Source: Eledone cirrhosa (taxonomy: Eukaryota). Taken from it: DNA of 64,000 nt. Location of the stretch: the NCBI GenBank assembly GCA_964016885.1, contig OZ024743.1, forward strand, positions 320,602,001-320,666,000. Reading direction: 5' to 3'. The notes below the pieces were generated by a model. The model was not told the DNA's origin, made no database searches, and was given only the letters and a program-made list of their open reading frames with translations. A program made the position numbers and the translations under genes. The first letter of the stretch is position 1. Each line of letters starts with the position of its first letter. Positions 1 to 64,000 of this stretch are shown here, piece by piece.

Positions 1-181
1 CAATTGGGGGCCTTTCACTCCCAGGTGAAAAAAAAAAGTACTATTTGGATGGCTGTTGACTCTGCTGAGTTCCTCCGCCCTTTGCCGGGTCTTGTATTTC
101 ACCCTGCAGGGTGTCCAAATATCACCGTCCTCACCAAGCAAGCTTTGTTGGGGTTGCCGGTTTAGTCGCCGACGATCCGAC

Positions 182-310
182 CATAGATACGTACATGCAT
201 GTATACATACATACATACATACATACATACATACATACATACATACATACATACATACATACATGTATACCTACGTGCAATACATACATACAAACATACG
301 TACAATATGC
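182..310. repeat. (TACA)n microsatellite
   Basis: Direct catacatacata run; explains the YIHT/MYVC ORFs. Confidence 0.95.
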
Positions 311-376
311 ATGCGAATGAAGAATACTTACAAAGATGTTGAAACTTAACTTTTTCACAAAACATATGAGACTCAC

Positions 377-576
377 CTTTATGTATGTTCCATCGTATAT
401 ACAGCCACAGTGTGATGGATGTACACATTCTGTACCACTAAGCACATATCCCTGTATGCAGATGCACCCATCAGTAGAATAGTCAGATAATGCAGGTGTT
501 TTGTTGGCACAAGTCGGTTGGTTGGCTTGAATTTTGAATTTGTATATCATATTTTTGCTTTTTGAGCAATCCAAAG
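377..576 (-). CDS. Exon: TIL domain (SLDCSKSKNMIYKFKIQANQPTCANK...CICIQGYVLSGTECVHPSHCGCIYDGTYIK)
   Basis: Acceptor ttcag at 577-581, donor gtgagt at 371-376; 200 nt, phase 1 to 0; TIL Cys pattern. Confidence 0.9.
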
Positions 577-1000
577 CTGAATTTAAAAAAAAACATGTTG
601 ATAAAAGCGGATGACATGCAAGTGCAAATAAAGCGAAGGATAAGAAAGTGCAAATAAAGGAGAAGGCAGTAAAATACACTAAAGAAACACTATTGGTATC
701 AATCATAGGGATGATCGTCTTTTCTGGAATTTAATTTGACGCCTGTAATATCAATCTTTGAAGAAGAAATCTGAAAATATTGGATTGCTTGGGGGAAAGT
801 TGTAGATAAATCATGTTGAAATTTTAGTGTAAAGAGGAATGAGAACAATTCAAAATATTCGAATTCCCGCGGCAGGTCTAGATAAACAATGCTGACATGT
901 CAGTTCATAAATGGATGGGAAAACAATCAGAAAGAAAGAAACAGATAGAGAAAAGATGAAACAAGGGAAAAAATAGAAACATTTCAAAATATCTACTTAC

Positions 1001-1275
1001 AACATCCTAAAACCTTTCTCCAGTTAATTATGACATCAACTTCTTCACATTTCCGAATGAAAGCTTCAAAAGATCGGCATTTAACACCTTTGAGTGTTTT
1101 AGATACATCTTTGTATGCACAAACATCAATCTTGCAAGATTCATAAAAATGTTTTGCTACTGCGACGCCTAATTTTTTCACACATTTTCCGAAAAGAGCA
1201 TTAGTGTTTATCATATAGTTACAAATCTTGGTTACACTAGCAGAACATGTAGGATAAGTATCATTGACCATGCAT
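1001..1275 (-). CDS. Exon: C8 domain (CMVNDTYPTCSASVTKIC...FYESCKIDVCAY...CRSFEAFIRKCEEVDVIINWRKVLGC)
   Basis: Acceptor ctctag, donor gtaagt; 275 nt, phase 2 to 1; C8 motif ending W-R-x4-C. Confidence 0.9.
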
Positions 1276-1575
1276 CTAGAGTCAAAATAAAAGAAAACAT
1301 TTATTAACGTACAATGATGTTTCAAAGAGGTAATTCATGACAACCAATCCTAACATTATAATGATTACATTCATAACAAATATATTATAAACTTAAAAGA
1401 TATCCGAATGTCGTTAATGTTGTCTTGTCTATATTCTTTCCATTAAAGACAGAACTAAATCTAAATAGAGTAACACGATATTAAAATTGACTTTAATGAT
1501 TTGGTACAAAAGAAGCTTTCTTTATATGAAATGAGAAAACGTTAAGATGCAAAGAAACAAGGTCTTGAATATAAA

Positions 1576-2626
1576 TCTGTATATATATAAAATTAAGTAT
1601 GTGTGTGTGTGTGTCTGTGTGTCTGTGTATTACCTATAGGGGCCTACATCTTACGACCGATTTTCATGAAACTATACAGGCTCATAGATTAGTCATCGGG
1701 GAAATGTTTTCCATATATCAGCGTATCGTTTTTTTTTTATTCCCGGATCATTCTGCATATAAAAATCGATAGGGGGGGGGGGTCACCTATTTTTAGGTAT
1801 CGAAAAATAAGATTTTTGGCTCTAGCTTCCACATTTTGCCACTGATTTCGCTCAAATTTTAAAGAAAAACAGAATTTATCATTGCACATCCTGTAATGGC
1901 TTTATACTTTGCATTTGTTTTTCAGTGACGGCGTGGCGGCCGCTTAAATATTTAAAAATACCACTTTTAGACTCAAATTTCCACTATTTTGGCTCTAGCT
2001 CCCACATTAACCAACCTACTTTGTTCAACATTTTACTCTACGCTAGATCTGATTATTTCACGTCTTAAAGTGGCTTTACATTTCGGATTTGTTGTTCATG
2101 AACGGCGTGGCAGCCGCTTAAATATTCGAAAATACTACCTTTTCGCTCAAATTTCCGCCTTTTGGGCTCTAGCTCCCACATTTTCCAACCGATTTTGTTC
2201 AAATTCGAAACTTCGGCTCCACCTCACATATAAATCAATTTATTTGGTTCAACTTTTATACTGCAATAGAACCTATCATTAGCTCCCACATTCTTCAACC
2301 GATTTCGTTCAAATTCGAAACCTCGCCTCCACTTCACACATGAATCAATTTATTTGGTTCAACTTTTATACTACGATAGAACCTATCATTGCTCATCTTA
2401 TAGTAGCTTTATATTTTTAGTTCAGGGACGGCGTGGCAACCGTTTAATTCTTCAAAATACGATGTTTTCCACCTCCCACATATTCCATACGATTTCACTC
2501 AACATTTCGCCTTTTGCTACACCTTACGACCGATTTTCAAGAAACTCGCAGTCGTTAAGATCAACACCTTTTCATCAAAGCAGATATTATTTTACCTACC
2601 CAGGCAATGCTTGGTACTGCTGCTAG
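1576..2626 (+). mobile_element. Non-autonomous Helitron with internal ~170-bp tandem repeats
   Basis: 5' TC start (TCTGTATATATATAAAA) after A1575; 3' hairpin acccaggc-aat-gcttggt then CTAG followed by T; no TSD; internal tttggctctagctcccaca...cggcgtggc repeats near 1815, 1990, 2160 and 2280. Confidence 0.75.
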
Positions 2627-2807
2627 TATATCAATAAAGCAGAACACCACACGTTTTTATTTTGGAAAAGTTAAAATGGATTTATATATTGTAATAGCAG
2701 ACAAACCTCGCAACGATAAAATCGATAAAATCGAACTAGTATTTAATGTTTCTTTTGTTACGGTTCTCGTGTCTGATTGTATACCTCAAAAGAGTTTTCA
2801 AAGATAG

Positions 2808-2838
<31 letters not shown>

Positions 2839-2957
2839 TATATATATATGATTAATAATGGTCTTTATTTTAGAGATGAGCGTCAAATTGTAAGAAACAT
2901 GATGAAGAGATTCAAAAATGTCGATTCCTATGTAAAATATAATAAAATGATACTAAC

Positions 2958-3265
2958 GATTTCATTGGTTTATTACTATCATCGGGAACTTCATAGCTTT
3001 GACCAATGAGAGCGTATTTATTTCTTCTTCCTGATACATTATCTCCTGTCTTTGTACGCCAGTCATCTTTTTTACCATTGCAGTCTCCACAAATTCCTGT
3101 TAATTTCCCCCTGTAAAGACTTGGTACTTTGACAATGGAACGGTGGTTACCATCAAATTTCACTTGAAGACCGAACATTGTGGTAGCCGTAACCCAGCCA
3201 GCAGAATAATGTACTGTGAATCCCATGTAGTTCTCCAATGGCATTTCTAATAATTCATTGTCAAC
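2958..3265 (-). CDS. Exon: VWD domain, C-terminal half (VDNELLEMPL...FGLQVKFDGNHRSIVKVPSLYRGKLTGICGDCNG...)
   Basis: Acceptor cttaag, donor gttagt; 308 nt, phase 0 to 2; same length as the paralogous exon 58046-58353. Confidence 0.92.
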
Positions 3266-4044
3266 CTTAAGAATTAATAAAATAGATAACAATATTAATG
3301 CTAGTTTCAAATGTCTATGCACAAAACCGTTTCAGTTTAACTGCACACATACCTACATATGCACATCAAATTTACAACATGCATAATAATTTGAAATATA
3401 CCACATATATAGAAGCCAATACCCTACGTTAAAACGAAGAACACACAATATAATGAATATAGCGTATATTCTATCCAAACCATTCTGTTATTATTTTCAA
3501 AGGCACACAAACTGGTTAAGTCCTTAGATACGAGATGCATTTGTGTCACAATAATGTAGCCCTTTCATGTGTTTGTGGATAGAGTGATCAATGAGGTTTG
3601 GTTCCTTTACAATTTCTATAATCATAATCATATGGCTGGGACGATATAAGATTTGAACGAATTAGGCTGCTAACTCCTTTGATAAAAGACTTTTTGATGA
3701 GTAAATATAAATGTTTAGAAAATGTTCAATTCAAGAATTAAATACAATCAAGTTGAGTTTGGAAATAGAGATTTATTCTGATTAAGATTTTTTAAAAAGA
3801 GATATGTAAGTAATGAAATTAGAAAACGTTAAGGTGTAAAATAGGAAGGAACAGAAACACATATTTGGAATTCAGCATTTATGTCTAATTCGTCACGTCA
3901 CGCATGTATATGTCATCTCGAAGAGGGTTGTAGTTAATTACGCAATACAAACTTGTCGATGTGTTTACATTTACCTGCTTTCTTGCTTGCAAATATTCTT
4001 TCTCTGTTTGACAAATGACTATTGACTACGTAGCTTTCACTTAC

Positions 4045-4295
4045 CGAAATCTTGTGTTTTGGTAATAAGCGGAGAGTTACACCATTTAATTTGATATCCA
4101 AAAAGCGAGTGTAGGAAACTTTCTTCGTTTTGCCACGATATTCGTTTTTCACTTCTACATGGAATGTAGGCAAACCAAATCCAGCTTTGGTTGATGCAAG
4201 TGTATATTTACATGCTCCCATGAAATGAATCGTTTGGCCATCAAATGTTCTATAATGTGGATCACCTGATGCTCGACATATACAGTCAGAAATAA
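4045..4295 (-). CDS. Exon: VWD domain, N-terminal half (ISDCICRASGDPHYRTFDGQTIHFMGACKY...)
   Basis: Acceptor tttgtag, donor gtaagt; 251 nt, phase 1 to 0; GDPH motif. Confidence 0.93.
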
Positions 4296-4639
4296 CTACA
4301 AAAAAACCAATTATTTTGTATTAATGAAATATATTCATAGCAGAATATACATATTGTTATACTGTGGGAGAGTCATGATGCTGCCAATAAAAACGCACGC
4401 TGCATGAACCTCCCAAATTACAACAAAATCTGTTTCAACACACGTTCTCAGATAATGAATGTTGCAGTACAAATCAAAAACTAATCAAGATATATACACA
4501 CACATTCATGTATATATATATAATTACAACAGTGCCATATACAGGTACTTAACTTTTGTTGAGTTATACACCCTAAATCATTCACCCTGTTATATAAAGT
4601 AAGATGACTACTACCATGGTTGAATGCAGTTTTTTTTTA

Positions 4640-5330
4640 GTATGGGATGTCTTCAAGGGCATGAAATTTCGAAATTAGCTATAAATAAACAAAATTATTA
4701 GATAGGTTAAAAGGAGGTAACTATCATATAAATATTACCAAATGTAGGGAATTTATTCTAAGTTAGTAATTGAAAGAAATCAAATTCATTGAAAGTCAAA
4801 TTATTTAGTAATTCAAAGAAAATATATTCCTTGAAATACAAATTAGTTAGTCTCGTCTATACCATTATCTCAGGACGAATTTCTTTTCGAGTGGACAGCA
4901 ACTGAAGCAATCAAGGCGTATATTTAAGCAGTGTTTCTCCGAAGCCAATTATGGGGGTATATTCCACTTTTCCGAGTTACAAAGCCAGCAAAATTTCGTC
5001 CAATTATTATAGGGGGTAGACTTTTCTAATATACTCCATTTAATGGGAAAAGATGTACTGTTATTTTTAAGGGTCCATGCATGGTTTGCGAGCTGACTGG
5101 CATGTTGTTGTCAGGATGTCCGAAGGTTGTTTCCTGGTCCAGTTATCAGCTTTTGAATAGAGATAAGACCAGGCTTCAGTTTGGTGGTTCTGGTTAGTGG
5201 AGGTCCAATCTGTTTGATATATCACCACTGGAATGTTGCACTGTTGGTCTAGTGGGCAGGTCTCTGGTTTTCTGAATCAAATAATTTGTTTATTTATAGC
5301 TAATTTTAAAATTACCTCGCCTTGAAGATG
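4640..5330 (-). mobile_element. Degraded Penelope-like element 3' end (GIY-YIG endonuclease remnant) with short inverted ends
   Basis: Minus-strand fragments KPETCPLDQQCNIPVVIYQ, EKSTPYNNWTKFCWLCNSEK and CLNIRLDCFSCCPLEKKF parallel the better-preserved copy at 10350-10950; inverted repeat ~4655-4700 vs ~5280-5328. Confidence 0.65.
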
Positions 5331-5438
5331 ATCTACTCTAAGAAATTTACAACTTTATGCCAGATTCTGAAGAATCTATTGCTTTCTCTTACACATGGAA
5401 CGTAGAATAAACACGCATTAAATGATTTACTTTTACAT

Positions 5439-5440
<2 letters not shown>

Positions 5441-5525
<85 letters not shown>
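5441..5525. repeat. (AG)n microsatellite
   Basis: Direct; lies just downstream (gene sense) of the microexon donor. Confidence 0.95.
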
Positions 5526-5538
5526 TGTAGCTACTTAC

Positions 5539-5556
5539 TTGGTTGTGGGGGTGGTG
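5539..5556 (-). CDS. Predicted 18-nt microexon encoding the linker (A)PPPQP(I)
   Basis: Long T-rich tract plus ccctattaag acceptor, gtaagt donor; 18 nt, phase 1 to 1; fits between the EGF exon at 14418 and the VWD exon at 4295. Confidence 0.75.
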
Positions 5557-6184
5557 CTTAATAGGGAAAATAAAAAAAATAAAAAAATTAGTACTATGTC
5601 AAAATCAATTTCTATTACAGACAATAAATTTAGTTTCTAAAGCTTTACATGTAATTATATTGCAAATGACATCATTAGCTGAATTTGATTTATCAGGTTA
5701 AATTATAAATGCACTTCTTATATATATTTATGTTTTTGTCTCTTTATGATATTTGAAACTTAAAATTTTGTTAACAAATACATGAAAATCATGCATACGT
5801 TATGCATGTATATTTGGCCGTGTTTGTAGGTCTCAAGGTTCGTGGATTTATCTGCTTCCGTTTCAAAATAAAAATAATATATATATATGTGTGTGTGTGC
5901 GCGCGCGAGCGCGTGTGTGCATGTATATATATATAGAACGTCATATCTATGGCTATTAATATCACTGTGGAATTAGTTATCATAGTTTCCTCTCCAGTAA
6001 CATAGGTGTAGAAACAAATGACCACTTTTGTTGATATTTAAAGAAGAGGAATCCCATATTCATCATCACATGTCAGTGAATAGAATCGCAATACTGCTTG
6101 TTAAACATTAAACCGAACTTTAACAGAGAGAACTTACTTATGTGATAATACAAGACTGAAGGGTAGATAACAATCCCTGAACAT

Positions 6185-7580
6185 TTATTTACTTATTTAT
6201 CTATTTACTTCTTTACTTCTTTTACTCTACTTCTTCATCACCCACTTTTTCCCGAGAGGGTCGTAGGGTCAGAGTCCTCAAACACTCCTTCTAGCTAGTC
6301 CTGTCAGAAGCTACCGTCTCCAACTGATCCGGCTGGATCCCCAAGCGTGACCAGCCAAGCTCATGGATGTTATCTAATCATCTTAATCGGGATCTACCCC
6401 TGGGTTTCTGCCGGTTGGTTTTGTCCGTAAAGTATGTCCAGCGATTCTTACCTGAGACATTCTAACCACATGCCCACAGTATCGGAGCTGTGATCTCTAC
6501 ATTCGGAGAATGAGCGGCTCTACATAGAATGAGCCTCAAATCCCCGTTACTCTAAATACCCATAGGAGGAATTCTATTTCTGCCACTTATATTCGCGATC
6601 GTATTCTTCGGTCATTACACAAGATACATGACCATATGTAAGTGTTGGCACGAAAGACTAATTGAAGATAGCGAGTTTGGCTTTTACGCATATCTCCCTT
6701 CTGAATGCTGCAGGTGGCGGATTACTACTCCAGCTTTTGCAATTCTTGCATTTAATTCAGCCTCCTGCCTTCCATCACTCGTGAACACGGCCCCGAGATA
6801 CTTGAACTTCTCTACCTGCTTCAGTGAAACTCCACTCATATGTAGCGTGCAGTGTGCAGGCTTCCTTGAGTGGACGAGTGTCTCAGCTTTTGCAGCACTG
6901 ATTTTCATTACAGCCATGCAGCACTTGGCATCAAACCTATTATGTCGAACAGCTGCTGTCATGTGTGGGACACATCCAGTTGTCAGCTGAGTCCATTGTG
7001 AGGATCACCCCGCCGCCTTCATTTAAGAACGAAGGAGAGACGGTTTCCCTCTGTCTGGTGGCTATGGCGAGAGAGGTAATATGGTGGACGAGGTTAAAAG
7101 GACTGAGGGCAAACACCTTTCTCTCCGGACAACAACTTATTCCCTTCTTTAAGTATCCTTCAGAAGGAAGGTGAGATGAGTAAGTCGAAGATCTGTCGAT
7201 TTATGTAGCACCATGTCGGCTTCAAATTCAATGCGACCCATTTTACACATGCCAGACACGATACCACTTCCAACCCGACTGCACATACAATCCTGTTTAT
7301 GTAAATAATTAACAGGAGATTCCGATTCCCACATTGAATAGTTTCCAAAATCTGAACACTAATACTCGGGAATTCATATAGAGACATCAAGGCAGCAAGA
7401 AGCTGACCATCAATCCCATACTCCTGCACACACTTCCATAGCAGGTCCCGTGGAATGTGATCATATGTCTTCCGAAGTTCGATAACACAAGAATATAATT
7501 CTTGGCAATACTCCCACGATGTGTGAATATTTGGTCGGCTATGCTGCGTCCGGGGAGAAAACCACACTGTTCATCAGCTA
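6185..7580 (-). mobile_element. RTE-clade LINE 3' part (RT and C-terminus, simple-repeat tail), interrupted by an opposite-strand Tx1-like fragment at ~6965-7175
   Basis: VSLKQVEKFKYLGAVFTSDGRQEAELNARIAKAG and ELRKTYDHIPRDLLWKCVQEYGIDGQLL; A/G-rich tail (element sense) at 6185-6240. Confidence 0.85.
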
Positions 7581-7594
7581 GATTGGACTCGAGT

Positions 7595-8095
7595 TAAGAG
7601 AGGGGCTGAGCTGTCAAGTGATTACCATCTTGTTATCTGCAACTTGAGTACCTAAAGCCAAAGAAGCCCAGAAAACTGGCAGTTCCAGAGCGATCTCCTG
7701 GATAGAACGGGAAGCATTGGTGGAAAAGGAAATGAAGGCCAGTTATGCAGATCCAATTGCATCCAAATTCAGAGATTGTTCAGCACAGAAGTTTCTGCTT
7801 CAGCTGTTAAATCCTGCAGGCGAAAGAGGCTTGGTCTTGCGCCGATTGGCAGGAAGACTTCTTGGTTCAATGAAGAGGTTCAACATGCCATCCGAGCAAA
7901 AAAGGAGGTTTACAAAGCTTGGCTTGGCAATAAGCCCTCCTTTCACTTGCGGTATAAGCAGGCACGATAAATTGCAGCAGAGACTGTAAAAGCGTCCAAA
8001 GTTAAGATATGTGTTGACTTTGGGGTTAGGCTTGAATCCGACTTCAGATAAGCAAAAAAGTGTTCGCCATTCACCGACTTCGTAATAAGAAGTAT
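7595..8095 (+). mobile_element. RTE-like LINE fragment (endonuclease-RT linker region), degraded
   Basis: RKTSWFNEEVQHAIRAKKEVYKAWL motif; homologous to 61340-61870. Confidence 0.7.
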
Positions 8096-8854
8096 CGGTG
8101 CATTGCTGATATGTTTATATAGAACAGCTATTATCATGCGCTTGACAGAAACAGCCTACGTGCCAGTTAATTTTGAAGTTCTACCGTTTGTTTTTTTATC
8201 GCGAGGAGAAGAGAGTTGATATTTTCAATCTGTTCGTACTGAGTCTTTATACTGCCAACAGCTACTCTGCAGCAAAGAATTTACGAGATGTAAAGAATCG
8301 AAAGATTTGAAGCCTGAGATATTTCTCGCTGTCAGAAACATATGAACGTCTTCAAATTATGTGGATGTTGGCTGCTGGCAAAACTTAGAAGACATACATT
8401 TGGAGTGTCAGCCTAATTCAGGGTTTGTGATATGTGTACTTATTAATGCCTACGTGATTCGCGAAATTTACTTGATAATTTCCAGTGGTTATTAATGTTG
8501 TAATTAACGTTCTGTTTATTTTTTGCTATTTCTATTGTTATTTATTCGAAGTAATGTCATCGGTGACATTGTATGTCATCGCGTATTGTACCCGATGCTA
8601 TTTCTATCTAATATAAGAAACCATTATCAGCATTAGAGTGAATGTTGATATTACTAGTATTTCCAGAAACACTTGTTTTTAATAATATACATATAACCTT
8701 CACAAAACGTATCTGTGAGTACTAATGTTTTTAATAATAGTAGTAACAACATTAGTAGCGACAGATACAAGTTTATGTGAAGGTTATATGCATATCTCCA
8801 TGTGTTTTTGCCATGTTAGACTCTCTAATATCTGTCACTCTCTCTCTCTCTATT

Positions 8855-8943
<89 letters not shown>

Positions 8944-8956
8944 ATATATATATATA

Positions 8957-8999
<43 letters not shown>

Positions 9000-9074
9000 C
9001 GAAGGAAATGTGGTAAGGAGCCATTTGGACCATAACGCACCAAGTACTCAATACTTAGGGTAGTAGAGTGTGTA

Positions 9075-12000
9075 ATAGGAACGAGTTGGACCCCGACGGC
9101 TGAGCTCAAGCCGTTTCGACGGCTAATTCTGGACTAAATGAAAATTTTTATCCTGGTATATGCTTCTCAGGGGGTAATTCCATATATGGTAAAAGTGATT
9201 GTCACAAGGATTGGTCAAAAGTTTGTTGTTGAGACACATAATTCTATCATGGGAATTTGTGGGGGGAATGGGTAGCTGAACCTGCCAGTAGAAGAAAGAA
9301 GGAGAGGGAGTGTAGGAAACCCAGTCGTGCGTTGATTGTGCCAACTACAGCAGAGCAGGAGGTCAAGCAAGTATACTAGGGAGGGTGGGGGGAGTCGAAA
9401 CAATAAGTAAATCAATATGGAGTAAATATATAGAAGAATACCAAGAATGTTAAAAATATAAAAAAAAAATTCTGGTTACTATTCCCTAACGACAGTCATC
9501 AAGTCTCTCTCTGGTACTGCTAAACTATAGAAAAGTTTACTAGGTGGGATGGAATTGTAATGAGACCATCTTAAGAGTTAGTAGTAATCAACCGAGTATA
9601 TCTTACGGTGACAGGTCAACAAGTGGGGGGCCAAAATACTAAAGAAACTACCACGAAATAATAATTCAGAGCCCCGAAACTAATACGAAATAAATGTTTC
9701 TACCCTAGGTACAAGGCCAGCAACCACCCAGTGCAAAAAATAAACTAATACGAAATAATAATTAAGAATCCCGAAAAGAAATACTATTACTATCTCTAAG
9801 GGTGCCGCTACGATACAAAAATTATATTGCAAACTACATAAATGCTCTACGAGGTATATGAAAAATTTGATACGGAAAATAATTTAGAATCCCCACCCCC
9901 CACCCCCCAAAAAAATACTGATATACGAGAAATTAAAGCAGAGATACCACTAAGAAATGTAGAAAGCACGTAAATGGGGCAGCCATCGGATAAGAAAGCA
10001 AGTATCTGGTGTCTATCACATCTGCTATAAAAAGCGGAGTCGGCCAATTCTATCATAGAATAGGGGTGGGGGTGGGGGTACTGAGGCGTCAAAGGACCGA
10101 GGGGCTGCCTCGGGTGGGCGAGAAAATCAAAAGGATGACGACAAAGAAGGAGGACTTGGGAGGAAGGACTAGGAAGGGATGGGGGGAAGAAGGAAATATA
10201 GAGGAAACGATAAAAGTTATAAAAGAAGCTCTTACGTCTACCTTTGCAAGTAGGGGTTACCCATTACAAAATCAGCAAGTGGGGTGTTACAGCTCCTGTC
10301 TACCCCCCCCCCACCCCCACCCCGGGTCATTATGGGGTTTGAGGGCGAGGTAAGTCCTACGCAATCTGTGTTTGCATGCAGTTACCAGTTCGTCTTTCTT
10401 GTTTAGGAGTTGGTCCGTCGAAAACAGCATTTGTAAAGTTTACTCCGAGCATAAATTGCACGGACGGCGTCCTCCCGTGTAAGAGTTGGCTCTGGACAGT
10501 AAGCTCCAAGTGAGATCATAGGTAATATTGTTATCGTTGAGGTCCCAGATGTGGCCCGAAAGTGTGGTGGCGTGACGCCGGGCCGGGTTTCGGAAAGTAT
10601 GTCTGTGTTGGTATAGCCGGGACTTGAAGTCACATGCGGTTAATGCTATATAAGCTTTGTTGGAGGTGTCCGTTCTCACGTTGCACTGGTAGATCACATT
10701 ACGATCTCTGCATCTGTTGTCGAGGGGGCAAATGGATCCATCAGGATAGTTGCACCTCCTGGTCGGCTCTCCACTGCTATTTAAGTTATTTCTTCCATAG
10801 GGGTTGAGTTTTTTGTTTTTAGAGGAGACGATGTTTTGTGCAAAGTTTGGTGTGGTGCTGTAGGAGAGTTCGATGGTATTTTTGTTGATTATGTTGTGGT
10901 AGCGGTGTTGTAGTGGGAAGTGTTTTTCGATGAGCCTAAAGAAGATTTGTATCTCTGAACTGGTAGGTCTAGAGATCGCTACCCGCCTGTTTTTGCGTCA
11001 ATCGATCACCAATACTTTATTATAACAAGTCAATTCTTCTTTCTTGATTTTCGTCGTCCTTTTCATTTTCTCGCTCACTCGAGGCAGCCCCTCGCTCCTT
11101 TGCAGCCTCAGTACCCTCACCCCCATCACCTATTCTATGATAGAATTGGCCGACTCCGCTTTTTATAGCAGATGTGACAGACCCCAGATACTTGCTTTCT
11201 TATCCGATGGCTGCCCCATTTCCGTGCTTTCTACATTTCTTAGTGGTATCTCTGCTTTAATTTCTCGTATATCAGTATTTTTGGGGTGGTGGTGGGGTGG
11301 GGTGGGGGGATTCTGAATTATTTTCCGTATCAAATTTTTCATATACATCGTACTAGTATTTATGTAGTTTGCAATAGAATTTTTGTATCGTAGCGGCACC
11401 TTTAGAGATAGTATTAGTATTCATTTTCGGGATTCTGAATTATTATCTTGTATTAGTTTATTTTTTGCACTGGGTGGTTGCTGGCCTTGTGCGTAGGGTA
11501 GAAACATTTATTTCGTATTAGTTTCGGGACTCTGAATTATTATTTCGTGGTAGTTTCTTTAGTATTTTGGCCCCCTCCCCCCACACTTGTTGATCTGTCA
11601 CCGTAAGATATACTCGGTTGATTACTACTAACTCTTAAGATGGTCTCATTACAATTCCGTCCCACCTAGTAAACTTTTCTATAGTTTAGCAGTACCAGTG
11701 AGCGACTTGATGACTGTCGTTAGGGAATAGTAACCAGAAATTCTTTTTTTTATATTTTTAAGATTCTTGGTATTCTTCTATATATTTACTCCATATTGAT
11801 TTACTTATTGTTTCGACTTCCCCCCTATCCCTAGTATACTTGCTTGACCTCCTGCCCTGCTGTAGTTGGCACTATCAACGCACGACTGGGTTTCTTCCAC
11901 TCCCTCTCCTTCTTTCTTCTACTGGCAGGTTCAGCTACCCATTCCCCCCACACATTCCCATGATAGAATTATGTGTCTCAACAACAAACTTTTGACCAAT

Positions 12001-12140
12001 CTTTGTGACAATCACTTTTACCATATATGGAATTACCCCCTGAGAAGCTCGGCTATTCATATACCGGGATAAACATTATCATTTAGTCCAGAATTAGCCG
12101 TCGAAACGGCTTGAGCTCAGCCGTCGGGGTCCTACTCGTT

Positions 12141-12144
<4 letters not shown>
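9075..12144 (-). mobile_element. 5'-truncated Penelope-like element (GIY-YIG C-terminus at ~10350-10950) flanked by ~1-kb inverted pseudo-LTRs (~9075-10085 and ~11103-12144), next to (TA)n tracts
   Basis: FFRLIEKHFPLQHRYHNIINKNTIELSYS, CNYPDGSICPLDNRC..VIYQC, FKSRLYQHRHTF, CNLCSE and LLNKKDELVTACKH motifs; the two arms are reverse complements. Confidence 0.85.
12035..12130 (+). ncRNA. Type I hammerhead-like motif with non-canonical CUGAGAA core (broken inverted copy at 9090-9175)
   Basis: acccc-CTGAGAA-(cggcta...tagccg)-GAAA-cggc[ttgagctca]gccg-TC-ggggt; stems I and III pair, C3:A8 mismatch. Confidence 0.55.
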
Positions 12145-12194
<50 letters not shown>

Positions 12195-12202
<8 letters not shown>

Positions 12203-13025
12203 TAATTTAATATATCTACTAACATAAGCCCACAGATGTACGCTAATGCCAGCAAATACACAGGTTATGTCATAGTACCTAGGTGGTTCAATGCAGGAGA
12301 ATGCAGAACAATAATATATAAGACGTAAAATAAGAAAATTTCTTAAAAAAATTTTTTTTTTTTAAATTAACTTACTTACTTAAATTTTCACTCCAACTAA
12401 TTAGTTTCTGCAATGGGATAAAGACAGTTACGTAATGAACTGTTGAGAATTTCATTGCGTCATCAGGGAGGTCATTCTCAGCCGAGTCTCCAGGCGATGC
12501 GCGGACACTGGGGACTCATATAAAAATATATATTATTGTTCTGCATTCTCCTGCATTGAACCACCTAGGTACTATGACATAACCTGTGTATTTGCTGGCA
12601 TTAGCGTACATCTGTGCGCTTATGTTAGTAGATATATTAAATTATCTATATTTATCTCCAAATCACTGATTTGACGAGAAAACCTGCCAAAACCACTTCT
12701 AAAAAATTTTTTTTGGGGGGTGTTAGTAGGCGTCTGTCATCTTACCATCCCATTCCTACTAACTAGCCTCTGTGTCACGTGATTGATTCTTTAGAATCGG
12801 CCATATGATCAGTGGCAGTGAGAATTTTCAGTGGCTGGAATCCAGTCCTCGATAGCTGTTCCAGTTGCCGAATTATTATTATTTTTATATGAGTCCCCAG
12901 TGTCCGCGCATCGCCTGGAGACTCGGCTGAGAATGACCTCCCTGATGACGCAATGAAATTCTCAACAGTCCATTACGTAACTGTCTTTAAAAATTTTTTT
13001 TAAGAAATTTTCTTATTTTACGTCT
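12195..13025. mobile_element. Interleaved inverted repeats (A-B-A'...B'), a Penelope-like pseudo-LTR remnant between (TA)n tracts
   Basis: ~12200-12320 is the reverse complement of ~12528-12650; ~12321-12525 is the reverse complement of ~12885-13025 apart from an internal gap; carries a hammerhead motif. Confidence 0.7.
12391..12470 (-). ncRNA. Minimal type I hammerhead ribozyme motif
   Basis: Minus strand: ctcc-CTGATGA-cgcaatg...cattgca-GAAA-ctaattag-TT-ggag; palindromic stem III typical of Penelope-like element hammerheads. Confidence 0.65.
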
Positions 13026-13060
13026 TATATATATATATATATATATATGTGTGTATATGT

Positions 13061-13113
<53 letters not shown>

Positions 13114-13453
13114 TATATACGGGATAACAAATTATCGTTATAGGTAGTCCACTTAGATGTAGTCCAGTTAGGGTACTCAGAGTAGTGGATAGTATTAACG
13201 CTTGGCTAAGTTTGACTCAACAAGACGTTTCAATAGTGATGCTGCGAGTACGCGGTGATTTCTATGTAGTTTACACTTGGAGTAATAATAGATCAAGAAA
13301 GAAGAGTGACATGGTTTGCTATACAATAAGGGCTCCATTCACATCGCTGACAATTGTTTCTCTGAACTGGTAGGTCTAGATATCGCTACCCGCCTGTTTT
13401 TGCGTCAATCGATCACCAATTCTTTATTATAACCAGTCAATTCTTCTTTCTTG

Positions 13454-13497
<44 letters not shown>

Positions 13498-13547
13498 GAA
13501 AGGTATAGAAAACATTGTAGCAAAAGCCAACAGTATTCCGTAATATA

Positions 13548-14213
<666 letters not shown>

Positions 14214-14235
14214 TTACACAAATATGACCCTCCCC

Positions 14236-14281
<46 letters not shown>

Positions 14282-14417
14282 TGTATAACTATACATTATT
14301 TTGTCAGAGAATTTCTAGCAGGGAAAGTCGTTATACATTAACATTTAGTGCATGCAATTCCATATATCAAGGTGAAGGCATAAATGAATAAATAATTAAT
14401 TATTATATTCTTCTTAC

Positions 14418-14528
14418 CAACAGAACAATCTTTCCCTGAGAATCCACCCTTACATAAGCAAGAGTATGTTTTGCCGCTGTTTTTACAAACTCCTCCATTT
14501 TGGCATGGTTTCGTGTCACAGGGTTCAA
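14418..14528 (-). CDS. Exon: EGF-like domain (VEPCDTKPCQNGGVCKNSGKTYSCLCKGGFSGKDCSV)
   Basis: Acceptor tttgcag, donor gtaaga; 111 nt, phase 1 to 1; six Cys. Confidence 0.92.
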
Positions 14529-14745
14529 CTGCAAATCAATATTTAAATAGATATTAAATATTCTAATCATCAGTTATCAATAAATGCATCGACTGAAAAT
14601 GATCCACATTTTTACAAAGAAATAAACTACGTCCTTGTGAAGAAATTTAACAAATAGAAGAGTGAATCGCAATAAATTAAAAGTTAATGTGTTTTAAACT
14701 AGTTTAAACTAGTTTTAAATAGTTCTTAAGATTATCTTGAATTCC

Positions 14746-14820
<75 letters not shown>
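14746..14820. repeat. (AGT)n microsatellite
   Basis: Direct. Confidence 0.95.
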
Positions 14821-15314
14821 TGTTGTTAATAATGGGTTATTTCCCATTGTTATATAGTGCAATATCTAATAATGGAACTATAGGCTGGTGACAAGACATT
14901 AAATGTATCATCATAATCAGGGCTTTTTGATATGTGTACTTATTATCAGCTATATGATTATTGACGATTTATTTGATAATTTCTTGTGGTTATTTATATT
15001 CTATGTATTAATCTATGTTTTTTGTTAATCCTGTTATTGAAAATTATAATACAACCCCGAGTTTATGGATGACTTTCTATGTCATGTCGTATTGTCATCA
15101 TTTACACGATAACAATGAATCTAATATAAGAAACCATCATTATCAATAGAGTGGATTGGCAGTATCGGTAGAGGGTCGGACGCCATGCTTTGCAGCAAAG
15201 AGATACGGCCCTTTATGGTGTGAGTTCAAATCCTTGCACCTAAACCAGAAACCATTATATTTATTAAGGCTTAGACATAAGTATGTCAATAATTAATTGT
15301 TATGTTCTACTTAT

Positions 15315-15428
15315 CAACAGTACAATCTGTCCCCGACAATACAGCCATATAATAGCAACTGTAAATTTTGACGTTGTTGGTACAAACACCTCGATTTTGG
15401 CATGGTTTCTTGCCACACGGATCAACAA
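15315..15428 (-). pseudogene. EGF pseudoexon (DPCGKKPCQNRGVCTNNVKIYSCYYMAVLSGTDCTV)
   Basis: Paralogue of exon 14418-14528 with the same upstream intron flank; Cys5 changed to Tyr and donor GT changed to AT (ataagt). Confidence 0.8.
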
Positions 15429-15803
15429 CTTCAAATCAATATTTAAATAGATATTAAATAATCATTAGTTATTAATAGCTGTGTTGTGTCAAAATTACAC
15501 ATAGTGAATGTTAATATTTCGATTATTTCTAGAAAATGTATGCTTAATTTAAAACATTTTGAAGACCATACGCTATTGTTTTAAAATAGTGACATTGTCA
15601 CTATTTAAAAACAATAGCGTATGGTCTTCAAAATACTTTTAATTAAGCATACAGCGTATTGCAAAATACACTATATATGCATTCATATATATATCGGTAT
15701 TTCAGAGCACCAATTCTAATTTTCAATTTCTGCTGGGCCGGCGACTGCTCTGTATAATCAGTTCCTGATTATTACTGGAATTCTATAAGAATCCAACACA
15801 CAT

Positions 15804-15899
15804 AATTTTCAGCAAACAGGTGGAGTAGTGAGCTTTGATAAGTACCAAAAAGTACGAAACAGAGCTCTGTCAGTTTATCTCCCCTGTTTGCGGAAAATT
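15804..15899 (+). ncRNA. Type I hammerhead ribozyme, U3:A8 core variant, extended stem I
   Basis: gagct-TTGATAA-gtac[caaaaa]gtac-GAAA-cagagctctg-TC-agttt; flanks aattttc.gcaaacagg and cctgtttgc.gaaaatt pair; predicted cleavage after C15871. Confidence 0.75.
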
Positions 15900-15999
15900 T
15901 AAATAAGTGACATAGTCAGTATTTTAAAACAATAGTGTATGGTCTTCAAAATGATTTTAATTAAGCATACATTGTATTACAAAATACACTATATATACA

Positions 16000-16059
<60 letters not shown>

Positions 16060-16062
<3 letters not shown>

Positions 16063-16690
16063 GGAATGTATAGAAGTGACACACGAGTTGATATACATAA
16101 AAAATAGTCATAAAGGAAAATGAACAGTAGAAAATACTAAAAGGATTCTCTCTCAGAATAACATCATAACATTTAATAACAAAATAGGGATTTCCGCATT
16201 TAATTGTACCGGTTTCAGCATATATGCTTTCTCAACGAGGGAGGGTCATGGGATAGGTGTGGTAGTAATACCAGGGCTATGGTAAGGAAGGGGAAGACGG
16301 AGAAGGGGTGGATGAAGCAGAAGGGGACGACAGGAAGGTGTAGTAGTAATAGTATCACAATTAATAACGGTAATGGGAGCTGTCCGTGGGGTTGACTTAA
16401 AAGATTGAGTGACCTTAGAGTTGACTGAGGAACTAATTGTTTCTAAAAATATATATATTTGTATTTCTGTCTGTAATGCTGTCATTCTTAAATTGACCTG
16501 CAGTGTGAATGTTTCAAAGAGATCTTCCTTAATTTGTCCAAGGTGCTAATTTGAAAGTGTGCCAGCTGCAATTTCGTTTGAAATAGATGCATTTAGAGGG
16601 GATTCGGATTTAGCGATAAAATGTGATTCCTTGATAATGCGCTGGGTGTAGAAAGCGTTGTCTTTAAATGTGTAGAGGGGTAAATTCTGC
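16060..16690 (-). mobile_element. Penelope-like 3' remnant with a degenerate UUGAGAA hammerhead motif at ~16203-16240
   Basis: Minus-strand QRIIKESHFIAKSESPLN resembles a GIY-YIG C-terminus; TTGAGAA-agc[atatat]gct-GAAA-ccgg-TA. Confidence 0.55.
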
Positions 16691-17352
16691 TATGTCAAAA
16701 ACCTTATTAAAAGAAACACTATTGCTACTGTACTACACCAGTCCCTTACCTTCATGTCTTCCTATCACATAGGTTATCTCGATAAGCAATACAATATCTC
16801 ATATTGATCGAATTAAACGAATCTAGAATTCGTTTGCAGCTTAGCTATATTGAAACGTTCATTGAGCCAAGATTAGAAGAACCATGTAAATTATCCTAGT
16901 GAGACGTAGAACAAAATATTGACAAAACAATAAAGAAAATTAAATGTTGTCGTGAACATGCACAGTGTCCCTGTATTGATTATTTGCGGGTTTCTGTAGA
17001 GGGGGCTATTATCATAGGCTAGACGAACGTGTGTAATTTTTCCCTTGATTCTGAAATGTTCACGTCTGTTTTACTTGGGCAAGGAGTTCAGTTAACTATT
17101 TTCCTGTTTCCTCCATGGCAAGCCATCGGGGAAAGAGCATAAGACTAAAATATAAGACTACGATGATCTCCATATAACAATACATACATTATAATACATT
17201 TTAATAATAATAGTATTGATATTATTGCATGTAATAGTCTTAGTACCTGTTACAAGGATTTTAACTCTAAACAGCTCAAATATATTTAAAACACAAAGAC
17301 TAAGACATATGAAACAACAATGTGCTGATGATATGCCGCAACATTTCAGCCG

Positions 17353-19210
17353 CAACATTTAACAGCTGAATTAGAAACTACCGAGCTAAACAGTCACTAC
17401 TCTGTTTCAACGACATCGCTTTACTCAGTTCTCTGAATTTTTATGCAATAGTATCCGCATAACTGTTCCTTATTTTCTTATCCGTCAACGCTTTCCACTT
17501 AATTCTGTAGACGACTTAAAGCTGCCAGATCTGTGGGCTCTCTTGACATTAGTTAGTCTCAAGTTACAAATAACTAGATGGTGATCAATTAACAGTTCAG
17601 CCTCTCTCTTAATATGTACAACCAGCAGAGAATCGAAAAGATCAGAGTCAATAACAACATAATTTTATTTCTATCTCTGATTCCTTTCATACCATGTATA
17701 TTTATGGATGAATGATTGAAGAAGGTGTTCATATTAAGGAGCCAAATACTAGAAAAGAAGTCTAGTAAGGCATAATTAGAATAATTAATTAATCAGAGCT
17801 ATTTATCAAATTAAAAATACGAGTAAATAATAGAGAAAAATATACCTAATTGCATCGCTGGCCGGGCAGCCTCAGTATCGATTATGTGTTTATAATATGC
17901 CGTAACCCTGTAGGGATTACTGAACTAAATATTTTACATCTTTTATGTTCTTTACATCTGATGACGCCGCCAATTGTGTTACGTAATGGTTTGATCAAAC
18001 TAAAATGCGAGGAAATATTAGACAAAAATATACGTATTTTTTCTTCAAAATCCTGACTGCAGTTTCGCCAAATTACTTTGCTGCATAGATGCACTATAGA
18101 AGTGAATGATTACTGAAAAGCAATTAGGCGAAACTGCAGTCTGGACTGTGAAGAAAAATAGGTATATTTTTCTATATTATTTACTCGCATTTTTAGTTTG
18201 ATAAATAGCTCTGATTAATTGATTATTTTAACTCTTTCGGTCATTGAGCAAAACTGGTCAACGCCGGAGCCGTATACACATATACTAGTGCATCTTTCTG
18301 TGCATCTCATTACTATTAGTATATATATGTGTGTGTGTATGTGTGCGCGTGTGTATGCATTTAAAAAATTATATTTTCGTAACGTTGTATGAGAAATATT
18401 TCACACGCCAAAATATAATACAAAATACACTTAGTCAATTTTCAGGAACACTTGTTTCTAGAAGTAAAGCTGTAATGAATCTGAAGGTGCCTGGCCATCA
18501 ACATCGTTTGTGCAGTCGAGAAAATATTAAAGGTATGGCATTTAACTAATTACAGGATCGGAAGACTACTTAGTTTGCATATCATCATCATTTATTCATT
18601 GATTAATTGAATACGTTAAGAGTTCAACGAAGATTATAATTGATTAACCATAATTAAAACCCATGTTAATACTTCAAGGATTATGAGAAGTTCTCTTCTA
18701 GTACCCCATATCCTTCATACGGCTGTACATCCTAATTTCGGGTTATGCAAAGATATGAAGGGAAAATTTATAGATTTTCAAGTAAGTGCTCAAAATATCG
18801 ATACATAATTTCGTACATACCTCCACAAGTTTTTTCAACCAATTTCTTTTCGATTGATTTTAGAACATCAAAGTTGTCGACTGAAAATACATATTCCCTG
18901 CTTGGCGAACTACCAATCGTACTTAACTCAGCTTTTCCAATACCTTTGCCGATTCCAATAGCAAAAACTATCGTGTTCTCTTTTCGTAATTTCCTTGCTG
19001 CCTCAGCTGTTAAGGTTGCATTTTTAGATTTTCCATCAGTTATAACGATAGCAATATTCGGGGCATTTTGTCTATCTCCATTGCTTGCCTTAAAAGCACT
19101 AGTTCTCAAGTAATTAAGAACCTTGTGCGTGTAAGTAGATCCTCTCTTGTAAGGTATTCTATCGATAGCTTTTATTATGTCGTTCTTCGTATAATATTTC
19201 TTCAGGTAAA
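17353..19210. repeat. Segmental duplication copy 1 (VWA exon plus downstream intron), near-identical to 62613-64000
   Basis: Direct sequence match with offset 44790 at the exon; a ~470-bp block (~17605-18077) is absent from the second copy. Confidence 0.92.
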
Positions 19211-19387
19211 ACACATTTGTGGGATTGTAACTGAATTTTACGACTCCAACACGAATGCTGTCGCGACCGATGTCAAAAGAACTCACTATGTCTTTAACAA
19301 AATTCCTCATTTTTTTAAAGTTGTGGAGTTTAACACTACCGGATTCATCCAGCACGAACACAACATCAGCAACTGCGTTATTACAAG
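18821..19387 (-). CDS. Exon: VWA domain (SCNNAVADVVFVLDESGSV...TYTHKVL...IAIVITDGKS...VEKTCG)
   Basis: Acceptor ttttag, donor gtatgt; 567 nt, phase 1 to 1; intact MIDAS DxSxS, T and TDG. Confidence 0.93.
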
Positions 19388-19684
19388 CTAAAAGTAAAAC
19401 ATAAAATATTGCCAAGACATGAAAAAAAACACGATAGTAAAGTTTACATCATTTAGAAAGTAAGATTATAAGTAGCTTTATATTAATATATATGATTGTA
19501 TATATTTTATTGTAATTCATACTATCGTAGAAGATTACGGCAATGTCTATTAAGCAATTATTCTTAAGTATCATTATGATTATAGGGATATTACTGCTGT
19601 AAGTGTGGATGGGTGCTATGGTGACATCAGTAGAACGTCGGACAAAATGCCTTATATGTTATGTTTTCAAATTCTGCTGAGGTC

Positions 19685-20058
19685 GATTCGGTTGTAAACC
19701 TTGCATTTTCAGATTTTCCCTTGTATATAATGATTGCAATATTCAGGACACTTAGCATATCTACGAATCATGGATTAAAATATTTTCTCAAGTAACCAAG
19801 AACCTTGTGTGTGTAGGCACTTCCAATTCGTATGTTATTCTACCGATAACCCTCCTAATATCTCATTGACTTAATATTTATGTTGGTTAAACTTCACTTT
19901 GGTTTGAAAACTCAATGATAGGGCTCCGACTCTAACGCTGTTTTGATTAATATTAAAGATGTTTCCTATCGTCTTTACGAATGACTTTCCTTTCTCTAAT
20001 TTTATCATAATTTCAGTCGTCCAGCACTAATATAATATCAGCTATTGCGTTATCACTA
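19685..20058 (-). pseudogene. VWA pseudoexon with stops and frameshifts
   Basis: Fragments DNAIADIILVLDD, FNINQNSVRVGA, GSAYTHKVLGYLR and NIAIIIYKGKSENA align in order to the live VWA exon. Confidence 0.8.
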
Positions 20059-21899
20059 AATAAAAGTGGAAATTAAATGCAAGAACATGTTTAATTGTAA
20101 AGAAAAAGAAAGATGTCGATGGCGGTCAATTGGCAAAATTGATAATGCACTGTGCCTTAATCAGAAACCGTTACTTTTTTTAATCTCTTTATATTCTTAA
20201 GTGAATAACCTCAAGGTCAAATTTCCTGTTCAACATTTCAAGGTCGATAAATAAAGTACCACGAAATGGCTGATGTCGAATTTGTTGCATTATTCTACCT
20301 ATAAAACTGTGTCCCTGTGTCTAAATTATTAACCATTAAAATTTGCTTCGAATTGATAATGCCTTGCCCATGGTGTGAGCTGTTCCTAGCAGTGTTTTTC
20401 TGTGGAAAGATTATTGCCCTGTGCACCCTAGTACAGCGTCAATGTTTTGTTGTTATTTTTAACATACAGCAGTGTTTTTACACTACATATTGTATAGTGA
20501 CAGTTGTTTCACTATTTTTCTAGCAATATTTTGGTCAGTAGTAATTTCAATATATATTAGTGTACACGTGTGGGTTTGTTAAATCTTTGACTATTTTATT
20601 TTGATAGTTTGCCTTGATTTCATTTTCTGTTTTTTATGGGCATATTCCAGAGGTTTTTCGCCAAGCTGATGTCATATACCGTGTTTAGTATATTTTTATA
20701 CTGCTTCTTGTCCAGTTTCATGAAGATTTGTCATACTGTCCAGTGCATATGGTTGTCAATTGGAGCATACTCGTGTATATATTCAGAATTGGGAAGAACC
20801 GGGCCTTCAGAGGTAATGGAGTCAACAGTAATGCTTGTACGTTCTCCATTTAGTTTTAGGATCCGTTTTTATTATTCTATTCTCATAGTTCTTCATGACC
20901 AAACTTTCGCTTCATGAACTAGTACTTCCGTTTTTGTTTTGACCCTGAAGCATCTGAGCCTTTCCTGGCATACAAGTTGATATCATTTTCTTCTGACACG
21001 CCTTACCAAATATTGGCCATGGTATTGTCTATCCCAGCCTGTCTTCGATTCTAGCTTATTAGACATGTCGACTCTAACGGCACTCTCGAAGTGAATGTTG
21101 ATAACAACGTAGATATATTTGACATCAGAGGTTTTGCTGACATCTGCGTAATAGATATTAAGACAAACCATAGCTTATTGCTACTATATTGCCATCAGTT
21201 GAGGCTCCGGAAATTGTCACAAATTAAGCAAGGCAATATGTCCCACTACTTCATCATTATCAGCAGTAATGGCCAGGGGCAAGTAGCATCCAGCAGTAGA
21301 AATGTCCAAGCTACCAGTGTCTTTTCAGTGAGAACTTAAAAATGGGTCTTCCGAATCATCATAATGAGTCAATGAGGTTAAAATATAACTTGTTTACAGA
21401 ACGTGAAACAACGTGAATAGAAAAGAGTGAAAAAAAAAATGGTCGACCATTTCTACACACCCGCGGTTTCAACACCCAGAACACAATCTCAAACAAAACC
21501 CACTGGACTCTCGAATTACTTTAACTTGAGAGCTAGCCTAACGTGAAATTGCCATAGCATCTTAAGGAAAGTGACGAAACATTAAACTGATGTGGCAGGT
21601 AAAATGACCCTTATAAGGAAGCAGATTTGATGAAGAAAACAGCAACTTTCTAGCCACGAATTGAGATCCTCTTTCTAAAGTTGGAGAGCAATTATAGTCA
21701 GCATTGAGGCTGTTGATAAAGAAATGTTTTTTTTTTATGTGCGTGGTTTGACTGTAACAATGCCAGGATTGAATATTGAATGGGATGTTGGATATACGGA
21801 TGGATGGATTGATAAATTGATAAATAGATAGAAAGACAGATATTTAGATAGATAGATAGATAGATACGAACTTTATGTAGCTATACCGGACATTTCTCC

Positions 21900-22460
21900 T
21901 ATCTCCTCGAGGCGATCTACTGCAACTGGCTACAGAACGGGAGAATTTCCTGTTCTGTGACCAAGGGCGTAGTCTCGCTAGTGAGGAAGGACGAGAATAA
22001 GGGGGATGAAATAAGTAATTTCAGGCCCATAACTCTGCTAAATGCGGAGTTAAAGATTTTGGCCAAGGTGTTAGCAAAGAGGTTGGCGATTGTCGTGGGC
22101 AACCTGGTGGGAGATGCGCAGACATGCGCTATCCCGTCCAGGTCCATTCACGACAACCTCCACCTCATGCCATACATCATAAAGAGGGTAGTGAATGAAC
22201 CCGGCTTTGGTGGTGCCCTGATCAACTTAGATGAATCTAAGGCGTTCGATTGGGTCGACCATGGTTAACTGGATGCGGTGCTAGCGGCGGCAGGTTTCGG
22301 ACCCGTTTTCAGAGGCTAGATCACTGCCATGCACAGCAGCCGCATCTGCTGTAGAGTCAAGGTGAATGGGTACCTCTCGAAGCCGTTCGAAATGACGCAG
22401 TCCATCCGACAAGGGTGCCCGCTCTCCTCCCTTCTGTATGTATTGGCCTTGATTCTGAAA
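21900..22460 (+). mobile_element. L1/Tx1-clade reverse transcriptase fragment (pseudogenised)
   Basis: NFRPITLLNAELKILAKVLAKRL, INLDESKAFDWVDH and RQGCPLS motifs; stop codon after VDHG. Confidence 0.85.
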
Positions 22461-22874
22461 CATTCACGGCTGTCTCCCTTGGGCAAGGAGTTGAGTGAAC
22501 TATTTTCCTGTTTCCTCCATGGCAAGCCATCGAGGAAAGAGAATAACACTAAAATATAAGCATACGGTGATCTCCATATAACAAAATCTTCCCTATGATA
22601 CATTTTAATAATAACAGTATTGATATTATTGTATATAATTGTCTGAGTACCTGTGATACATACATATATTTACTTCTGTGAACTTACTACGTCTTTATAC
22701 GTGTCTGAAAAATAATATGATTTTATATTTCTGTCCATTTTATCCTCCATATTTTCTCAACATTGTCTGGACTGTCGAGTGATAACATGACTTTATACAC
22801 ATATGATGATGTATAGCTGATATTTTATATATCAAGGAGAATAATATTGATATTAAAATGTAATATTTTCTCAC

Positions 22875-22985
22875 ATCCAGAACAATCTTTCCCTGTAAAT
22901 CCATTCAGACATTTACATGTGTAAGATGAACCATTCGGTTGGCAACTTCCTCCATTTTTACATGGTTTCTTGAAACATGGATCAA
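22875..22985 (-). CDS. EGF exon copy 11 (VDPCFKKPCKNGGSCQPNGSSYTCKCLNGFTGKDCSG)
   Basis: ttacag acceptor, gtgaga donor; 111 nt, phase 1 to 1. Confidence 0.9.
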
Positions 22986-24315
22986 CTGTAACATCAAATT
23001 TATGTAATGAAAGATTTGCTTTGATGATTTGTGTTCGAATTTCTGTTTAAGATGATGTTGAATATTTAAGATATATGAACTGAACAGCATATCTGTAGGA
23101 TTGATAATTTATTATAACCTTATTACTTAAAATATAAGATTATTACAGATTAACTAACATTTCTAATTAGTTAATCAGGCTATACATTGCATTTACCCTG
23201 TTATGTAAAGTAGATTAGCCGACTCTTATTTGCGTTTTTGATAGATAAATACTGCTTCTCATTCCATGGACAGATTTCGGGCATTGTGTACTAGATAAAA
23301 CGTCTGTAAAATCTCGAAACAAGTCAGATCGATCTAATAATTTCTGACTACAAAGAGATTTGAACTATGGTAAGCCATTTTCTTTACTTTTCATAACAGA
23401 CCTAAAATAGTATCTTTGTTAACTTATATATGTATATAACTTATATTTCGAATGATAAAATCTTTGTAGGGAACAAATAAATACAGACCTAAATGTCGTA
23501 TTGCTGATAGAAATGATTGAAATGTAACCAATGGTAAAGTTTTCAAAAACAAAAACTAACTTTAAATCAACTATGATACAGAAGATCATAAGAGAAGCTA
23601 TATATTTTCATACGAGTGTCATTAAATAGTATACCAACAGCAACAACAACAACAAAAACTAATAAAACTAAGAGGAAATACATTTGAAATACGATGTTTT
23701 CACTTTTTAATTATTTCAAATGTCTATATTTAGAAAATGAAAATGTTTATTGAAAGTTTAAAAGAAAAACATTTGAGCAAAATCTAAAATAAGTGTATAT
23801 ATTTGTATTTCTTCGCTGGTAGCAGTCAGGGGACTGCAGTGATAATTTGACATAATGTTTAAGGTTCGTTTAGTCTATTGTGACCAGTCCACTAATTTGA
23901 TTGGACTTTCATTCCACACAATTCCCCCGCTCTCTCTCTCTATATATATATATAAACAGGGAGAAAAAGACGATTATTAGGAGGAAAACTATATTTTTTT
24001 ACTTTATATATATATATATAGTGTAAGATAGTAATATGGACGTAAATAAGAGAAGAAACCCCTCATCAGCTGTTAACTGCGATCATAGATGTTTTGGCAC
24101 TTAGAACAGTACATCGAAATCGATCAGCAGCGCGCCCATGGCCTTTTATCTATCAAAAGGCCGCCGTGAGGGAAAAAGAGAAAAATAGTGAAGAGAGAGG
24201 AAGAAAGAGAAAAAGGAAATAGGCAAAAAAGAAGTAAACAAACCGAGTGATGTATAGCTAATATTTGATATATCAAGGAGAATAATATTGATATCAAAAT
24301 GTAATATTTTCTCAC

Positions 24316-24426
24316 CTCCAGAACAATCTTTCCCTGTAAATCCATTCAGACATTTACATGTGTAAGATGAACCATTCGGTTGGCAACTTCCTCCATTTTT
24401 ACATGGCTTCTTGAAACATGGATCAA
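24316..24426 (-). CDS. EGF exon copy 10 (NGSSY, LNG)
   Basis: Intact splice sites, 111 nt, six Cys. Confidence 0.9.
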
Positions 24427-24659
24427 CTGTAAAATCAAATTTATGTAATGAAAGATTTGCTTTGATGATTTGTGTTCGAATTTCTGTTTAAGATGATGTT
24501 GAATATTTAAGATATATGAACTGAACAGCATATCTATAGGATTGATGTTATGTGCATGTATATATAATAATATTTCGGTTATACAGATAAACATATATAT
24601 AATAGCAAGTATACATGGTCATGTTTGTTTACAACGAGGATTTTAACTCTAAACAGTGC

Positions 24660-25890
24660 TCAAACACTCCTTCTAGCTAGTCCTGTCAGAAGCTACCGTC
24701 TCCAACTGATCCGGCTGGATCCCCAAGCGTGACCAGCCAAGCTCATGGATGTTATCTAACCATCTTAATCGGGATCTACCCCTGGGTTTCTGTCGCTTGG
24801 TTTTTGTCCGTAAAATATGTCCAGCGATTCTTACCTGAGACATTCTAACCACATGCCCATAGTATTGGAGCTGTGATCTCTACATTCGGAGAAGTAGCGG
24901 CTCTACATAGAATGAGTCTCAAATCCCCGTTACTCTAAATACCCATCAGAGGAATTCTATTTCTGCCACTTGTATTCGCGATCGTATTCTTCGGTCATTA
25001 CAAAAGATACATGACCATAGGTAAGTGTTGGCACGAAAGACTAATTGAAGATAGCGAGTTTGGCTTTTACGCCTACCTCCGTTCTGAATGATGCAGGTGG
25101 CGGATTACTATTCCAGCTTTTGCAATTCTTGCATTTAATTCAGCCTCCTGCCTTCCATCACTCGTGAACACGGCCCCGAGATACTTGAACTTCTCTACCT
25201 GCTTCAGTGAAACTCCATTCATATGTAGCGCGCAGTGTGCAGGCTTCCTTGAGTGGACGAGTGTCTCAGTTTTTGAAGAACTGATTTTCGTTCCAGCCAT
25301 GCAGCACTCGGCATCAAACCTATTATGTCGAACAGCTGCTGTCATGTGTGGGACGCATCCAATTTTCAGCCGAGTCCATCGTGAGGATCACACCGCCGCC
25401 TTCATTTAAGAACGAAGGAGAGACTGATTTCCTCTGTCTGGTGACTATGGCGAGAGAGGTAATACGGTGGACGAGGTTAAAAAGACTGAGAGCAAACACC
25501 TTTCTCTCCGGACAACAACTTATCCCCTACTTTAAGTATCACTTCAGAGGGAAGGTGAGAGTGGAGAGAGAGGTGTTACACCCCAGTAAATTCGCTGAAA
25601 GGTGGGTGAATGTGGCACAAATGCACCGAGTGAATGGGCCCTCTCTCTATATAAACCTGTAGGTTGACTAAGATAAACAGAGGGAAGACAGGAACACCTA
25701 CAAAACGTGTTCTTGGTGTTGAGGGTTGTTCTATCCACGGGGTGTAAAACAACCCTGCAGTAACGTTCCCCCTACTGGGGATTTCAATTGTTATATTATT
25801 ATATATAGTTTATTGTTATTTATTAATGTTAAAGTTATTTTTATGTAAAACCCCCGCCGTTACGTCCTGTAATGTCCCATTTGTGTACGC
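24660..25890. mobile_element. Chimeric LINE block present in nine array units: RTE 3' fragment (-) at ~24660-25345 joined to a Tx1/L1-like 3' end (+) at ~25346-25890
   Basis: RTE motif KQVEKFKYLGAVFTSDG on -; AREVIWWTR...FKYHFRRKVRVERE...FAERW on +; repeated at ~27.75, 30.8, 33.9, 37.0, 40.0, 43.0, 46.0 and 49.0 kb. Confidence 0.8.
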
Positions 25891-26955
25891 CCCTCTGGCA
25901 ATTAAAGAAAGATATCTATCTATCTATATATCTATCTACTTCTCTCTTATATTCTTTGGAAGAAACCAGCTGTATTCAAACTTGGAGAGGTGATGGGCGC
26001 TGCCTGTGATAAAATATCACAAACACGTTATATGTCAAGACAATGCCTTTATGACACCATCAGCTATTGACGGCTATACATATATACAACCATATCACGT
26101 TAATGATAATTTAGGATAGAAACGTTAGATAATTTATTATAACCTTATTACATAAAATATAAGATTATTACAGATTAACTAACATTTCTAATTAGTTAAT
26201 CAGGCTATACATTGCATTTACCCTGTTACGTAAATTAAATTAGCCGACTCTTATTTGCGTTTTTGATTGATAAATGCTGCTTCTCATTCCATGGACAGAT
26301 TTCGGGCATTGTGTACTAGATAAAACGTCTGTAAAAACTCGAAACAAGTCAGATCGATCTAATAATTTCTGACTACAAAGAGATTTGAACTATGGTAAGC
26401 CATTTTCTTTACTTTTCATAACAGACCTAAAATAGTATCTTTGTTAACTTATATATGTATATAACTTATATTTCGAATGATAAAATCTTTGCAGGGAACA
26501 AATAAATACAGACATAAATGTCGTATTACTGATAGAAATGATTGAAATGTAAACAATGGTAAAGTTTTCAAAAACAAAAACTAACTTTAAATCAACTATG
26601 ATACAGAAGATCATAAGAGAAGCTATATATTTTCATACGAGTGTCATTAAATAGTATACCAACAGCAACAACAACAACAAAAAACGAATAAAACTAAGAG
26701 GAAATACATTTGAAATACGATGTTTTCACTTTTTAATTATTTCAAATGTCTATATTTAGAAAATGAAAATGTTTATTGAAAGTTTAAAAGAAAAACATTT
26801 GAGCAACATCTAAAATAAGTGTATATATTTGTATTTTTTCGCTGGTAGCCGTCAGGGGACTGCAGTCATGCAGTGACATAATATTTAAGGTTCGTTTAGT
26901 CTATTGTGACCAGTCCACTAATTTGATTGGACTTTCATTCCACACAATTCCAACC

Positions 26956-27051
<96 letters not shown>

Positions 27052-27410
27052 AGGGAGAAAAAGACGATTATTAGGAAGAAAAGTATATTTTTTTCCTTTA
27101 TATATATATATATAGTGTAAGATAGTAATATGCACGTAAAGAAGAGAAGAAACCCCTCATTAGCTGTTAACTGCGATCATAGATGTTTCGGCACTTATAA
27201 CAGTACATCGAAATCGATCAGCAGCTCGCCCATAGCTTTGTATCGATCAAAAGGCCGCCGTGGGGGAAAGAAAAGAAAAATAGTGAAGAGAGAGGAAGAA
27301 AGAGAAAAAGGAAACAGGAAAAAAAGAAGTAAACAAAGCGAGTGATGTATAGTTAATGTTTGATATATCAAAGAGAATAATATTGATATCAAAATGTAAT
27401 ATTTTCTCAC

Positions 27411-27521
27411 CTCCAGAACAATCTTTCCCTGTAAATCCATTCAGACATTTACATGTGTAAGATAAACCATTCGGTTGGCAACTTCCTCCATTTTTACATG
27501 GCTTCTTGAAACATGGATCAA
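27411..27521 (-). CDS. EGF exon copy 9 (NGLSY, LNG)
   Basis: Intact splice sites, 111 nt. Confidence 0.9.
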
Positions 27522-30047
27522 CTGTAAAATCAAATTTATGTAATGAAAGATTTGCTTTGATGATTTGTGTTCGAATTTCTGTTTAAGATGATGTTGAATA
27601 TTTAAGATACATAAGCTGAACAGCATATCTGTAGGATTGATGTTATGTGCATGTATATGTAATAATATTTAAGTTATACAGATAAACATATATATAATAG
27701 CAAGTATACATGGTCATGTTGTTTACAACGAGGATTTTAACTCTAAACAGTGCTCAAACACTCTTTTCAGCAGTTCCTGTCAGAAGCTACCTGTCTCTAA
27801 ATGATCCGGCTGGATCCCCAAGCCTTACCAGCCAGCTCATGGATGTTATCTAACCATCTTGCTCGGGATCTACCCCTGGGTTTCTGCCGCTTGGTTTTGT
27901 CCGTAAAGTATGTCCAGCAATTCTTACCTGACACATTCTAACCACATGCCCACAGTATCGGAGCTGTGATCTCTACATTCGGAGAAGTAGCGGCTCTACA
28001 TAGAATGAGTCTCAAATCCCCGTTACTCTAAATACCCATCAGAGGAATTCTATTTCTGCCACTTGTATTCGCGATCGTATTCTTCGGTCATTACAAAAGA
28101 TACATGACCATAGGTAAGGGTTGGCAGGAAAAATTAATTAAAGATAGCGAGATTGGCTTTTACGCCTACCTCCCTTCTGAATGCTGCAGGTGGCGAATTA
28201 CTACTCCAGCTTTTGCAACTCTTGCATTTAATTCAGCCTCCTGCCTTCCATCACTCGTGAACACGGCCCCGAGATACTTGAACTTCTCTACCTGCTTCAG
28301 TGAAACTACATTCATATGTAGCGTGCAGTGTTCAGGCTTTCTTGAGTGGACGAGTGTCTCAGTTTTTGAAGCACTGATTTTCATTCCAGCCATGCAGCAC
28401 TCGGCATCAAACCTATTATGTCGAACAGCTGCTGTCATGTGTGGGACGCATCCAGTTGTCAGCCGGGTCCATCGTGAGGATCACCCTGCCGCCTTCATTT
28501 AAGAACGAAGGAGAGACGGTTTTTCTCTGTCTGGTGGCTATGGCGAGAGAGGTAATATGGTGGACGATGTTAAAAAGACTGAGGGCAAACACCTTTCTCT
28601 CCGGACAACAACTTATCCCCTTCTTTAAGTATCACTTCAGAAGGAAGCTGAGAGTGAAGAGAGAGGTGTTACATCCCAGTAAATTCGCTGAAAGGTGGGT
28701 GAATGTGGCAAAAATGCACCGTGTGAATGGGCCCTCTCTCTATATAAACCTGTAGGTTGACTAAGATAAACAGAAGGAAGACAGGAACACCTACAAAACG
28801 TGTTCCCGGTGTTGAGGTTTGTTCTATCCACGGGGTGTAAAACGACCCTGCAGTAACGTTCCCCCCTACTGGGGATTTCAATTGTTATATTATTATATAT
28901 AGTTTATTGTTATTTATTAATGTTAAAGTTATTTTTATGTAAAACCCCTCCGTTACGTCTTGTAATGTCCCATTTTTGTACGCCCCTCTGGTAATTAAAG
29001 AAAGATATCTATCTATCTATATATCTATCTACTTTTCTCTTATATTCTTTGGAAGAAACCAGCTGTATTCAAACTTGGAGAGGTGATGGGCGCTGCCTGT
29101 GATAAAATATCACAATCACGTTATATGTCTAGACAATGCCTTTATGACACCATCAGCTATTGACGGCTATACATATATACAACCATATCACGTTAATGAT
29201 AATTTAGGATAGAAATGTTAGATAATTTATTATAACCTTATTACATAAAATATAAGATTATTACAGATTAACTAACATTTCTAATTAGTTAATCAGGCTA
29301 TACATTGCATTTACCCTGTTACGTAAAGTAAATTAGCCGACTCTTATTTGCGTTTTTGATTGATAAATGCTGCTTCTCATTCCATGGACAGATTTCGGGC
29401 ATTGTGTACTAGATAAAACGTCTGTAAAAACTCGAAACAAGTCAGATCGATCTAATAATTTCTGACTACAAAGAGATTTGAACTATGGTCAGCCATTTTC
29501 TTTACTTTTCATAACAGACCTAAAATAGTATCTTTGTTAACTTATATATGTATATAACTTATATTTCGAACGATAAAATCTTTGCAGGGAACAAATAAAT
29601 ACAGACCTGAATGTCGTATTGCTGATAGAAATGATTGAAATGTAAACAATGGTAAAGTTTTCAAAAACAAAAACGAACTTTAAATCAACTATGATACAGA
29701 AGATCATAAGAGAAGCTATATATTTTCATACGAGTGTCATTAAATAGTATACCAACAGCAACAACAACAACAAAAACGAATAAAACTAAGAGGAAATATA
29801 TTTGAAATACGATGTTTTCAGTTTTTAAATATTTCAAAATGTCTATATTTAGAAAATGAAAATGTTTATTGAAAGTTTAAAAGAAAAACATTTGAGCAAC
29901 ATCTAAAATAAGTGTATATATTTGTATTTCTTCGCTGGTAGCCGTCAGGGGGCTGCAGTCATGCTGTGACATAATATTTAAGGTTCGTTTAGTCTATCGT
30001 GACCAGACCACTAATTTGATTGGACTTTCATTCCACACAATCCCCCC

Positions 30048-30104
<57 letters not shown>

Positions 30105-30466
30105 AACAGGGAGAAAAAGACGATTATTAGGAAGAAAAGTATATTTTTTTCCTTTATATATATATATATAGTGTAAGATAGTAATATGGACGTAAAGAAG
30201 AGAAGAAACCCCTCATCAGCTGTTAACTGCGATCATAGATGTTTCGCCACTTAAAACAGTACATCGAAATCAATCAGCAGCGCGCCCATAGCTTTTTATC
30301 GATCAAAAGGCCGCCGTGAGGGAAAGAAAAGAAAAATAGTGAAGAGAGAGGAAGAAAGAGAAAAAGGAAATAGGAAAAAAAGAAGTAAACAAAGCGAGTG
30401 ATGTTTAGCTAATATTTGATATATCAAGGAGAATAATATTGATATCAAAATGTAATATTTTCTCAC

Positions 30467-30577
30467 CTCCAGAACAATCTTTCCCTGTAAATCCAGCCAG
30501 ACATTTACATGTGTAAGATAAACCATTCGGTTGGCAACTTCCTCCATTTTTACATGGCTTCTTGAAACATGGATCAA
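30467..30577 (-). CDS. EGF exon copy 8 (NGLSY, LAG)
   Basis: Intact splice sites, 111 nt. Confidence 0.9.
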
Positions 30578-33106
30578 CTGTAAAATCAAATTTATGTAAT
30601 GAAAGATTTGCTTTGATGATTTGTGTTCGAATTTCTGTTTAAGATGATGTTGAATATTTAAGATACATAAGCTGAACAGCATATCTATAGGATTGATGTT
30701 ATGTGCATGTATATGTAATAATATTTAAGTTATACAGATAAACATATATATAATAGCAAGTATACATGGTCATGTTTGTTTATAACGAGGATTTTAACTC
30801 TAAACAGTGCTCAAACACTCCTTCCAGCAGTACCTGTCAGAAGCTACCTGTCTCTAACTGATCCGGCTGGATCCCCAAGCCTGACCAGCCAAGCTCATGG
30901 ATGTTATCTAACCATCTTGCTCGGGATCTACCCCTGGGTTTCTGCCGCTTGGTTTTGTCCGTAAAGTATGTCCAGCGATTCTTACCTGAGACATTCTAAC
31001 CACATGCCCACAGTATCGGAGCTGTGATCTCTACATTCGGAGAAATAGCGGCTCTACATAGAATGAGTCTCAAATCCCCGTTACTCTAAATACCCATCAG
31101 AGGAATTCTATTTCTGCCACTTGTATTCGCAATTTGTATACTTCAGTCATTACAAAAGATACATGACCATAGGTAAAGGTTGGCAGGAAAAATTAATTAA
31201 AGATAGCGAGATTGGCTTTTACGCCTACATCCCTTCTGAATGCTGCAGGTGGCGGATTACTACTCCAGCTTTTGCAATTCTTGCATTTAATTCAGCCTCC
31301 TGCCTTCCATCACTCGAGAACACGGCCCCGAGATATTTGAACTTCTCTACCTGCTTCAGTGAAACTCCATTCATATGTAGCGTGCAGTGTTCAGGCTTTC
31401 TTGAGTGGACGAGTGTCTCAGTTTTTGAAGCACTGATTTTCATTCCAGCCATGCAGCACTCGGCATCAAACCTATTATGTCGAACAGCTGCTGTCATGTG
31501 TGGGACGCATCCAGTTGTCAGCCGAGTCCATCGTGAGGATCACCCCGCCGCCTTCATTTAAGAACGAAGGAGAGACGGTTTTTCTGTCTGGTGGCTATGG
31601 CGAGAGAGGTAATATGGTGGACGATGTTAAAAAGACTGAGGGCAAACACCTTTCTCTCCGGACAACAACTTATCCCATTCTTTAAGTATCACTTCAGAAG
31701 GAAGGTGAGAGTGGAGAGAGAGGTGTTACACCCCAGTAAATTCGCTGAAAGGTGGGTGAATGTGGCAAAAATGCACCGTGTGAATGGGCCCTCTCTCTAT
31801 ATAAACCTGTAGGTTGACTAAGATAAACAGAGGGAAGACAGGAACACCTACAAAACGTGTTCTTGGTGTTGAGGGTTGTTCTATCCACGGGGTGTAAAAC
31901 AACCCTGCAGTAACGTTCCCCCATACTGGGGATTTCATTTGATATATTATTGTATATAGTTTATTGTTATTTATTAATGTTAAAGTTATTTTTATGTAAA
32001 ACTCCCACCGTTACGTCTTGTAATGTCCCATTTTTGTACGCCCCTCTGGCAATTAAAGAAAGATATCTATCTATCTATATATCTATCTACTTCTCTCTTA
32101 TATTCTTTGGAAGAGACCAGCTGTATTCAAACTTGGAGAGGTGATGGGCGCTGCCTGTGATAAAGTATCACAAACACGTTATATGTCTAGACAATGCCTT
32201 TATGACACAATCAGCTATTGACGGCTATACATATATAGAACCATATCAAGTTAATGATAATTTTGGATAGAAATGTTAGATAATTTATTATAACCTTATT
32301 CCATAAAATATAAGATTATTACAGATTAACTAACATTTCTAATTAGTTAATCAGGCTATACATTGCATTTACCCTGTTATGTAATGTAAATTAGCCGACT
32401 CTTATTTGCGTTTTTGATTGATAAATGCTGCTTCTCATTCCATGGACAGATTTCGGGCATTGTGTACTAGATAAAACGTCTGTAAAAACTCGAAACAAGT
32501 CAGATCGATCTAATAATTTCTGACTACAAAGAGATTTGAACTATGGTCAGCCATTTTCTTTACTTTTCATAACAGACCTAAAATAGTATCTTTGTTAACT
32601 TATATATGTATATAACTTATATTTCGAATGATAAAATCTTTGCAGGGAACAAATAAATACAGACCTGAATGTCGTATTGCTGATAGAAATGATTGAAATG
32701 TAACCAATGGTAAAGTTTTCAAAAACAAAAACTAACTTTAAATCAACTATGATACAGAAGATCATAAGAGAAGCTATATATTTTCATACGAGTGTCATTA
32801 AATAGTATACCAACAGCAACAACAACAACAAAAACGAATAAAACTAAGAGGAAATACATTTGAAATACGATGTTTTCACTTTTTAAATATTTCAAAATGT
32901 CTATATTTAGAAAATGATAATGTTTATTGAAAGTTTAAAAGAAAAACATTTGAGCAACATCTAAAATAAGTGTATATATTTGTATTTTTTCGCTGGTAGC
33001 CGTCACGGGGCTGCAGTCATACTGTGACATAATATTTAAGGTTCGTTTAGTCTATTGTGACCAGTCCACTAATTTGATTGGACTTTCATTCCACACAATT
33101 CCAACC

Positions 33107-33229
<123 letters not shown>

Positions 33230-33591
33230 AACAGGGAGAAAAAGACGATTATTAGGAAGAAAAGTATATTTTTTTCCTTTATATATATATATATAGTGTA
33301 AGATAGTAATATGCACGTAAAGAAGAGAAGAAACCCCTCATTAGCTGTTAACTGCGATCATAGATGTTTCGGCACTTATAACAGTACATCGAAATCGATC
33401 AGCAGCTCGCCCATAGCTTTTTATCGATCAAAAGGCCGCCGTGAGGGAAAGAAAAGAAAAATAGTGAGGAGAGAGGAAGAAAGAGAAAAAGGAAATAAAA
33501 AAAAAAGAAGTAAACAAAGCGAGTGATGTATAGCTAATGTTTGATATATCAAGGAGAATAATATTGATATCAAAATGTAATATTTTCTCAC

Positions 33592-33702
33592 CTCCAGAAC
33601 AATCTTTCCCTGTAAATCCATTCAGACATTTACATGTGTAAGATAAACCATTCGGTTGGCAACTTCCTCCATTTTTACATGGCTTCTTGAAACATGGATC
33701 AA
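33592..33702 (-). CDS. EGF exon copy 7 (NGLSY, LNG)
   Basis: Intact splice sites, 111 nt. Confidence 0.9.
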
Positions 33703-36223
33703 CTGTAAAATCAAATTTATGTAATGAAAGATTTGCTTTGATGATTTGTGTTCGAATTTCTGTTTAAGATGATGTTGAATATTTAAGATACATAAGCTGA
33801 ACAGCATATCTGTAGGATTGATGTTATGTGCATGTATATGTAATAATATTTAAGTTATACAGATAAACATATATATAATAGCAAGTATACATGGTCATGT
33901 TGTTTACAACGAGGATTTTAACTCTAAACAGTGCTCAAACACTCTTTCCAGCAGTTCCTGTCAGAAGCTACCTGTCTCTAAATGATCCGGCTGGATCCCC
34001 AAGCCTTACCAGCCAGCTCATGGATGTTATCTAACCATCTTGCTCGGGATCTACCCCTGGGTTTCTGCCGCTTGGTTTTGTCCGTAAAGTATGTCCAGCG
34101 ATTCTTACCTGACACATTCTAACCACATGCCCACAGTATCGGAGCTGTGATCTCTACATTCGGAGAAGTAGCGGCTCTACATAGAATGAGTCTCAAATCC
34201 CCGTTACTCTAAATACCCATCAGAGGAATTCTATTTCTGCCACTTGTATTCGCGATCGTATTCTTCGGTCATTACAAAAGATACATGACCATAGGTAAGG
34301 GTTGGCAGGAAAAATTAATTAAAGATAGCGAGATTGGCTTTTACGCCTACATCCCTTCTGAATGCTGCAGGTGGCGAATTACTACTCCAGCTTTTGCAAT
34401 TCTTGCATTTAATTCAGCCTCCTGCCTTCCATCACTCGTGAACACGGCCCCGAGATACTTGAACTTCTCTACCTGCTTCAGTGAAACTCCATTCATATGT
34501 AGCGTGCAGTGTTCAGGCTTTCTTGAGTGGACGAGTGTCTCAGTTTTTGAAGCACTGATTTTCATTCTAGCCATGCAGCACTCGGCATCAAACCTATTAT
34601 GTCGAACAGCTGCTGTCATGTGTGGGACGCATCCAGTTGTCAGCCGGGTCCATCGTGAGGATCACCCTGCCGCCTTCATTTAAGAACGAAGGAGAGACGG
34701 TTTTTCTCTGTCTGGTGGCTATGGCGAGAGAGGTAATATGGTGGACGATGTTAAAAAGACTGAGGGCAAACACCTTTCTCTCCGGACAACAACTTATCCC
34801 CTTCTTTAAGTATCACTTCAGAAGGAAGGTGAGAGTGGAGAGAGAGGTGTTACACCCCAGTAAATTCGCTGAAAGGTGGGTGAATGTGGCACAAATGCAC
34901 CGAGTGAATGGGCCCTCTCTCTATATAAACCTGTAGGTTGACTAAGATAAACAGAAGGAAGACAGGAACACCTACAAAACGTGTTCCCGGTGTTGAGGTT
35001 TGTTCTATCCACGGGGTGTAAAACAACCCTGCAGTAACGTTCCCCCCTACTGGGGATTTCAATTGTTATATTATTATATATAGTTTATTGTTATTTATTA
35101 ATGTTAAAGTTATTTTTATGTAAAACCCCTCCGTTACGTCTTGTAATGTCCCATTTTTGTACGCCCCTCTGGCATTTAAAGAAAGATATCTATCTATCTA
35201 TATATCTATCTACTTTTCTCTTATATTCTTTGGAAGAAACCAGCTGTATTCAAACTTGGAGAGGTGATGGGCGCTGCCTGTGATAAAATATCACAATCAC
35301 GTTATATGTCTAGACAATGCCTTTATGACACCATCAGCTATTGACGGCTATACATATATACAACCATATCAAGTTAATGATAATTTAGGATAGAAACGTT
35401 AGATAATTTATTATAACATTATTACTTAAAATATAAGATTATTACAAATTAACTAACATTTCTAATTAGTTAATCAGGCTATACATTGCATTTACCCTGT
35501 TATGTAATGTAAATTAGCCGACTCTTATTTGCGTTTTTGATTGATAAATGCTGCTTCTCATTCCATGGACAGATTTCGGGCATTGTGTACTAGATAAAAC
35601 GTCTGTAAAAACTCGAAACAAGTCAGATCGATCTAATAATTTCTGACTACAAAGAGATTTGAACTATGGTCAGCCATTTTCTTTACTTTTCATAACAGAC
35701 CTAAAATAGTATCTTTGTTAACTTATATATGTATATAACTTATATTTCGAACGATAAAATCTTTGCAGGGAACAAATAAATACAGACCTGAATGTCGTAT
35801 TGCTGATAGAAATGATTGAAATGTAAACAATGGTAAAGTTTTCAAAAACAAAAACGAACTTTAAATCAACTATGATACAGAAGATCATAAGAGAAGCTAT
35901 ATATTTTCATACGAGTGTCATTAAATAGTATACCAACAGCAACAACAACAACAAAAACGAATAAAACTAAGAGGAAATATATTTGAAATACGATGTTTTC
36001 AGTTTTTAAATATTTCAAAATGTCTATATTTAGAAAATGAAAATGTTTATTGAAAGTTTAAAAGAAAAACATTTGAGCAACATCTAAAATAAGTGTATAT
36101 ATTTGTATTTCTTCGCTGGTAGCCGTCAGGGGGCTGCAGTCATGCTGTCACATAATATTTAAGGTTCGTTTAGTCTATCGTGACCAGACCACTAATTTGA
36201 TTGGACTTTCATTCCACACAATC

Positions 36224-36289
<66 letters not shown>

Positions 36290-36648
36290 AGGGAGAAAAA
36301 GACGATTATTAGGAAGAAAAGTATATTTTTTTCCTTTATATATATATATATAGTGTAAGATAGTAATATGGACGTAAAGAAGAGAAGAAACCCCTCATCA
36401 GCTGTTAAATGCGATCATAGATGTTTCGGCACTTAAAACAGTACATCGAAATCAATCAGCAGCGCGCCCATAGCTTTTTATCGATCAAAAGGCCGCCGTG
36501 TGGGAAAGAAAAGAAAAATAGTGAAGAGAGAGGAAGAAAGAGAAAAAGGAAATAGGAAAAAAAGAAGTAAACAAAGCGAGTGATGTTTAGCTAATATTTG
36601 ATATATCAAGGAGAATAATATTGATATCAAAATCTAATATTTTCTCAC

Positions 36649-36759
36649 CTCCAGAACAATCTTTCCCTGTAAATCCAGCCAGACATTTACATGTGTAAGA
36701 TGAACCATTCGGTTGGCAACTTCCTCCATTTTTACATGGCTTCTTGAAACATGGATCAA
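36649..36759 (-). CDS. EGF exon copy 6 (NGSSY, LAG)
   Basis: Intact splice sites, 111 nt. Confidence 0.9.
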
Positions 36760-39291
36760 CTGTAAAATCAAATTTATGTAATGAAAGATTTGCTTTGATG
36801 ATTTGTGTTCGAATTTCTGTTTAAGATGATGTTGAATATTTAAGATACATAAGCTGAACAGCATATCTATAGGATTGATGTTATGTGCATGTATATGTAA
36901 TAATATTTAAGTTATACAGATAAACATATATATAATAGCAAGTATACATGGTCATGTTTGTTTACAACGAGGATTTTAACACTAAACAGTGCTCAAACAC
37001 TCCTTCCAGCAGTACCTGTCAGAAGCTACCTGTCTCTAACTGATCCGGCTGGATCCCCAAGCCTGACCAGCCAAGCTCATGGATGTTATCTAACCATCTT
37101 GCTCGGGATCTACCCCTGGGTTTCTGCCGCTTGGTTTTGTCCGTAAAGTATGTCCAGCGATTCTTACCTGAGACATCTAACCACATGCCCACAGTATCGG
37201 AGCTGTGATCTCTACATTCGGAGAAGTAGCGGCTCTACATAGAATGAGTCTCAAATCCCCGTTACTCTAAATACCCATCAGAGGAATTCTATTTCTGCCA
37301 CTTGTATTCGCAATTTGTATACTTCGGTCATTACAAAAGATACATGACCATAGGTAAGGGTTAGCAGGAAAAATTAATTAAAGATAGCGAGATTGGCTTT
37401 TACGCCTACATCCCTTCTGAATGCTGCAGTTGGCGGATTACTACTCCAGCTTTTGCAATTCTTGCATTTAATTCAGCCTCCTGCCTTCCATCACTCGAGA
37501 ACACGGCCCCGAGATATTTGAACTTCTCTACCTGCTTCAGTGAAACTCCATTCATATGTAGCGTGCAGTGTTCAGGCTTTCTTGAGTGGACGAGTGTCTC
37601 AGTTTTTGAAGCACTGATTTTCATTCCAGCCATGCAGCACTCGGCATCAAACGTATTATGTCGAACAGCTGCTGTCATGTGTGGGACGCATCCAGTTGTC
37701 AGCCGAGTCCATCGTGAGGATCACCCCGCCGCCTTCATTTAAGAACGAAGGAGAGACGGTTTTTCTGTCTGGTGGCTATGGCGAGAGAGGTAATATGGTG
37801 GACGATGTTAAAAAGACTGAGGGCAAACACCTTTCTCTCCGGACAACAACTTATCCCCTTATTTAAGTATCACTTCAGAAGGAAGGTGAGAGAGGAGAGA
37901 GAGGTGTTACACCCCAGTAAATTCGCTGAAAGGTGGGTGAATGTGGCAAAAATGCACCGTGTGAATGGGCCCTCTCTCTATATAAACCTGCAGGTTGACT
38001 AAGATAAACAGAGGGAAGACAGGAACACCTACAAAACGTGTTCTTGGTGTTGAGGGTTGTTCTATCCACGGGGTGTAAAACAACCCTGCAGTAACGTTCC
38101 GCCATACTGGGGATTTCAATTGATATATTATTATATATAGTTTATTGTTATTTATTAATGTTAAAGTTATTTTTATGTAAAACCCCCGCCGTTACGTCTT
38201 GTAATGTCCCATTTTTGTACGCCCCTCTGGCAATTAAAGAAAGATATCTATCTATCTATATATCTATCTACTTCTCTCTTATATTCTTTGGAAGAAACCA
38301 GCTGTATTCAAACTTGGAGAGGTGATGGGCGTTGCCTGTGATAAAATATCACAAACACGTTATATGTCAAGACAATGCCTTTATGACACCATCAGCTATT
38401 GACGGCTATACATATATACAACCATATCAAGTTAATGATAATTTTGGATAGAAATGTTAGATAATTTATTATAACCTTATTACATAAAATATAAGATTAT
38501 TACAGATTAACTAACATTTCTAATTAGTTAATCAGGCTATACATTGCATTTACCCTGTTATGTAATGTAAATTAGCCGACTCTTATTTGCGTCTTTGATT
38601 GATATATGCTGCTTCTCATTCCATGGACAGATTTCGCGCATTGTGTACTAGATAAAACGTCTGTAAAAACTCGAAACAAGTCAGATCGATCTAATAATTT
38701 CTGACTACAAAGAGATTTGAACTATGGTAAGCCATTTTCTTTACTTTTCATAACAGACCTAAAATAGTATCTTTGTTAACTTATATATGTATATAACTTA
38801 TATTTCGAATGATAAAATCTTTGCAGAGAACAAATAAATACAGACCTGAATGTCGTATTGCTGATAGAAATGATTGAAATGTAACCAATGGTAAAGTTTT
38901 CAAAAACAAAAACTAACTTTAAATCAACTATGATACAGAAGATCATAAGAGAAGCTATATATTTTCATACGAGTGTCATTAAATAGTATACCAACAGCAA
39001 CAACAACAACAAAAACGAATAAAACTAAGAGGAAATACATTTGAAATACGATGTTTTCACTTTTTAAATATTTCAAAATGTCTATATTTAGAAAATGAAA
39101 ATGTTTATTGAAAGTTTAAAAGAAAAACATTTGAGCAACATCTAAAATAAGTGTATATATTTGTATTTTTTCGCTGGTAGCCGTCAGGGGGCTGCAGTCA
39201 TGCTGTGACATAATATTTAAGGTTCGTTTAGTCTATTGTGACCAGTCCACTAATTTGATTGGACTTTCATTCCACACAATTCCAACCACCC

Positions 39292-39345
<54 letters not shown>

Positions 39346-39638
39346 TAAGATAGTAATATGCACGTAAAGAAGAGAAGAAACCCCTCATTAGCTGTTAACT
39401 GCGATCATAGATGTTTCGGCACTTATAACAGTACATCGAAATCGATCAGCAGCTCGCCCATAGCTTTTTATCGATCAAAAGGCCGCCGTGAGGGAAAGAA
39501 AAGAAAAATAGTGAAGAGAGAGGAAGAAAGAGAAAAAGGAAATAGGAAAAAAAGTAGTAAACAAAGCGAGTGATATATAGCTAATGTTTGATATATCAAG
39601 GAGAATAATATTGATATCAAAATGTAATATTTTCTCAC

Positions 39639-39749
39639 CTCCAGAACAATCTTTCCCTGTAAATCCATTCAGACATTTACATGTGTAAGATAAACCATTC
39701 GGTTGGCAACTTCCTCCATTTTTACATGGCTTCTTGAAACATGGATCAA
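39639..39749 (-). CDS. EGF exon copy 5 (NGLSY, LNG)
   Basis: Intact splice sites, 111 nt. Confidence 0.9.
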
Positions 39750-42281
39750 CTGTAAAATCAAATTTATGTAATGAAAGATTTGCTTTGATGATTTGTGTTC
39801 GAATTTCTGTTTAAGATGATGTTGAATATTTAAGATACATAAGCTGAACAGCATATCTGTAGGATTGATGTTATGTGCATGTATATGTAATAATATTTAA
39901 GTTATACAGATAAACATATATATAATAGCAAGTATACATGGTCATGTTGTTTACAACGAGGATTTTAACTCTAAACAGTGCTCAAACACTCTTTCCAGCA
40001 GTTCCTGTCAGAAGCTACCTGTCTCTAAATGATCCGGCTGGATCCCCAAGCCTTACCAGCCAGCTCATGGATGTTATCTAACCATCTTGCTCGGGATCTA
40101 CCCCTGGGTTTCTGCCGCTTGGTTTTGTCCGTAAAGTATGTCCAGCGATTCTTACCTGACACATTCTAACCACATGCCCACAGTATCGGAGCTGTGATCT
40201 CTACATTCGGAGAAGTAGCGGCTCTACATAGAATGAGTCTCAAATCCCCGTTACTCTAAATACCCATCAGAGGAATTCTATTTCTGCCACTTGTATTCGC
40301 GATCGTATTCTTCGGTCATTACAAAAGATACATGACCATAGGTAAGGGTTGGCAGGAAAAATTAATTAAAGATAGCGAGATTGGCTTTTACGCCTACATC
40401 CCTTCTGAATGCTGTAGGTGGCGAATTACTACTCCAGCTTTTGCAATTCTTGCATTTAATTCAGCCTCCTGCCTTCCATCACTCGTGAACACGGCCCCGA
40501 GATACTTGAACTTCTCTACCTGCTTCAGTGAAACTACATTCATATGTAGCGTGCAGTGTTCAGGCTTTCTTGAGTGGACGAGTGTCTCAGTTTTTGAAGC
40601 ACTGATTTTCATTCCAGCCATGCAGCACTCGGCATCAAACCTATTATGTCGAACAGCTGCTGTCATGTGTGGGACGCATCCAGTTGTCAGCCGGGTCCAT
40701 CGTGAGGATCACCCTGCCGCCTTCATTTAAGAACGAAGGAGAGACGGTTTTTCTCTGTCTGGTGGCTATGGCGAGAGAGGTAATATGGTGGACGATGTTA
40801 AAAAGACTGAGGGCAAACACCTTTCTCTCCGGACAACAACTTATCCCCTTATTTAAGTATCACTTCAGAAGGAAGGTGAGAGAGGAGAGAGAGGTGTTAC
40901 ACCCCAGTAAATTCGCTGAAAGGTGGGTGAATGTGGCACAAATGCACCGAGTGAATGGGCCCTCTCTCTATATAAACCTGCAGGTTGACTAAGATAAACA
41001 GAGGGAAGACAGGAACACCTACAAAACGTGTTCTTGGTGTTGAGGGTTGTTCTATCCACGGGGTGTAAAACAACCCTGCAGTAACGTTCCGCCATACTGG
41101 GGATTTCAATTGATATATTATTATATATAGTTTATTGTTATTTATTAATGTTAAAGTTATTTTTATGTAAAACCCCCGCCGTTACGTCTTGTAATGTCCC
41201 ATTTTTGTACGCCCCTCTGGCAATTAAAGAAAGATATCTATCTATCTATATATCTATCTACTTCTCTCTTATATTCTTTGGAAGAAACCAGCTGTATTCA
41301 AACTTGGAGAGGTGATGGGCGTTGCCTGTGATAAAATATCACAAACACGTTATATGTCAAGACAATGCCTTTATGACACCATCAGCTATTGACGGCTATA
41401 CATATATACAACCATATCAAGTTAATGATAATTTTGGATAGAAATGTTAGATAATTTATTATAACCTTATTACATAAAATATAAGATTATTACAGATTAA
41501 CTAACATTTCTAATTAGTTAATCAGGCTATACATTGCATTTACCCTGTTATGTAATGTAAATTAGCCGACTCTTATTTGCGTCTTTGATTGATATATGCT
41601 GCTTCTCATTCCATGGACAGATTTCGCGCATTGTGTACTAGATAAAACGTCTGTAAAAACTCGAAACAAGTCAGATCGATCTAATAATTTCTGACTACAA
41701 AGAGATTTGAACTATGGTAAGCCATTTTCTTTACTTTTCATAACAGACCTAAAATAGTATCTTTGTTAACTTATATATGTATATAACTTATATTTCGAAT
41801 GATAAAATCTTTGCAGAGAACAAATAAATACAGACCTGAATGTCGTATTGCTGATAGAAATGATTGAAATGTAACCAATGGTAAAGTTTTCAAAAACAAA
41901 AACTAACTTTAAATCAACTATGATACAGAAGATCATAAGAGAAGCTATATATTTTCATACGAGTGTCATTAAATAGTATACCAACAGCAACAACAACAAC
42001 AAAAACGAATAAAACTAAGAGGAAATACATTTGAAATACGATGTTTTCACTTTTTAAATATTTCAAAATGTCTATATTTAGAAAATGAAAATGTTTATTG
42101 AAAGTTTAAAAGAAAAACATTTGAGCAACATCTAAAATAAGTGTATATATTTGTATTTTTTCGCTGGTAGCCGTCAGGGGGCTGCAGTCATGCTGTGACA
42201 TAATATTTAAGGTTCGTTTAGTCTATTGTGACCAGTCCACTAATTTGATTGGACTTTCATTCCACACAATTCCAACCACCC

Positions 42282-42335
<54 letters not shown>

Positions 42336-42628
42336 TAAGATAGTAATATGCACGTAAAGAAGAGAAGAAACCCCTCATTAGCTGTTAACTGCGATCATAG
42401 ATGTTTCGGCACTTATAACAGTACATCGAAATCGATCAGCAGCTCGCCCATAGCTTTTTATCGATCAAAAGGCCGCCGTGAGGGAAAGAAAAGAAAAATA
42501 GTGAAGAGAGAGGAAGAAAGAGAAAAAGGAAATAGGAAAAAAAGTAGTAAACAAAGCGAGTGATGTATAGCTAATGTTTGATATATCAAGGAGAATAATA
42601 TTGATATCAAAATGTAATATTTTCTCAC

Positions 42629-42739
42629 CTCCAGAACAATCTTTCCCTGTAAATCCATTCAGACATTTACATGTGTAAGATAAACCATTCGGTTGGCAAC
42701 TTCCTCCATTTTTACATGGCTTCTTGAAACATGGATCAA
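42629..42739 (-). CDS. EGF exon copy 4 (NGLSY, LNG)
   Basis: Intact splice sites, 111 nt. Confidence 0.88.
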
Positions 42740-45271
42740 CTGTAAAATCAAATTTATGTAATGAAAGATTTGCTTTGATGATTTGTGTTCGAATTTCTGT
42801 TTAAGATGATGTTGAATATTTAAGATACATAAGCTGAACAGCATATCTGTAGGATTGATGTTATGTGCATGTATATGTAATAATATTTAAGTTATACAGA
42901 TAAACATATATATAATAGCAAGTATACATGGTCATGTTGTTTACAACGAGGATTTTAACTCTAAACAGTGCTCAAACACTCTTTCCAGCAGTTCCTGTCA
43001 GAAGCTACCTGTCTCTAAATGATCCGGCTGGATCCCCAAGCCTTACCAGCCAGCTCATGGATGTTATCTAACCATCTTGCTCGGGATCTACCCCTGGGTT
43101 TCTGCCGCTTGGTTTTGTCCGTAAAGTATGTCCAGCGATTCTTACCTGACACATTCTAACCACATGCCCACAGTATCGGAGCTGTGATCTCTACATTCGG
43201 AGAAGTAGCGGCTCTACATAGAATGAGTCTCAAATCCCCGTTACTCTAAATACCCATCAGAGGAATTCTATTTCTGCCACTTGTATTCGCGATCGTATTC
43301 TTCGGTCATTACAAAAGATACATGACCATAGGTAAGGGTTGGCAGGAAAAATTAATTAAAGATAGCGAGATTGGCTTTTACGCCTACATCCCTTCTGAAT
43401 GCTGTAGGTGGCGAATTACTACTCCAGCTTTTGCAATTCTTGCATTTAATTCAGCCTCCTGCCTTCCATCACTCGTGAACACGGCCCCGAGATACTTGAA
43501 CTTCTCTACCTGCTTCAGTGAAACTACATTCATATGTAGCGTGCAGTGTTCAGGCTTTCTTGAGTGGACGAGTGTCTCAGTTTTTGAAGCACTGATTTTC
43601 ATTCCAGCCATGCAGCACTCGGCATCAAACCTATTATGTCGAACAGCTGCTGTCATGTGTGGGACGCATCCAGTTGTCAGCCGGGTCCATCGTGAGGATC
43701 ACCCTGCCGCCTTCATTTAAGAACGAAGGAGAGACGGTTTTTCTCTGTCTGGTGGCTATGGCGAGAGAGGTAATATGGTGGACGATGTTAAAAAGACTGA
43801 GGGCAAACACCTTTCTCTCCGGACAACAACTTATCCCCTTATTTAAGTATCACTTCAGAAGGAAGGTGAGAGAGGAGAGAGAGGTGTTACACCCCAGTAA
43901 ATTCGCTGAAAGGTGGGTGAATGTGGCACAAATGCACCGAGTGAATGGGCCCTCTCTCTATATAAACCTGCAGGTTGACTAAGATAAACAGAGGGAAGAC
44001 AGGAACACCTACAAAACGTGTTCTTGGTGTTGAGGGTTGTTCTATCCACGGGGTGTAAAACAACCCTGCAGTAACGTTCCGCCATACTGGGGATTTCAAT
44101 TGATATATTATTATATATAGTTTATTGTTATTTATTAATGTTAAAGTTATTTTTATGTAAAACCCCCGCCGTTACGTCTTGTAATGTCCCATTTTTGTAC
44201 GCCCCTCTGGCAATTAAAGAAAGATATCTATCTATCTATATATCTATCTACTTCTCTCTTATATTCTTTGGAAGAAACCAGCTGTATTCAAACTTGGAGA
44301 GGTGATGGGCGTTGCCTGTGATAAAATATCACAAACACGTTATATGTCAAGACAATGCCTTTATGACACCATCAGCTATTGACGGCTATACATATATACA
44401 ACCATATCAAGTTAATGATAATTTTGGATAGAAATGTTAGATAATTTATTATAACCTTATTACATAAAATATAAGATTATTACAGATTAACTAACATTTC
44501 TAATTAGTTAATCAGGCTATACATTGCATTTACCCTGTTATGTAATGTAAATTAGCCGACTCTTATTTGCGTCTTTGATTGATATATGCTGCTTCTCATT
44601 CCATGGACAGATTTCGCGCATTGTGTACTAGATAAAACGTCTGTAAAAACTCGAAACAAGTCAGATCGATCTAATAATTTCTGACTACAAAGAGATTTGA
44701 ACTATGGTAAGCCATTTTCTTTACTTTTCATAACAGACCTAAAATAGTATCTTTGTTAACTTATATATGTATATAACTTATATTTCGAATGATAAAATCT
44801 TTGCAGAGAACAAATAAATACAGACCTGAATGTCGTATTGCTGATAGAAATGATTGAAATGTAACCAATGGTAAAGTTTTCAAAAACAAAAACTAACTTT
44901 AAATCAACTATGATACAGAAGATCATAAGAGAAGCTATATATTTTCATACGAGTGTCATTAAATAGTATACCAACAGCAACAACAACAACAAAAACGAAT
45001 AAAACTAAGAGGAAATACATTTGAAATACGATGTTTTCACTTTTTAAATATTTCAAAATGTCTATATTTAGAAAATGAAAATGTTTATTGAAAGTTTAAA
45101 AGAAAAACATTTGAGCAACATCTAAAATAAGTGTATATATTTGTATTTTTTCGCTGGTAGCCGTCAGGGGGCTGCAGTCATGCTGTGACATAATATTTAA
45201 GGTTCGTTTAGTCTATTGTGACCAGTCCACTAATTTGATTGGACTTTCATTCCACACAATTCCAACCACCC

Positions 45272-45325
<54 letters not shown>

Positions 45326-45618
45326 TAAGATAGTAATATGCACGTAAAGAAGAGAAGAAACCCCTCATTAGCTGTTAACTGCGATCATAGATGTTTCGGC
45401 ACTTATAACAGTACATCGAAATCGATCAGCAGCTCGCCCATAGCTTTTTATCGATCAAAAGGCCGCCGTGAGGGAAAGAAAAGAAAAATAGTGAAGAGAG
45501 AGGAAGAAAGAGAAAAAGGAAATAGGAAAAAAAGTAGTAAACAAAGCGAGTGATGTATAGCTAATGTTTGATATATCAAGGAGAATAATATTGATATCAA
45601 AATGTAATATTTTCTCAC

Positions 45619-45729
45619 CTCCAGAACAATCTTTCCCTGTAAATCCATTCAGACATTTACATGTGTAAGATAAACCATTCGGTTGGCAACTTCCTCCATT
45701 TTTACATGGCTTCTTGAAACATGGATCAA
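45619..45729 (-). CDS. EGF exon copy 3 (NGLSY, LNG)
   Basis: Intact splice sites, 111 nt. Confidence 0.88.
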
Positions 45730-48254
45730 CTGTAAAATCAAATTTATGTAATGAAAGATTTGCTTTGATGATTTGTGTTCGAATTTCTGTTTAAGATGAT
45801 GTTGAATATTTAAGATACATAAGCTGAACAGCATATCTGTAGGATTGATGTTATGTGCATGTATATGTAATAATATTTAAGTTATACAGATAAACATATA
45901 TATAATAGCAAGTATACATGGTCATGTTGTTTACAACGAGGATTTTAACTCTAAACAGTGCTCAAACACTCTTTCCAGCAGTTCCTGTCAGAAGCTACCT
46001 GTCTCTAAATGATCCGGCTGGATCCCCAAGCCTTACCAGCCAGCTCATGGATGTTATCTAACCATCTTGCTCGGGATCTACCCCTGGGTTTCTGCCGCTT
46101 GGTTTTGTCCGTAAAGTATGTCCAGCGATTCTTACCTGACACATTCTAACCACATGCCCACAGTATCGGAGCTGTGATCTCTACATTCGGAGAAGTAGCG
46201 GCTCTACATAGAATGAGTCTCAAATCCCCGTTACTCTAAATACCCATCAGAGGAATTCTATTTCTGCCACTTGTATTCGCGATCGTATTCTTCGGTCATT
46301 ACAAAAGATACATGACCATAGGTAAGGGTTGGCAGGAAAAATTAATTAAAGATAGCGAGATTGGCTTTTACGCCTACATCCCTTCTGAATGCTGTAGGTG
46401 GCGAATTACTACTCCAGCTTTTGCAATTCTTGCATTTAATTCAGCCTCCTGCCTTCCATCACTCGTGAACACGGCCCCGAGATACTTGAACTTCTCTACC
46501 TGCTTCAGTGAAACTACATTCATATGTAGCGTGCAGTGTTCAGGCTTTCTTGAGTGGACGAGTGTCTCAGTTTTTGAAGCACTGATTTTCATTCCAGCCA
46601 TGCAGCACTCGGCATCAAACCTATTATGTCGAACAGCTGCTGTCATGTGTGGGACGCATCCAGTTGTCAGCCGGGTCCATCGTGAGGATCACCCTGCCGC
46701 CTTCATTTAAGAACGAAGGAGAGACGGTTTTTCTGTCTGGTGGCTATGGCGAGAGAGGTAATATGGTGGACGATGTTAAAAAGACTGAGGGCAAACACCT
46801 TTCTCTCCGGACAACAACTTATCCCCTTATTTAAGTATCACTTCAGAAGGAAGGTGAGAGAGGAGAGAGAGGTGTTACACCCCAGTAAATTCGCTGAAAG
46901 GTGGGTGAATGTGGCAAAAAGCACCGTGTGAATGGGCCCTCTCTCTATATAAACCTGCAGGTTGACTAAGATAAACAGAGGGAAGACAGGAACACCTACA
47001 AAACGTGTTCTTGGTGTTGAGGGTTGTTCTATCCACGGGGTGTAAAACAACCCTGCAGTAACGTTCCGCCATACTGGGGATTTCAATTGATATATTATTA
47101 TATATAGTTTATTGTTATTTATTAATGTTAAAGTTATTTTTATGTAAAACCCCCGCCGTTACGTCTTGTAATGTCCCATTTTTGTACGCCCCTCTGGCAA
47201 TTAAAGAAAGATATCTATCTATCTATATATCTATCTACTTCTCTCTTATATTCTTTGGAAGAGACCAGCTGTATTCAAACTTGGAGAGGTGATGGGCGTT
47301 GCCTGTTTTAAAATATCACAAACACGTTATATGTCAAGACAATGCCTTTATGACACCATCAGCTATTGACGGCTATACATATATACAACCATATCAAGTT
47401 AATGATAATTTTGGATAGAAATGTTAGATAATTTATTATAACCTTATTACATAAAATATAAGATTATTACAGATTAACTAACATTTCTAATTAGTTAATC
47501 AGGCTATACATTGCATTTACCCTGTTATGTAATGTAAATTAGCCGACTCTTATTTGCGTTTTTGATTGATAAATGCTGCTTCTCATTCCATGGACAGATT
47601 TCGCGCATTGTGTACTAGATAAAACGTCTGTAAAAACTCGAAACAAGTCGGATCGATCTAATAATTTCTGACTACAAAGAGATTTGAACTATGGTAAGCC
47701 ATTTTCTTTACTTTTCATAACAGACCTAAAATAGTATCTTTGTTAACTTATATATGTATATAACTTATATTTCGAATGATAAAATCTTTGCAGAGAACAA
47801 ATAAATACAGACCTGAATGTCGTATTGCTGATAGAAATGATTGAAATGTAACCAATGGTAAAGTTTTCAAAAACAAAAACTAACTTTAAATCAATTATGA
47901 TACAGAAGATCATAAGAGAAGCTATATATTTTCATACGAGTGTCATTTAATAGTATACCAACAGCAACAACAACAACAAAAACGAATAAAACTAAGAGGA
48001 AATACATTTGAAATACGATGTTTTCACTTTTTAAATATTTCAAAATGTCTATATTTAGAAAATGAAAATGTTTATTGAAAGTTTAAAAGAAAAACATTTG
48101 AGCAACATCTAAAATAAGTGTATATATTTGTATTTTTTCGCTGGTAGCCGTCAGGGGGCTGCAGTCATGCTGTGACATAATATTTAAGGTTCGTTTAGTC
48201 TATTGTGACCAGTCCACTAATTTGATTGGACTTTCATTCCACACAATTCCAACC

Positions 48255-48328
<74 letters not shown>

Positions 48329-48621
48329 TAAGATAGTAATATGCACGTAAAGAAGAGAAGAAACCCCTCATTAGCTGTTAACTGCGATCATAGATGTTTC
48401 GGCACTTATAACAGTACATCGAAATCGATCAGCAGCTCGCCCATAGCTTTTTATCGATCAAAAGGCCGCCGTGAGGGAAAGAAAAGAAAAATAGTGAAGA
48501 GAGAGGAAGAAAGAGAAAAAGGAAATAGGAAAAAAAGTAGTAAACAAAGCGAGTGATGTATAGCTAATGTTTGATATATCAAGGAGAATAATATTGATAT
48601 CAAAATGTAATATTTTCTCAC

Positions 48622-48732
48622 CTCCAGAACAATCTTTCCCTGTAAATCCATTCAGACATTTACATGTGTAAGATAAACCATTCGGTTGGCAACTTCCTCC
48701 ATTTTTACATGGCTTCTTGAAACATGGATCAA
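48622..48732 (-). CDS. EGF exon copy 2 (NGLSY, LNG)
   Basis: Intact splice sites, 111 nt. Confidence 0.9.
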
Positions 48733-51253
48733 CTGTAAAATCAAATTTATGTAATGAAAGATTTGCTTTGATGATTTGTGTTCGAATTTCTGTTTAAGAT
48801 GATGTTGAATATTTAAGATACATAAGCTGAACAGCATATCTGTAGGATTGATGTTATGTGCATGTATATGTAATAATATTTAAGTTATACAGATAAACAT
48901 ATATATAATAGCAAGTATACATGGTCATGTTGTTTACAACGAGGATTTTAACTCTAAACAGTGCTCAAACACTCTTTCCAGCAGTTCCTGTCAGAAGCTA
49001 CCTGTCTCTAAATGATCCGGCTGGATCCCCAAGCCTTACCAGCCAGCTCATGGATGTTATCTAACCATCTTGCTCGGGATCTACCCCTGGGTTTCTGCCG
49101 CTTGGTTTTGTCCGTAAAGTATGTCCAGCGATTCTTACCTGACACATTCTAACCACATGCCCACAGTATCGGAGCTGTGATCTCTACATTCGGAGAAGTT
49201 GCGGCTCTACATAGAATGAGTCTCAAATCCCCGTTACTCTAAATACCCATCAGAGGAATTCTATTTCTGCCACTTGTATTCGCGATCGTATTCTTCGGTC
49301 ATTACAAAAGATACATGACCATAGGTAAGGGTTGGCAGGAAAAATTAATTAAAGATAGCGAGATTGGCTTTTACGCCTACATCCCTTCTGAATGCTGTAG
49401 GTGGCGAATTACTACTCCAGCTTTTGCAATTCTTGCATTTAATTCAGCCTCCTGCCTTCCATCACTCGTGAACACGGCCCCGAGATACTTGAACTTCTCT
49501 ACCTGCTTCAGTGAAACTCCATTCATATGTAGCGTGCAGTGTTCAGGCTTTCTTGAGTGGACGAGTGTCTCAGTTTTTGAAGCACTGATTTTCATTCCAG
49601 CCATGCAGCACTCGGCATCAAACCTATTATGTCGAACAGCTGCTGTCATGTGTGGGACGCATCCAGTTGTCAGCCGGGTCCATCGTGAGGATCACCCTGC
49701 CGCCTTCATTTAAGAACGAAGGAGAGACGGTTTTTCTCTGTCTGGTGGCTATGGCGAGAGAGGTAATATGGTGGACGATGTTAAAAAGACTGAGGGCAAA
49801 TACCTTTCTCTCCGGACAACAACTTATCCCCTTCTTTAAGTATCACTTCAGAAGGAAGGTGAGAGTGGAGAGAGAGGTGTTACACCCCAGTAAATTCGCT
49901 GAAAGGTGGGTGAATGTGGCACAAATGCACCGTGTGAATGGGCCCTCTCTATATATAAACCTGTAGGTTGACTAAGATAAACAGAGGGAAGACAGGAACA
50001 CCTACAAAACGTGTTCTTGGTGTTGAGGGTTGTTCTATCCACGGGGTGTAAAACAACCCTGCAGTAACGTTCCCCCATACTGGGGATTTCAATTGTTATA
50101 TTATTATATATAGTTTATTGTTATTTATTAATGTTAAAGTTATTTTTATGTAAAACCCCCGCCGTTACGGCTTGTAATGTCCCATTTTTGTACGCCCCTC
50201 TGGCAATTAAAGAAAGATATCTATCTATCTATATATCTATCTACTTCTCTCTTATATTCTTTGGAAGAAACCAGCTGTATTCAAACTTGGAGAGGTGACG
50301 GGCGCTGCCTGTGTTAAAATATCACAAACACGTTATATGTCAAGACAATGCCTTTATGACACCATCAGCTATTGACGGCTATACATATATACAACCATAT
50401 CACGTTAATGATAATTTTGGATAGAAATGTTAGATAATTTATTATAACCTTATTACATAAAATATAAGATTATTACAGATTAACTAACATTTCTAATTAG
50501 TTAATCAGGCTATACATTGCATTTACCCTGTTATGTAATGTAAATTAGCCGACTCTTATTTGCGTTTTTGATTGATAAATGCTGCTTCTCATTCCATGGA
50601 CAGATTTCGGGCATTGTGTACTAGATAAAACGTCTGTAAAAACTCGAAACAAGTCAGATCGATCTAATAATTTCTGACTACAAAGAGATTTGAACTATGG
50701 TAAGCCATTTTCTTTACTTTTCATAACAGACCTAAAATAGTATCTTTGTTAACTTATATATGTATATAACTTATATTTCGAATGATAAAATCTTTGTAGG
50801 GAACAAATAAATACAGACCTGAATGTCGTATTGCTGATAGAAATGATTGAAATGTAACCAATGGTAAAGTTTTCAAAAACAAAAACTAACTTTAAATCAA
50901 CTATGATACAGAAGATCATAAGAGAAGCTATATATTTTCATACGAATGTCATTAAATAGTATACCAACAGCAACAACAACAACAAAAACGAATAAAACTA
51001 AGAGGAAATACATTTGAAATACGATGTTTTCACTTTTTAAATATTTCAAATGTCTATATTTAGAAAATGAAAATGTTTATTGAAAGTTTAAAAGAAAAAC
51101 ATTTGAGCAACATCTAAAATAAGTGTATATATTTGTATTTCTTCGCTGGTAGCAGTCAGGGGACTGCAGTGATATTGTGACATAATGTTTAAGGTTCGTT
51201 TAGTCTATTGTGACCAGTCCACTAATTTGATTGGACTTTCATTCCACACAATT

Positions 51254-51291
<38 letters not shown>

Positions 51292-51456
51292 GATCAAAAT
51301 GCCGCCGTGAGGGAAAGAAAAGAAAAATAGTGAAGAGGGAGGAAAAAAGAGAAAAAGGAAATAGGAAAAAAAAAGTAAACAAACCGACTGATGTATAGCT
51401 TATATTTGATATATCAAGGAGAATAATATTGATATCAAAATGTAATATTTTCTCAC

Positions 51457-51567
51457 CTCCAGAACAATCTTTCCCTGTAAATCCATTCAGACATTTACAT
51501 GTGTAAGATGGACCATTCGGTTCGCAACTTCCTCCATTTGTACATGGCTTCTTGAAACATGGATCAA
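51457..51567 (-). CDS. EGF exon copy 1 (VDPCFKKPCTNGGSCEPNGPSYTCKCLNGFTGKDCSG), the most divergent copy
   Basis: Intact splice sites, 111 nt. Confidence 0.9.
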
Positions 51568-51674
51568 CTGTAAAATCAAATTTATGTAATGAAGGATTTG
51601 CTTTGATTATTTGTGTGCGAATTTCTGTTTAACATAATGTTGAATATTTAAGATATAATTATATCATATCCTAT

Positions 51675-51999
51675 GTATAGCTTTTATTGATATATGATAG
51701 CAGGTACACAACCCCACGTTTGTAGACAACGAGGTTTTTAACTCTAAACAGCTCAAATACATTTAAAAAACAAAGACTAAGACACATGAAACAACAATGT
51801 GTTGATGACATGTTGAAAGAAATTTCAAACACCTAGTACTGTATAGATTGTATTTATTGGATTACATCAACATAATAAAATGACAAGTCTATAGTAAATT
51901 AAGAATCACACACACACAAACACAGACAAGCTCATATGCACGCACAAACACTCATATGACCTCACCTTGTTGGCTTGAACAGGTAAAAGAGTAAAAGAG

Positions 52000-52050
<51 letters not shown>

Positions 52051-52152
52051 AACTGCCCCGTCCGGCTGGCGGGCGGCAAGGTATACCTGCCCCCACCGCT
52101 CCACTGCAAAGATACCACAAACCCTCCCGTGTTACATTGTCCTTCAGACTCA

Positions 52153-52214
<62 letters not shown>

Positions 52215-52620
52215 ATAATAATAATAATAATAAAGTGAAGACTAAAATCCGAAGAGGGATCGATAAGGATAATATATATATATATATAAAAATATATAAA
52301 AACCGTTGAGTAAATATTTATTAAAATAATCGATTATATATATATATATATTCATATGAATGTTTGTGCGTGCGTATGTGCTTATCTGTGTTTGTGTGTG
52401 TGTGATTCTTAATTTACTGTTGATATAATCCAATAAATACAATCTATACAGTACTAGGTGTTTGAAATTTCTTTCAACATGTCATCAACACATTGTTGTT
52501 TCATGTGTCTGAGTCTTTGTTTTTTTAAATGTATTTGAGCTGTTTAGAGTTAAAAACCTCGTTGTCTACAAACGTGGGGTTGTGTACCTGCTATCATATA
52601 TCAATAAAAGCTATAAATAG
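51675..52620. repeat. ~200-bp inverted duplication of intron sequence at the array boundary
   Basis: ~51675-51872 is the reverse complement of ~52418-52616. Confidence 0.85.
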
Positions 52621-53129
52621 TTATGATATAATTATTATAGATCTCCTTCCTAAAGTATATATTTTCACTAAAAAGAGAGGCTATAAATATCATGTCGAAC
52701 TATTGCTACTGTACTACACCAGCCCTTTCATTCATGCCTTCCCATCACACAGGTTACCTGAAAATCCATAATTTTCGATAACCAATACAATATCTCATAT
52801 TGATCGAATTAAAGGAAGCTACAATTATCCAGCAGCTCAGCAACTATTAAACGTTGATTGTGCCAAGATTACAAGGATTATACAAATTAACCTACAAAGA
52901 CTGAGAAGAGAATATTGACAAAACATCTGACAAAACGTCAGGCTTCTGGCAACTAATTCAAAACTCAATGCGTATTTTGCTCGTATGTTCCTTATACACA
53001 CGTATTCGACTTAATTTTACATATTGATGAAGTAGGCCAATTTTCATGGATTATATTTATGCATCCTTTAAGATAGTTTGTCTCATTATTAGTCTGGAGA
53101 ATACCCATGCAATTTTCTAACTTGCCTCA

Positions 53130-53520
53130 AGAAGCATGTATGTGAAACCATCTAAGAGGTAGACAATTTCATAAACATGGACAGCACACCCTACCGTTAT
53201 TGCTCTTTTGATGACAAATATAACTAACTTTCCGAAAGCAACACATTCTGTCTGTTCATTATGCTCATGCCTGATCTCAACCAAGCATTTCGGGATTAAC
53301 AAAATAGCTGTGTATCGTGCATGTATATTGAGCCTTTATCTTTGCTCACTTGAAGCGTGATTCCTCCACAAGCATCATATATTTGTTTTTGAGAGCTTCC
53401 ATCAGAGAGTTTAAATGAATATTCTGACACATTCATGTTAGGGATTCGATATTTTGCGACGTGAGACAATTATAAAAAAACACTGATTACATTGAACCAA
53501 ACACCTTCTAAGAACAGGGA
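53130..53520 (+). mobile_element. Old RTE/BovB-like LINE fragment
   Basis: KIAVYRACILS...FESFHQR resembles the post-RT region of RTE; heavily degraded. Confidence 0.55.
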
Positions 53521-54274
53521 GCTTGTATCTCATCACAAACCAATTCTGTAGTATAAGGACTGTGTGAAATCAATTTAGAAATCATTTAAAATACGTGAGG
53601 AAAGCTGGGAAAGGTACATTGTTCATCACCATCAATAATGAAAATTGCTAAAGAATAGTGCAATTTTATTGTAGAAGTTAACATCTCTTACAAAGACGTT
53701 AAGCAAGCTGCACGAAAACACAATATGTAACGTAGACGGGAAAAACAGGCTCTGCGGTTTTCGTGGTCGTTCATGCCTTCCAAAGGCTAACCTGATTGAT
53801 CACCACGAATTCATGAGGCCAGACAAATGTGGACTACTGAAAGGTGATGTCAATAGATTGCGTTACATGTAATGCATGTGTAAATATCTACAATTATTTT
53901 GTTCGATGTAAAATACAGTGCTAAATATCAGAAACTACTTCATGTAGATGTGCGCATATGCACGCACATATGCAGATATTTTTTATAGATCTACCCATTA
54001 AATTTAAGAAGCCATTGTCGAAAATGCAAGTCATTTTTGAAAACAGTTACAGTTTTCTTGTCATTAGCATATATCGATACGTAAGACCGAAAATTCGGTA
54101 TTTGCTTTGCTCTGAATTGCATCCCTTTACCCCAAAGAATAGTGTTTGTATAGGTTTTACTTTGTGGGTATTAGTATTTAGGTCAATCCGAGAGAAGGAG
54201 CAGCACCCAATAAAAATTTGAATGACTTTCAGCCAGCAGTAATGAATAAAAAAATTAATTCAAACATTTTTTAC

Positions 54275-54449
54275 CGACACAAACTTGTTTCATATTCATA
54301 AATCCCGCTTTGCAGAAACACTTGCGAAATCCACCTTTCAGTACACACTGCGAATATTTAGGACATCCTGATGGTTGATTCAAAACTTTATTACCAGGGA
54401 GGCATGTGATTTTTGCGGAACAATTGTCTAAAATGAAACTTGTATTACT
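54275..54449 (-). CDS. Exon: TILa plus EGF-like module (SNTSFILDNCSAKITCLPGNKVLNQPSGCPKYSQCVLKGGFRKCFCKAGFMNMKQVCV)
   Basis: Acceptor ttttccag, donor gtaaaa; 175 nt, phase 0 to 1. Confidence 0.85.
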
Positions 54450-54958
54450 CTGGAAAAAAAAGTGTAAATGATACATTTGCATATAAAATGTTAATATCTA
54501 TTGATATATTCGTTTATATAGAGCATGATGATACAGAAATATAAGTGTCATTGCGGTAGGAGTGTTTGGGGTCAGACTTAAGCCTTAGGGCTTTCGCTTT
54601 ATAAAAAGTGTGTCTTCGTTTTGTATTTATTCTTTCCCGCCTCTATCTCTATATTCTCCTACACCGTATGTTTGTTTTTGTGAAACTATTGAGATAAGCA
54701 GTCGTAATATTTTTCTCTGTGCATACATATGTTTGAAAATATATGCGCTACAACATTAGGATAGTCCCGCCTGGGTTCTCATCTCCTCTTCGTCGGTATT
54801 TTGTAACGTCACAGGTCTTAACAGTTCGGGTGTTTGGCTCATGATCATAAGGTCATGAGATTCATCCCCGGACTGAATGATACATTGTTATTTTCTTTAT
54901 TTTATTTTCTGAGTAAATATTTTCCGGTTCAGGTATATTTTAAGTGAAATGAACAAAC

Positions 54959-55136
<178 letters not shown>

Positions 55137-55694
55137 GTATGTGCATTCATGCGTTTATAATTAGCAATCTGCGTTAATATATCTATGAGCAATTTTTTTT
55201 ATTAGTTCAATGTAAAACGAATCAGTCAATATAATATGCATTCCTGTTGCGTATAATATTTAGCCTAAAATAATTATTGTAAAGTATTGCTGCAATATTC
55301 CTATACAAGCCTATTCACATGTGCTTTCTTATTAAAGTAATTTGATTATGTTTTTCTTTTTCCATAAATCGCGAACCTTTGAAAGTATATTATAAAGTTT
55401 ATAATTGATATATTGACTTATTATTAGCAGCTTGTCTCAATATGTTGGCATGCATACTACACCTACAGTCTGTTTACTTTATAAAGATCATTACATCTAT
55501 ATGATAATGTGAATTTCTTTTCTTTGCATACAAATATATCCGTATGACTATCACTTTGATTCTATATTTCTATATTTCTGATATGACTGCGTGTGGTTTT
55601 AAACTATTTCGTTCAGACTTTATGAGACTTATTATGGCAGTAAACTATTGCATCATATAAAAAGGCTTGATAACGTGGGTTGCGTATTACTTAC

Positions 55695-55888
55695 TTTCAT
55701 GTAAATACCCTTGTAAGTACAACCACAAGCGTCTTTAGAAATACATTCAGTTCCACTAAGAATAAATTCCTTCTTGCACACACAGGCTTCTGTAAATTTT
55801 GTAATACGGGGTACAACCTTATTCGTGCATGTTGGTTGATGTATAGAAGTGGAGAATTTATATTCCATGTTTTGAAGACACTTCAACT
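55695..55888 (-). CDS. Exon: TIL domain (ELKCLQNMEYKFSTSIHQPTCTNK...CVCKKEFILSGTECISKDACGCTYKGIYMK)
   Basis: Acceptor ttttgcag, donor gtaagt; 194 nt, phase 1 to 0. Confidence 0.9.
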
Positions 55889-56284
55889 CTGCAAAATTAA
55901 AAATACATACACGTTGTTGCGTTTCCCTAGTGATATACAACATAAAATTGGAGTGGGTGACATGCGTATTAGCATTTAATTTTACGAATATCATCGATAA
56001 TTTCAACTAAATACTCACTCTTATGATCAAGGGAATAGTTAATTTAGTTAATAATTATCCCGTGTATTTTTATTCTGAATGAATTAGTCACTCATAAAAA
56101 TCTCAGGGCAATCACTTCGATTTTAATATATACATTAATATATCTATAATAATGTTTAAATGAGTTTAATACGTGTAGCGTAGAAGTATATATTTAGAGT
56201 ACCTTTTAATAACATGCATTTACATAATCCCCTGAATATACATTACGTTCAGATTTGACAGCTTTGTATTATTTTCTTTACTCA

Positions 56285-56478
56285 GGTGGTGGATTGGCAG
56301 TATCGGTAGAGGGTCGGACGCCATGCTTTACAGCAAAGAGTTACGGCCCTTTATGGTCTGAGTTCAAATCCCTCCGAGGTGAACTTTGCCTTTCTTCATT
56401 ACGGGGTCGATAAAATAAAGCACCGGTAATACACTCGGATAATTGCTGGCCTTGTGCCAAAAGTAGAAACAATTATTT
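56285..56478 (+). mobile_element. tRNA-derived SINE of the octopus type
   Basis: A-box-like TGGCAGTATCGG, B-box GAGTTCAAATCC, ggggtcgataaaataaag core; same family as 59181-59368 and the partial copy at ~15150-15260. Confidence 0.8.
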
Positions 56479-56707
56479 TTTGTACTCATATATTACGTCT
56501 GATATTACCTGTTCGAACAATCTAATAATAACATCTTTTGTAATTAGGTTTCACGTAATGATCTTTTTATTGTAATAGGTAATTATTTTATTTGGCCAAT
56601 TCAATCAATATCTTTGCTGCTCTAGATATGTGTTACCATTGCAGCCCAGCTATCTATTAATTGTAACAATTTAGCTACATTTATTAAGAAATCAATAGTC
56701 AACTTAC

Positions 56708-56979
56708 CACATTTAAGTGGTGTCCTCCAGTTAACTAAACCACCAAAGACTTCACATCGACGTGCAAATGCTTCAAGTGAACGACATGTAGCATCAGCCT
56801 TCAAGACAGAGACATTGCTATATGCACACACATCTATTTTGCAGTTTTCGTAATACGTTTGTGCTTCCAAAAGTATCTTATTCACACAGTTCTTGAAGAT
56901 ACCTTTCTTGTTGATAATTTCGTCACAAGCCTTTGTCACATGAGGTTTACATGTATCACTTACATCAGTGGTCTTACAC
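56708..56979 (-). CDS. Exon: C8 domain (CKTTDVSDTCKPHVTKAC...YYENCKIDVCAY...CRSLEAFARRCEVFGGLVNWRTPLKC)
   Basis: Acceptor tttacag, donor gtaagt; 272 nt, phase 2 to 1. Confidence 0.92.
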
Positions 56980-58045
56980 CTGTAAAAACAAAATATGGTA
57001 AAAATCGTACGACATATTATATTATACAAGTTCAAATATTAATACATCTGAGAAACTAAGCTTAGTTATAGGAATGTTGTTGGAAACTAAGTATTGTAAC
57101 TATAACGGCAAACCTAAAAAATATATATTGACTTCATATTTCAGTAGACATTTTCATTCGTTGAAGAGTAAATCTTGTTTTAGATTCAAAATAATTATAC
57201 CTCTTTGAACTGTAACGATTTGTTTCGATTCTCAGTCTAAGAAGATTCTTATATTTACTACGCAAATGCCATTGTACAAGTAATGAATATTATACACCTC
57301 TAATATCTTTATATGCATTCTTTAGTATTAAAAGCAGTACTACTTGTGTTGCAGAACTAGAACCCGGTATTACTTATTAAATTGATTCTTGTAAAAGAAT
57401 ATTTAGTTTTTGACGAACATATCGATAAATAATTTAGTAAGGAACGTCCATAACTAATCCGTCAACTTGTTCAGAACCATCACCTAGCCGATGAGTAGAT
57501 TTAGCGGAGTCTGCTACATAGCAAGCCAATGGATTAGGTCTCCAATTTCGCAACACCTTACCCACCTCAATCGTCCTACCAGTGTCGCAGGCCATTGAAG
57601 GGTCCATGAACGCTGGCCATCTTTCCTTGGCTAAGTAGTAAAAACTTTAAATATGTACTGTAATCTCCAAATTTCTAAATTAATATATACATGAGAGTCT
57701 TTTCTATAACTTCCATTTGAAATGTTCATTTCCATTTCTAAGAAATAAAAATAGTGTCTCCAAAAGATACAATATAAAGAAATATATCCACATATGTTTG
57801 GACGTTATAACTAATTGCGTCCGACAATATAATGGAAGATTTGGATACAAATGATGAACATTTAATTAATCTAGGTACCTATTTTAATCTGTAATGGTAA
57901 TAGTGTTATATTAAAGATTTTCTCTGAAGAATTAACAATCTACTCATACAATTTAACAGATAAACATGAGATTAAACGTTATCGAGCGTAGTTAGTTGAA
58001 AACATTACACTCATCTACAATACATAAAATTGTAATAGGTCTTAC

Positions 58046-58353
58046 TGTTTCTGGGGTTTGTCACTATCATCAGGAACTTCATAGCTTTCACCAATGCGAG
58101 AATATTTGTTGCGATCTTTAGATACATCAACTCCAGCCTTTGTACGCCAGTCGTCTTTATTTCCATTGCAGTCACCACATATTCCAGTAAGTTGATTTCT
58201 GTACATACCGGGAACATTGACAATCACACGATGGTTACCATCAAACTTCACTATAACACCGAATGCTGTTCTGGCTACAACCCATCCAGCAGCATAACGC
58301 ACTGTGAATCCCAAAACATTCTGCAGTGGCATTTCATAGAACTTGCCGTTAAT
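58046..58353 (-). CDS. Exon: VWD domain, C-terminal half (INGKFYEMPLQNVLGF...TGICGDCNGNKDDW...)
   Basis: Acceptor ttcacag, donor gtaaga; 308 nt, phase 0 to 2. Confidence 0.92.
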
Positions 58354-58681
58354 CTGTGAAGTAAATTGAAAATTTAGCCATGCGAGTACAGTAAATGCGA
58401 TATTTGACTATTCCGTGATTAGCACCATATTGTGAGTTGCCACATCGAGACAAGCTCCACAGTCACAGAAGTGCCACAAGCCAAATTGTCCAAGATGGAC
58501 GCAAGGTAATGAAACAGTCTTTGCATGCTATCGTACTCTTTCTTTGCATTCAAGACATCTGGGATTGTGGCGGACAGTGGCAGTGTGTAGATAATATCTA
58601 TACTCTATGTTCCGTAATGTAAGATGTATTAAGTTGAGTAATAGTTTTACTAATCTCAATTACACACACATGCATACACTT

Positions 58682-58863
<182 letters not shown>

Positions 58864-59180
58864 ATGTGTGTGTGGGCGTGCGTGTGTGTGAAACGTTAAT
58901 TAGGGAAAATGACAGAGAGTAACGTTGCAATGCCAAAATGATGTATCATTTTAATGCTTGATATATTTTGAAAATAGTCTTAGCGTTTAGGAAGCTTAAC
59001 TTTCATAGTAAGATTGAATGAAAGAAGAAAAGAAAGGAGACAGTGGAAGAAAAAGATAGAAAAAGGCTAACTCCTTAACAAGTAAGTAGAGACACTAAAA
59101 AAATTCCACTGAATTTCAACCACCTTAATATTAGTTTATATACTTTCGTAATATCTTTTCTTTTTACACTTTCACATAAT

Positions 59181-59368
59181 TGTTTCTACTTTTGGCACAA
59201 GGCCAGCAATTATATCAGTGCATTACTGGTACTTTATTTTATCGACCCCGTAAGGATGAAAGGCAAAGTTAACCTCGGCGGGATTTGAACTCAGATCATA
59301 AAGGGCCGTAACTATTTGCAGCAAAGCATGGCATCCGACCCTCTACCGATACTGCCAATCCGCCGCCC
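59181..59368 (-). mobile_element. tRNA-derived SINE with ~18-bp target site duplication
   Basis: tttacactttcacataat on both sides (~59163-59180 and 59369-59386); Pol III A and B boxes on -. Confidence 0.88.
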
Positions 59369-59560
59369 TTTACACTTTCACATAATACCGTACATCTATA
59401 CTATTCAATTAAATAGCTTAATAAATATTGACATCTCTATATTACATACCACCATATAATACCATGCATCTGCTATAGTACACACATATTAACAGGAGTA
59501 CACATACTATGCCATTTTAAATTTACATATTTTAGGTAATTCCCTTTGTTATACTACGTT

Positions 59561-59614
<54 letters not shown>

Positions 59615-59619
<5 letters not shown>

Positions 59620-60091
59620 AAGAGTGAATAATAACATGGTCGGCTGTACAAAAAGGGTTTTATTTACAGTATTGACAATTGTATTTAAGGTCGAGTGACG
59701 CAATTTCTAGTGATTAGCGGTCTTTAGACTCACCTGATCAATGAAACAATTGTTAATACTGTCAATAAAACCCTTTTTGTGCAGCCGACAATGTGATTCT
59801 TCACTCTTTCACTATTATTACTCCAAGAATCACCTGCATAGGAATTATCGTAAACTTGCTACCTAACTAAGGAAACTTCTTGTTGAGTCAAACAACGCCG
59901 TACGTTAAAAGAACTACCCAGAGTATGTCCCAAGGCTCTGATACAATCAACATCATAAACACAGAGCTGGCATATTTAAGAACTGACTAACTGCCTGATG
60001 AGGTCATAGCCACTCAATGGCTATCATCGAAATATATATAGCAGTAAATAAAGGATTATGAGTTCATGCAATTGACTTATGTTTCGTCACT
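59615..60091 (+). mobile_element. Penelope-like 3' end/pseudo-LTR remnant between (TA)n tracts
   Basis: Inverted repeat ~59615-59682 vs ~59746-59813; homology to the reverse complement of ~13130-13290; contains a hammerhead. Confidence 0.65.
59990..60045 (+). ncRNA. Type I hammerhead ribozyme with canonical core and minimal stem III
   Basis: actgc-CTGATGA-ggtcatagcca[ctcaa]tggctatcatc-GAAA-tatata-TA-gcagt. Confidence 0.75.
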
Positions 60092-60118
60092 ATATATATA
60101 TATATATATAACGGACGA

Positions 60119-60154
<36 letters not shown>

Positions 60155-60358
60155 GTGTGTGTCCATGTTCGTCCGTTTGAGGTGTATTAGTATGTGTGTG
60201 TGTTTGTGTAAGCGGGGTTGTGGTATATAAGAAACAAATCAGAGAGCATGAGGAAGGTCTTGGAAAAATATGTGCAAGTGTCTTTGTGTTCTCGTGGTGG
60301 ACTTGAATAGTTATTTAGGCAAGAGCAAATGCAATGAAAATATAGAGAAATATCATAC

Positions 60359-60609
60359 GGTGATTTTTCGTTTCGGTAGCAAACGCAGCGTGTTTGAACC
60401 AAGTTTTAGATCGACAAGGCGTGTGTATGCAACTCTCGTATTTCTTCCACGATGTTCATTTTTCACTTCTACGCTAAACGCAGGTAATTTACTCGTTTTA
60501 ACTGCCGCTGTGAGTGTGTATTTGCATGTTCCCATGAAATGAATCATTTGTCCGTCATGTGTTTTGTAATGAGGATCTCCGGATGCTTCACATACGCAAT
60601 TGCGAACAC
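60359..60609 (-). CDS. Exon: VWD domain, N-terminal half (GVRNCVCEASGDPHYKTHDGQMIHFMGTCKY...)
   Basis: Acceptor atttcag, donor gtatga; 251 nt, phase 1 to 0; GDPH motif. Confidence 0.93.
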
Positions 60610-61334
60610 CTGAAATACAATAAACAAAATTAGACTGAACAATCATTTTCAATTATTTATTCTTTATATCGTAAAGTGTTAAATCTACTAAATTAATTAA
60701 ACTTCTCCAAATTATAATTCGTTGGATACATAGATAATATTTGTTTATAAAATCAGAAAATTTGCCTTAATCTATCATTTTTATGCCGAAAATTTCTGAG
60801 AGAATTTCAAATTATGAAACAAAAAAAAGACCCTTAGTTTAATAATTTCCTCCCCTTTTCCTCGATGTGCAGAATAATTTCGACAACGTTGCAGATCCCA
60901 TCCAGTGCAGTATGTATTGTTTACACTTATCCTTCGAATACGGCATCAAACTATACCTTTATACATCAGATGTCATGCTAATGGCTAGTTATGCTTGTGA
61001 GACGTGACAGAATCTCTTTGGAACGCAGACATCTTCCATAGACATTACCTTAGAACCATACTTAGAATTGATTGGCTTCACATCACGAATGAAGAGGCGG
61101 GCTCAAACATGTATAAAATTCCATTACGCAGGGGCGGTGGAAGTTCCTTAACTACGTACTACACATGCAAACGAAGTAATCAGTATATGTTTCTCTCGAG
61201 TTAAAGCCAAAAGACGGAAAGGCAAACGCATCAAACCCTATTTAAAAGCAGTGTAGAAGGGTAATCAGGGACAGAGATCAATAACTAATTTTGTTATTGT
61301 CTCTGATCTCTTTGGTGCTGGATATTCGTGTAAA

Positions 61335-62245
61335 GAGAGAGGGCTGAGCTGTCAACAGATCACCATCTAGTTATCTACAATTTCAAACTAACTATTGCCA
61401 AGGAAGTCCACAAAACTGGCAGGTCCAAGGTGAATTATAGGCTGCATTAGGAAGCATTGATGGATAAGGAAATCAGGACCAGATATGTAGATACTATAGC
61501 ATCCAAATTCAGAAAATTATTTGAGCAAACTGAGGACGTTGAGACGGAGTGGAAATTGTTCAGTGCAGCAGTTTGTTTCATCTGTAAAATAACGCGGGAG
61601 CAAGAGGCCCGGTGTGGAGCCAGATGATAGGAGGACACATTCTTTCACTGAAGAGGTCAAAGATGCTAGCCAAGCAACGAAGAGAGCTTTAGAATGATTA
61701 CTTGTAAATAGGTCCTTGCACTTGCGGTACAAGCATGCACGAATAATCGCTGTAGAGACAGTAAAGGCGTCTAAATTTAAAAACATGGGAGGACTTTGGG
61801 ATTAAGCTGACATACGAAATATAATAAGCAAATAAAGTGTTCTGGTACACCATCCACCAACTTCGTAATAAGAAGCTCTTCCCTCACACCTGCTATCAAG
61901 AACGCGTCTGGGGTCTCCTCTCTTCATGTAGAGCCGCTACTTCTCCGAACTGAGAGATTATAGCTGCGATACTATGGGCATGTGGTTAGAATGTCTCAGG
62001 AAAGAATCGCTGGAGAGATTTTACGGGCAAAACCAACCGGCAGGAGATCCAGGGGTAGATTCCGAACAAGATGGTTGGATAACAGCCATGAGCTTGGCTG
62101 GTCTCGTTTGAGGATCCAGCGGGATCAGTTGGAGACGGTTGCTTCTTACAGGAACCACTGGGAGGTATGTGTGAGGACTCTGCCCCCACGAACCTATCAG
62201 GAATAAGTGGGCAAAGAAAAAAAGGAAGAAAAAGATGAAAATATT
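61335..62245 (+). mobile_element. Internally deleted RTE LINE (linker fragment fused to the 3' end with purine-rich tail); a further inverted fragment at ~62330-62610
   Basis: AKPTGRRSRGRFRTRWLD C-terminal motif; homology to 7595-8095 and to the reverse complement of 6240-6530. Confidence 0.8.
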
Positions 62246-63610
62246 TCAATTGTATCCGGGTTTAGAAGATTAGCAAATTGTGTTCTGAACCCCACATGGA
62301 TGTATCTCTTTGAAGAGAGGAGGACTGAAATCACGTTTCTGATAGCAGGTTTCGAATAGGAATTTGTATTACGAAGTCGGTGGATGGTCTGCCAAAATAA
62401 TTTATCTGCTATCTGACGTCTTCCCTTGTCTTAACTTTGGACGCCATTATTGTCTCTGTTGCGACATTTTGCGCCTGATTTACCGCAAGTGATAAATGGG
62501 GAAACTATTTACAAGTCAATCTTTGTAGGTCTCCTTCTTTAGTCAGATGGCATATTTGACCCCTTTATTGGACCAATGGACCACCCAGTGTCACGCCAAA
62601 CCAATTTCGGCTACAACATTTAACAGCTGAATTAGAAACTACCGAGCTAAACAGTCACTACTCTGTTTCAACGCCATCGCTTTACTCAGTTCTCTGAATT
62701 TGTATGCAATAGTATCCGCATAACTGTTCCTTATTTTCTTATCCGTCAACGCTTCCCACTTAATTCCGTAGACGTCTTAACACTGCCAGATCTGTGGGCT
62801 CTCTTGACATTAGTTAGTCTCAAGTTACAAATAACTAGATGGTGATCAATTAACAATTCAGCCTCTCTTGCTGCATAGATGCACGAGAGAAGTGAATGAT
62901 TACTGAAAAGCAATTTGGCGAAACTGCAGTCTGGACTGTGAATAAAAATAGGTATATTTTTCTCTATTATTTACTCGCATTTTTAGTTTGATAAATAGCT
63001 CTGATTAATTGATTATTTTAACTCTTTCGGTCATTGAGCAAAACTAGTCAACGCCGGAGCCGTATACACATATACTAGTGCATCTTTCTGTGCAACTCAT
63101 TACTATTAGTATATATATGTGTGTGTGTATGTGTGCGCGTGTGTATGCATTTAAAAAATTATATTTTCGTAACGTTGTATGAGAAATATTTCACACGCCA
63201 AAATATAATACAAAATACACTTAGTCAATTTTCAGGAACACTTGTTTCTAGAAGTAAAGCTGTAATGAATCTGAAGGTGCCTGGCCATCAACATCGTTTG
63301 TGCAGTCGAGAAAATATTAAAGGTATGGCATTTAACTAATTACAGGATCGGAAGACCACTTAGTTTGCATATCATCATCATTTATTCATTGATTAATTGA
63401 ATACGTTAAGAGTTCAACGAAGACTATAATTGATTAACCATAATTAAAACCCATGTTAATACTTCAAGGATTATGAGAAGTTCTCTTCTAGTACCCCATA
63501 TCCTTCATACGGCTGTACATCCTAATTTCGGGTTATGCAAAGATATGAAGGGAACATTTATAGATTTTCAAGTAAGTGCTCAAAATATCGATACATAATG
63601 TCGTACATAC

Positions 63611-64000
63611 CTCCACAAGTTTTTTCAACCAATTTCTTTTCGATTGATTTTAGAACATCAAAGTTGTCGACTGAAAATACATATTCACTGCTTGGCGAGC
63701 TACCAATCGTATTTAACTCAGCTTTTCCAATACCTTTGCCGATTCCAATAGCAAAAACTATCGTGTTCTCTTTTCGTAATTTCCTTGCTGCCTCAGCTGT
63801 TAAGGTTGCATTTTTAGATTTTCCATCAGTTATAACGATAGCAATATTCGGGGCATTTTGTCTATCTCCATTGCTTGCCTTAAAAGCACTAGTTCTCAAG
63901 TAATTAAGAACCTTGTGCGTGTAAGTAGATCCTCTCTTGTAAGGTATTCTATCGATAGCTTTTATTATGTCGTTCTTCGTATAATATTTCTTCAGGTAAA
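63611..64000 (-). CDS. Exon: VWA domain (5' part beyond the window end), near-identical to 18821-19387
   Basis: Donor gtatgt at 63605-63610; phase 1 joins the VWD exon at 60609; two visible substitutions in the ORF-track overlap (LNT/LST, SSE/SRE). Confidence 0.92.

Follow-up and report, generated by a model that had tools for sequence, protein, structure and literature searches.

Exon chain and domain order

The window, a 64,000-nt stretch of Eledone cirrhosa DNA, carries a minus-strand chain of 24 exons that, when joined by coordinates, stays in frame over 4,539 nt and encodes 1,513 aa with no stop codon. All 23 acceptors are AG, all 24 donors are GT and exon phases are continuous along the chain; the gene extends past both ends of the window, which holds its middle. 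The exon chain and Pfam give the domain order VWA-VWD-C8-TIL-TILa-(EGF)11-VWA-EGF-Pro linker-VWD-C8-TIL. An earlier note on this DNA had proposed this module order, span and exon chain, and all modules were recovered as it stated by Pfam, tblastn and in-frame joining. The closest homologue, O. sinensis “von Willebrand factor-like isoform X3” (P0096, 1,663 aa), is collinear module by module except for the EGF array, and it also begins with an apparent signal peptide and has PAN domain(s) at its C-terminus.

VWA exon 1 (63611-64000; Pfam VWA 63612-63998, E 1.6e-27), whose 5' part lies beyond the window, ends in a phase-1 donor and is followed by the first of two VWDs, each split over two exons (Pfam E 2e-12 and 3.5e-10 for the first, 1e-12 and 6.5e-10 for the second). 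VWD1 exon 1 (60359-60609) has GDPH codons at 60569-60580 and FCGBP as its top PDB match (E 1e-73), and exon 2 (58046-58353) has a CGDC motif and matches P0096 at 78%. C8 exon 1 (56708-56979, Pfam C8 E 5.7e-13), TIL exon 1 (55695-55888, with seven Cys in a reduced pattern) and a TILa exon whose second half is EGF-like (54275-54449; TILa E 2.2e-5 and EGF_3 E 0.0016, both under cut-off) come next; TIL scores across the gene are 3.2e-4 (below the curated cut-off) and 1.3e-5. The array of 11 EGF exons (22875-51567) consists of 111-nt exons in phase 1-1 that start at 51567, 48732, 45729, 42739, 39749, 36759, 33702, 30577, 27521, 24426 and 22985. All 11 were recovered by tblastn, and Pfam EGF matched both of the two array exons scanned, as well as the single EGF exon further along. 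A length of 114 nt for these exons was rejected because it leaves GT donors at only 13 of 24 sites, against 24 of 24 for 111 nt.

Downstream of the array are a complete VWA exon 2 (18821-19387; Pfam VWA 18822-19385, E 2e-50) with one Cys at each end, the single EGF exon (14418-14528, Pfam EGF E 8.9e-8), which matches the P0096 EGF at residues 1041-1077, and a Pro-rich microexon of 18 nt (5539-5556, phase 1-1). VWD2 exon 1 (4045-4295, GDPH codons 4255-4266), VWD2 exon 2 (2958-3265, the second half of the domain), C8 exon 2 (1001-1275, Pfam C8 E 1.3e-9) and TIL exon 2 (377-576) end the chain inside the window; from the homologues, TILa and PAN are expected 3' of this, beyond position 1. The microexon is the sole candidate above the splice-score thresholds in the 23,445 nt of five introns, with none on the antisense strand, and a short Pro-rich linker occupies the equivalent junction in P0096. 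Two other candidates for the linker were rejected, one at 5070-5276, which looks like a retroelement remnant with what we take to be a GIY-YIG motif, and one at 16250-16350, which is of low complexity and misplaced relative to the single EGF. An EGF-like exon at 15315-15428 was left out of the model because its donor is dead. Repeats of about 3 kb around the EGF exons, near-identical VWA exons and two decayed exons are features beyond those the earlier note described.

The apparent mosaic might instead be two adjacent paralogues, or result from a mis-join where the VWA blocks are nearly the same: single-unit paralogues exist, some with an EGF array before the VWA (P0083, P0144), and the O. vulgaris counterpart is annotated as two models (P0097, P0098). 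However, TILa lies just 2.7 kb from the first EGF exon and the last EGF exon 3.5 kb from VWA2, with continuous phases and no PAN, terminal or signal exon there by tblastn, which found no PAN or signal-peptide exon anywhere in the window (no match below E 0.5). The TIL-VWA-EGF-VWD junction occurs within one chain in P0096, P0129 and P0262, and 14 substitutions plus an insertion of ~470 nt distinguish one VWA block from the other, which argues against a mis-join. We regard such a split as most improbable, and the single gene of the earlier note is supported by the collinear two-unit homologues P0096 and P0129.

The EGF array and the paired VWA exons

The EGF exons are embedded in near-identical genomic repeats of about 3 kb (exon plus intron). 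The array introns are 96.3-100% identical; nine measure 2.7-3.0 kb and have a LINE-like fragment in common, and the tenth, of 1.33 kb, lacks it. One pair of adjacent repeat introns is 100% identical in aligned columns, and the count of 11 may therefore be off. Judged from the repeats themselves, the array arose recently by amplification of a unit of ~3 kb that comprises exon and intron; this unit would have multiplied in tandem after the LINE-like insertion, presumably by unequal crossing-over. The multiplied exon, in eleven near-identical copies that encode five distinct peptide variants, is new relative to the annotated Octopus protein. The three live EGF exons scanned score 15-17.6 bits for EGF_CA against a cut-off of 27, and so are not of the calcium-binding type. 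By analogy with octovafibrin, the eleven modules may form an extensible spacer from the first D assembly to the second VWA.

It is possible, though we doubt it, that the array is a near-neutral by-product of unequal crossing-over, mostly skipped or tolerated and without a mechanical role. All 11 exons are symmetric, hence skippable in principle, conservation is barely higher in exons (98.3%) than in their introns (97.9%), seven of eight variable exon sites fall at codon position 1 or 2, and the dead exons close by point to fast turnover. On the other hand, none of the 11 copies has lost its frame, any of its six Cys or a splice site, in an array too young for a strong test, and independent near-identical arrays occur elsewhere in the family (21 EGF in P0164, 5-6 VWA in P0097/P0098). 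Near-neutrality of the array would leave the preferred reading of the remaining protein intact.

The two VWA exons lie 44.8 kb from each other and share 98.8% identity. The block at 18078-19210 differs from that at 62868-64000 at 14 positions in 1,133 nt (exon plus 743 nt of intron), and similarity resumes at 17343-17607 versus 62604-62868 (95.8%) beyond the insertion. Inside the window the VWAs are 98% identical, in P0096 A1/A2 match A3 at 81-84%, and between the window and P0096 identity is 55-57%; the VWAs thus cluster by gene, unlike the VWD assemblies, which cluster by position. A quick tree places the window VWAs in an octopus VWA clade with support of 96. Directly upstream of live VWA2 is a decayed VWA pseudo-exon (19684-20055; tblastn E 2e-11), truncated and with stops and frameshifts, that has 64% nucleotide identity to VWA2 over 404 nt; it is 46.5% identical to VWA2 versus 42-45.5% to the P0096 copies, and falls in an open fork of the tree. 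The decayed EGF pseudo-exon at 15315-15428 (78% nucleotide identity to the live exon 14418-14528) has a donor changed from GT to AT, one Cys lost and no Pfam match, and it too adjoins a live exon. The VWA exons would have been homogenised recently, either through gene conversion or because a duplicate replaced an older exon, with the dead VWA as a leftover copy.

VWA2 carries D-x-S-x-S and the later Thr and Asp, which confirms the intact MIDAS reported for it, and the VWA domains would hold partner proteins by their acidic residues through a metal ion at such a site. The second-best PDB match of VWA2 is PTMP1; an AlphaFold model from the single sequence is uninformative (mean pLDDT 41).

D assemblies and the octopus family

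GDPH is present in both VWDs, as the earlier note had it, and follows strand 1 together with the tethering Cys and its partner in the CGxC region, as in FCGBP; the position equivalent to FCGBP Q4094 is Met, likewise the residue in several FCGBP domains. A pattern of 28 Cys per full assembly is common to the window, P0096 and P0076. On the FCGBP precedent, both sites are predicted to self-nick, leaving the chains disulfide-linked. Autocleavage fragments of FCGBP remain disulfide-linked (PMC8267560), and cleavage of this type raises the protease resistance of the domain (PMC10880436). “Self-processing”, the term used previously, should be taken to mean a nick. At least five VWDs of the family have lost GDPH, and nicking is therefore dispensable there. 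No GDPH-spanning peptide is among the rows listed from the O. vulgaris mucus table, a weak negative given incomplete detection.

Unit 1 of the window is 69.5% identical to unit 1 of P0096 and unit 2 to unit 2 65.4%, with cross-pairs at 56.6-58.8%. A careful tree of 19 D assemblies with AU tests recovers window D1 with P0096 D1 (99/95) and rejects a grouping of both window assemblies with each other (p-AU 2e-5). A clade of window D2, P0096 D2 and P0099 is not recovered, but not rejected either (p-AU 0.155), window D2 standing in an open fork with P0076. By these comparisons the two assemblies separated long ago and are position-matched with O. sinensis. Octopus VWDs form one clade (100/99, and 98 in a quick tree of 86 rows) that groups in the quick tree with lophotrochozoan FCGBP/zonadhesin-like proteins and at a great distance from VWF; FCGBP and the molluscan zonadhesin-like and IgGFc-binding protein-like proteins are the sister group in the VWD trees.

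Lineage specificity, as first suggested, holds in the form of an octopus-expanded family. The architecture called unusual is, apart from the EGF array, already annotated in P0096, which also has VWA and EGF joined to VWD-C8-TIL-TILa, both GDPH motifs and the Cys pattern, although it has a short Pro/Thr linker after TILa in place of the array. Window-P0096 identity is 65-70%, well short of the 86% at which O. sinensis and O. bimaculoides match, and P0096 may be either an orthologue or a paralogue of the window gene. The O. vulgaris models P0097/P0098 have five and six near-identical VWA copies instead of EGF amplification. P0096 and P0097/P0098 are automated annotations of uncharacterised proteins. 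The octopus paralogues LOC115209496 (P0076/P0037), LOC115209189 (P0083/P0082), LOC115229549 (P0144) and P0164 mostly have one D assembly, and with the two-unit P0129 they resemble the window in carrying VWA, (EGF)n and VWD-C8-TIL-TILa, most with a C-terminal PAN. Several differ in lacking GDPH, the P0129 VWA is degenerate and without a MIDAS, and the 21 EGFs of P0164 are near-identical. Several paralogues lie on the same chromosome-length contig as P0096 or P0097/P0098. VWA and VWD assemblies are combined in ten named Octopus proteins, in VWF and in a nemertean protein (Lineus), and in none of 27 named non-cephalopod mollusc VWD proteins; squid or cuttlefish relatives are absent among the named matches listed from searches limited to lengths of up to 2,000 or 2,911 aa. 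Indexed main texts yielded no description of an octopus VWA-EGF-VWD family (subscription papers being outside the scope), no paper linking cephalopod, GDPH and von Willebrand, and none mentioning six of the family's locus and accession identifiers.

There is no new chemistry here, every domain and the GDPH reaction being already known; the new part is evolutionary, namely array amplification and VWA homogenisation as against old VWD assemblies. One gene thus combines opposite modes, with ancient position-specific D assemblies and recently homogenised VWA and EGF exons. We tentatively suggest that octopuses may hold an undescribed cluster of “accordion” mucus or matrix genes, in which an old self-nicking D-assembly frame persists and symmetric VWA and EGF exons arise rapidly, are homogenised over tens of kilobases and disappear again. 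The amplified module would differ by gene, being EGF here (11 copies) and in a paralogue (21) and VWA in the O. vulgaris models (5-6). If so, the number of copies would adjust the valency of a metal-dependent gel cross-linker and how far it reaches, and might differ among individuals. Database entries mislabelled “VWF-like”, “zonadhesin-like” and “Notch homolog” come together here as one octopus family with a role testable in skin mucus or other secreted gels. These findings bear on the mechanics of cephalopod secretions and on biomaterial design.

Predicted role and comparison with known systems

The 24 exons probably belong to an octopus-type VWA/EGF/VWD gene, collinear with P0096, that encodes a secreted, cationic, self-nicking and disulfide-linked scaffold of skin mucus or a comparable extracellular gel. 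The likely role is that of a cationic, GDPH-nicked, disulfide-held mucus or matrix cross-linker. Secretion would depend on a signal peptide outside the window, and P0096 and P0164 start with hydrophobic leaders as read by eye. The product is basic (Lys 11.6%, pI 9.15), and its surfaces would bind anionic glycans. Its modules are Lys-rich as claimed, but not distinctively so, since P0096 (11.8%) and relatives from oyster (12.3%) and nemertean (11.5%) are alike.

Protein evidence comes from paralogues in the O. vulgaris skin mucus, whose proteome has VWD as its most enriched domain (PMC10138644). LOC115209496 (P0076) is represented there by at least eight spectra and at least six distinct peptides, from VWA, VWD, C8, TIL and PAN, the PAN peptide being shared with LOC115209495, and at least two further peptides match P0144/LOC115209190 (PMC10138644). 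Seven peptide strings of P0096 had no match among the table rows listed (PMC10138644), and the mucus evidence is therefore for paralogues only. Of the matrix, mucus or adhesive roles first suggested, those of a secreted protein of mucus or matrix are likely, and nothing found points to adhesion in particular.

The absence of P0096 peptides from the rows listed would also suit the same gene and chemistry in a reproductive secretion (oviducal cement, egg envelope or spermatophore coat). In O. maya, a ZAN-annotated transcript that may belong to this family is up-regulated in the oviducal gland when fertilisation takes place (PMC8976471), and octopus egg threads contain a protein with a 29-EGF array (PMC10336842). 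That protein, octovafibrin, is nonetheless C-type lectin-EGF29-C-type lectin, with von Willebrand domains unmentioned in that study (PMC10336842), and the family members with protein evidence come from skin mucus, which makes this alternative rather unlikely. A haemolymph or wound-sealing protein that aggregates haemocytes via its VWAs is suggested by the name of P0096 and by the combination of VWA with VWD-C8-TIL, as in VWF; haemocyanin is reported in the mucus samples, so haemolymph carry-over is possible. Yet the VWDs lie far from VWF and with lophotrochozoan FCGBP/zonadhesin-like proteins, the module order differs, and the even Cys count per assembly gives no indication of spare polymerisation cysteines, and we consider this role improbable.

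A mucus or matrix scaffold remains our preferred reading. Beyond the octopus proteins, parallels exist with FCGBP, the best structural-database match, and with the molluscan zonadhesin-like and IgGFc-binding protein-like proteins, which have tandem VWD-C8-TIL-TILa with GDPH in common with the window. Unlike FCGBP, P0096 has a VWA in place of the IgGFc N-terminal domain, and the window gene has only two assemblies, their run broken by EGF and VWA where that of FCGBP is uninterrupted. VWF, missing from the comparison of the earlier note, likewise interposes VWA domains among its D assemblies (14 vertebrate rows), and VWA interleaved with VWD-C8-TIL, found in Lineus too, is its layout. Its order is D1-D2-D'D3-A1-A2-A3-D4-C-CK, however, and it differs in module order and number and in its distant VWD lineage, while P0096 lacks VWC and a cystine-knot tail and has EGF and PAN. 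Zonadhesin consists of MAM domains, a mucin stretch, D domains and a transmembrane anchor, and has D assemblies and an EGF in common with the window. That the gene is not a zonadhesin orthologue is borne out, in that P0096 and the paralogues have VWA and no MAM and fall outside the rabbit zonadhesin clade.

Sea star Sfp1 is cut at GDPH. It is cleaved into four disulfide-linked subunits, mussel PTMP1 has two VWA domains, and mfp-2 and octovafibrin have EGF arrays (PMC12817120, PMC10336842). These are likenesses of parts only, none having the window order; in octovafibrin the array lies between C-type lectin domains (PMC10336842), whereas that of the window is flanked by TILa and VWA.

Structure of the gene in the window

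The minus strand of the window, in AT-rich animal DNA (36% GC) with many dinucleotide repeats, is predicted from sequence to be the middle part of one large spliced gene. Twenty-four exons were mapped on this strand, and their 4,539 nt, when joined, read through without a stop as 1,513 aa, with consensus splice sites throughout (AG acceptors 23 of 23, GT donors 24 of 24). Pfam searching detected VWA, VWD (two exons each), C8, TIL, TILa and EGF; the scores of TIL1 and TILa fall under the curated cut-offs, and of the eleven EGF exons of the array Pfam was run on two and tblastn recovered all eleven. Together with the in-frame join, this bears out the domain order proposed in an earlier note on this DNA. 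The spliced model also agrees with that note in carrying GDPH in both VWDs, in the intact MIDAS of the complete VWA (all five positions present by sequence), and in its Lys-richness (11.6%, with a pI of 9.15). The Pro linker corresponds to a microexon of 18 nt (5539-5556, minus strand), the sole candidate to pass the splice-score thresholds when 23,445 nt from five introns were scanned, with none on the antisense strand. The final array exon (22875) has T rather than G as its last base, making its donor weaker than the other ten.

Since single-unit paralogues exist and the O. vulgaris counterpart is annotated as two models, it had to be considered whether the window holds two genes. However, the gaps flanking the EGF array are just 2.7 and 3.5 kb, exon phase is continuous throughout the chain, no PAN or signal exon was found in the window, and the identical junction occurs within the single chains P0096, P0129 and P0262, all of which favours one gene over two.

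Relatives of the two VWD units

Searching with the second exon of the first VWD (VWD1) gave five matches among 39 candidates, of which the four named ones are all from Octopus. The top match is P0096 (O. sinensis “von Willebrand factor-like isoform X3”), whose modules can each be aligned with those of the window with no change of order. P0096 differs by a hydrophobic leader plus one more VWA at the front and TILa and PAN at the rear, beyond the part seen in the window, and by a short Pro/Thr linker at the site of the 11 EGFs. Judging from protein distances, the window gene may belong to an octopod that is further removed, or may be a paralogue.

In a scan of 347 sequences (346 fetched plus the window model), VWD was found in 236 and VWA together with VWD in 37, namely 10 named Octopus proteins, two Lineus isoforms, 14 vertebrate VWFs, 10 unnamed proteins and the window model. 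VWA was absent from all 27 named VWD proteins that one of the searches gave for bivalves, chitons and gastropods. A Lys-rich protein of the nemertean Lineus longissimus (P0177 and P0183) likewise joins VWA domains to a GDPH-bearing VWD-C8-TIL, along with a long stretch of Thr and Pro. Its VWAs fall outside the octopus VWA grouping, which suggests that the nemertean combination was assembled independently.

When 86 VWD domains, drawn from 36 selected proteins, were placed in a quick tree, the named octopus VWDs fell together with three unnamed rows in one clade of 17 rows (support 98). This clade lies within a lophotrochozoan group of FCGBP/zonadhesin-like proteins (97), far from VWF. In a more careful tree of 19 D assemblies (VWD-C8-TIL units), the octopus clade is supported at 100/99, and the first assemblies of the window and P0096 pair at 99/95. 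A clade of the window's own two assemblies, a grouping named after the quick tree had been seen, is rejected (p-AU 2e-5); for the second assembly, a clade with the second assembly of P0096 and with P0099 is neither recovered nor rejected in the same 19-assembly tree (p-AU 0.155).

Turnover of VWA and EGF exons

The two VWD-C8-TIL units of the window share only 55.7% protein identity, in contrast to the two VWA exons, which lie 44.8 kb apart and have 14 differences in 1,133 nt, 743 nt of intron included. As the VWA domains group by gene, opposite to the D assemblies, we infer an old, shared frame of two assemblies inside which each gene homogenises or replaces its VWA and EGF exons. As well as the likeness of the two VWA exons, the earlier note overlooked a decayed VWA exon immediately upstream of the complete one (18821-19387), a decayed EGF exon (donor GT to AT) immediately upstream of the single live EGF, and a tandem genomic repeat inside which the 11 EGF exons sit.

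Among themselves, nine array introns of 2.7-3.0 kb each show 96.3-100% identity, and all nine include a common fragment of ~900 nt, which matches a copy at 6273-7176 at ~94%. This fragment is missing from the tenth intron, which measures 1.33 kb. Because the nine near-identical introns carry the same fragment, expansion of the array postdates a recent mobile-element insertion. The open frame of the fragment has RT-like look-alikes, with RVT_1 in 16% of the members of one cluster, which is a lead only. By sequence comparison, fragments of this LINE-like family lie at 6273-7176, 7589-8092, 17343-17682 and 61263-62868, plus the nine copies in 24655-49864; the young, ~94% identical copies date the array expansion. 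Older similarities pair the intron before the single EGF with introns flanking the array (16718-16929 with 52699-52925, 77%; 17043-17250 with 22447-22654, 87.5%), and were left behind by an earlier duplication of an EGF exon, unless they are simply dispersed repeats.

Near-identical module arrays recur in the family, in O. vulgaris models with 5 and 6 VWAs (95-100%) and in the octopus paralogue P0164 with 21 EGFs (mean identity 89%), although these are automated models that may contain errors. The N-terminal 220-240 residues of the paralogues P0082 and P0083 are repeated and Cys-free and, from their likeness to off-frame EGF readings from tblastn, look like EGF exons read in the wrong frame; public models of such arrays are therefore error-prone.

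Elsewhere, a 1.1 kb inverted repeat (9075-10158 and 11031-12145, arms 92% identical) encloses a 185-aa minus-strand frame (10443-10997) with GIY-YIG look-alikes (score 0.95; GIY-YIG in 40% of one cluster) and no Pfam match. We take the whole element (9075-12145) to resemble a Penelope-like retroelement, and a more decayed piece seems present near 4950-5280. Short near-perfect inverted repeats in the large intron (12192-12989 and 13590-14279; 98-99% over 110-129 nt, 88% over 173 nt) are possibly MITE-like.

Predicted function and comparison with known systems

Among solved structures, VWD1 best matches FCGBP. In that protein every GDPH site is cut at an early stage, in the ER, after which one disulfide holds the pieces together (PMC8267560). 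GDPH cleavage increases protease resistance and requires the Asp and His (PMC10880436). Since the window protein retains the motif and cysteines as in FCGBP, it would be expected to be nicked at GDPH without fragment release. The complete VWA, of the collagen VI/PTMP1/integrin-I kind with its MIDAS intact, would bind partner proteins via a metal ion, and the EGF modules, not of the calcium-binding type by Pfam, would serve as a spacer.

In an O. vulgaris skin-mucus proteome table (PMC10138644), the paralogue LOC115209496 has at least eight spectra and at least six peptides, and LOC115209190 at least three spectra, two of these common to LOC115229549. Among the matches listed, none was found for seven peptide strings of P0096, and none contains GDPH. 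Besides the more likely role in mucus or matrix, the protein may have a reproductive one; a ZAN-annotated transcript, possibly of this family, is up-regulated at fertilisation in the oviducal gland of O. maya (PMC8976471).

The mosaic that the earlier note called unusual is thus real in the window, but its core order already stands in public annotation (P0096), and the domains, the GDPH chemistry and the combination of VWA with D assemblies are likewise known. Among the papers that our literature search listed, none was found to describe the octopus VWA-EGF-VWD family. What is new for this family is the insertion of 11 EGFs, the homogenisation of VWA exons across a long distance, and the presence of dead exons; intragenic concerted evolution is already known in other repetitive structural genes. 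The adhesive proteins treated in a review (PMC12817120) offer analogies only. In octopus egg threads, EGF arrays of such a kind can bear load (PMC10336842), although the egg-thread protein, octovafibrin, belongs to another family than the window protein.

Follow-up and report, generated by a model that had tools for sequence, protein, structure and literature searches.

The window, by which is meant the entire 64-kb stretch of DNA analysed here, holds on its minus strand exons of a host gene that encode VWA, VWD, EGF and C8 domains (Pfam matches in six of the eight ORFs scanned, one of the six being a LINE reverse transcriptase). All tblastn matches of three Octopus homologues fall on this strand (61/61, 40/40 and 61/61), and the top identities of the VWA exon among 39 matches, 56-58%, are to three Octopus proteins. 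An intron of this gene, extending from a VWA donor near 18820 to an EGF exon copy that starts near 15428, contains a hammerhead ribozyme motif at 15804-15899 on the plus strand, antisense to the host gene. The initial annotation had called the motif intronic, which is correct as to its place but implies no action on the pre-mRNA. Given the antisense position, the host pre-mRNA would not be cut, and no core with a pairing 3:8 was found on the pre-mRNA strand over the hammerhead stretch. That the hammerhead acts on the host gene is extremely improbable, and the locus is unlikely to matter to that gene.

Several other observations concern the host gene and its surroundings. The EGF exon copy at the end of the intron (15313-15428, minus strand) looks dead, lacking one cysteine and the GT usual at the donor; an intact copy lies at ~14418-14530, ~900 bp away. 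Between 23100 and 51700 there are about ten tandem ~3-kb units of 95-98% identity, each holding one host-gene EGF exon and a LINE-like fragment, an arrangement that appears to be a recent exon amplification. A 1,133-bp duplicate with the VWA exon (18078-19210 and 62868-64000; 98.8% identity) is far closer than other paralogous exons (~70-77%), as would be left by a recent duplication or gene conversion. A LINE-type reverse transcriptase fragment (RVT_1) occupies 21864-22268 on the plus strand.

Structurally, the motif belongs to the type I hammerheads: helices II and III are closed and helix I is open, with 6, 4 and 4 bp in helices I, II and III, respectively (Table 1). It combines the elements of a type I core, a Watson-Crick 3:8 pair, GAAA and a UH triplet, with the 3:8 position occupied by the compensatory pair of U3 (15835) with A8 (15840), an accepted covariant of the hammerhead core (PMC3088659). 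Its geometry agrees with the canonical metazoan type I form, which has 6 bp in helix I and 4 bp in helix II (PMC4209133). Here and below, PMC3088659, PMC3884650, PMC4209133, PMC6155905, PMC7229834, PMC8557442, PMC11167929 and bioRxiv 10.64898/2026.07.22.740005 are cited for those portions of each source that treat the point in question. Cleavage is predicted 3' of C17 (15871). Stem III is contained in an exact 12-nt palindrome at 15859-15870, and beyond helix I a 3x1 internal loop leads to 20 more pairs that reach 15804/15899, broken by one bulge and one A-G mismatch (15811/15892). The UUGAUAA core with its U3:A8 pair, the GUC triplet, the palindromic stem III and a stem I extension of about 20 bp had all been proposed in the initial annotation and are borne out; the inverted arm and the terminal (TA)n listed in Table 1 were absent from it.

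Table 1. Coordinates of the hammerhead, the repeat element that carries it and the host intron, numbered from the first letter of the window
Feature	Position	Strand	Basis
Host intron, approximate bounds, VWA exon to EGF exon copy	15431-18820	-	tblastn, Pfam
5' arm in inverted orientation (~60 bp; reverse-complements the unit start)	15535-15594	-	
Hairpin centre of inversion	15585-15605	.	
Full repeat unit, 318 nt, 34% GC, one hammerhead	15596-15913	+	repeat spacing
Internal short (TA)n of unit	~15684-15694		
Stem I extension, 5' strand, and 5' side of loop 1 (15826-28)	15804-15828	+	
Helix I, 6 bp, two G-U wobbles	15829-15834/15872-15877	+	pairing check
Catalytic core U3-A9, UUGAUAA	15835-15841	+	read from sequence, descriptor match
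Stem II, 4 bp, loop CAAAAA	15842-45/15852-55	+	pair probability ~1.0
G12-A15.1 (GAAA)	15856-59	+	descriptor, pairing check
Stem III, 4 bp, loop AGCU	15859-62/15867-70	+	pairing check
U16.1 and C17 (C17=15871), triplet GUC	3' of stem III	+	
Helix I and extension, 3' strand	15872-15899	+	
Second unit, incomplete, stopping at the (TA)n of the unit; identity to first 90%	15914-16003	+	
(TA)35 microsatellite at element 3' end	15990-16059	.	

A descriptor search that allowed any pairing 3:8 on both strands of the 64-kb window gave three raw matches, of which the hammerhead alone scores at least 11 paired positions; its score is 14, and a match of at least 13 arose in 1 of 300 Markov-simulated windows. 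The region 15804-15899 folds with z=-5.37, and none of 200 shuffles folded equally well. With the Rfam model HH9 (RF02275) the hammerhead reaches 19.9 bits, the gathering score being 52, and a scan of the whole window with Rfam found no match at gathering. Rfam matches of miRNA type in the window were rejected as hairpin or TA artefacts, and a scan for bacterial promoters, irrelevant here, was at chance (4 vs 5.8).

Patterns specific to the element found no loci in metagenome and viral contigs. A generic U3:A8 pattern is present at 120 or more metagenome loci, and at least three of the four stem II pairs can form in 17 of 120 among the matches listed. Two of these 17, chosen by eye for an Rfam scan, both match hammerhead models below gathering (L050, 23.7 against 52 bits; L102, 24 against 34). 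The first (L050:678-741, minus strand) is an HH9-like type I hammerhead with U3:A8 that sits in a ~88-nt tandem with a decayed second copy, opposite in strand to a protein-coding exon of a eukaryote-like contig; blastn finds no match between L050 and the window. The second (L102:130-174, plus strand) is a Hammerhead_1-like U3:A8 motif with a poor stem I. With these two unrelated hammerhead-like motifs, the U3:A8 variant is not rare. Common to the window motif and these two (n=3) are a CAG after GAAA and an AGCU loop, a likeness that would fit an avoidance by U3 of pairing with stem III. Among viral contigs, the C3:G8 pattern matched 53 loci, 10 of them with a full stem II, and none of the 53 passed the type I descriptor. 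Eight viral loci (L128, L139, L140, L153, L160, L165, L168 and L172) combine CUGAUGA, the canonical core, with a stem II that pairs, and are probably phage hammerheads of different topology.

The hammerhead is part of a 318-nt unit of which the locus holds about 1.3 copies, with the hammerhead present once. The direct repeats at 15580-15694 and 15898-16012 (115 nt, 90% identical, spacing 318) are the overlap of this partial tandem and not LTRs; the flanking repeats of the initial annotation are therefore real but are not LTR-like ends. No ORF of 100 aa or more lies over the unit, none lies in or adjoins the element, and the circular fold of the unit (rotation 15595-15912) has z=-7.5 against 100 shuffles. 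At the 5' side the element is inverted about a short hairpin, and a similar hairpin recurs within the unit at 15903-15922. The inverted arm is likely a foldback made at insertion, and the (TA)35 run the likely insertion target. An extension of the arm to 15505 was rejected on the grounds of a weak match and single-copy depth there.

That this unit belongs to a large family is evident from sequencing contigs taken from four of ten runs (one of these, X6, covers only 9 of 30 bins) and aligned to the stretch; their depth is a rough guide rather than a copy number. Bins 15532-15995 have a depth of 25,304-592,738 in run X1, where a unique flank contig has 37.5; the core bins, at 38,128 and 43,784, stand at ~1,000-1,170 times the flank depth. 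The rise from 53.7 to 82,353 at the bin starting at 15532 coincides with the edge of the inverted arm. With ~1,000-fold depth and divergent contigs, the element is a dispersed multi-copy family. Contigs with 8-21 differing letters bridge the internal junctions of the unit, from repeat to middle (X4 records 10 and 11; X5 records 22 and 23), from middle to hammerhead (X1 record 5; X4 record 12; X5 record 24) and from hammerhead to repeat (X1 records 7 and 8; X4 record 14), and at the junction at 15697 an X1 contig has 33 letters on each side; no single contig among those listed for the aligned runs spans the whole stretch, nor did these show any tandem array with at least two complete units. The unique flanks have no depth in X4, so that the contigs of this run come from other copies and the 318-nt order holds for the family as a whole. 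A loose end of X4 before 15604 resembles 15901-15922 and not the inverted arm, placing the 3' flank of the hammerhead upstream of the repeat. From the bridging contigs and this loose end follows the order of a head-to-tail 318-nt unit that makes ~1.3 turns at this locus. The small non-autonomous retrozyme-like element of the initial annotation is in this way confirmed as a non-coding repetitive unit.

The same data bear on the possibility that a MITE-like hairpin DNA transposon gave rise to the repeats and that an unrelated piece with the hammerhead came to lie between two copies. The 92% palindrome at 15537-15653 would suit such an origin, as would the uneven depth in X1, which peaks near 15649-15726 and is lowest over the hammerhead. 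Contigs of other copies are nevertheless continuous through repeat, middle and hammerhead, the well-matched arm is only ~60 nt long and no target-site duplication is evident by reading the sequence, all of which make a MITE-like origin highly improbable. A fragment upstream, at 15151-15258, stems from a separate, SINE-like short repeat that is far more abundant (in X1 its depth reaches 6.8 million) and recurs at ~56289 and ~59281; it resembles an octopus SINE.

In its non-coding unit within the range of ~170-400 nt, its GC content below 45% and its type I hammerhead, the element agrees with non-LTR retrozymes. It is distinct from plant-type LTR retrozymes, in which a type III motif lies inside each LTR, whereas here a type I motif lies between the repeats, and also from autonomous Penelope-like elements (PLEs), whose ORF with reverse transcriptase and GIY-YIG domains between pseudo-LTRs has no counterpart in or next to the element. 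At the same time this one locus bears the signature of a PLE insertion, with a partial tandem, an inverted 5' copy and a microsatellite target. Inverted 5'-truncated copies, partial tandems and a bias towards (TA)n are hallmarks of PLEs (PMC8557442), and their presence here points to a PLE helper. The Penelope link of the initial annotation is accordingly probable, from the inverted arm and the (TA)n end, although the dimeric hammerhead with which it had been associated is not supported. The locus is probably best explained as about 1.3 units of an abundant 318-nt repeat, likely a non-LTR retrozyme inserted by a PLE, with a U3:A8 type I hammerhead that is antisense to the host gene and probably inert here.

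A possible course of events can be sketched by analogy with the retrozymes of coral, mussel and axolotl. Transcripts of tandem master copies would be cleaved at C17 and closed by ligation into circles of 318 nt. The (TA)n target might then be nicked by the endonuclease/reverse transcriptase of a PLE; copying would begin at the TA run of the unit itself and make ~1.3 turns of the circle, or pass along a linear multimer, and a foldback at the unit's short hairpin would yield the 60-bp inverted arm. The copy in the window would since have drifted by at least 4% from the family. At this one locus, the 3' end coincides with the TA run of the unit and the inversion with its hairpin, which suggests that copying was primed at the former and folded back at the latter. 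In vitro, a PLE nicks AT-rich DNA and its reverse transcriptase starts at an internal site lacking homology to the target (PMC11167929), which argues against simple TA pairing as the primer step. With only one hammerhead, the window copy cannot by itself release a unit-length RNA.

In a closely related alternative, an autonomous PLE supplied the unit as its pseudo-LTR or 3' end, and the locus is a 5'-truncated partial tandem of that PLE, with no independent circular RNA. Both repeat copies finish at the TA run, the inverted arm and (TA)n end would be expected from it as well, a U3-A8 core has been published from a PLE (PMC4209133), and a 2026 preprint traces animal retrozymes to pLTRs (bioRxiv 10.64898/2026.07.22.740005). 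However, the 15694/15695 junction is bridged in other copies in X4 and X5 and so is a fixed feature of the family, not the result of a single template switch; the 6/4/4 form of the hammerhead is canonical rather than the minimal one of PLEs; and no ORF adjoins the element. This origin is therefore quite unlikely, and insertion of a non-LTR retrozyme by a PLE helper is preferred.

A Penelope-like remnant is also found in the window, at 9057-12145, 3.4 kb from the element. A piece of its ORF (10443-10997, minus strand) falls in atlas clusters with GIY-YIG at 0.94-0.95; this support comes from the atlas only, as the piece has no Pfam, PDB or longer-protein match. The remnant consists of a 92% inverted repeat (9075-10158 / 11031-12145) with a (TA)n end at 12145, and both arms contain a degenerate hammerhead-like motif (~12035-12130, plus strand; ~9090-9175, minus strand) in which stems I and III have 5 bp each, the loop of stem II is long and positions 3 and 8 are mismatched. 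The copy of this motif at 12 kb was not detected by the Rfam scan. The ends of the remnant are the same in style as those of the element, and its presence so near speaks for a PLE helper; against this, it shares no sequence with the 318-nt unit.

Differences between the window copy and its family are drawn from 40 of 140 rows. At 12 or more places in 302 nt (15596-15897) another letter is found in over half of the X1 depth, which puts the divergence of the window copy from the majority sequence of its family at 4% or more. At 15892, 99% of the family depth in X1 reads U, which closes the 15811/15892 mismatch, and at 15828, 78% of the X1 depth differs, giving a UAC loop 1 as in the HH9 consensus. 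Positions 15835 and 15840 do not appear among these 40 of 140 rows, in which the near-fixed, lower-depth change at 15892 is present; from these rows U3:A8 is probably the family norm.

It might be supposed that the motif is a domesticated intronic ribozyme that regulates the RNA of its host gene, in the manner of amniote HH9/HH10. Loop II and loop 1 are HH9-like, and the 40 of 140 X1 difference rows include no majority change in 15835-15871. Yet a 37-nt core would remain unmutated with a chance of 15-22% at 4-5% drift, so its intactness gives no sign of selection on the window copy, which moreover belongs to a high-copy repeat, runs antisense to the host gene and differs from its family in both loop 1 and the stem I extension. 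Domestication is scarcely credible on these grounds.

Whether the hammerhead forms at all is a further issue, since its own palindrome offers a competing partner. In the best predicted fold, 15830-37 pairs with 15860-67, burying the core (U3-G5) and stem III, with stem II and the outer extension present in both this and the hammerhead fold. The folding model has neither tertiary nor Mg2+ terms. In this model the hammerhead fold of 15804-15899 lies 5.0 kcal/mol above the best fold, and that of the bare motif 8.1; the gap is 5.9 kcal/mol with three majority letters and 2.6-2.9 kcal/mol with an inserted C that is found in 13% of the X1 depth. A hypothetical C3:G8 core raises every gap tested by ~3 kcal/mol, that of 15804-15899 to about +8, because C3-U4-G5 would pair perfectly with the palindrome. 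The three stems can pair, as the initial annotation had stated, at 6, 4 and 4 bp, but the best predicted fold buries the core; similarly, "well-formed" suits the anatomy but neither the competing fold nor the departures of loop 1 and the stem I extension from the family. Alternative folds are a recognised cause of inactive descriptor matches (PMC3884650), and most metazoan retrozyme circles are predicted to be unblocked, with the exception of some mussel circles (PMC7229834). Efficient cleavage in vitro is doubtful for the window copy and likely for young copies of the family, and the hammerhead is probably inert at the window locus.

The window copy could still be an efficient ribozyme if it worked as a dimer through its palindromic stem III. 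The exact 12-nt palindrome is what such a dimer would use, U3:A8 cores are active in vitro (PMC3088659), and tertiary and Mg2+ contributions lie outside the folding model. The predicted energies speak otherwise: relative to the best fold of a tandem dimer, the double hammerhead costs 9.1 kcal/mol and two monomers cost 10.0, a gain of only 0.9 kcal/mol. The locus has a single hammerhead, and single cloned repeats of the coral and mussel retrozymes are cut by their hammerheads (PMC7229834). Dependence on dimers is tied to a very short stem III (PMC4209133, PMC7229834); here stem III has 4 bp and a tetraloop, and the dimeric hammerhead inferred from the palindrome in the initial annotation is not upheld. 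An efficient dimeric ribozyme is very improbable, and a copy that is probably inert remains the preferred reading.

A broader and more speculative proposal, which we regard as unlikely, would join these strands. An undescribed cephalopod retrozyme family may have fixed U3:A8 because its palindromic stem III pairs with the 5' strand of the core; U3 would weaken the self-blocking helix by ~3 kcal/mol, such that multimers would be cut and circles would stay closed, and the insertions would carry Penelope fingerprints, namely an inverted 5' arm, a (TA)n target and more than one turn of the unit. If this were true, these fingerprints would be direct structural evidence of PLE enzymes copying retrozyme circles, and the competing fold offers a testable reason for a natural family to prefer U3:A8.

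Comparison with known systems places the element most closely with the metazoan non-LTR retrozymes of Acropora, Mytilus and Ambystoma (PMC7229834), which are ~300 bp in length with GC below 45%. Like these, it is a low-GC, non-coding, strongly self-paired unit of ~300 nt with one type I hammerhead per unit, head-to-tail order and high copy. Solo retrozyme copies are common, also in introns (PMC7229834, bioRxiv 10.64898/2026.07.22.740005), and the preprint, a survey of vertebrates, describes retrozymes as non-autonomous elements derived from PLEs that are frequently solo and, in Xenopus, more than 40% intronic. Unlike those retrozymes, the window element has a U3:A8 core and ~1.3 units, falling short of the "active" definition of the preprint (two units with hammerheads; bioRxiv 10.64898/2026.07.22.740005). 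Its predicted fold is self-blocked, as the relevant portion of PMC7229834 reports for some mussel circles only.

The amniote HH9/HH10 motifs (RF02275; PMC6155905) share with the window motif the type I topology, the CAAAAA loop II and an intronic position, and the HH9 loop 1 is similar to that of the family majority. They are described as conserved, isolated motifs thought to act on host mRNA (PMC6155905). The window motif is unlike them, being antisense, repetitive and decaying and scoring 19.9 of 52 bits. HH9/HH10 themselves lie in the sense orientation of their host introns.

The U3:A8 core is already known, from a Schistosoma PLE (Perreault 2011); it is found in nature and active in vitro (PMC3088659), and U3-A8 occurs in ~1,300 minimal motifs of the Schistosoma mansoni Cercyon PLE (PMC4209133). 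The window hammerhead resembles those of Cercyon in its core covariation, its palindromic stem III region, its PLE link and its single copy, as the Cercyon motifs are also mostly single (PMC4209133). It is, however, full-size, with 6 bp in helix I, a loop 1, an extension and 4 bp in helix III, and lies in a small non-coding unit, whereas the Cercyon motif is minimal and lies in the pLTR of an ORF-bearing element. With insertions of EN+ PLEs such as Neptune and Naiad (PMC8557442) the locus shares the partial tandem, the inverted 5'-truncated copy, the (TA)n end and the lack of an evident target-site duplication; unlike those elements it has no RT/GIY-YIG ORF, and no 30-40-bp tail was identified.

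The window element is probably a new member of the known class of non-LTR retrozymes. Among the papers listed by a literature search, which left most subscription journals outside its scope, none was on a cephalopod retrozyme. With the element the class reaches a likely octopod host and gains a full-size U3:A8 hammerhead of a kind missed by CUGAnGA searches and Rfam gathering cut-offs. Arguments over which autonomous element mobilises animal retrozymes still draw on co-occurrence and on similarity to pLTRs; should the inverted arm and (TA)n end prove common to most copies of this family, the question of the mover becomes directly testable.
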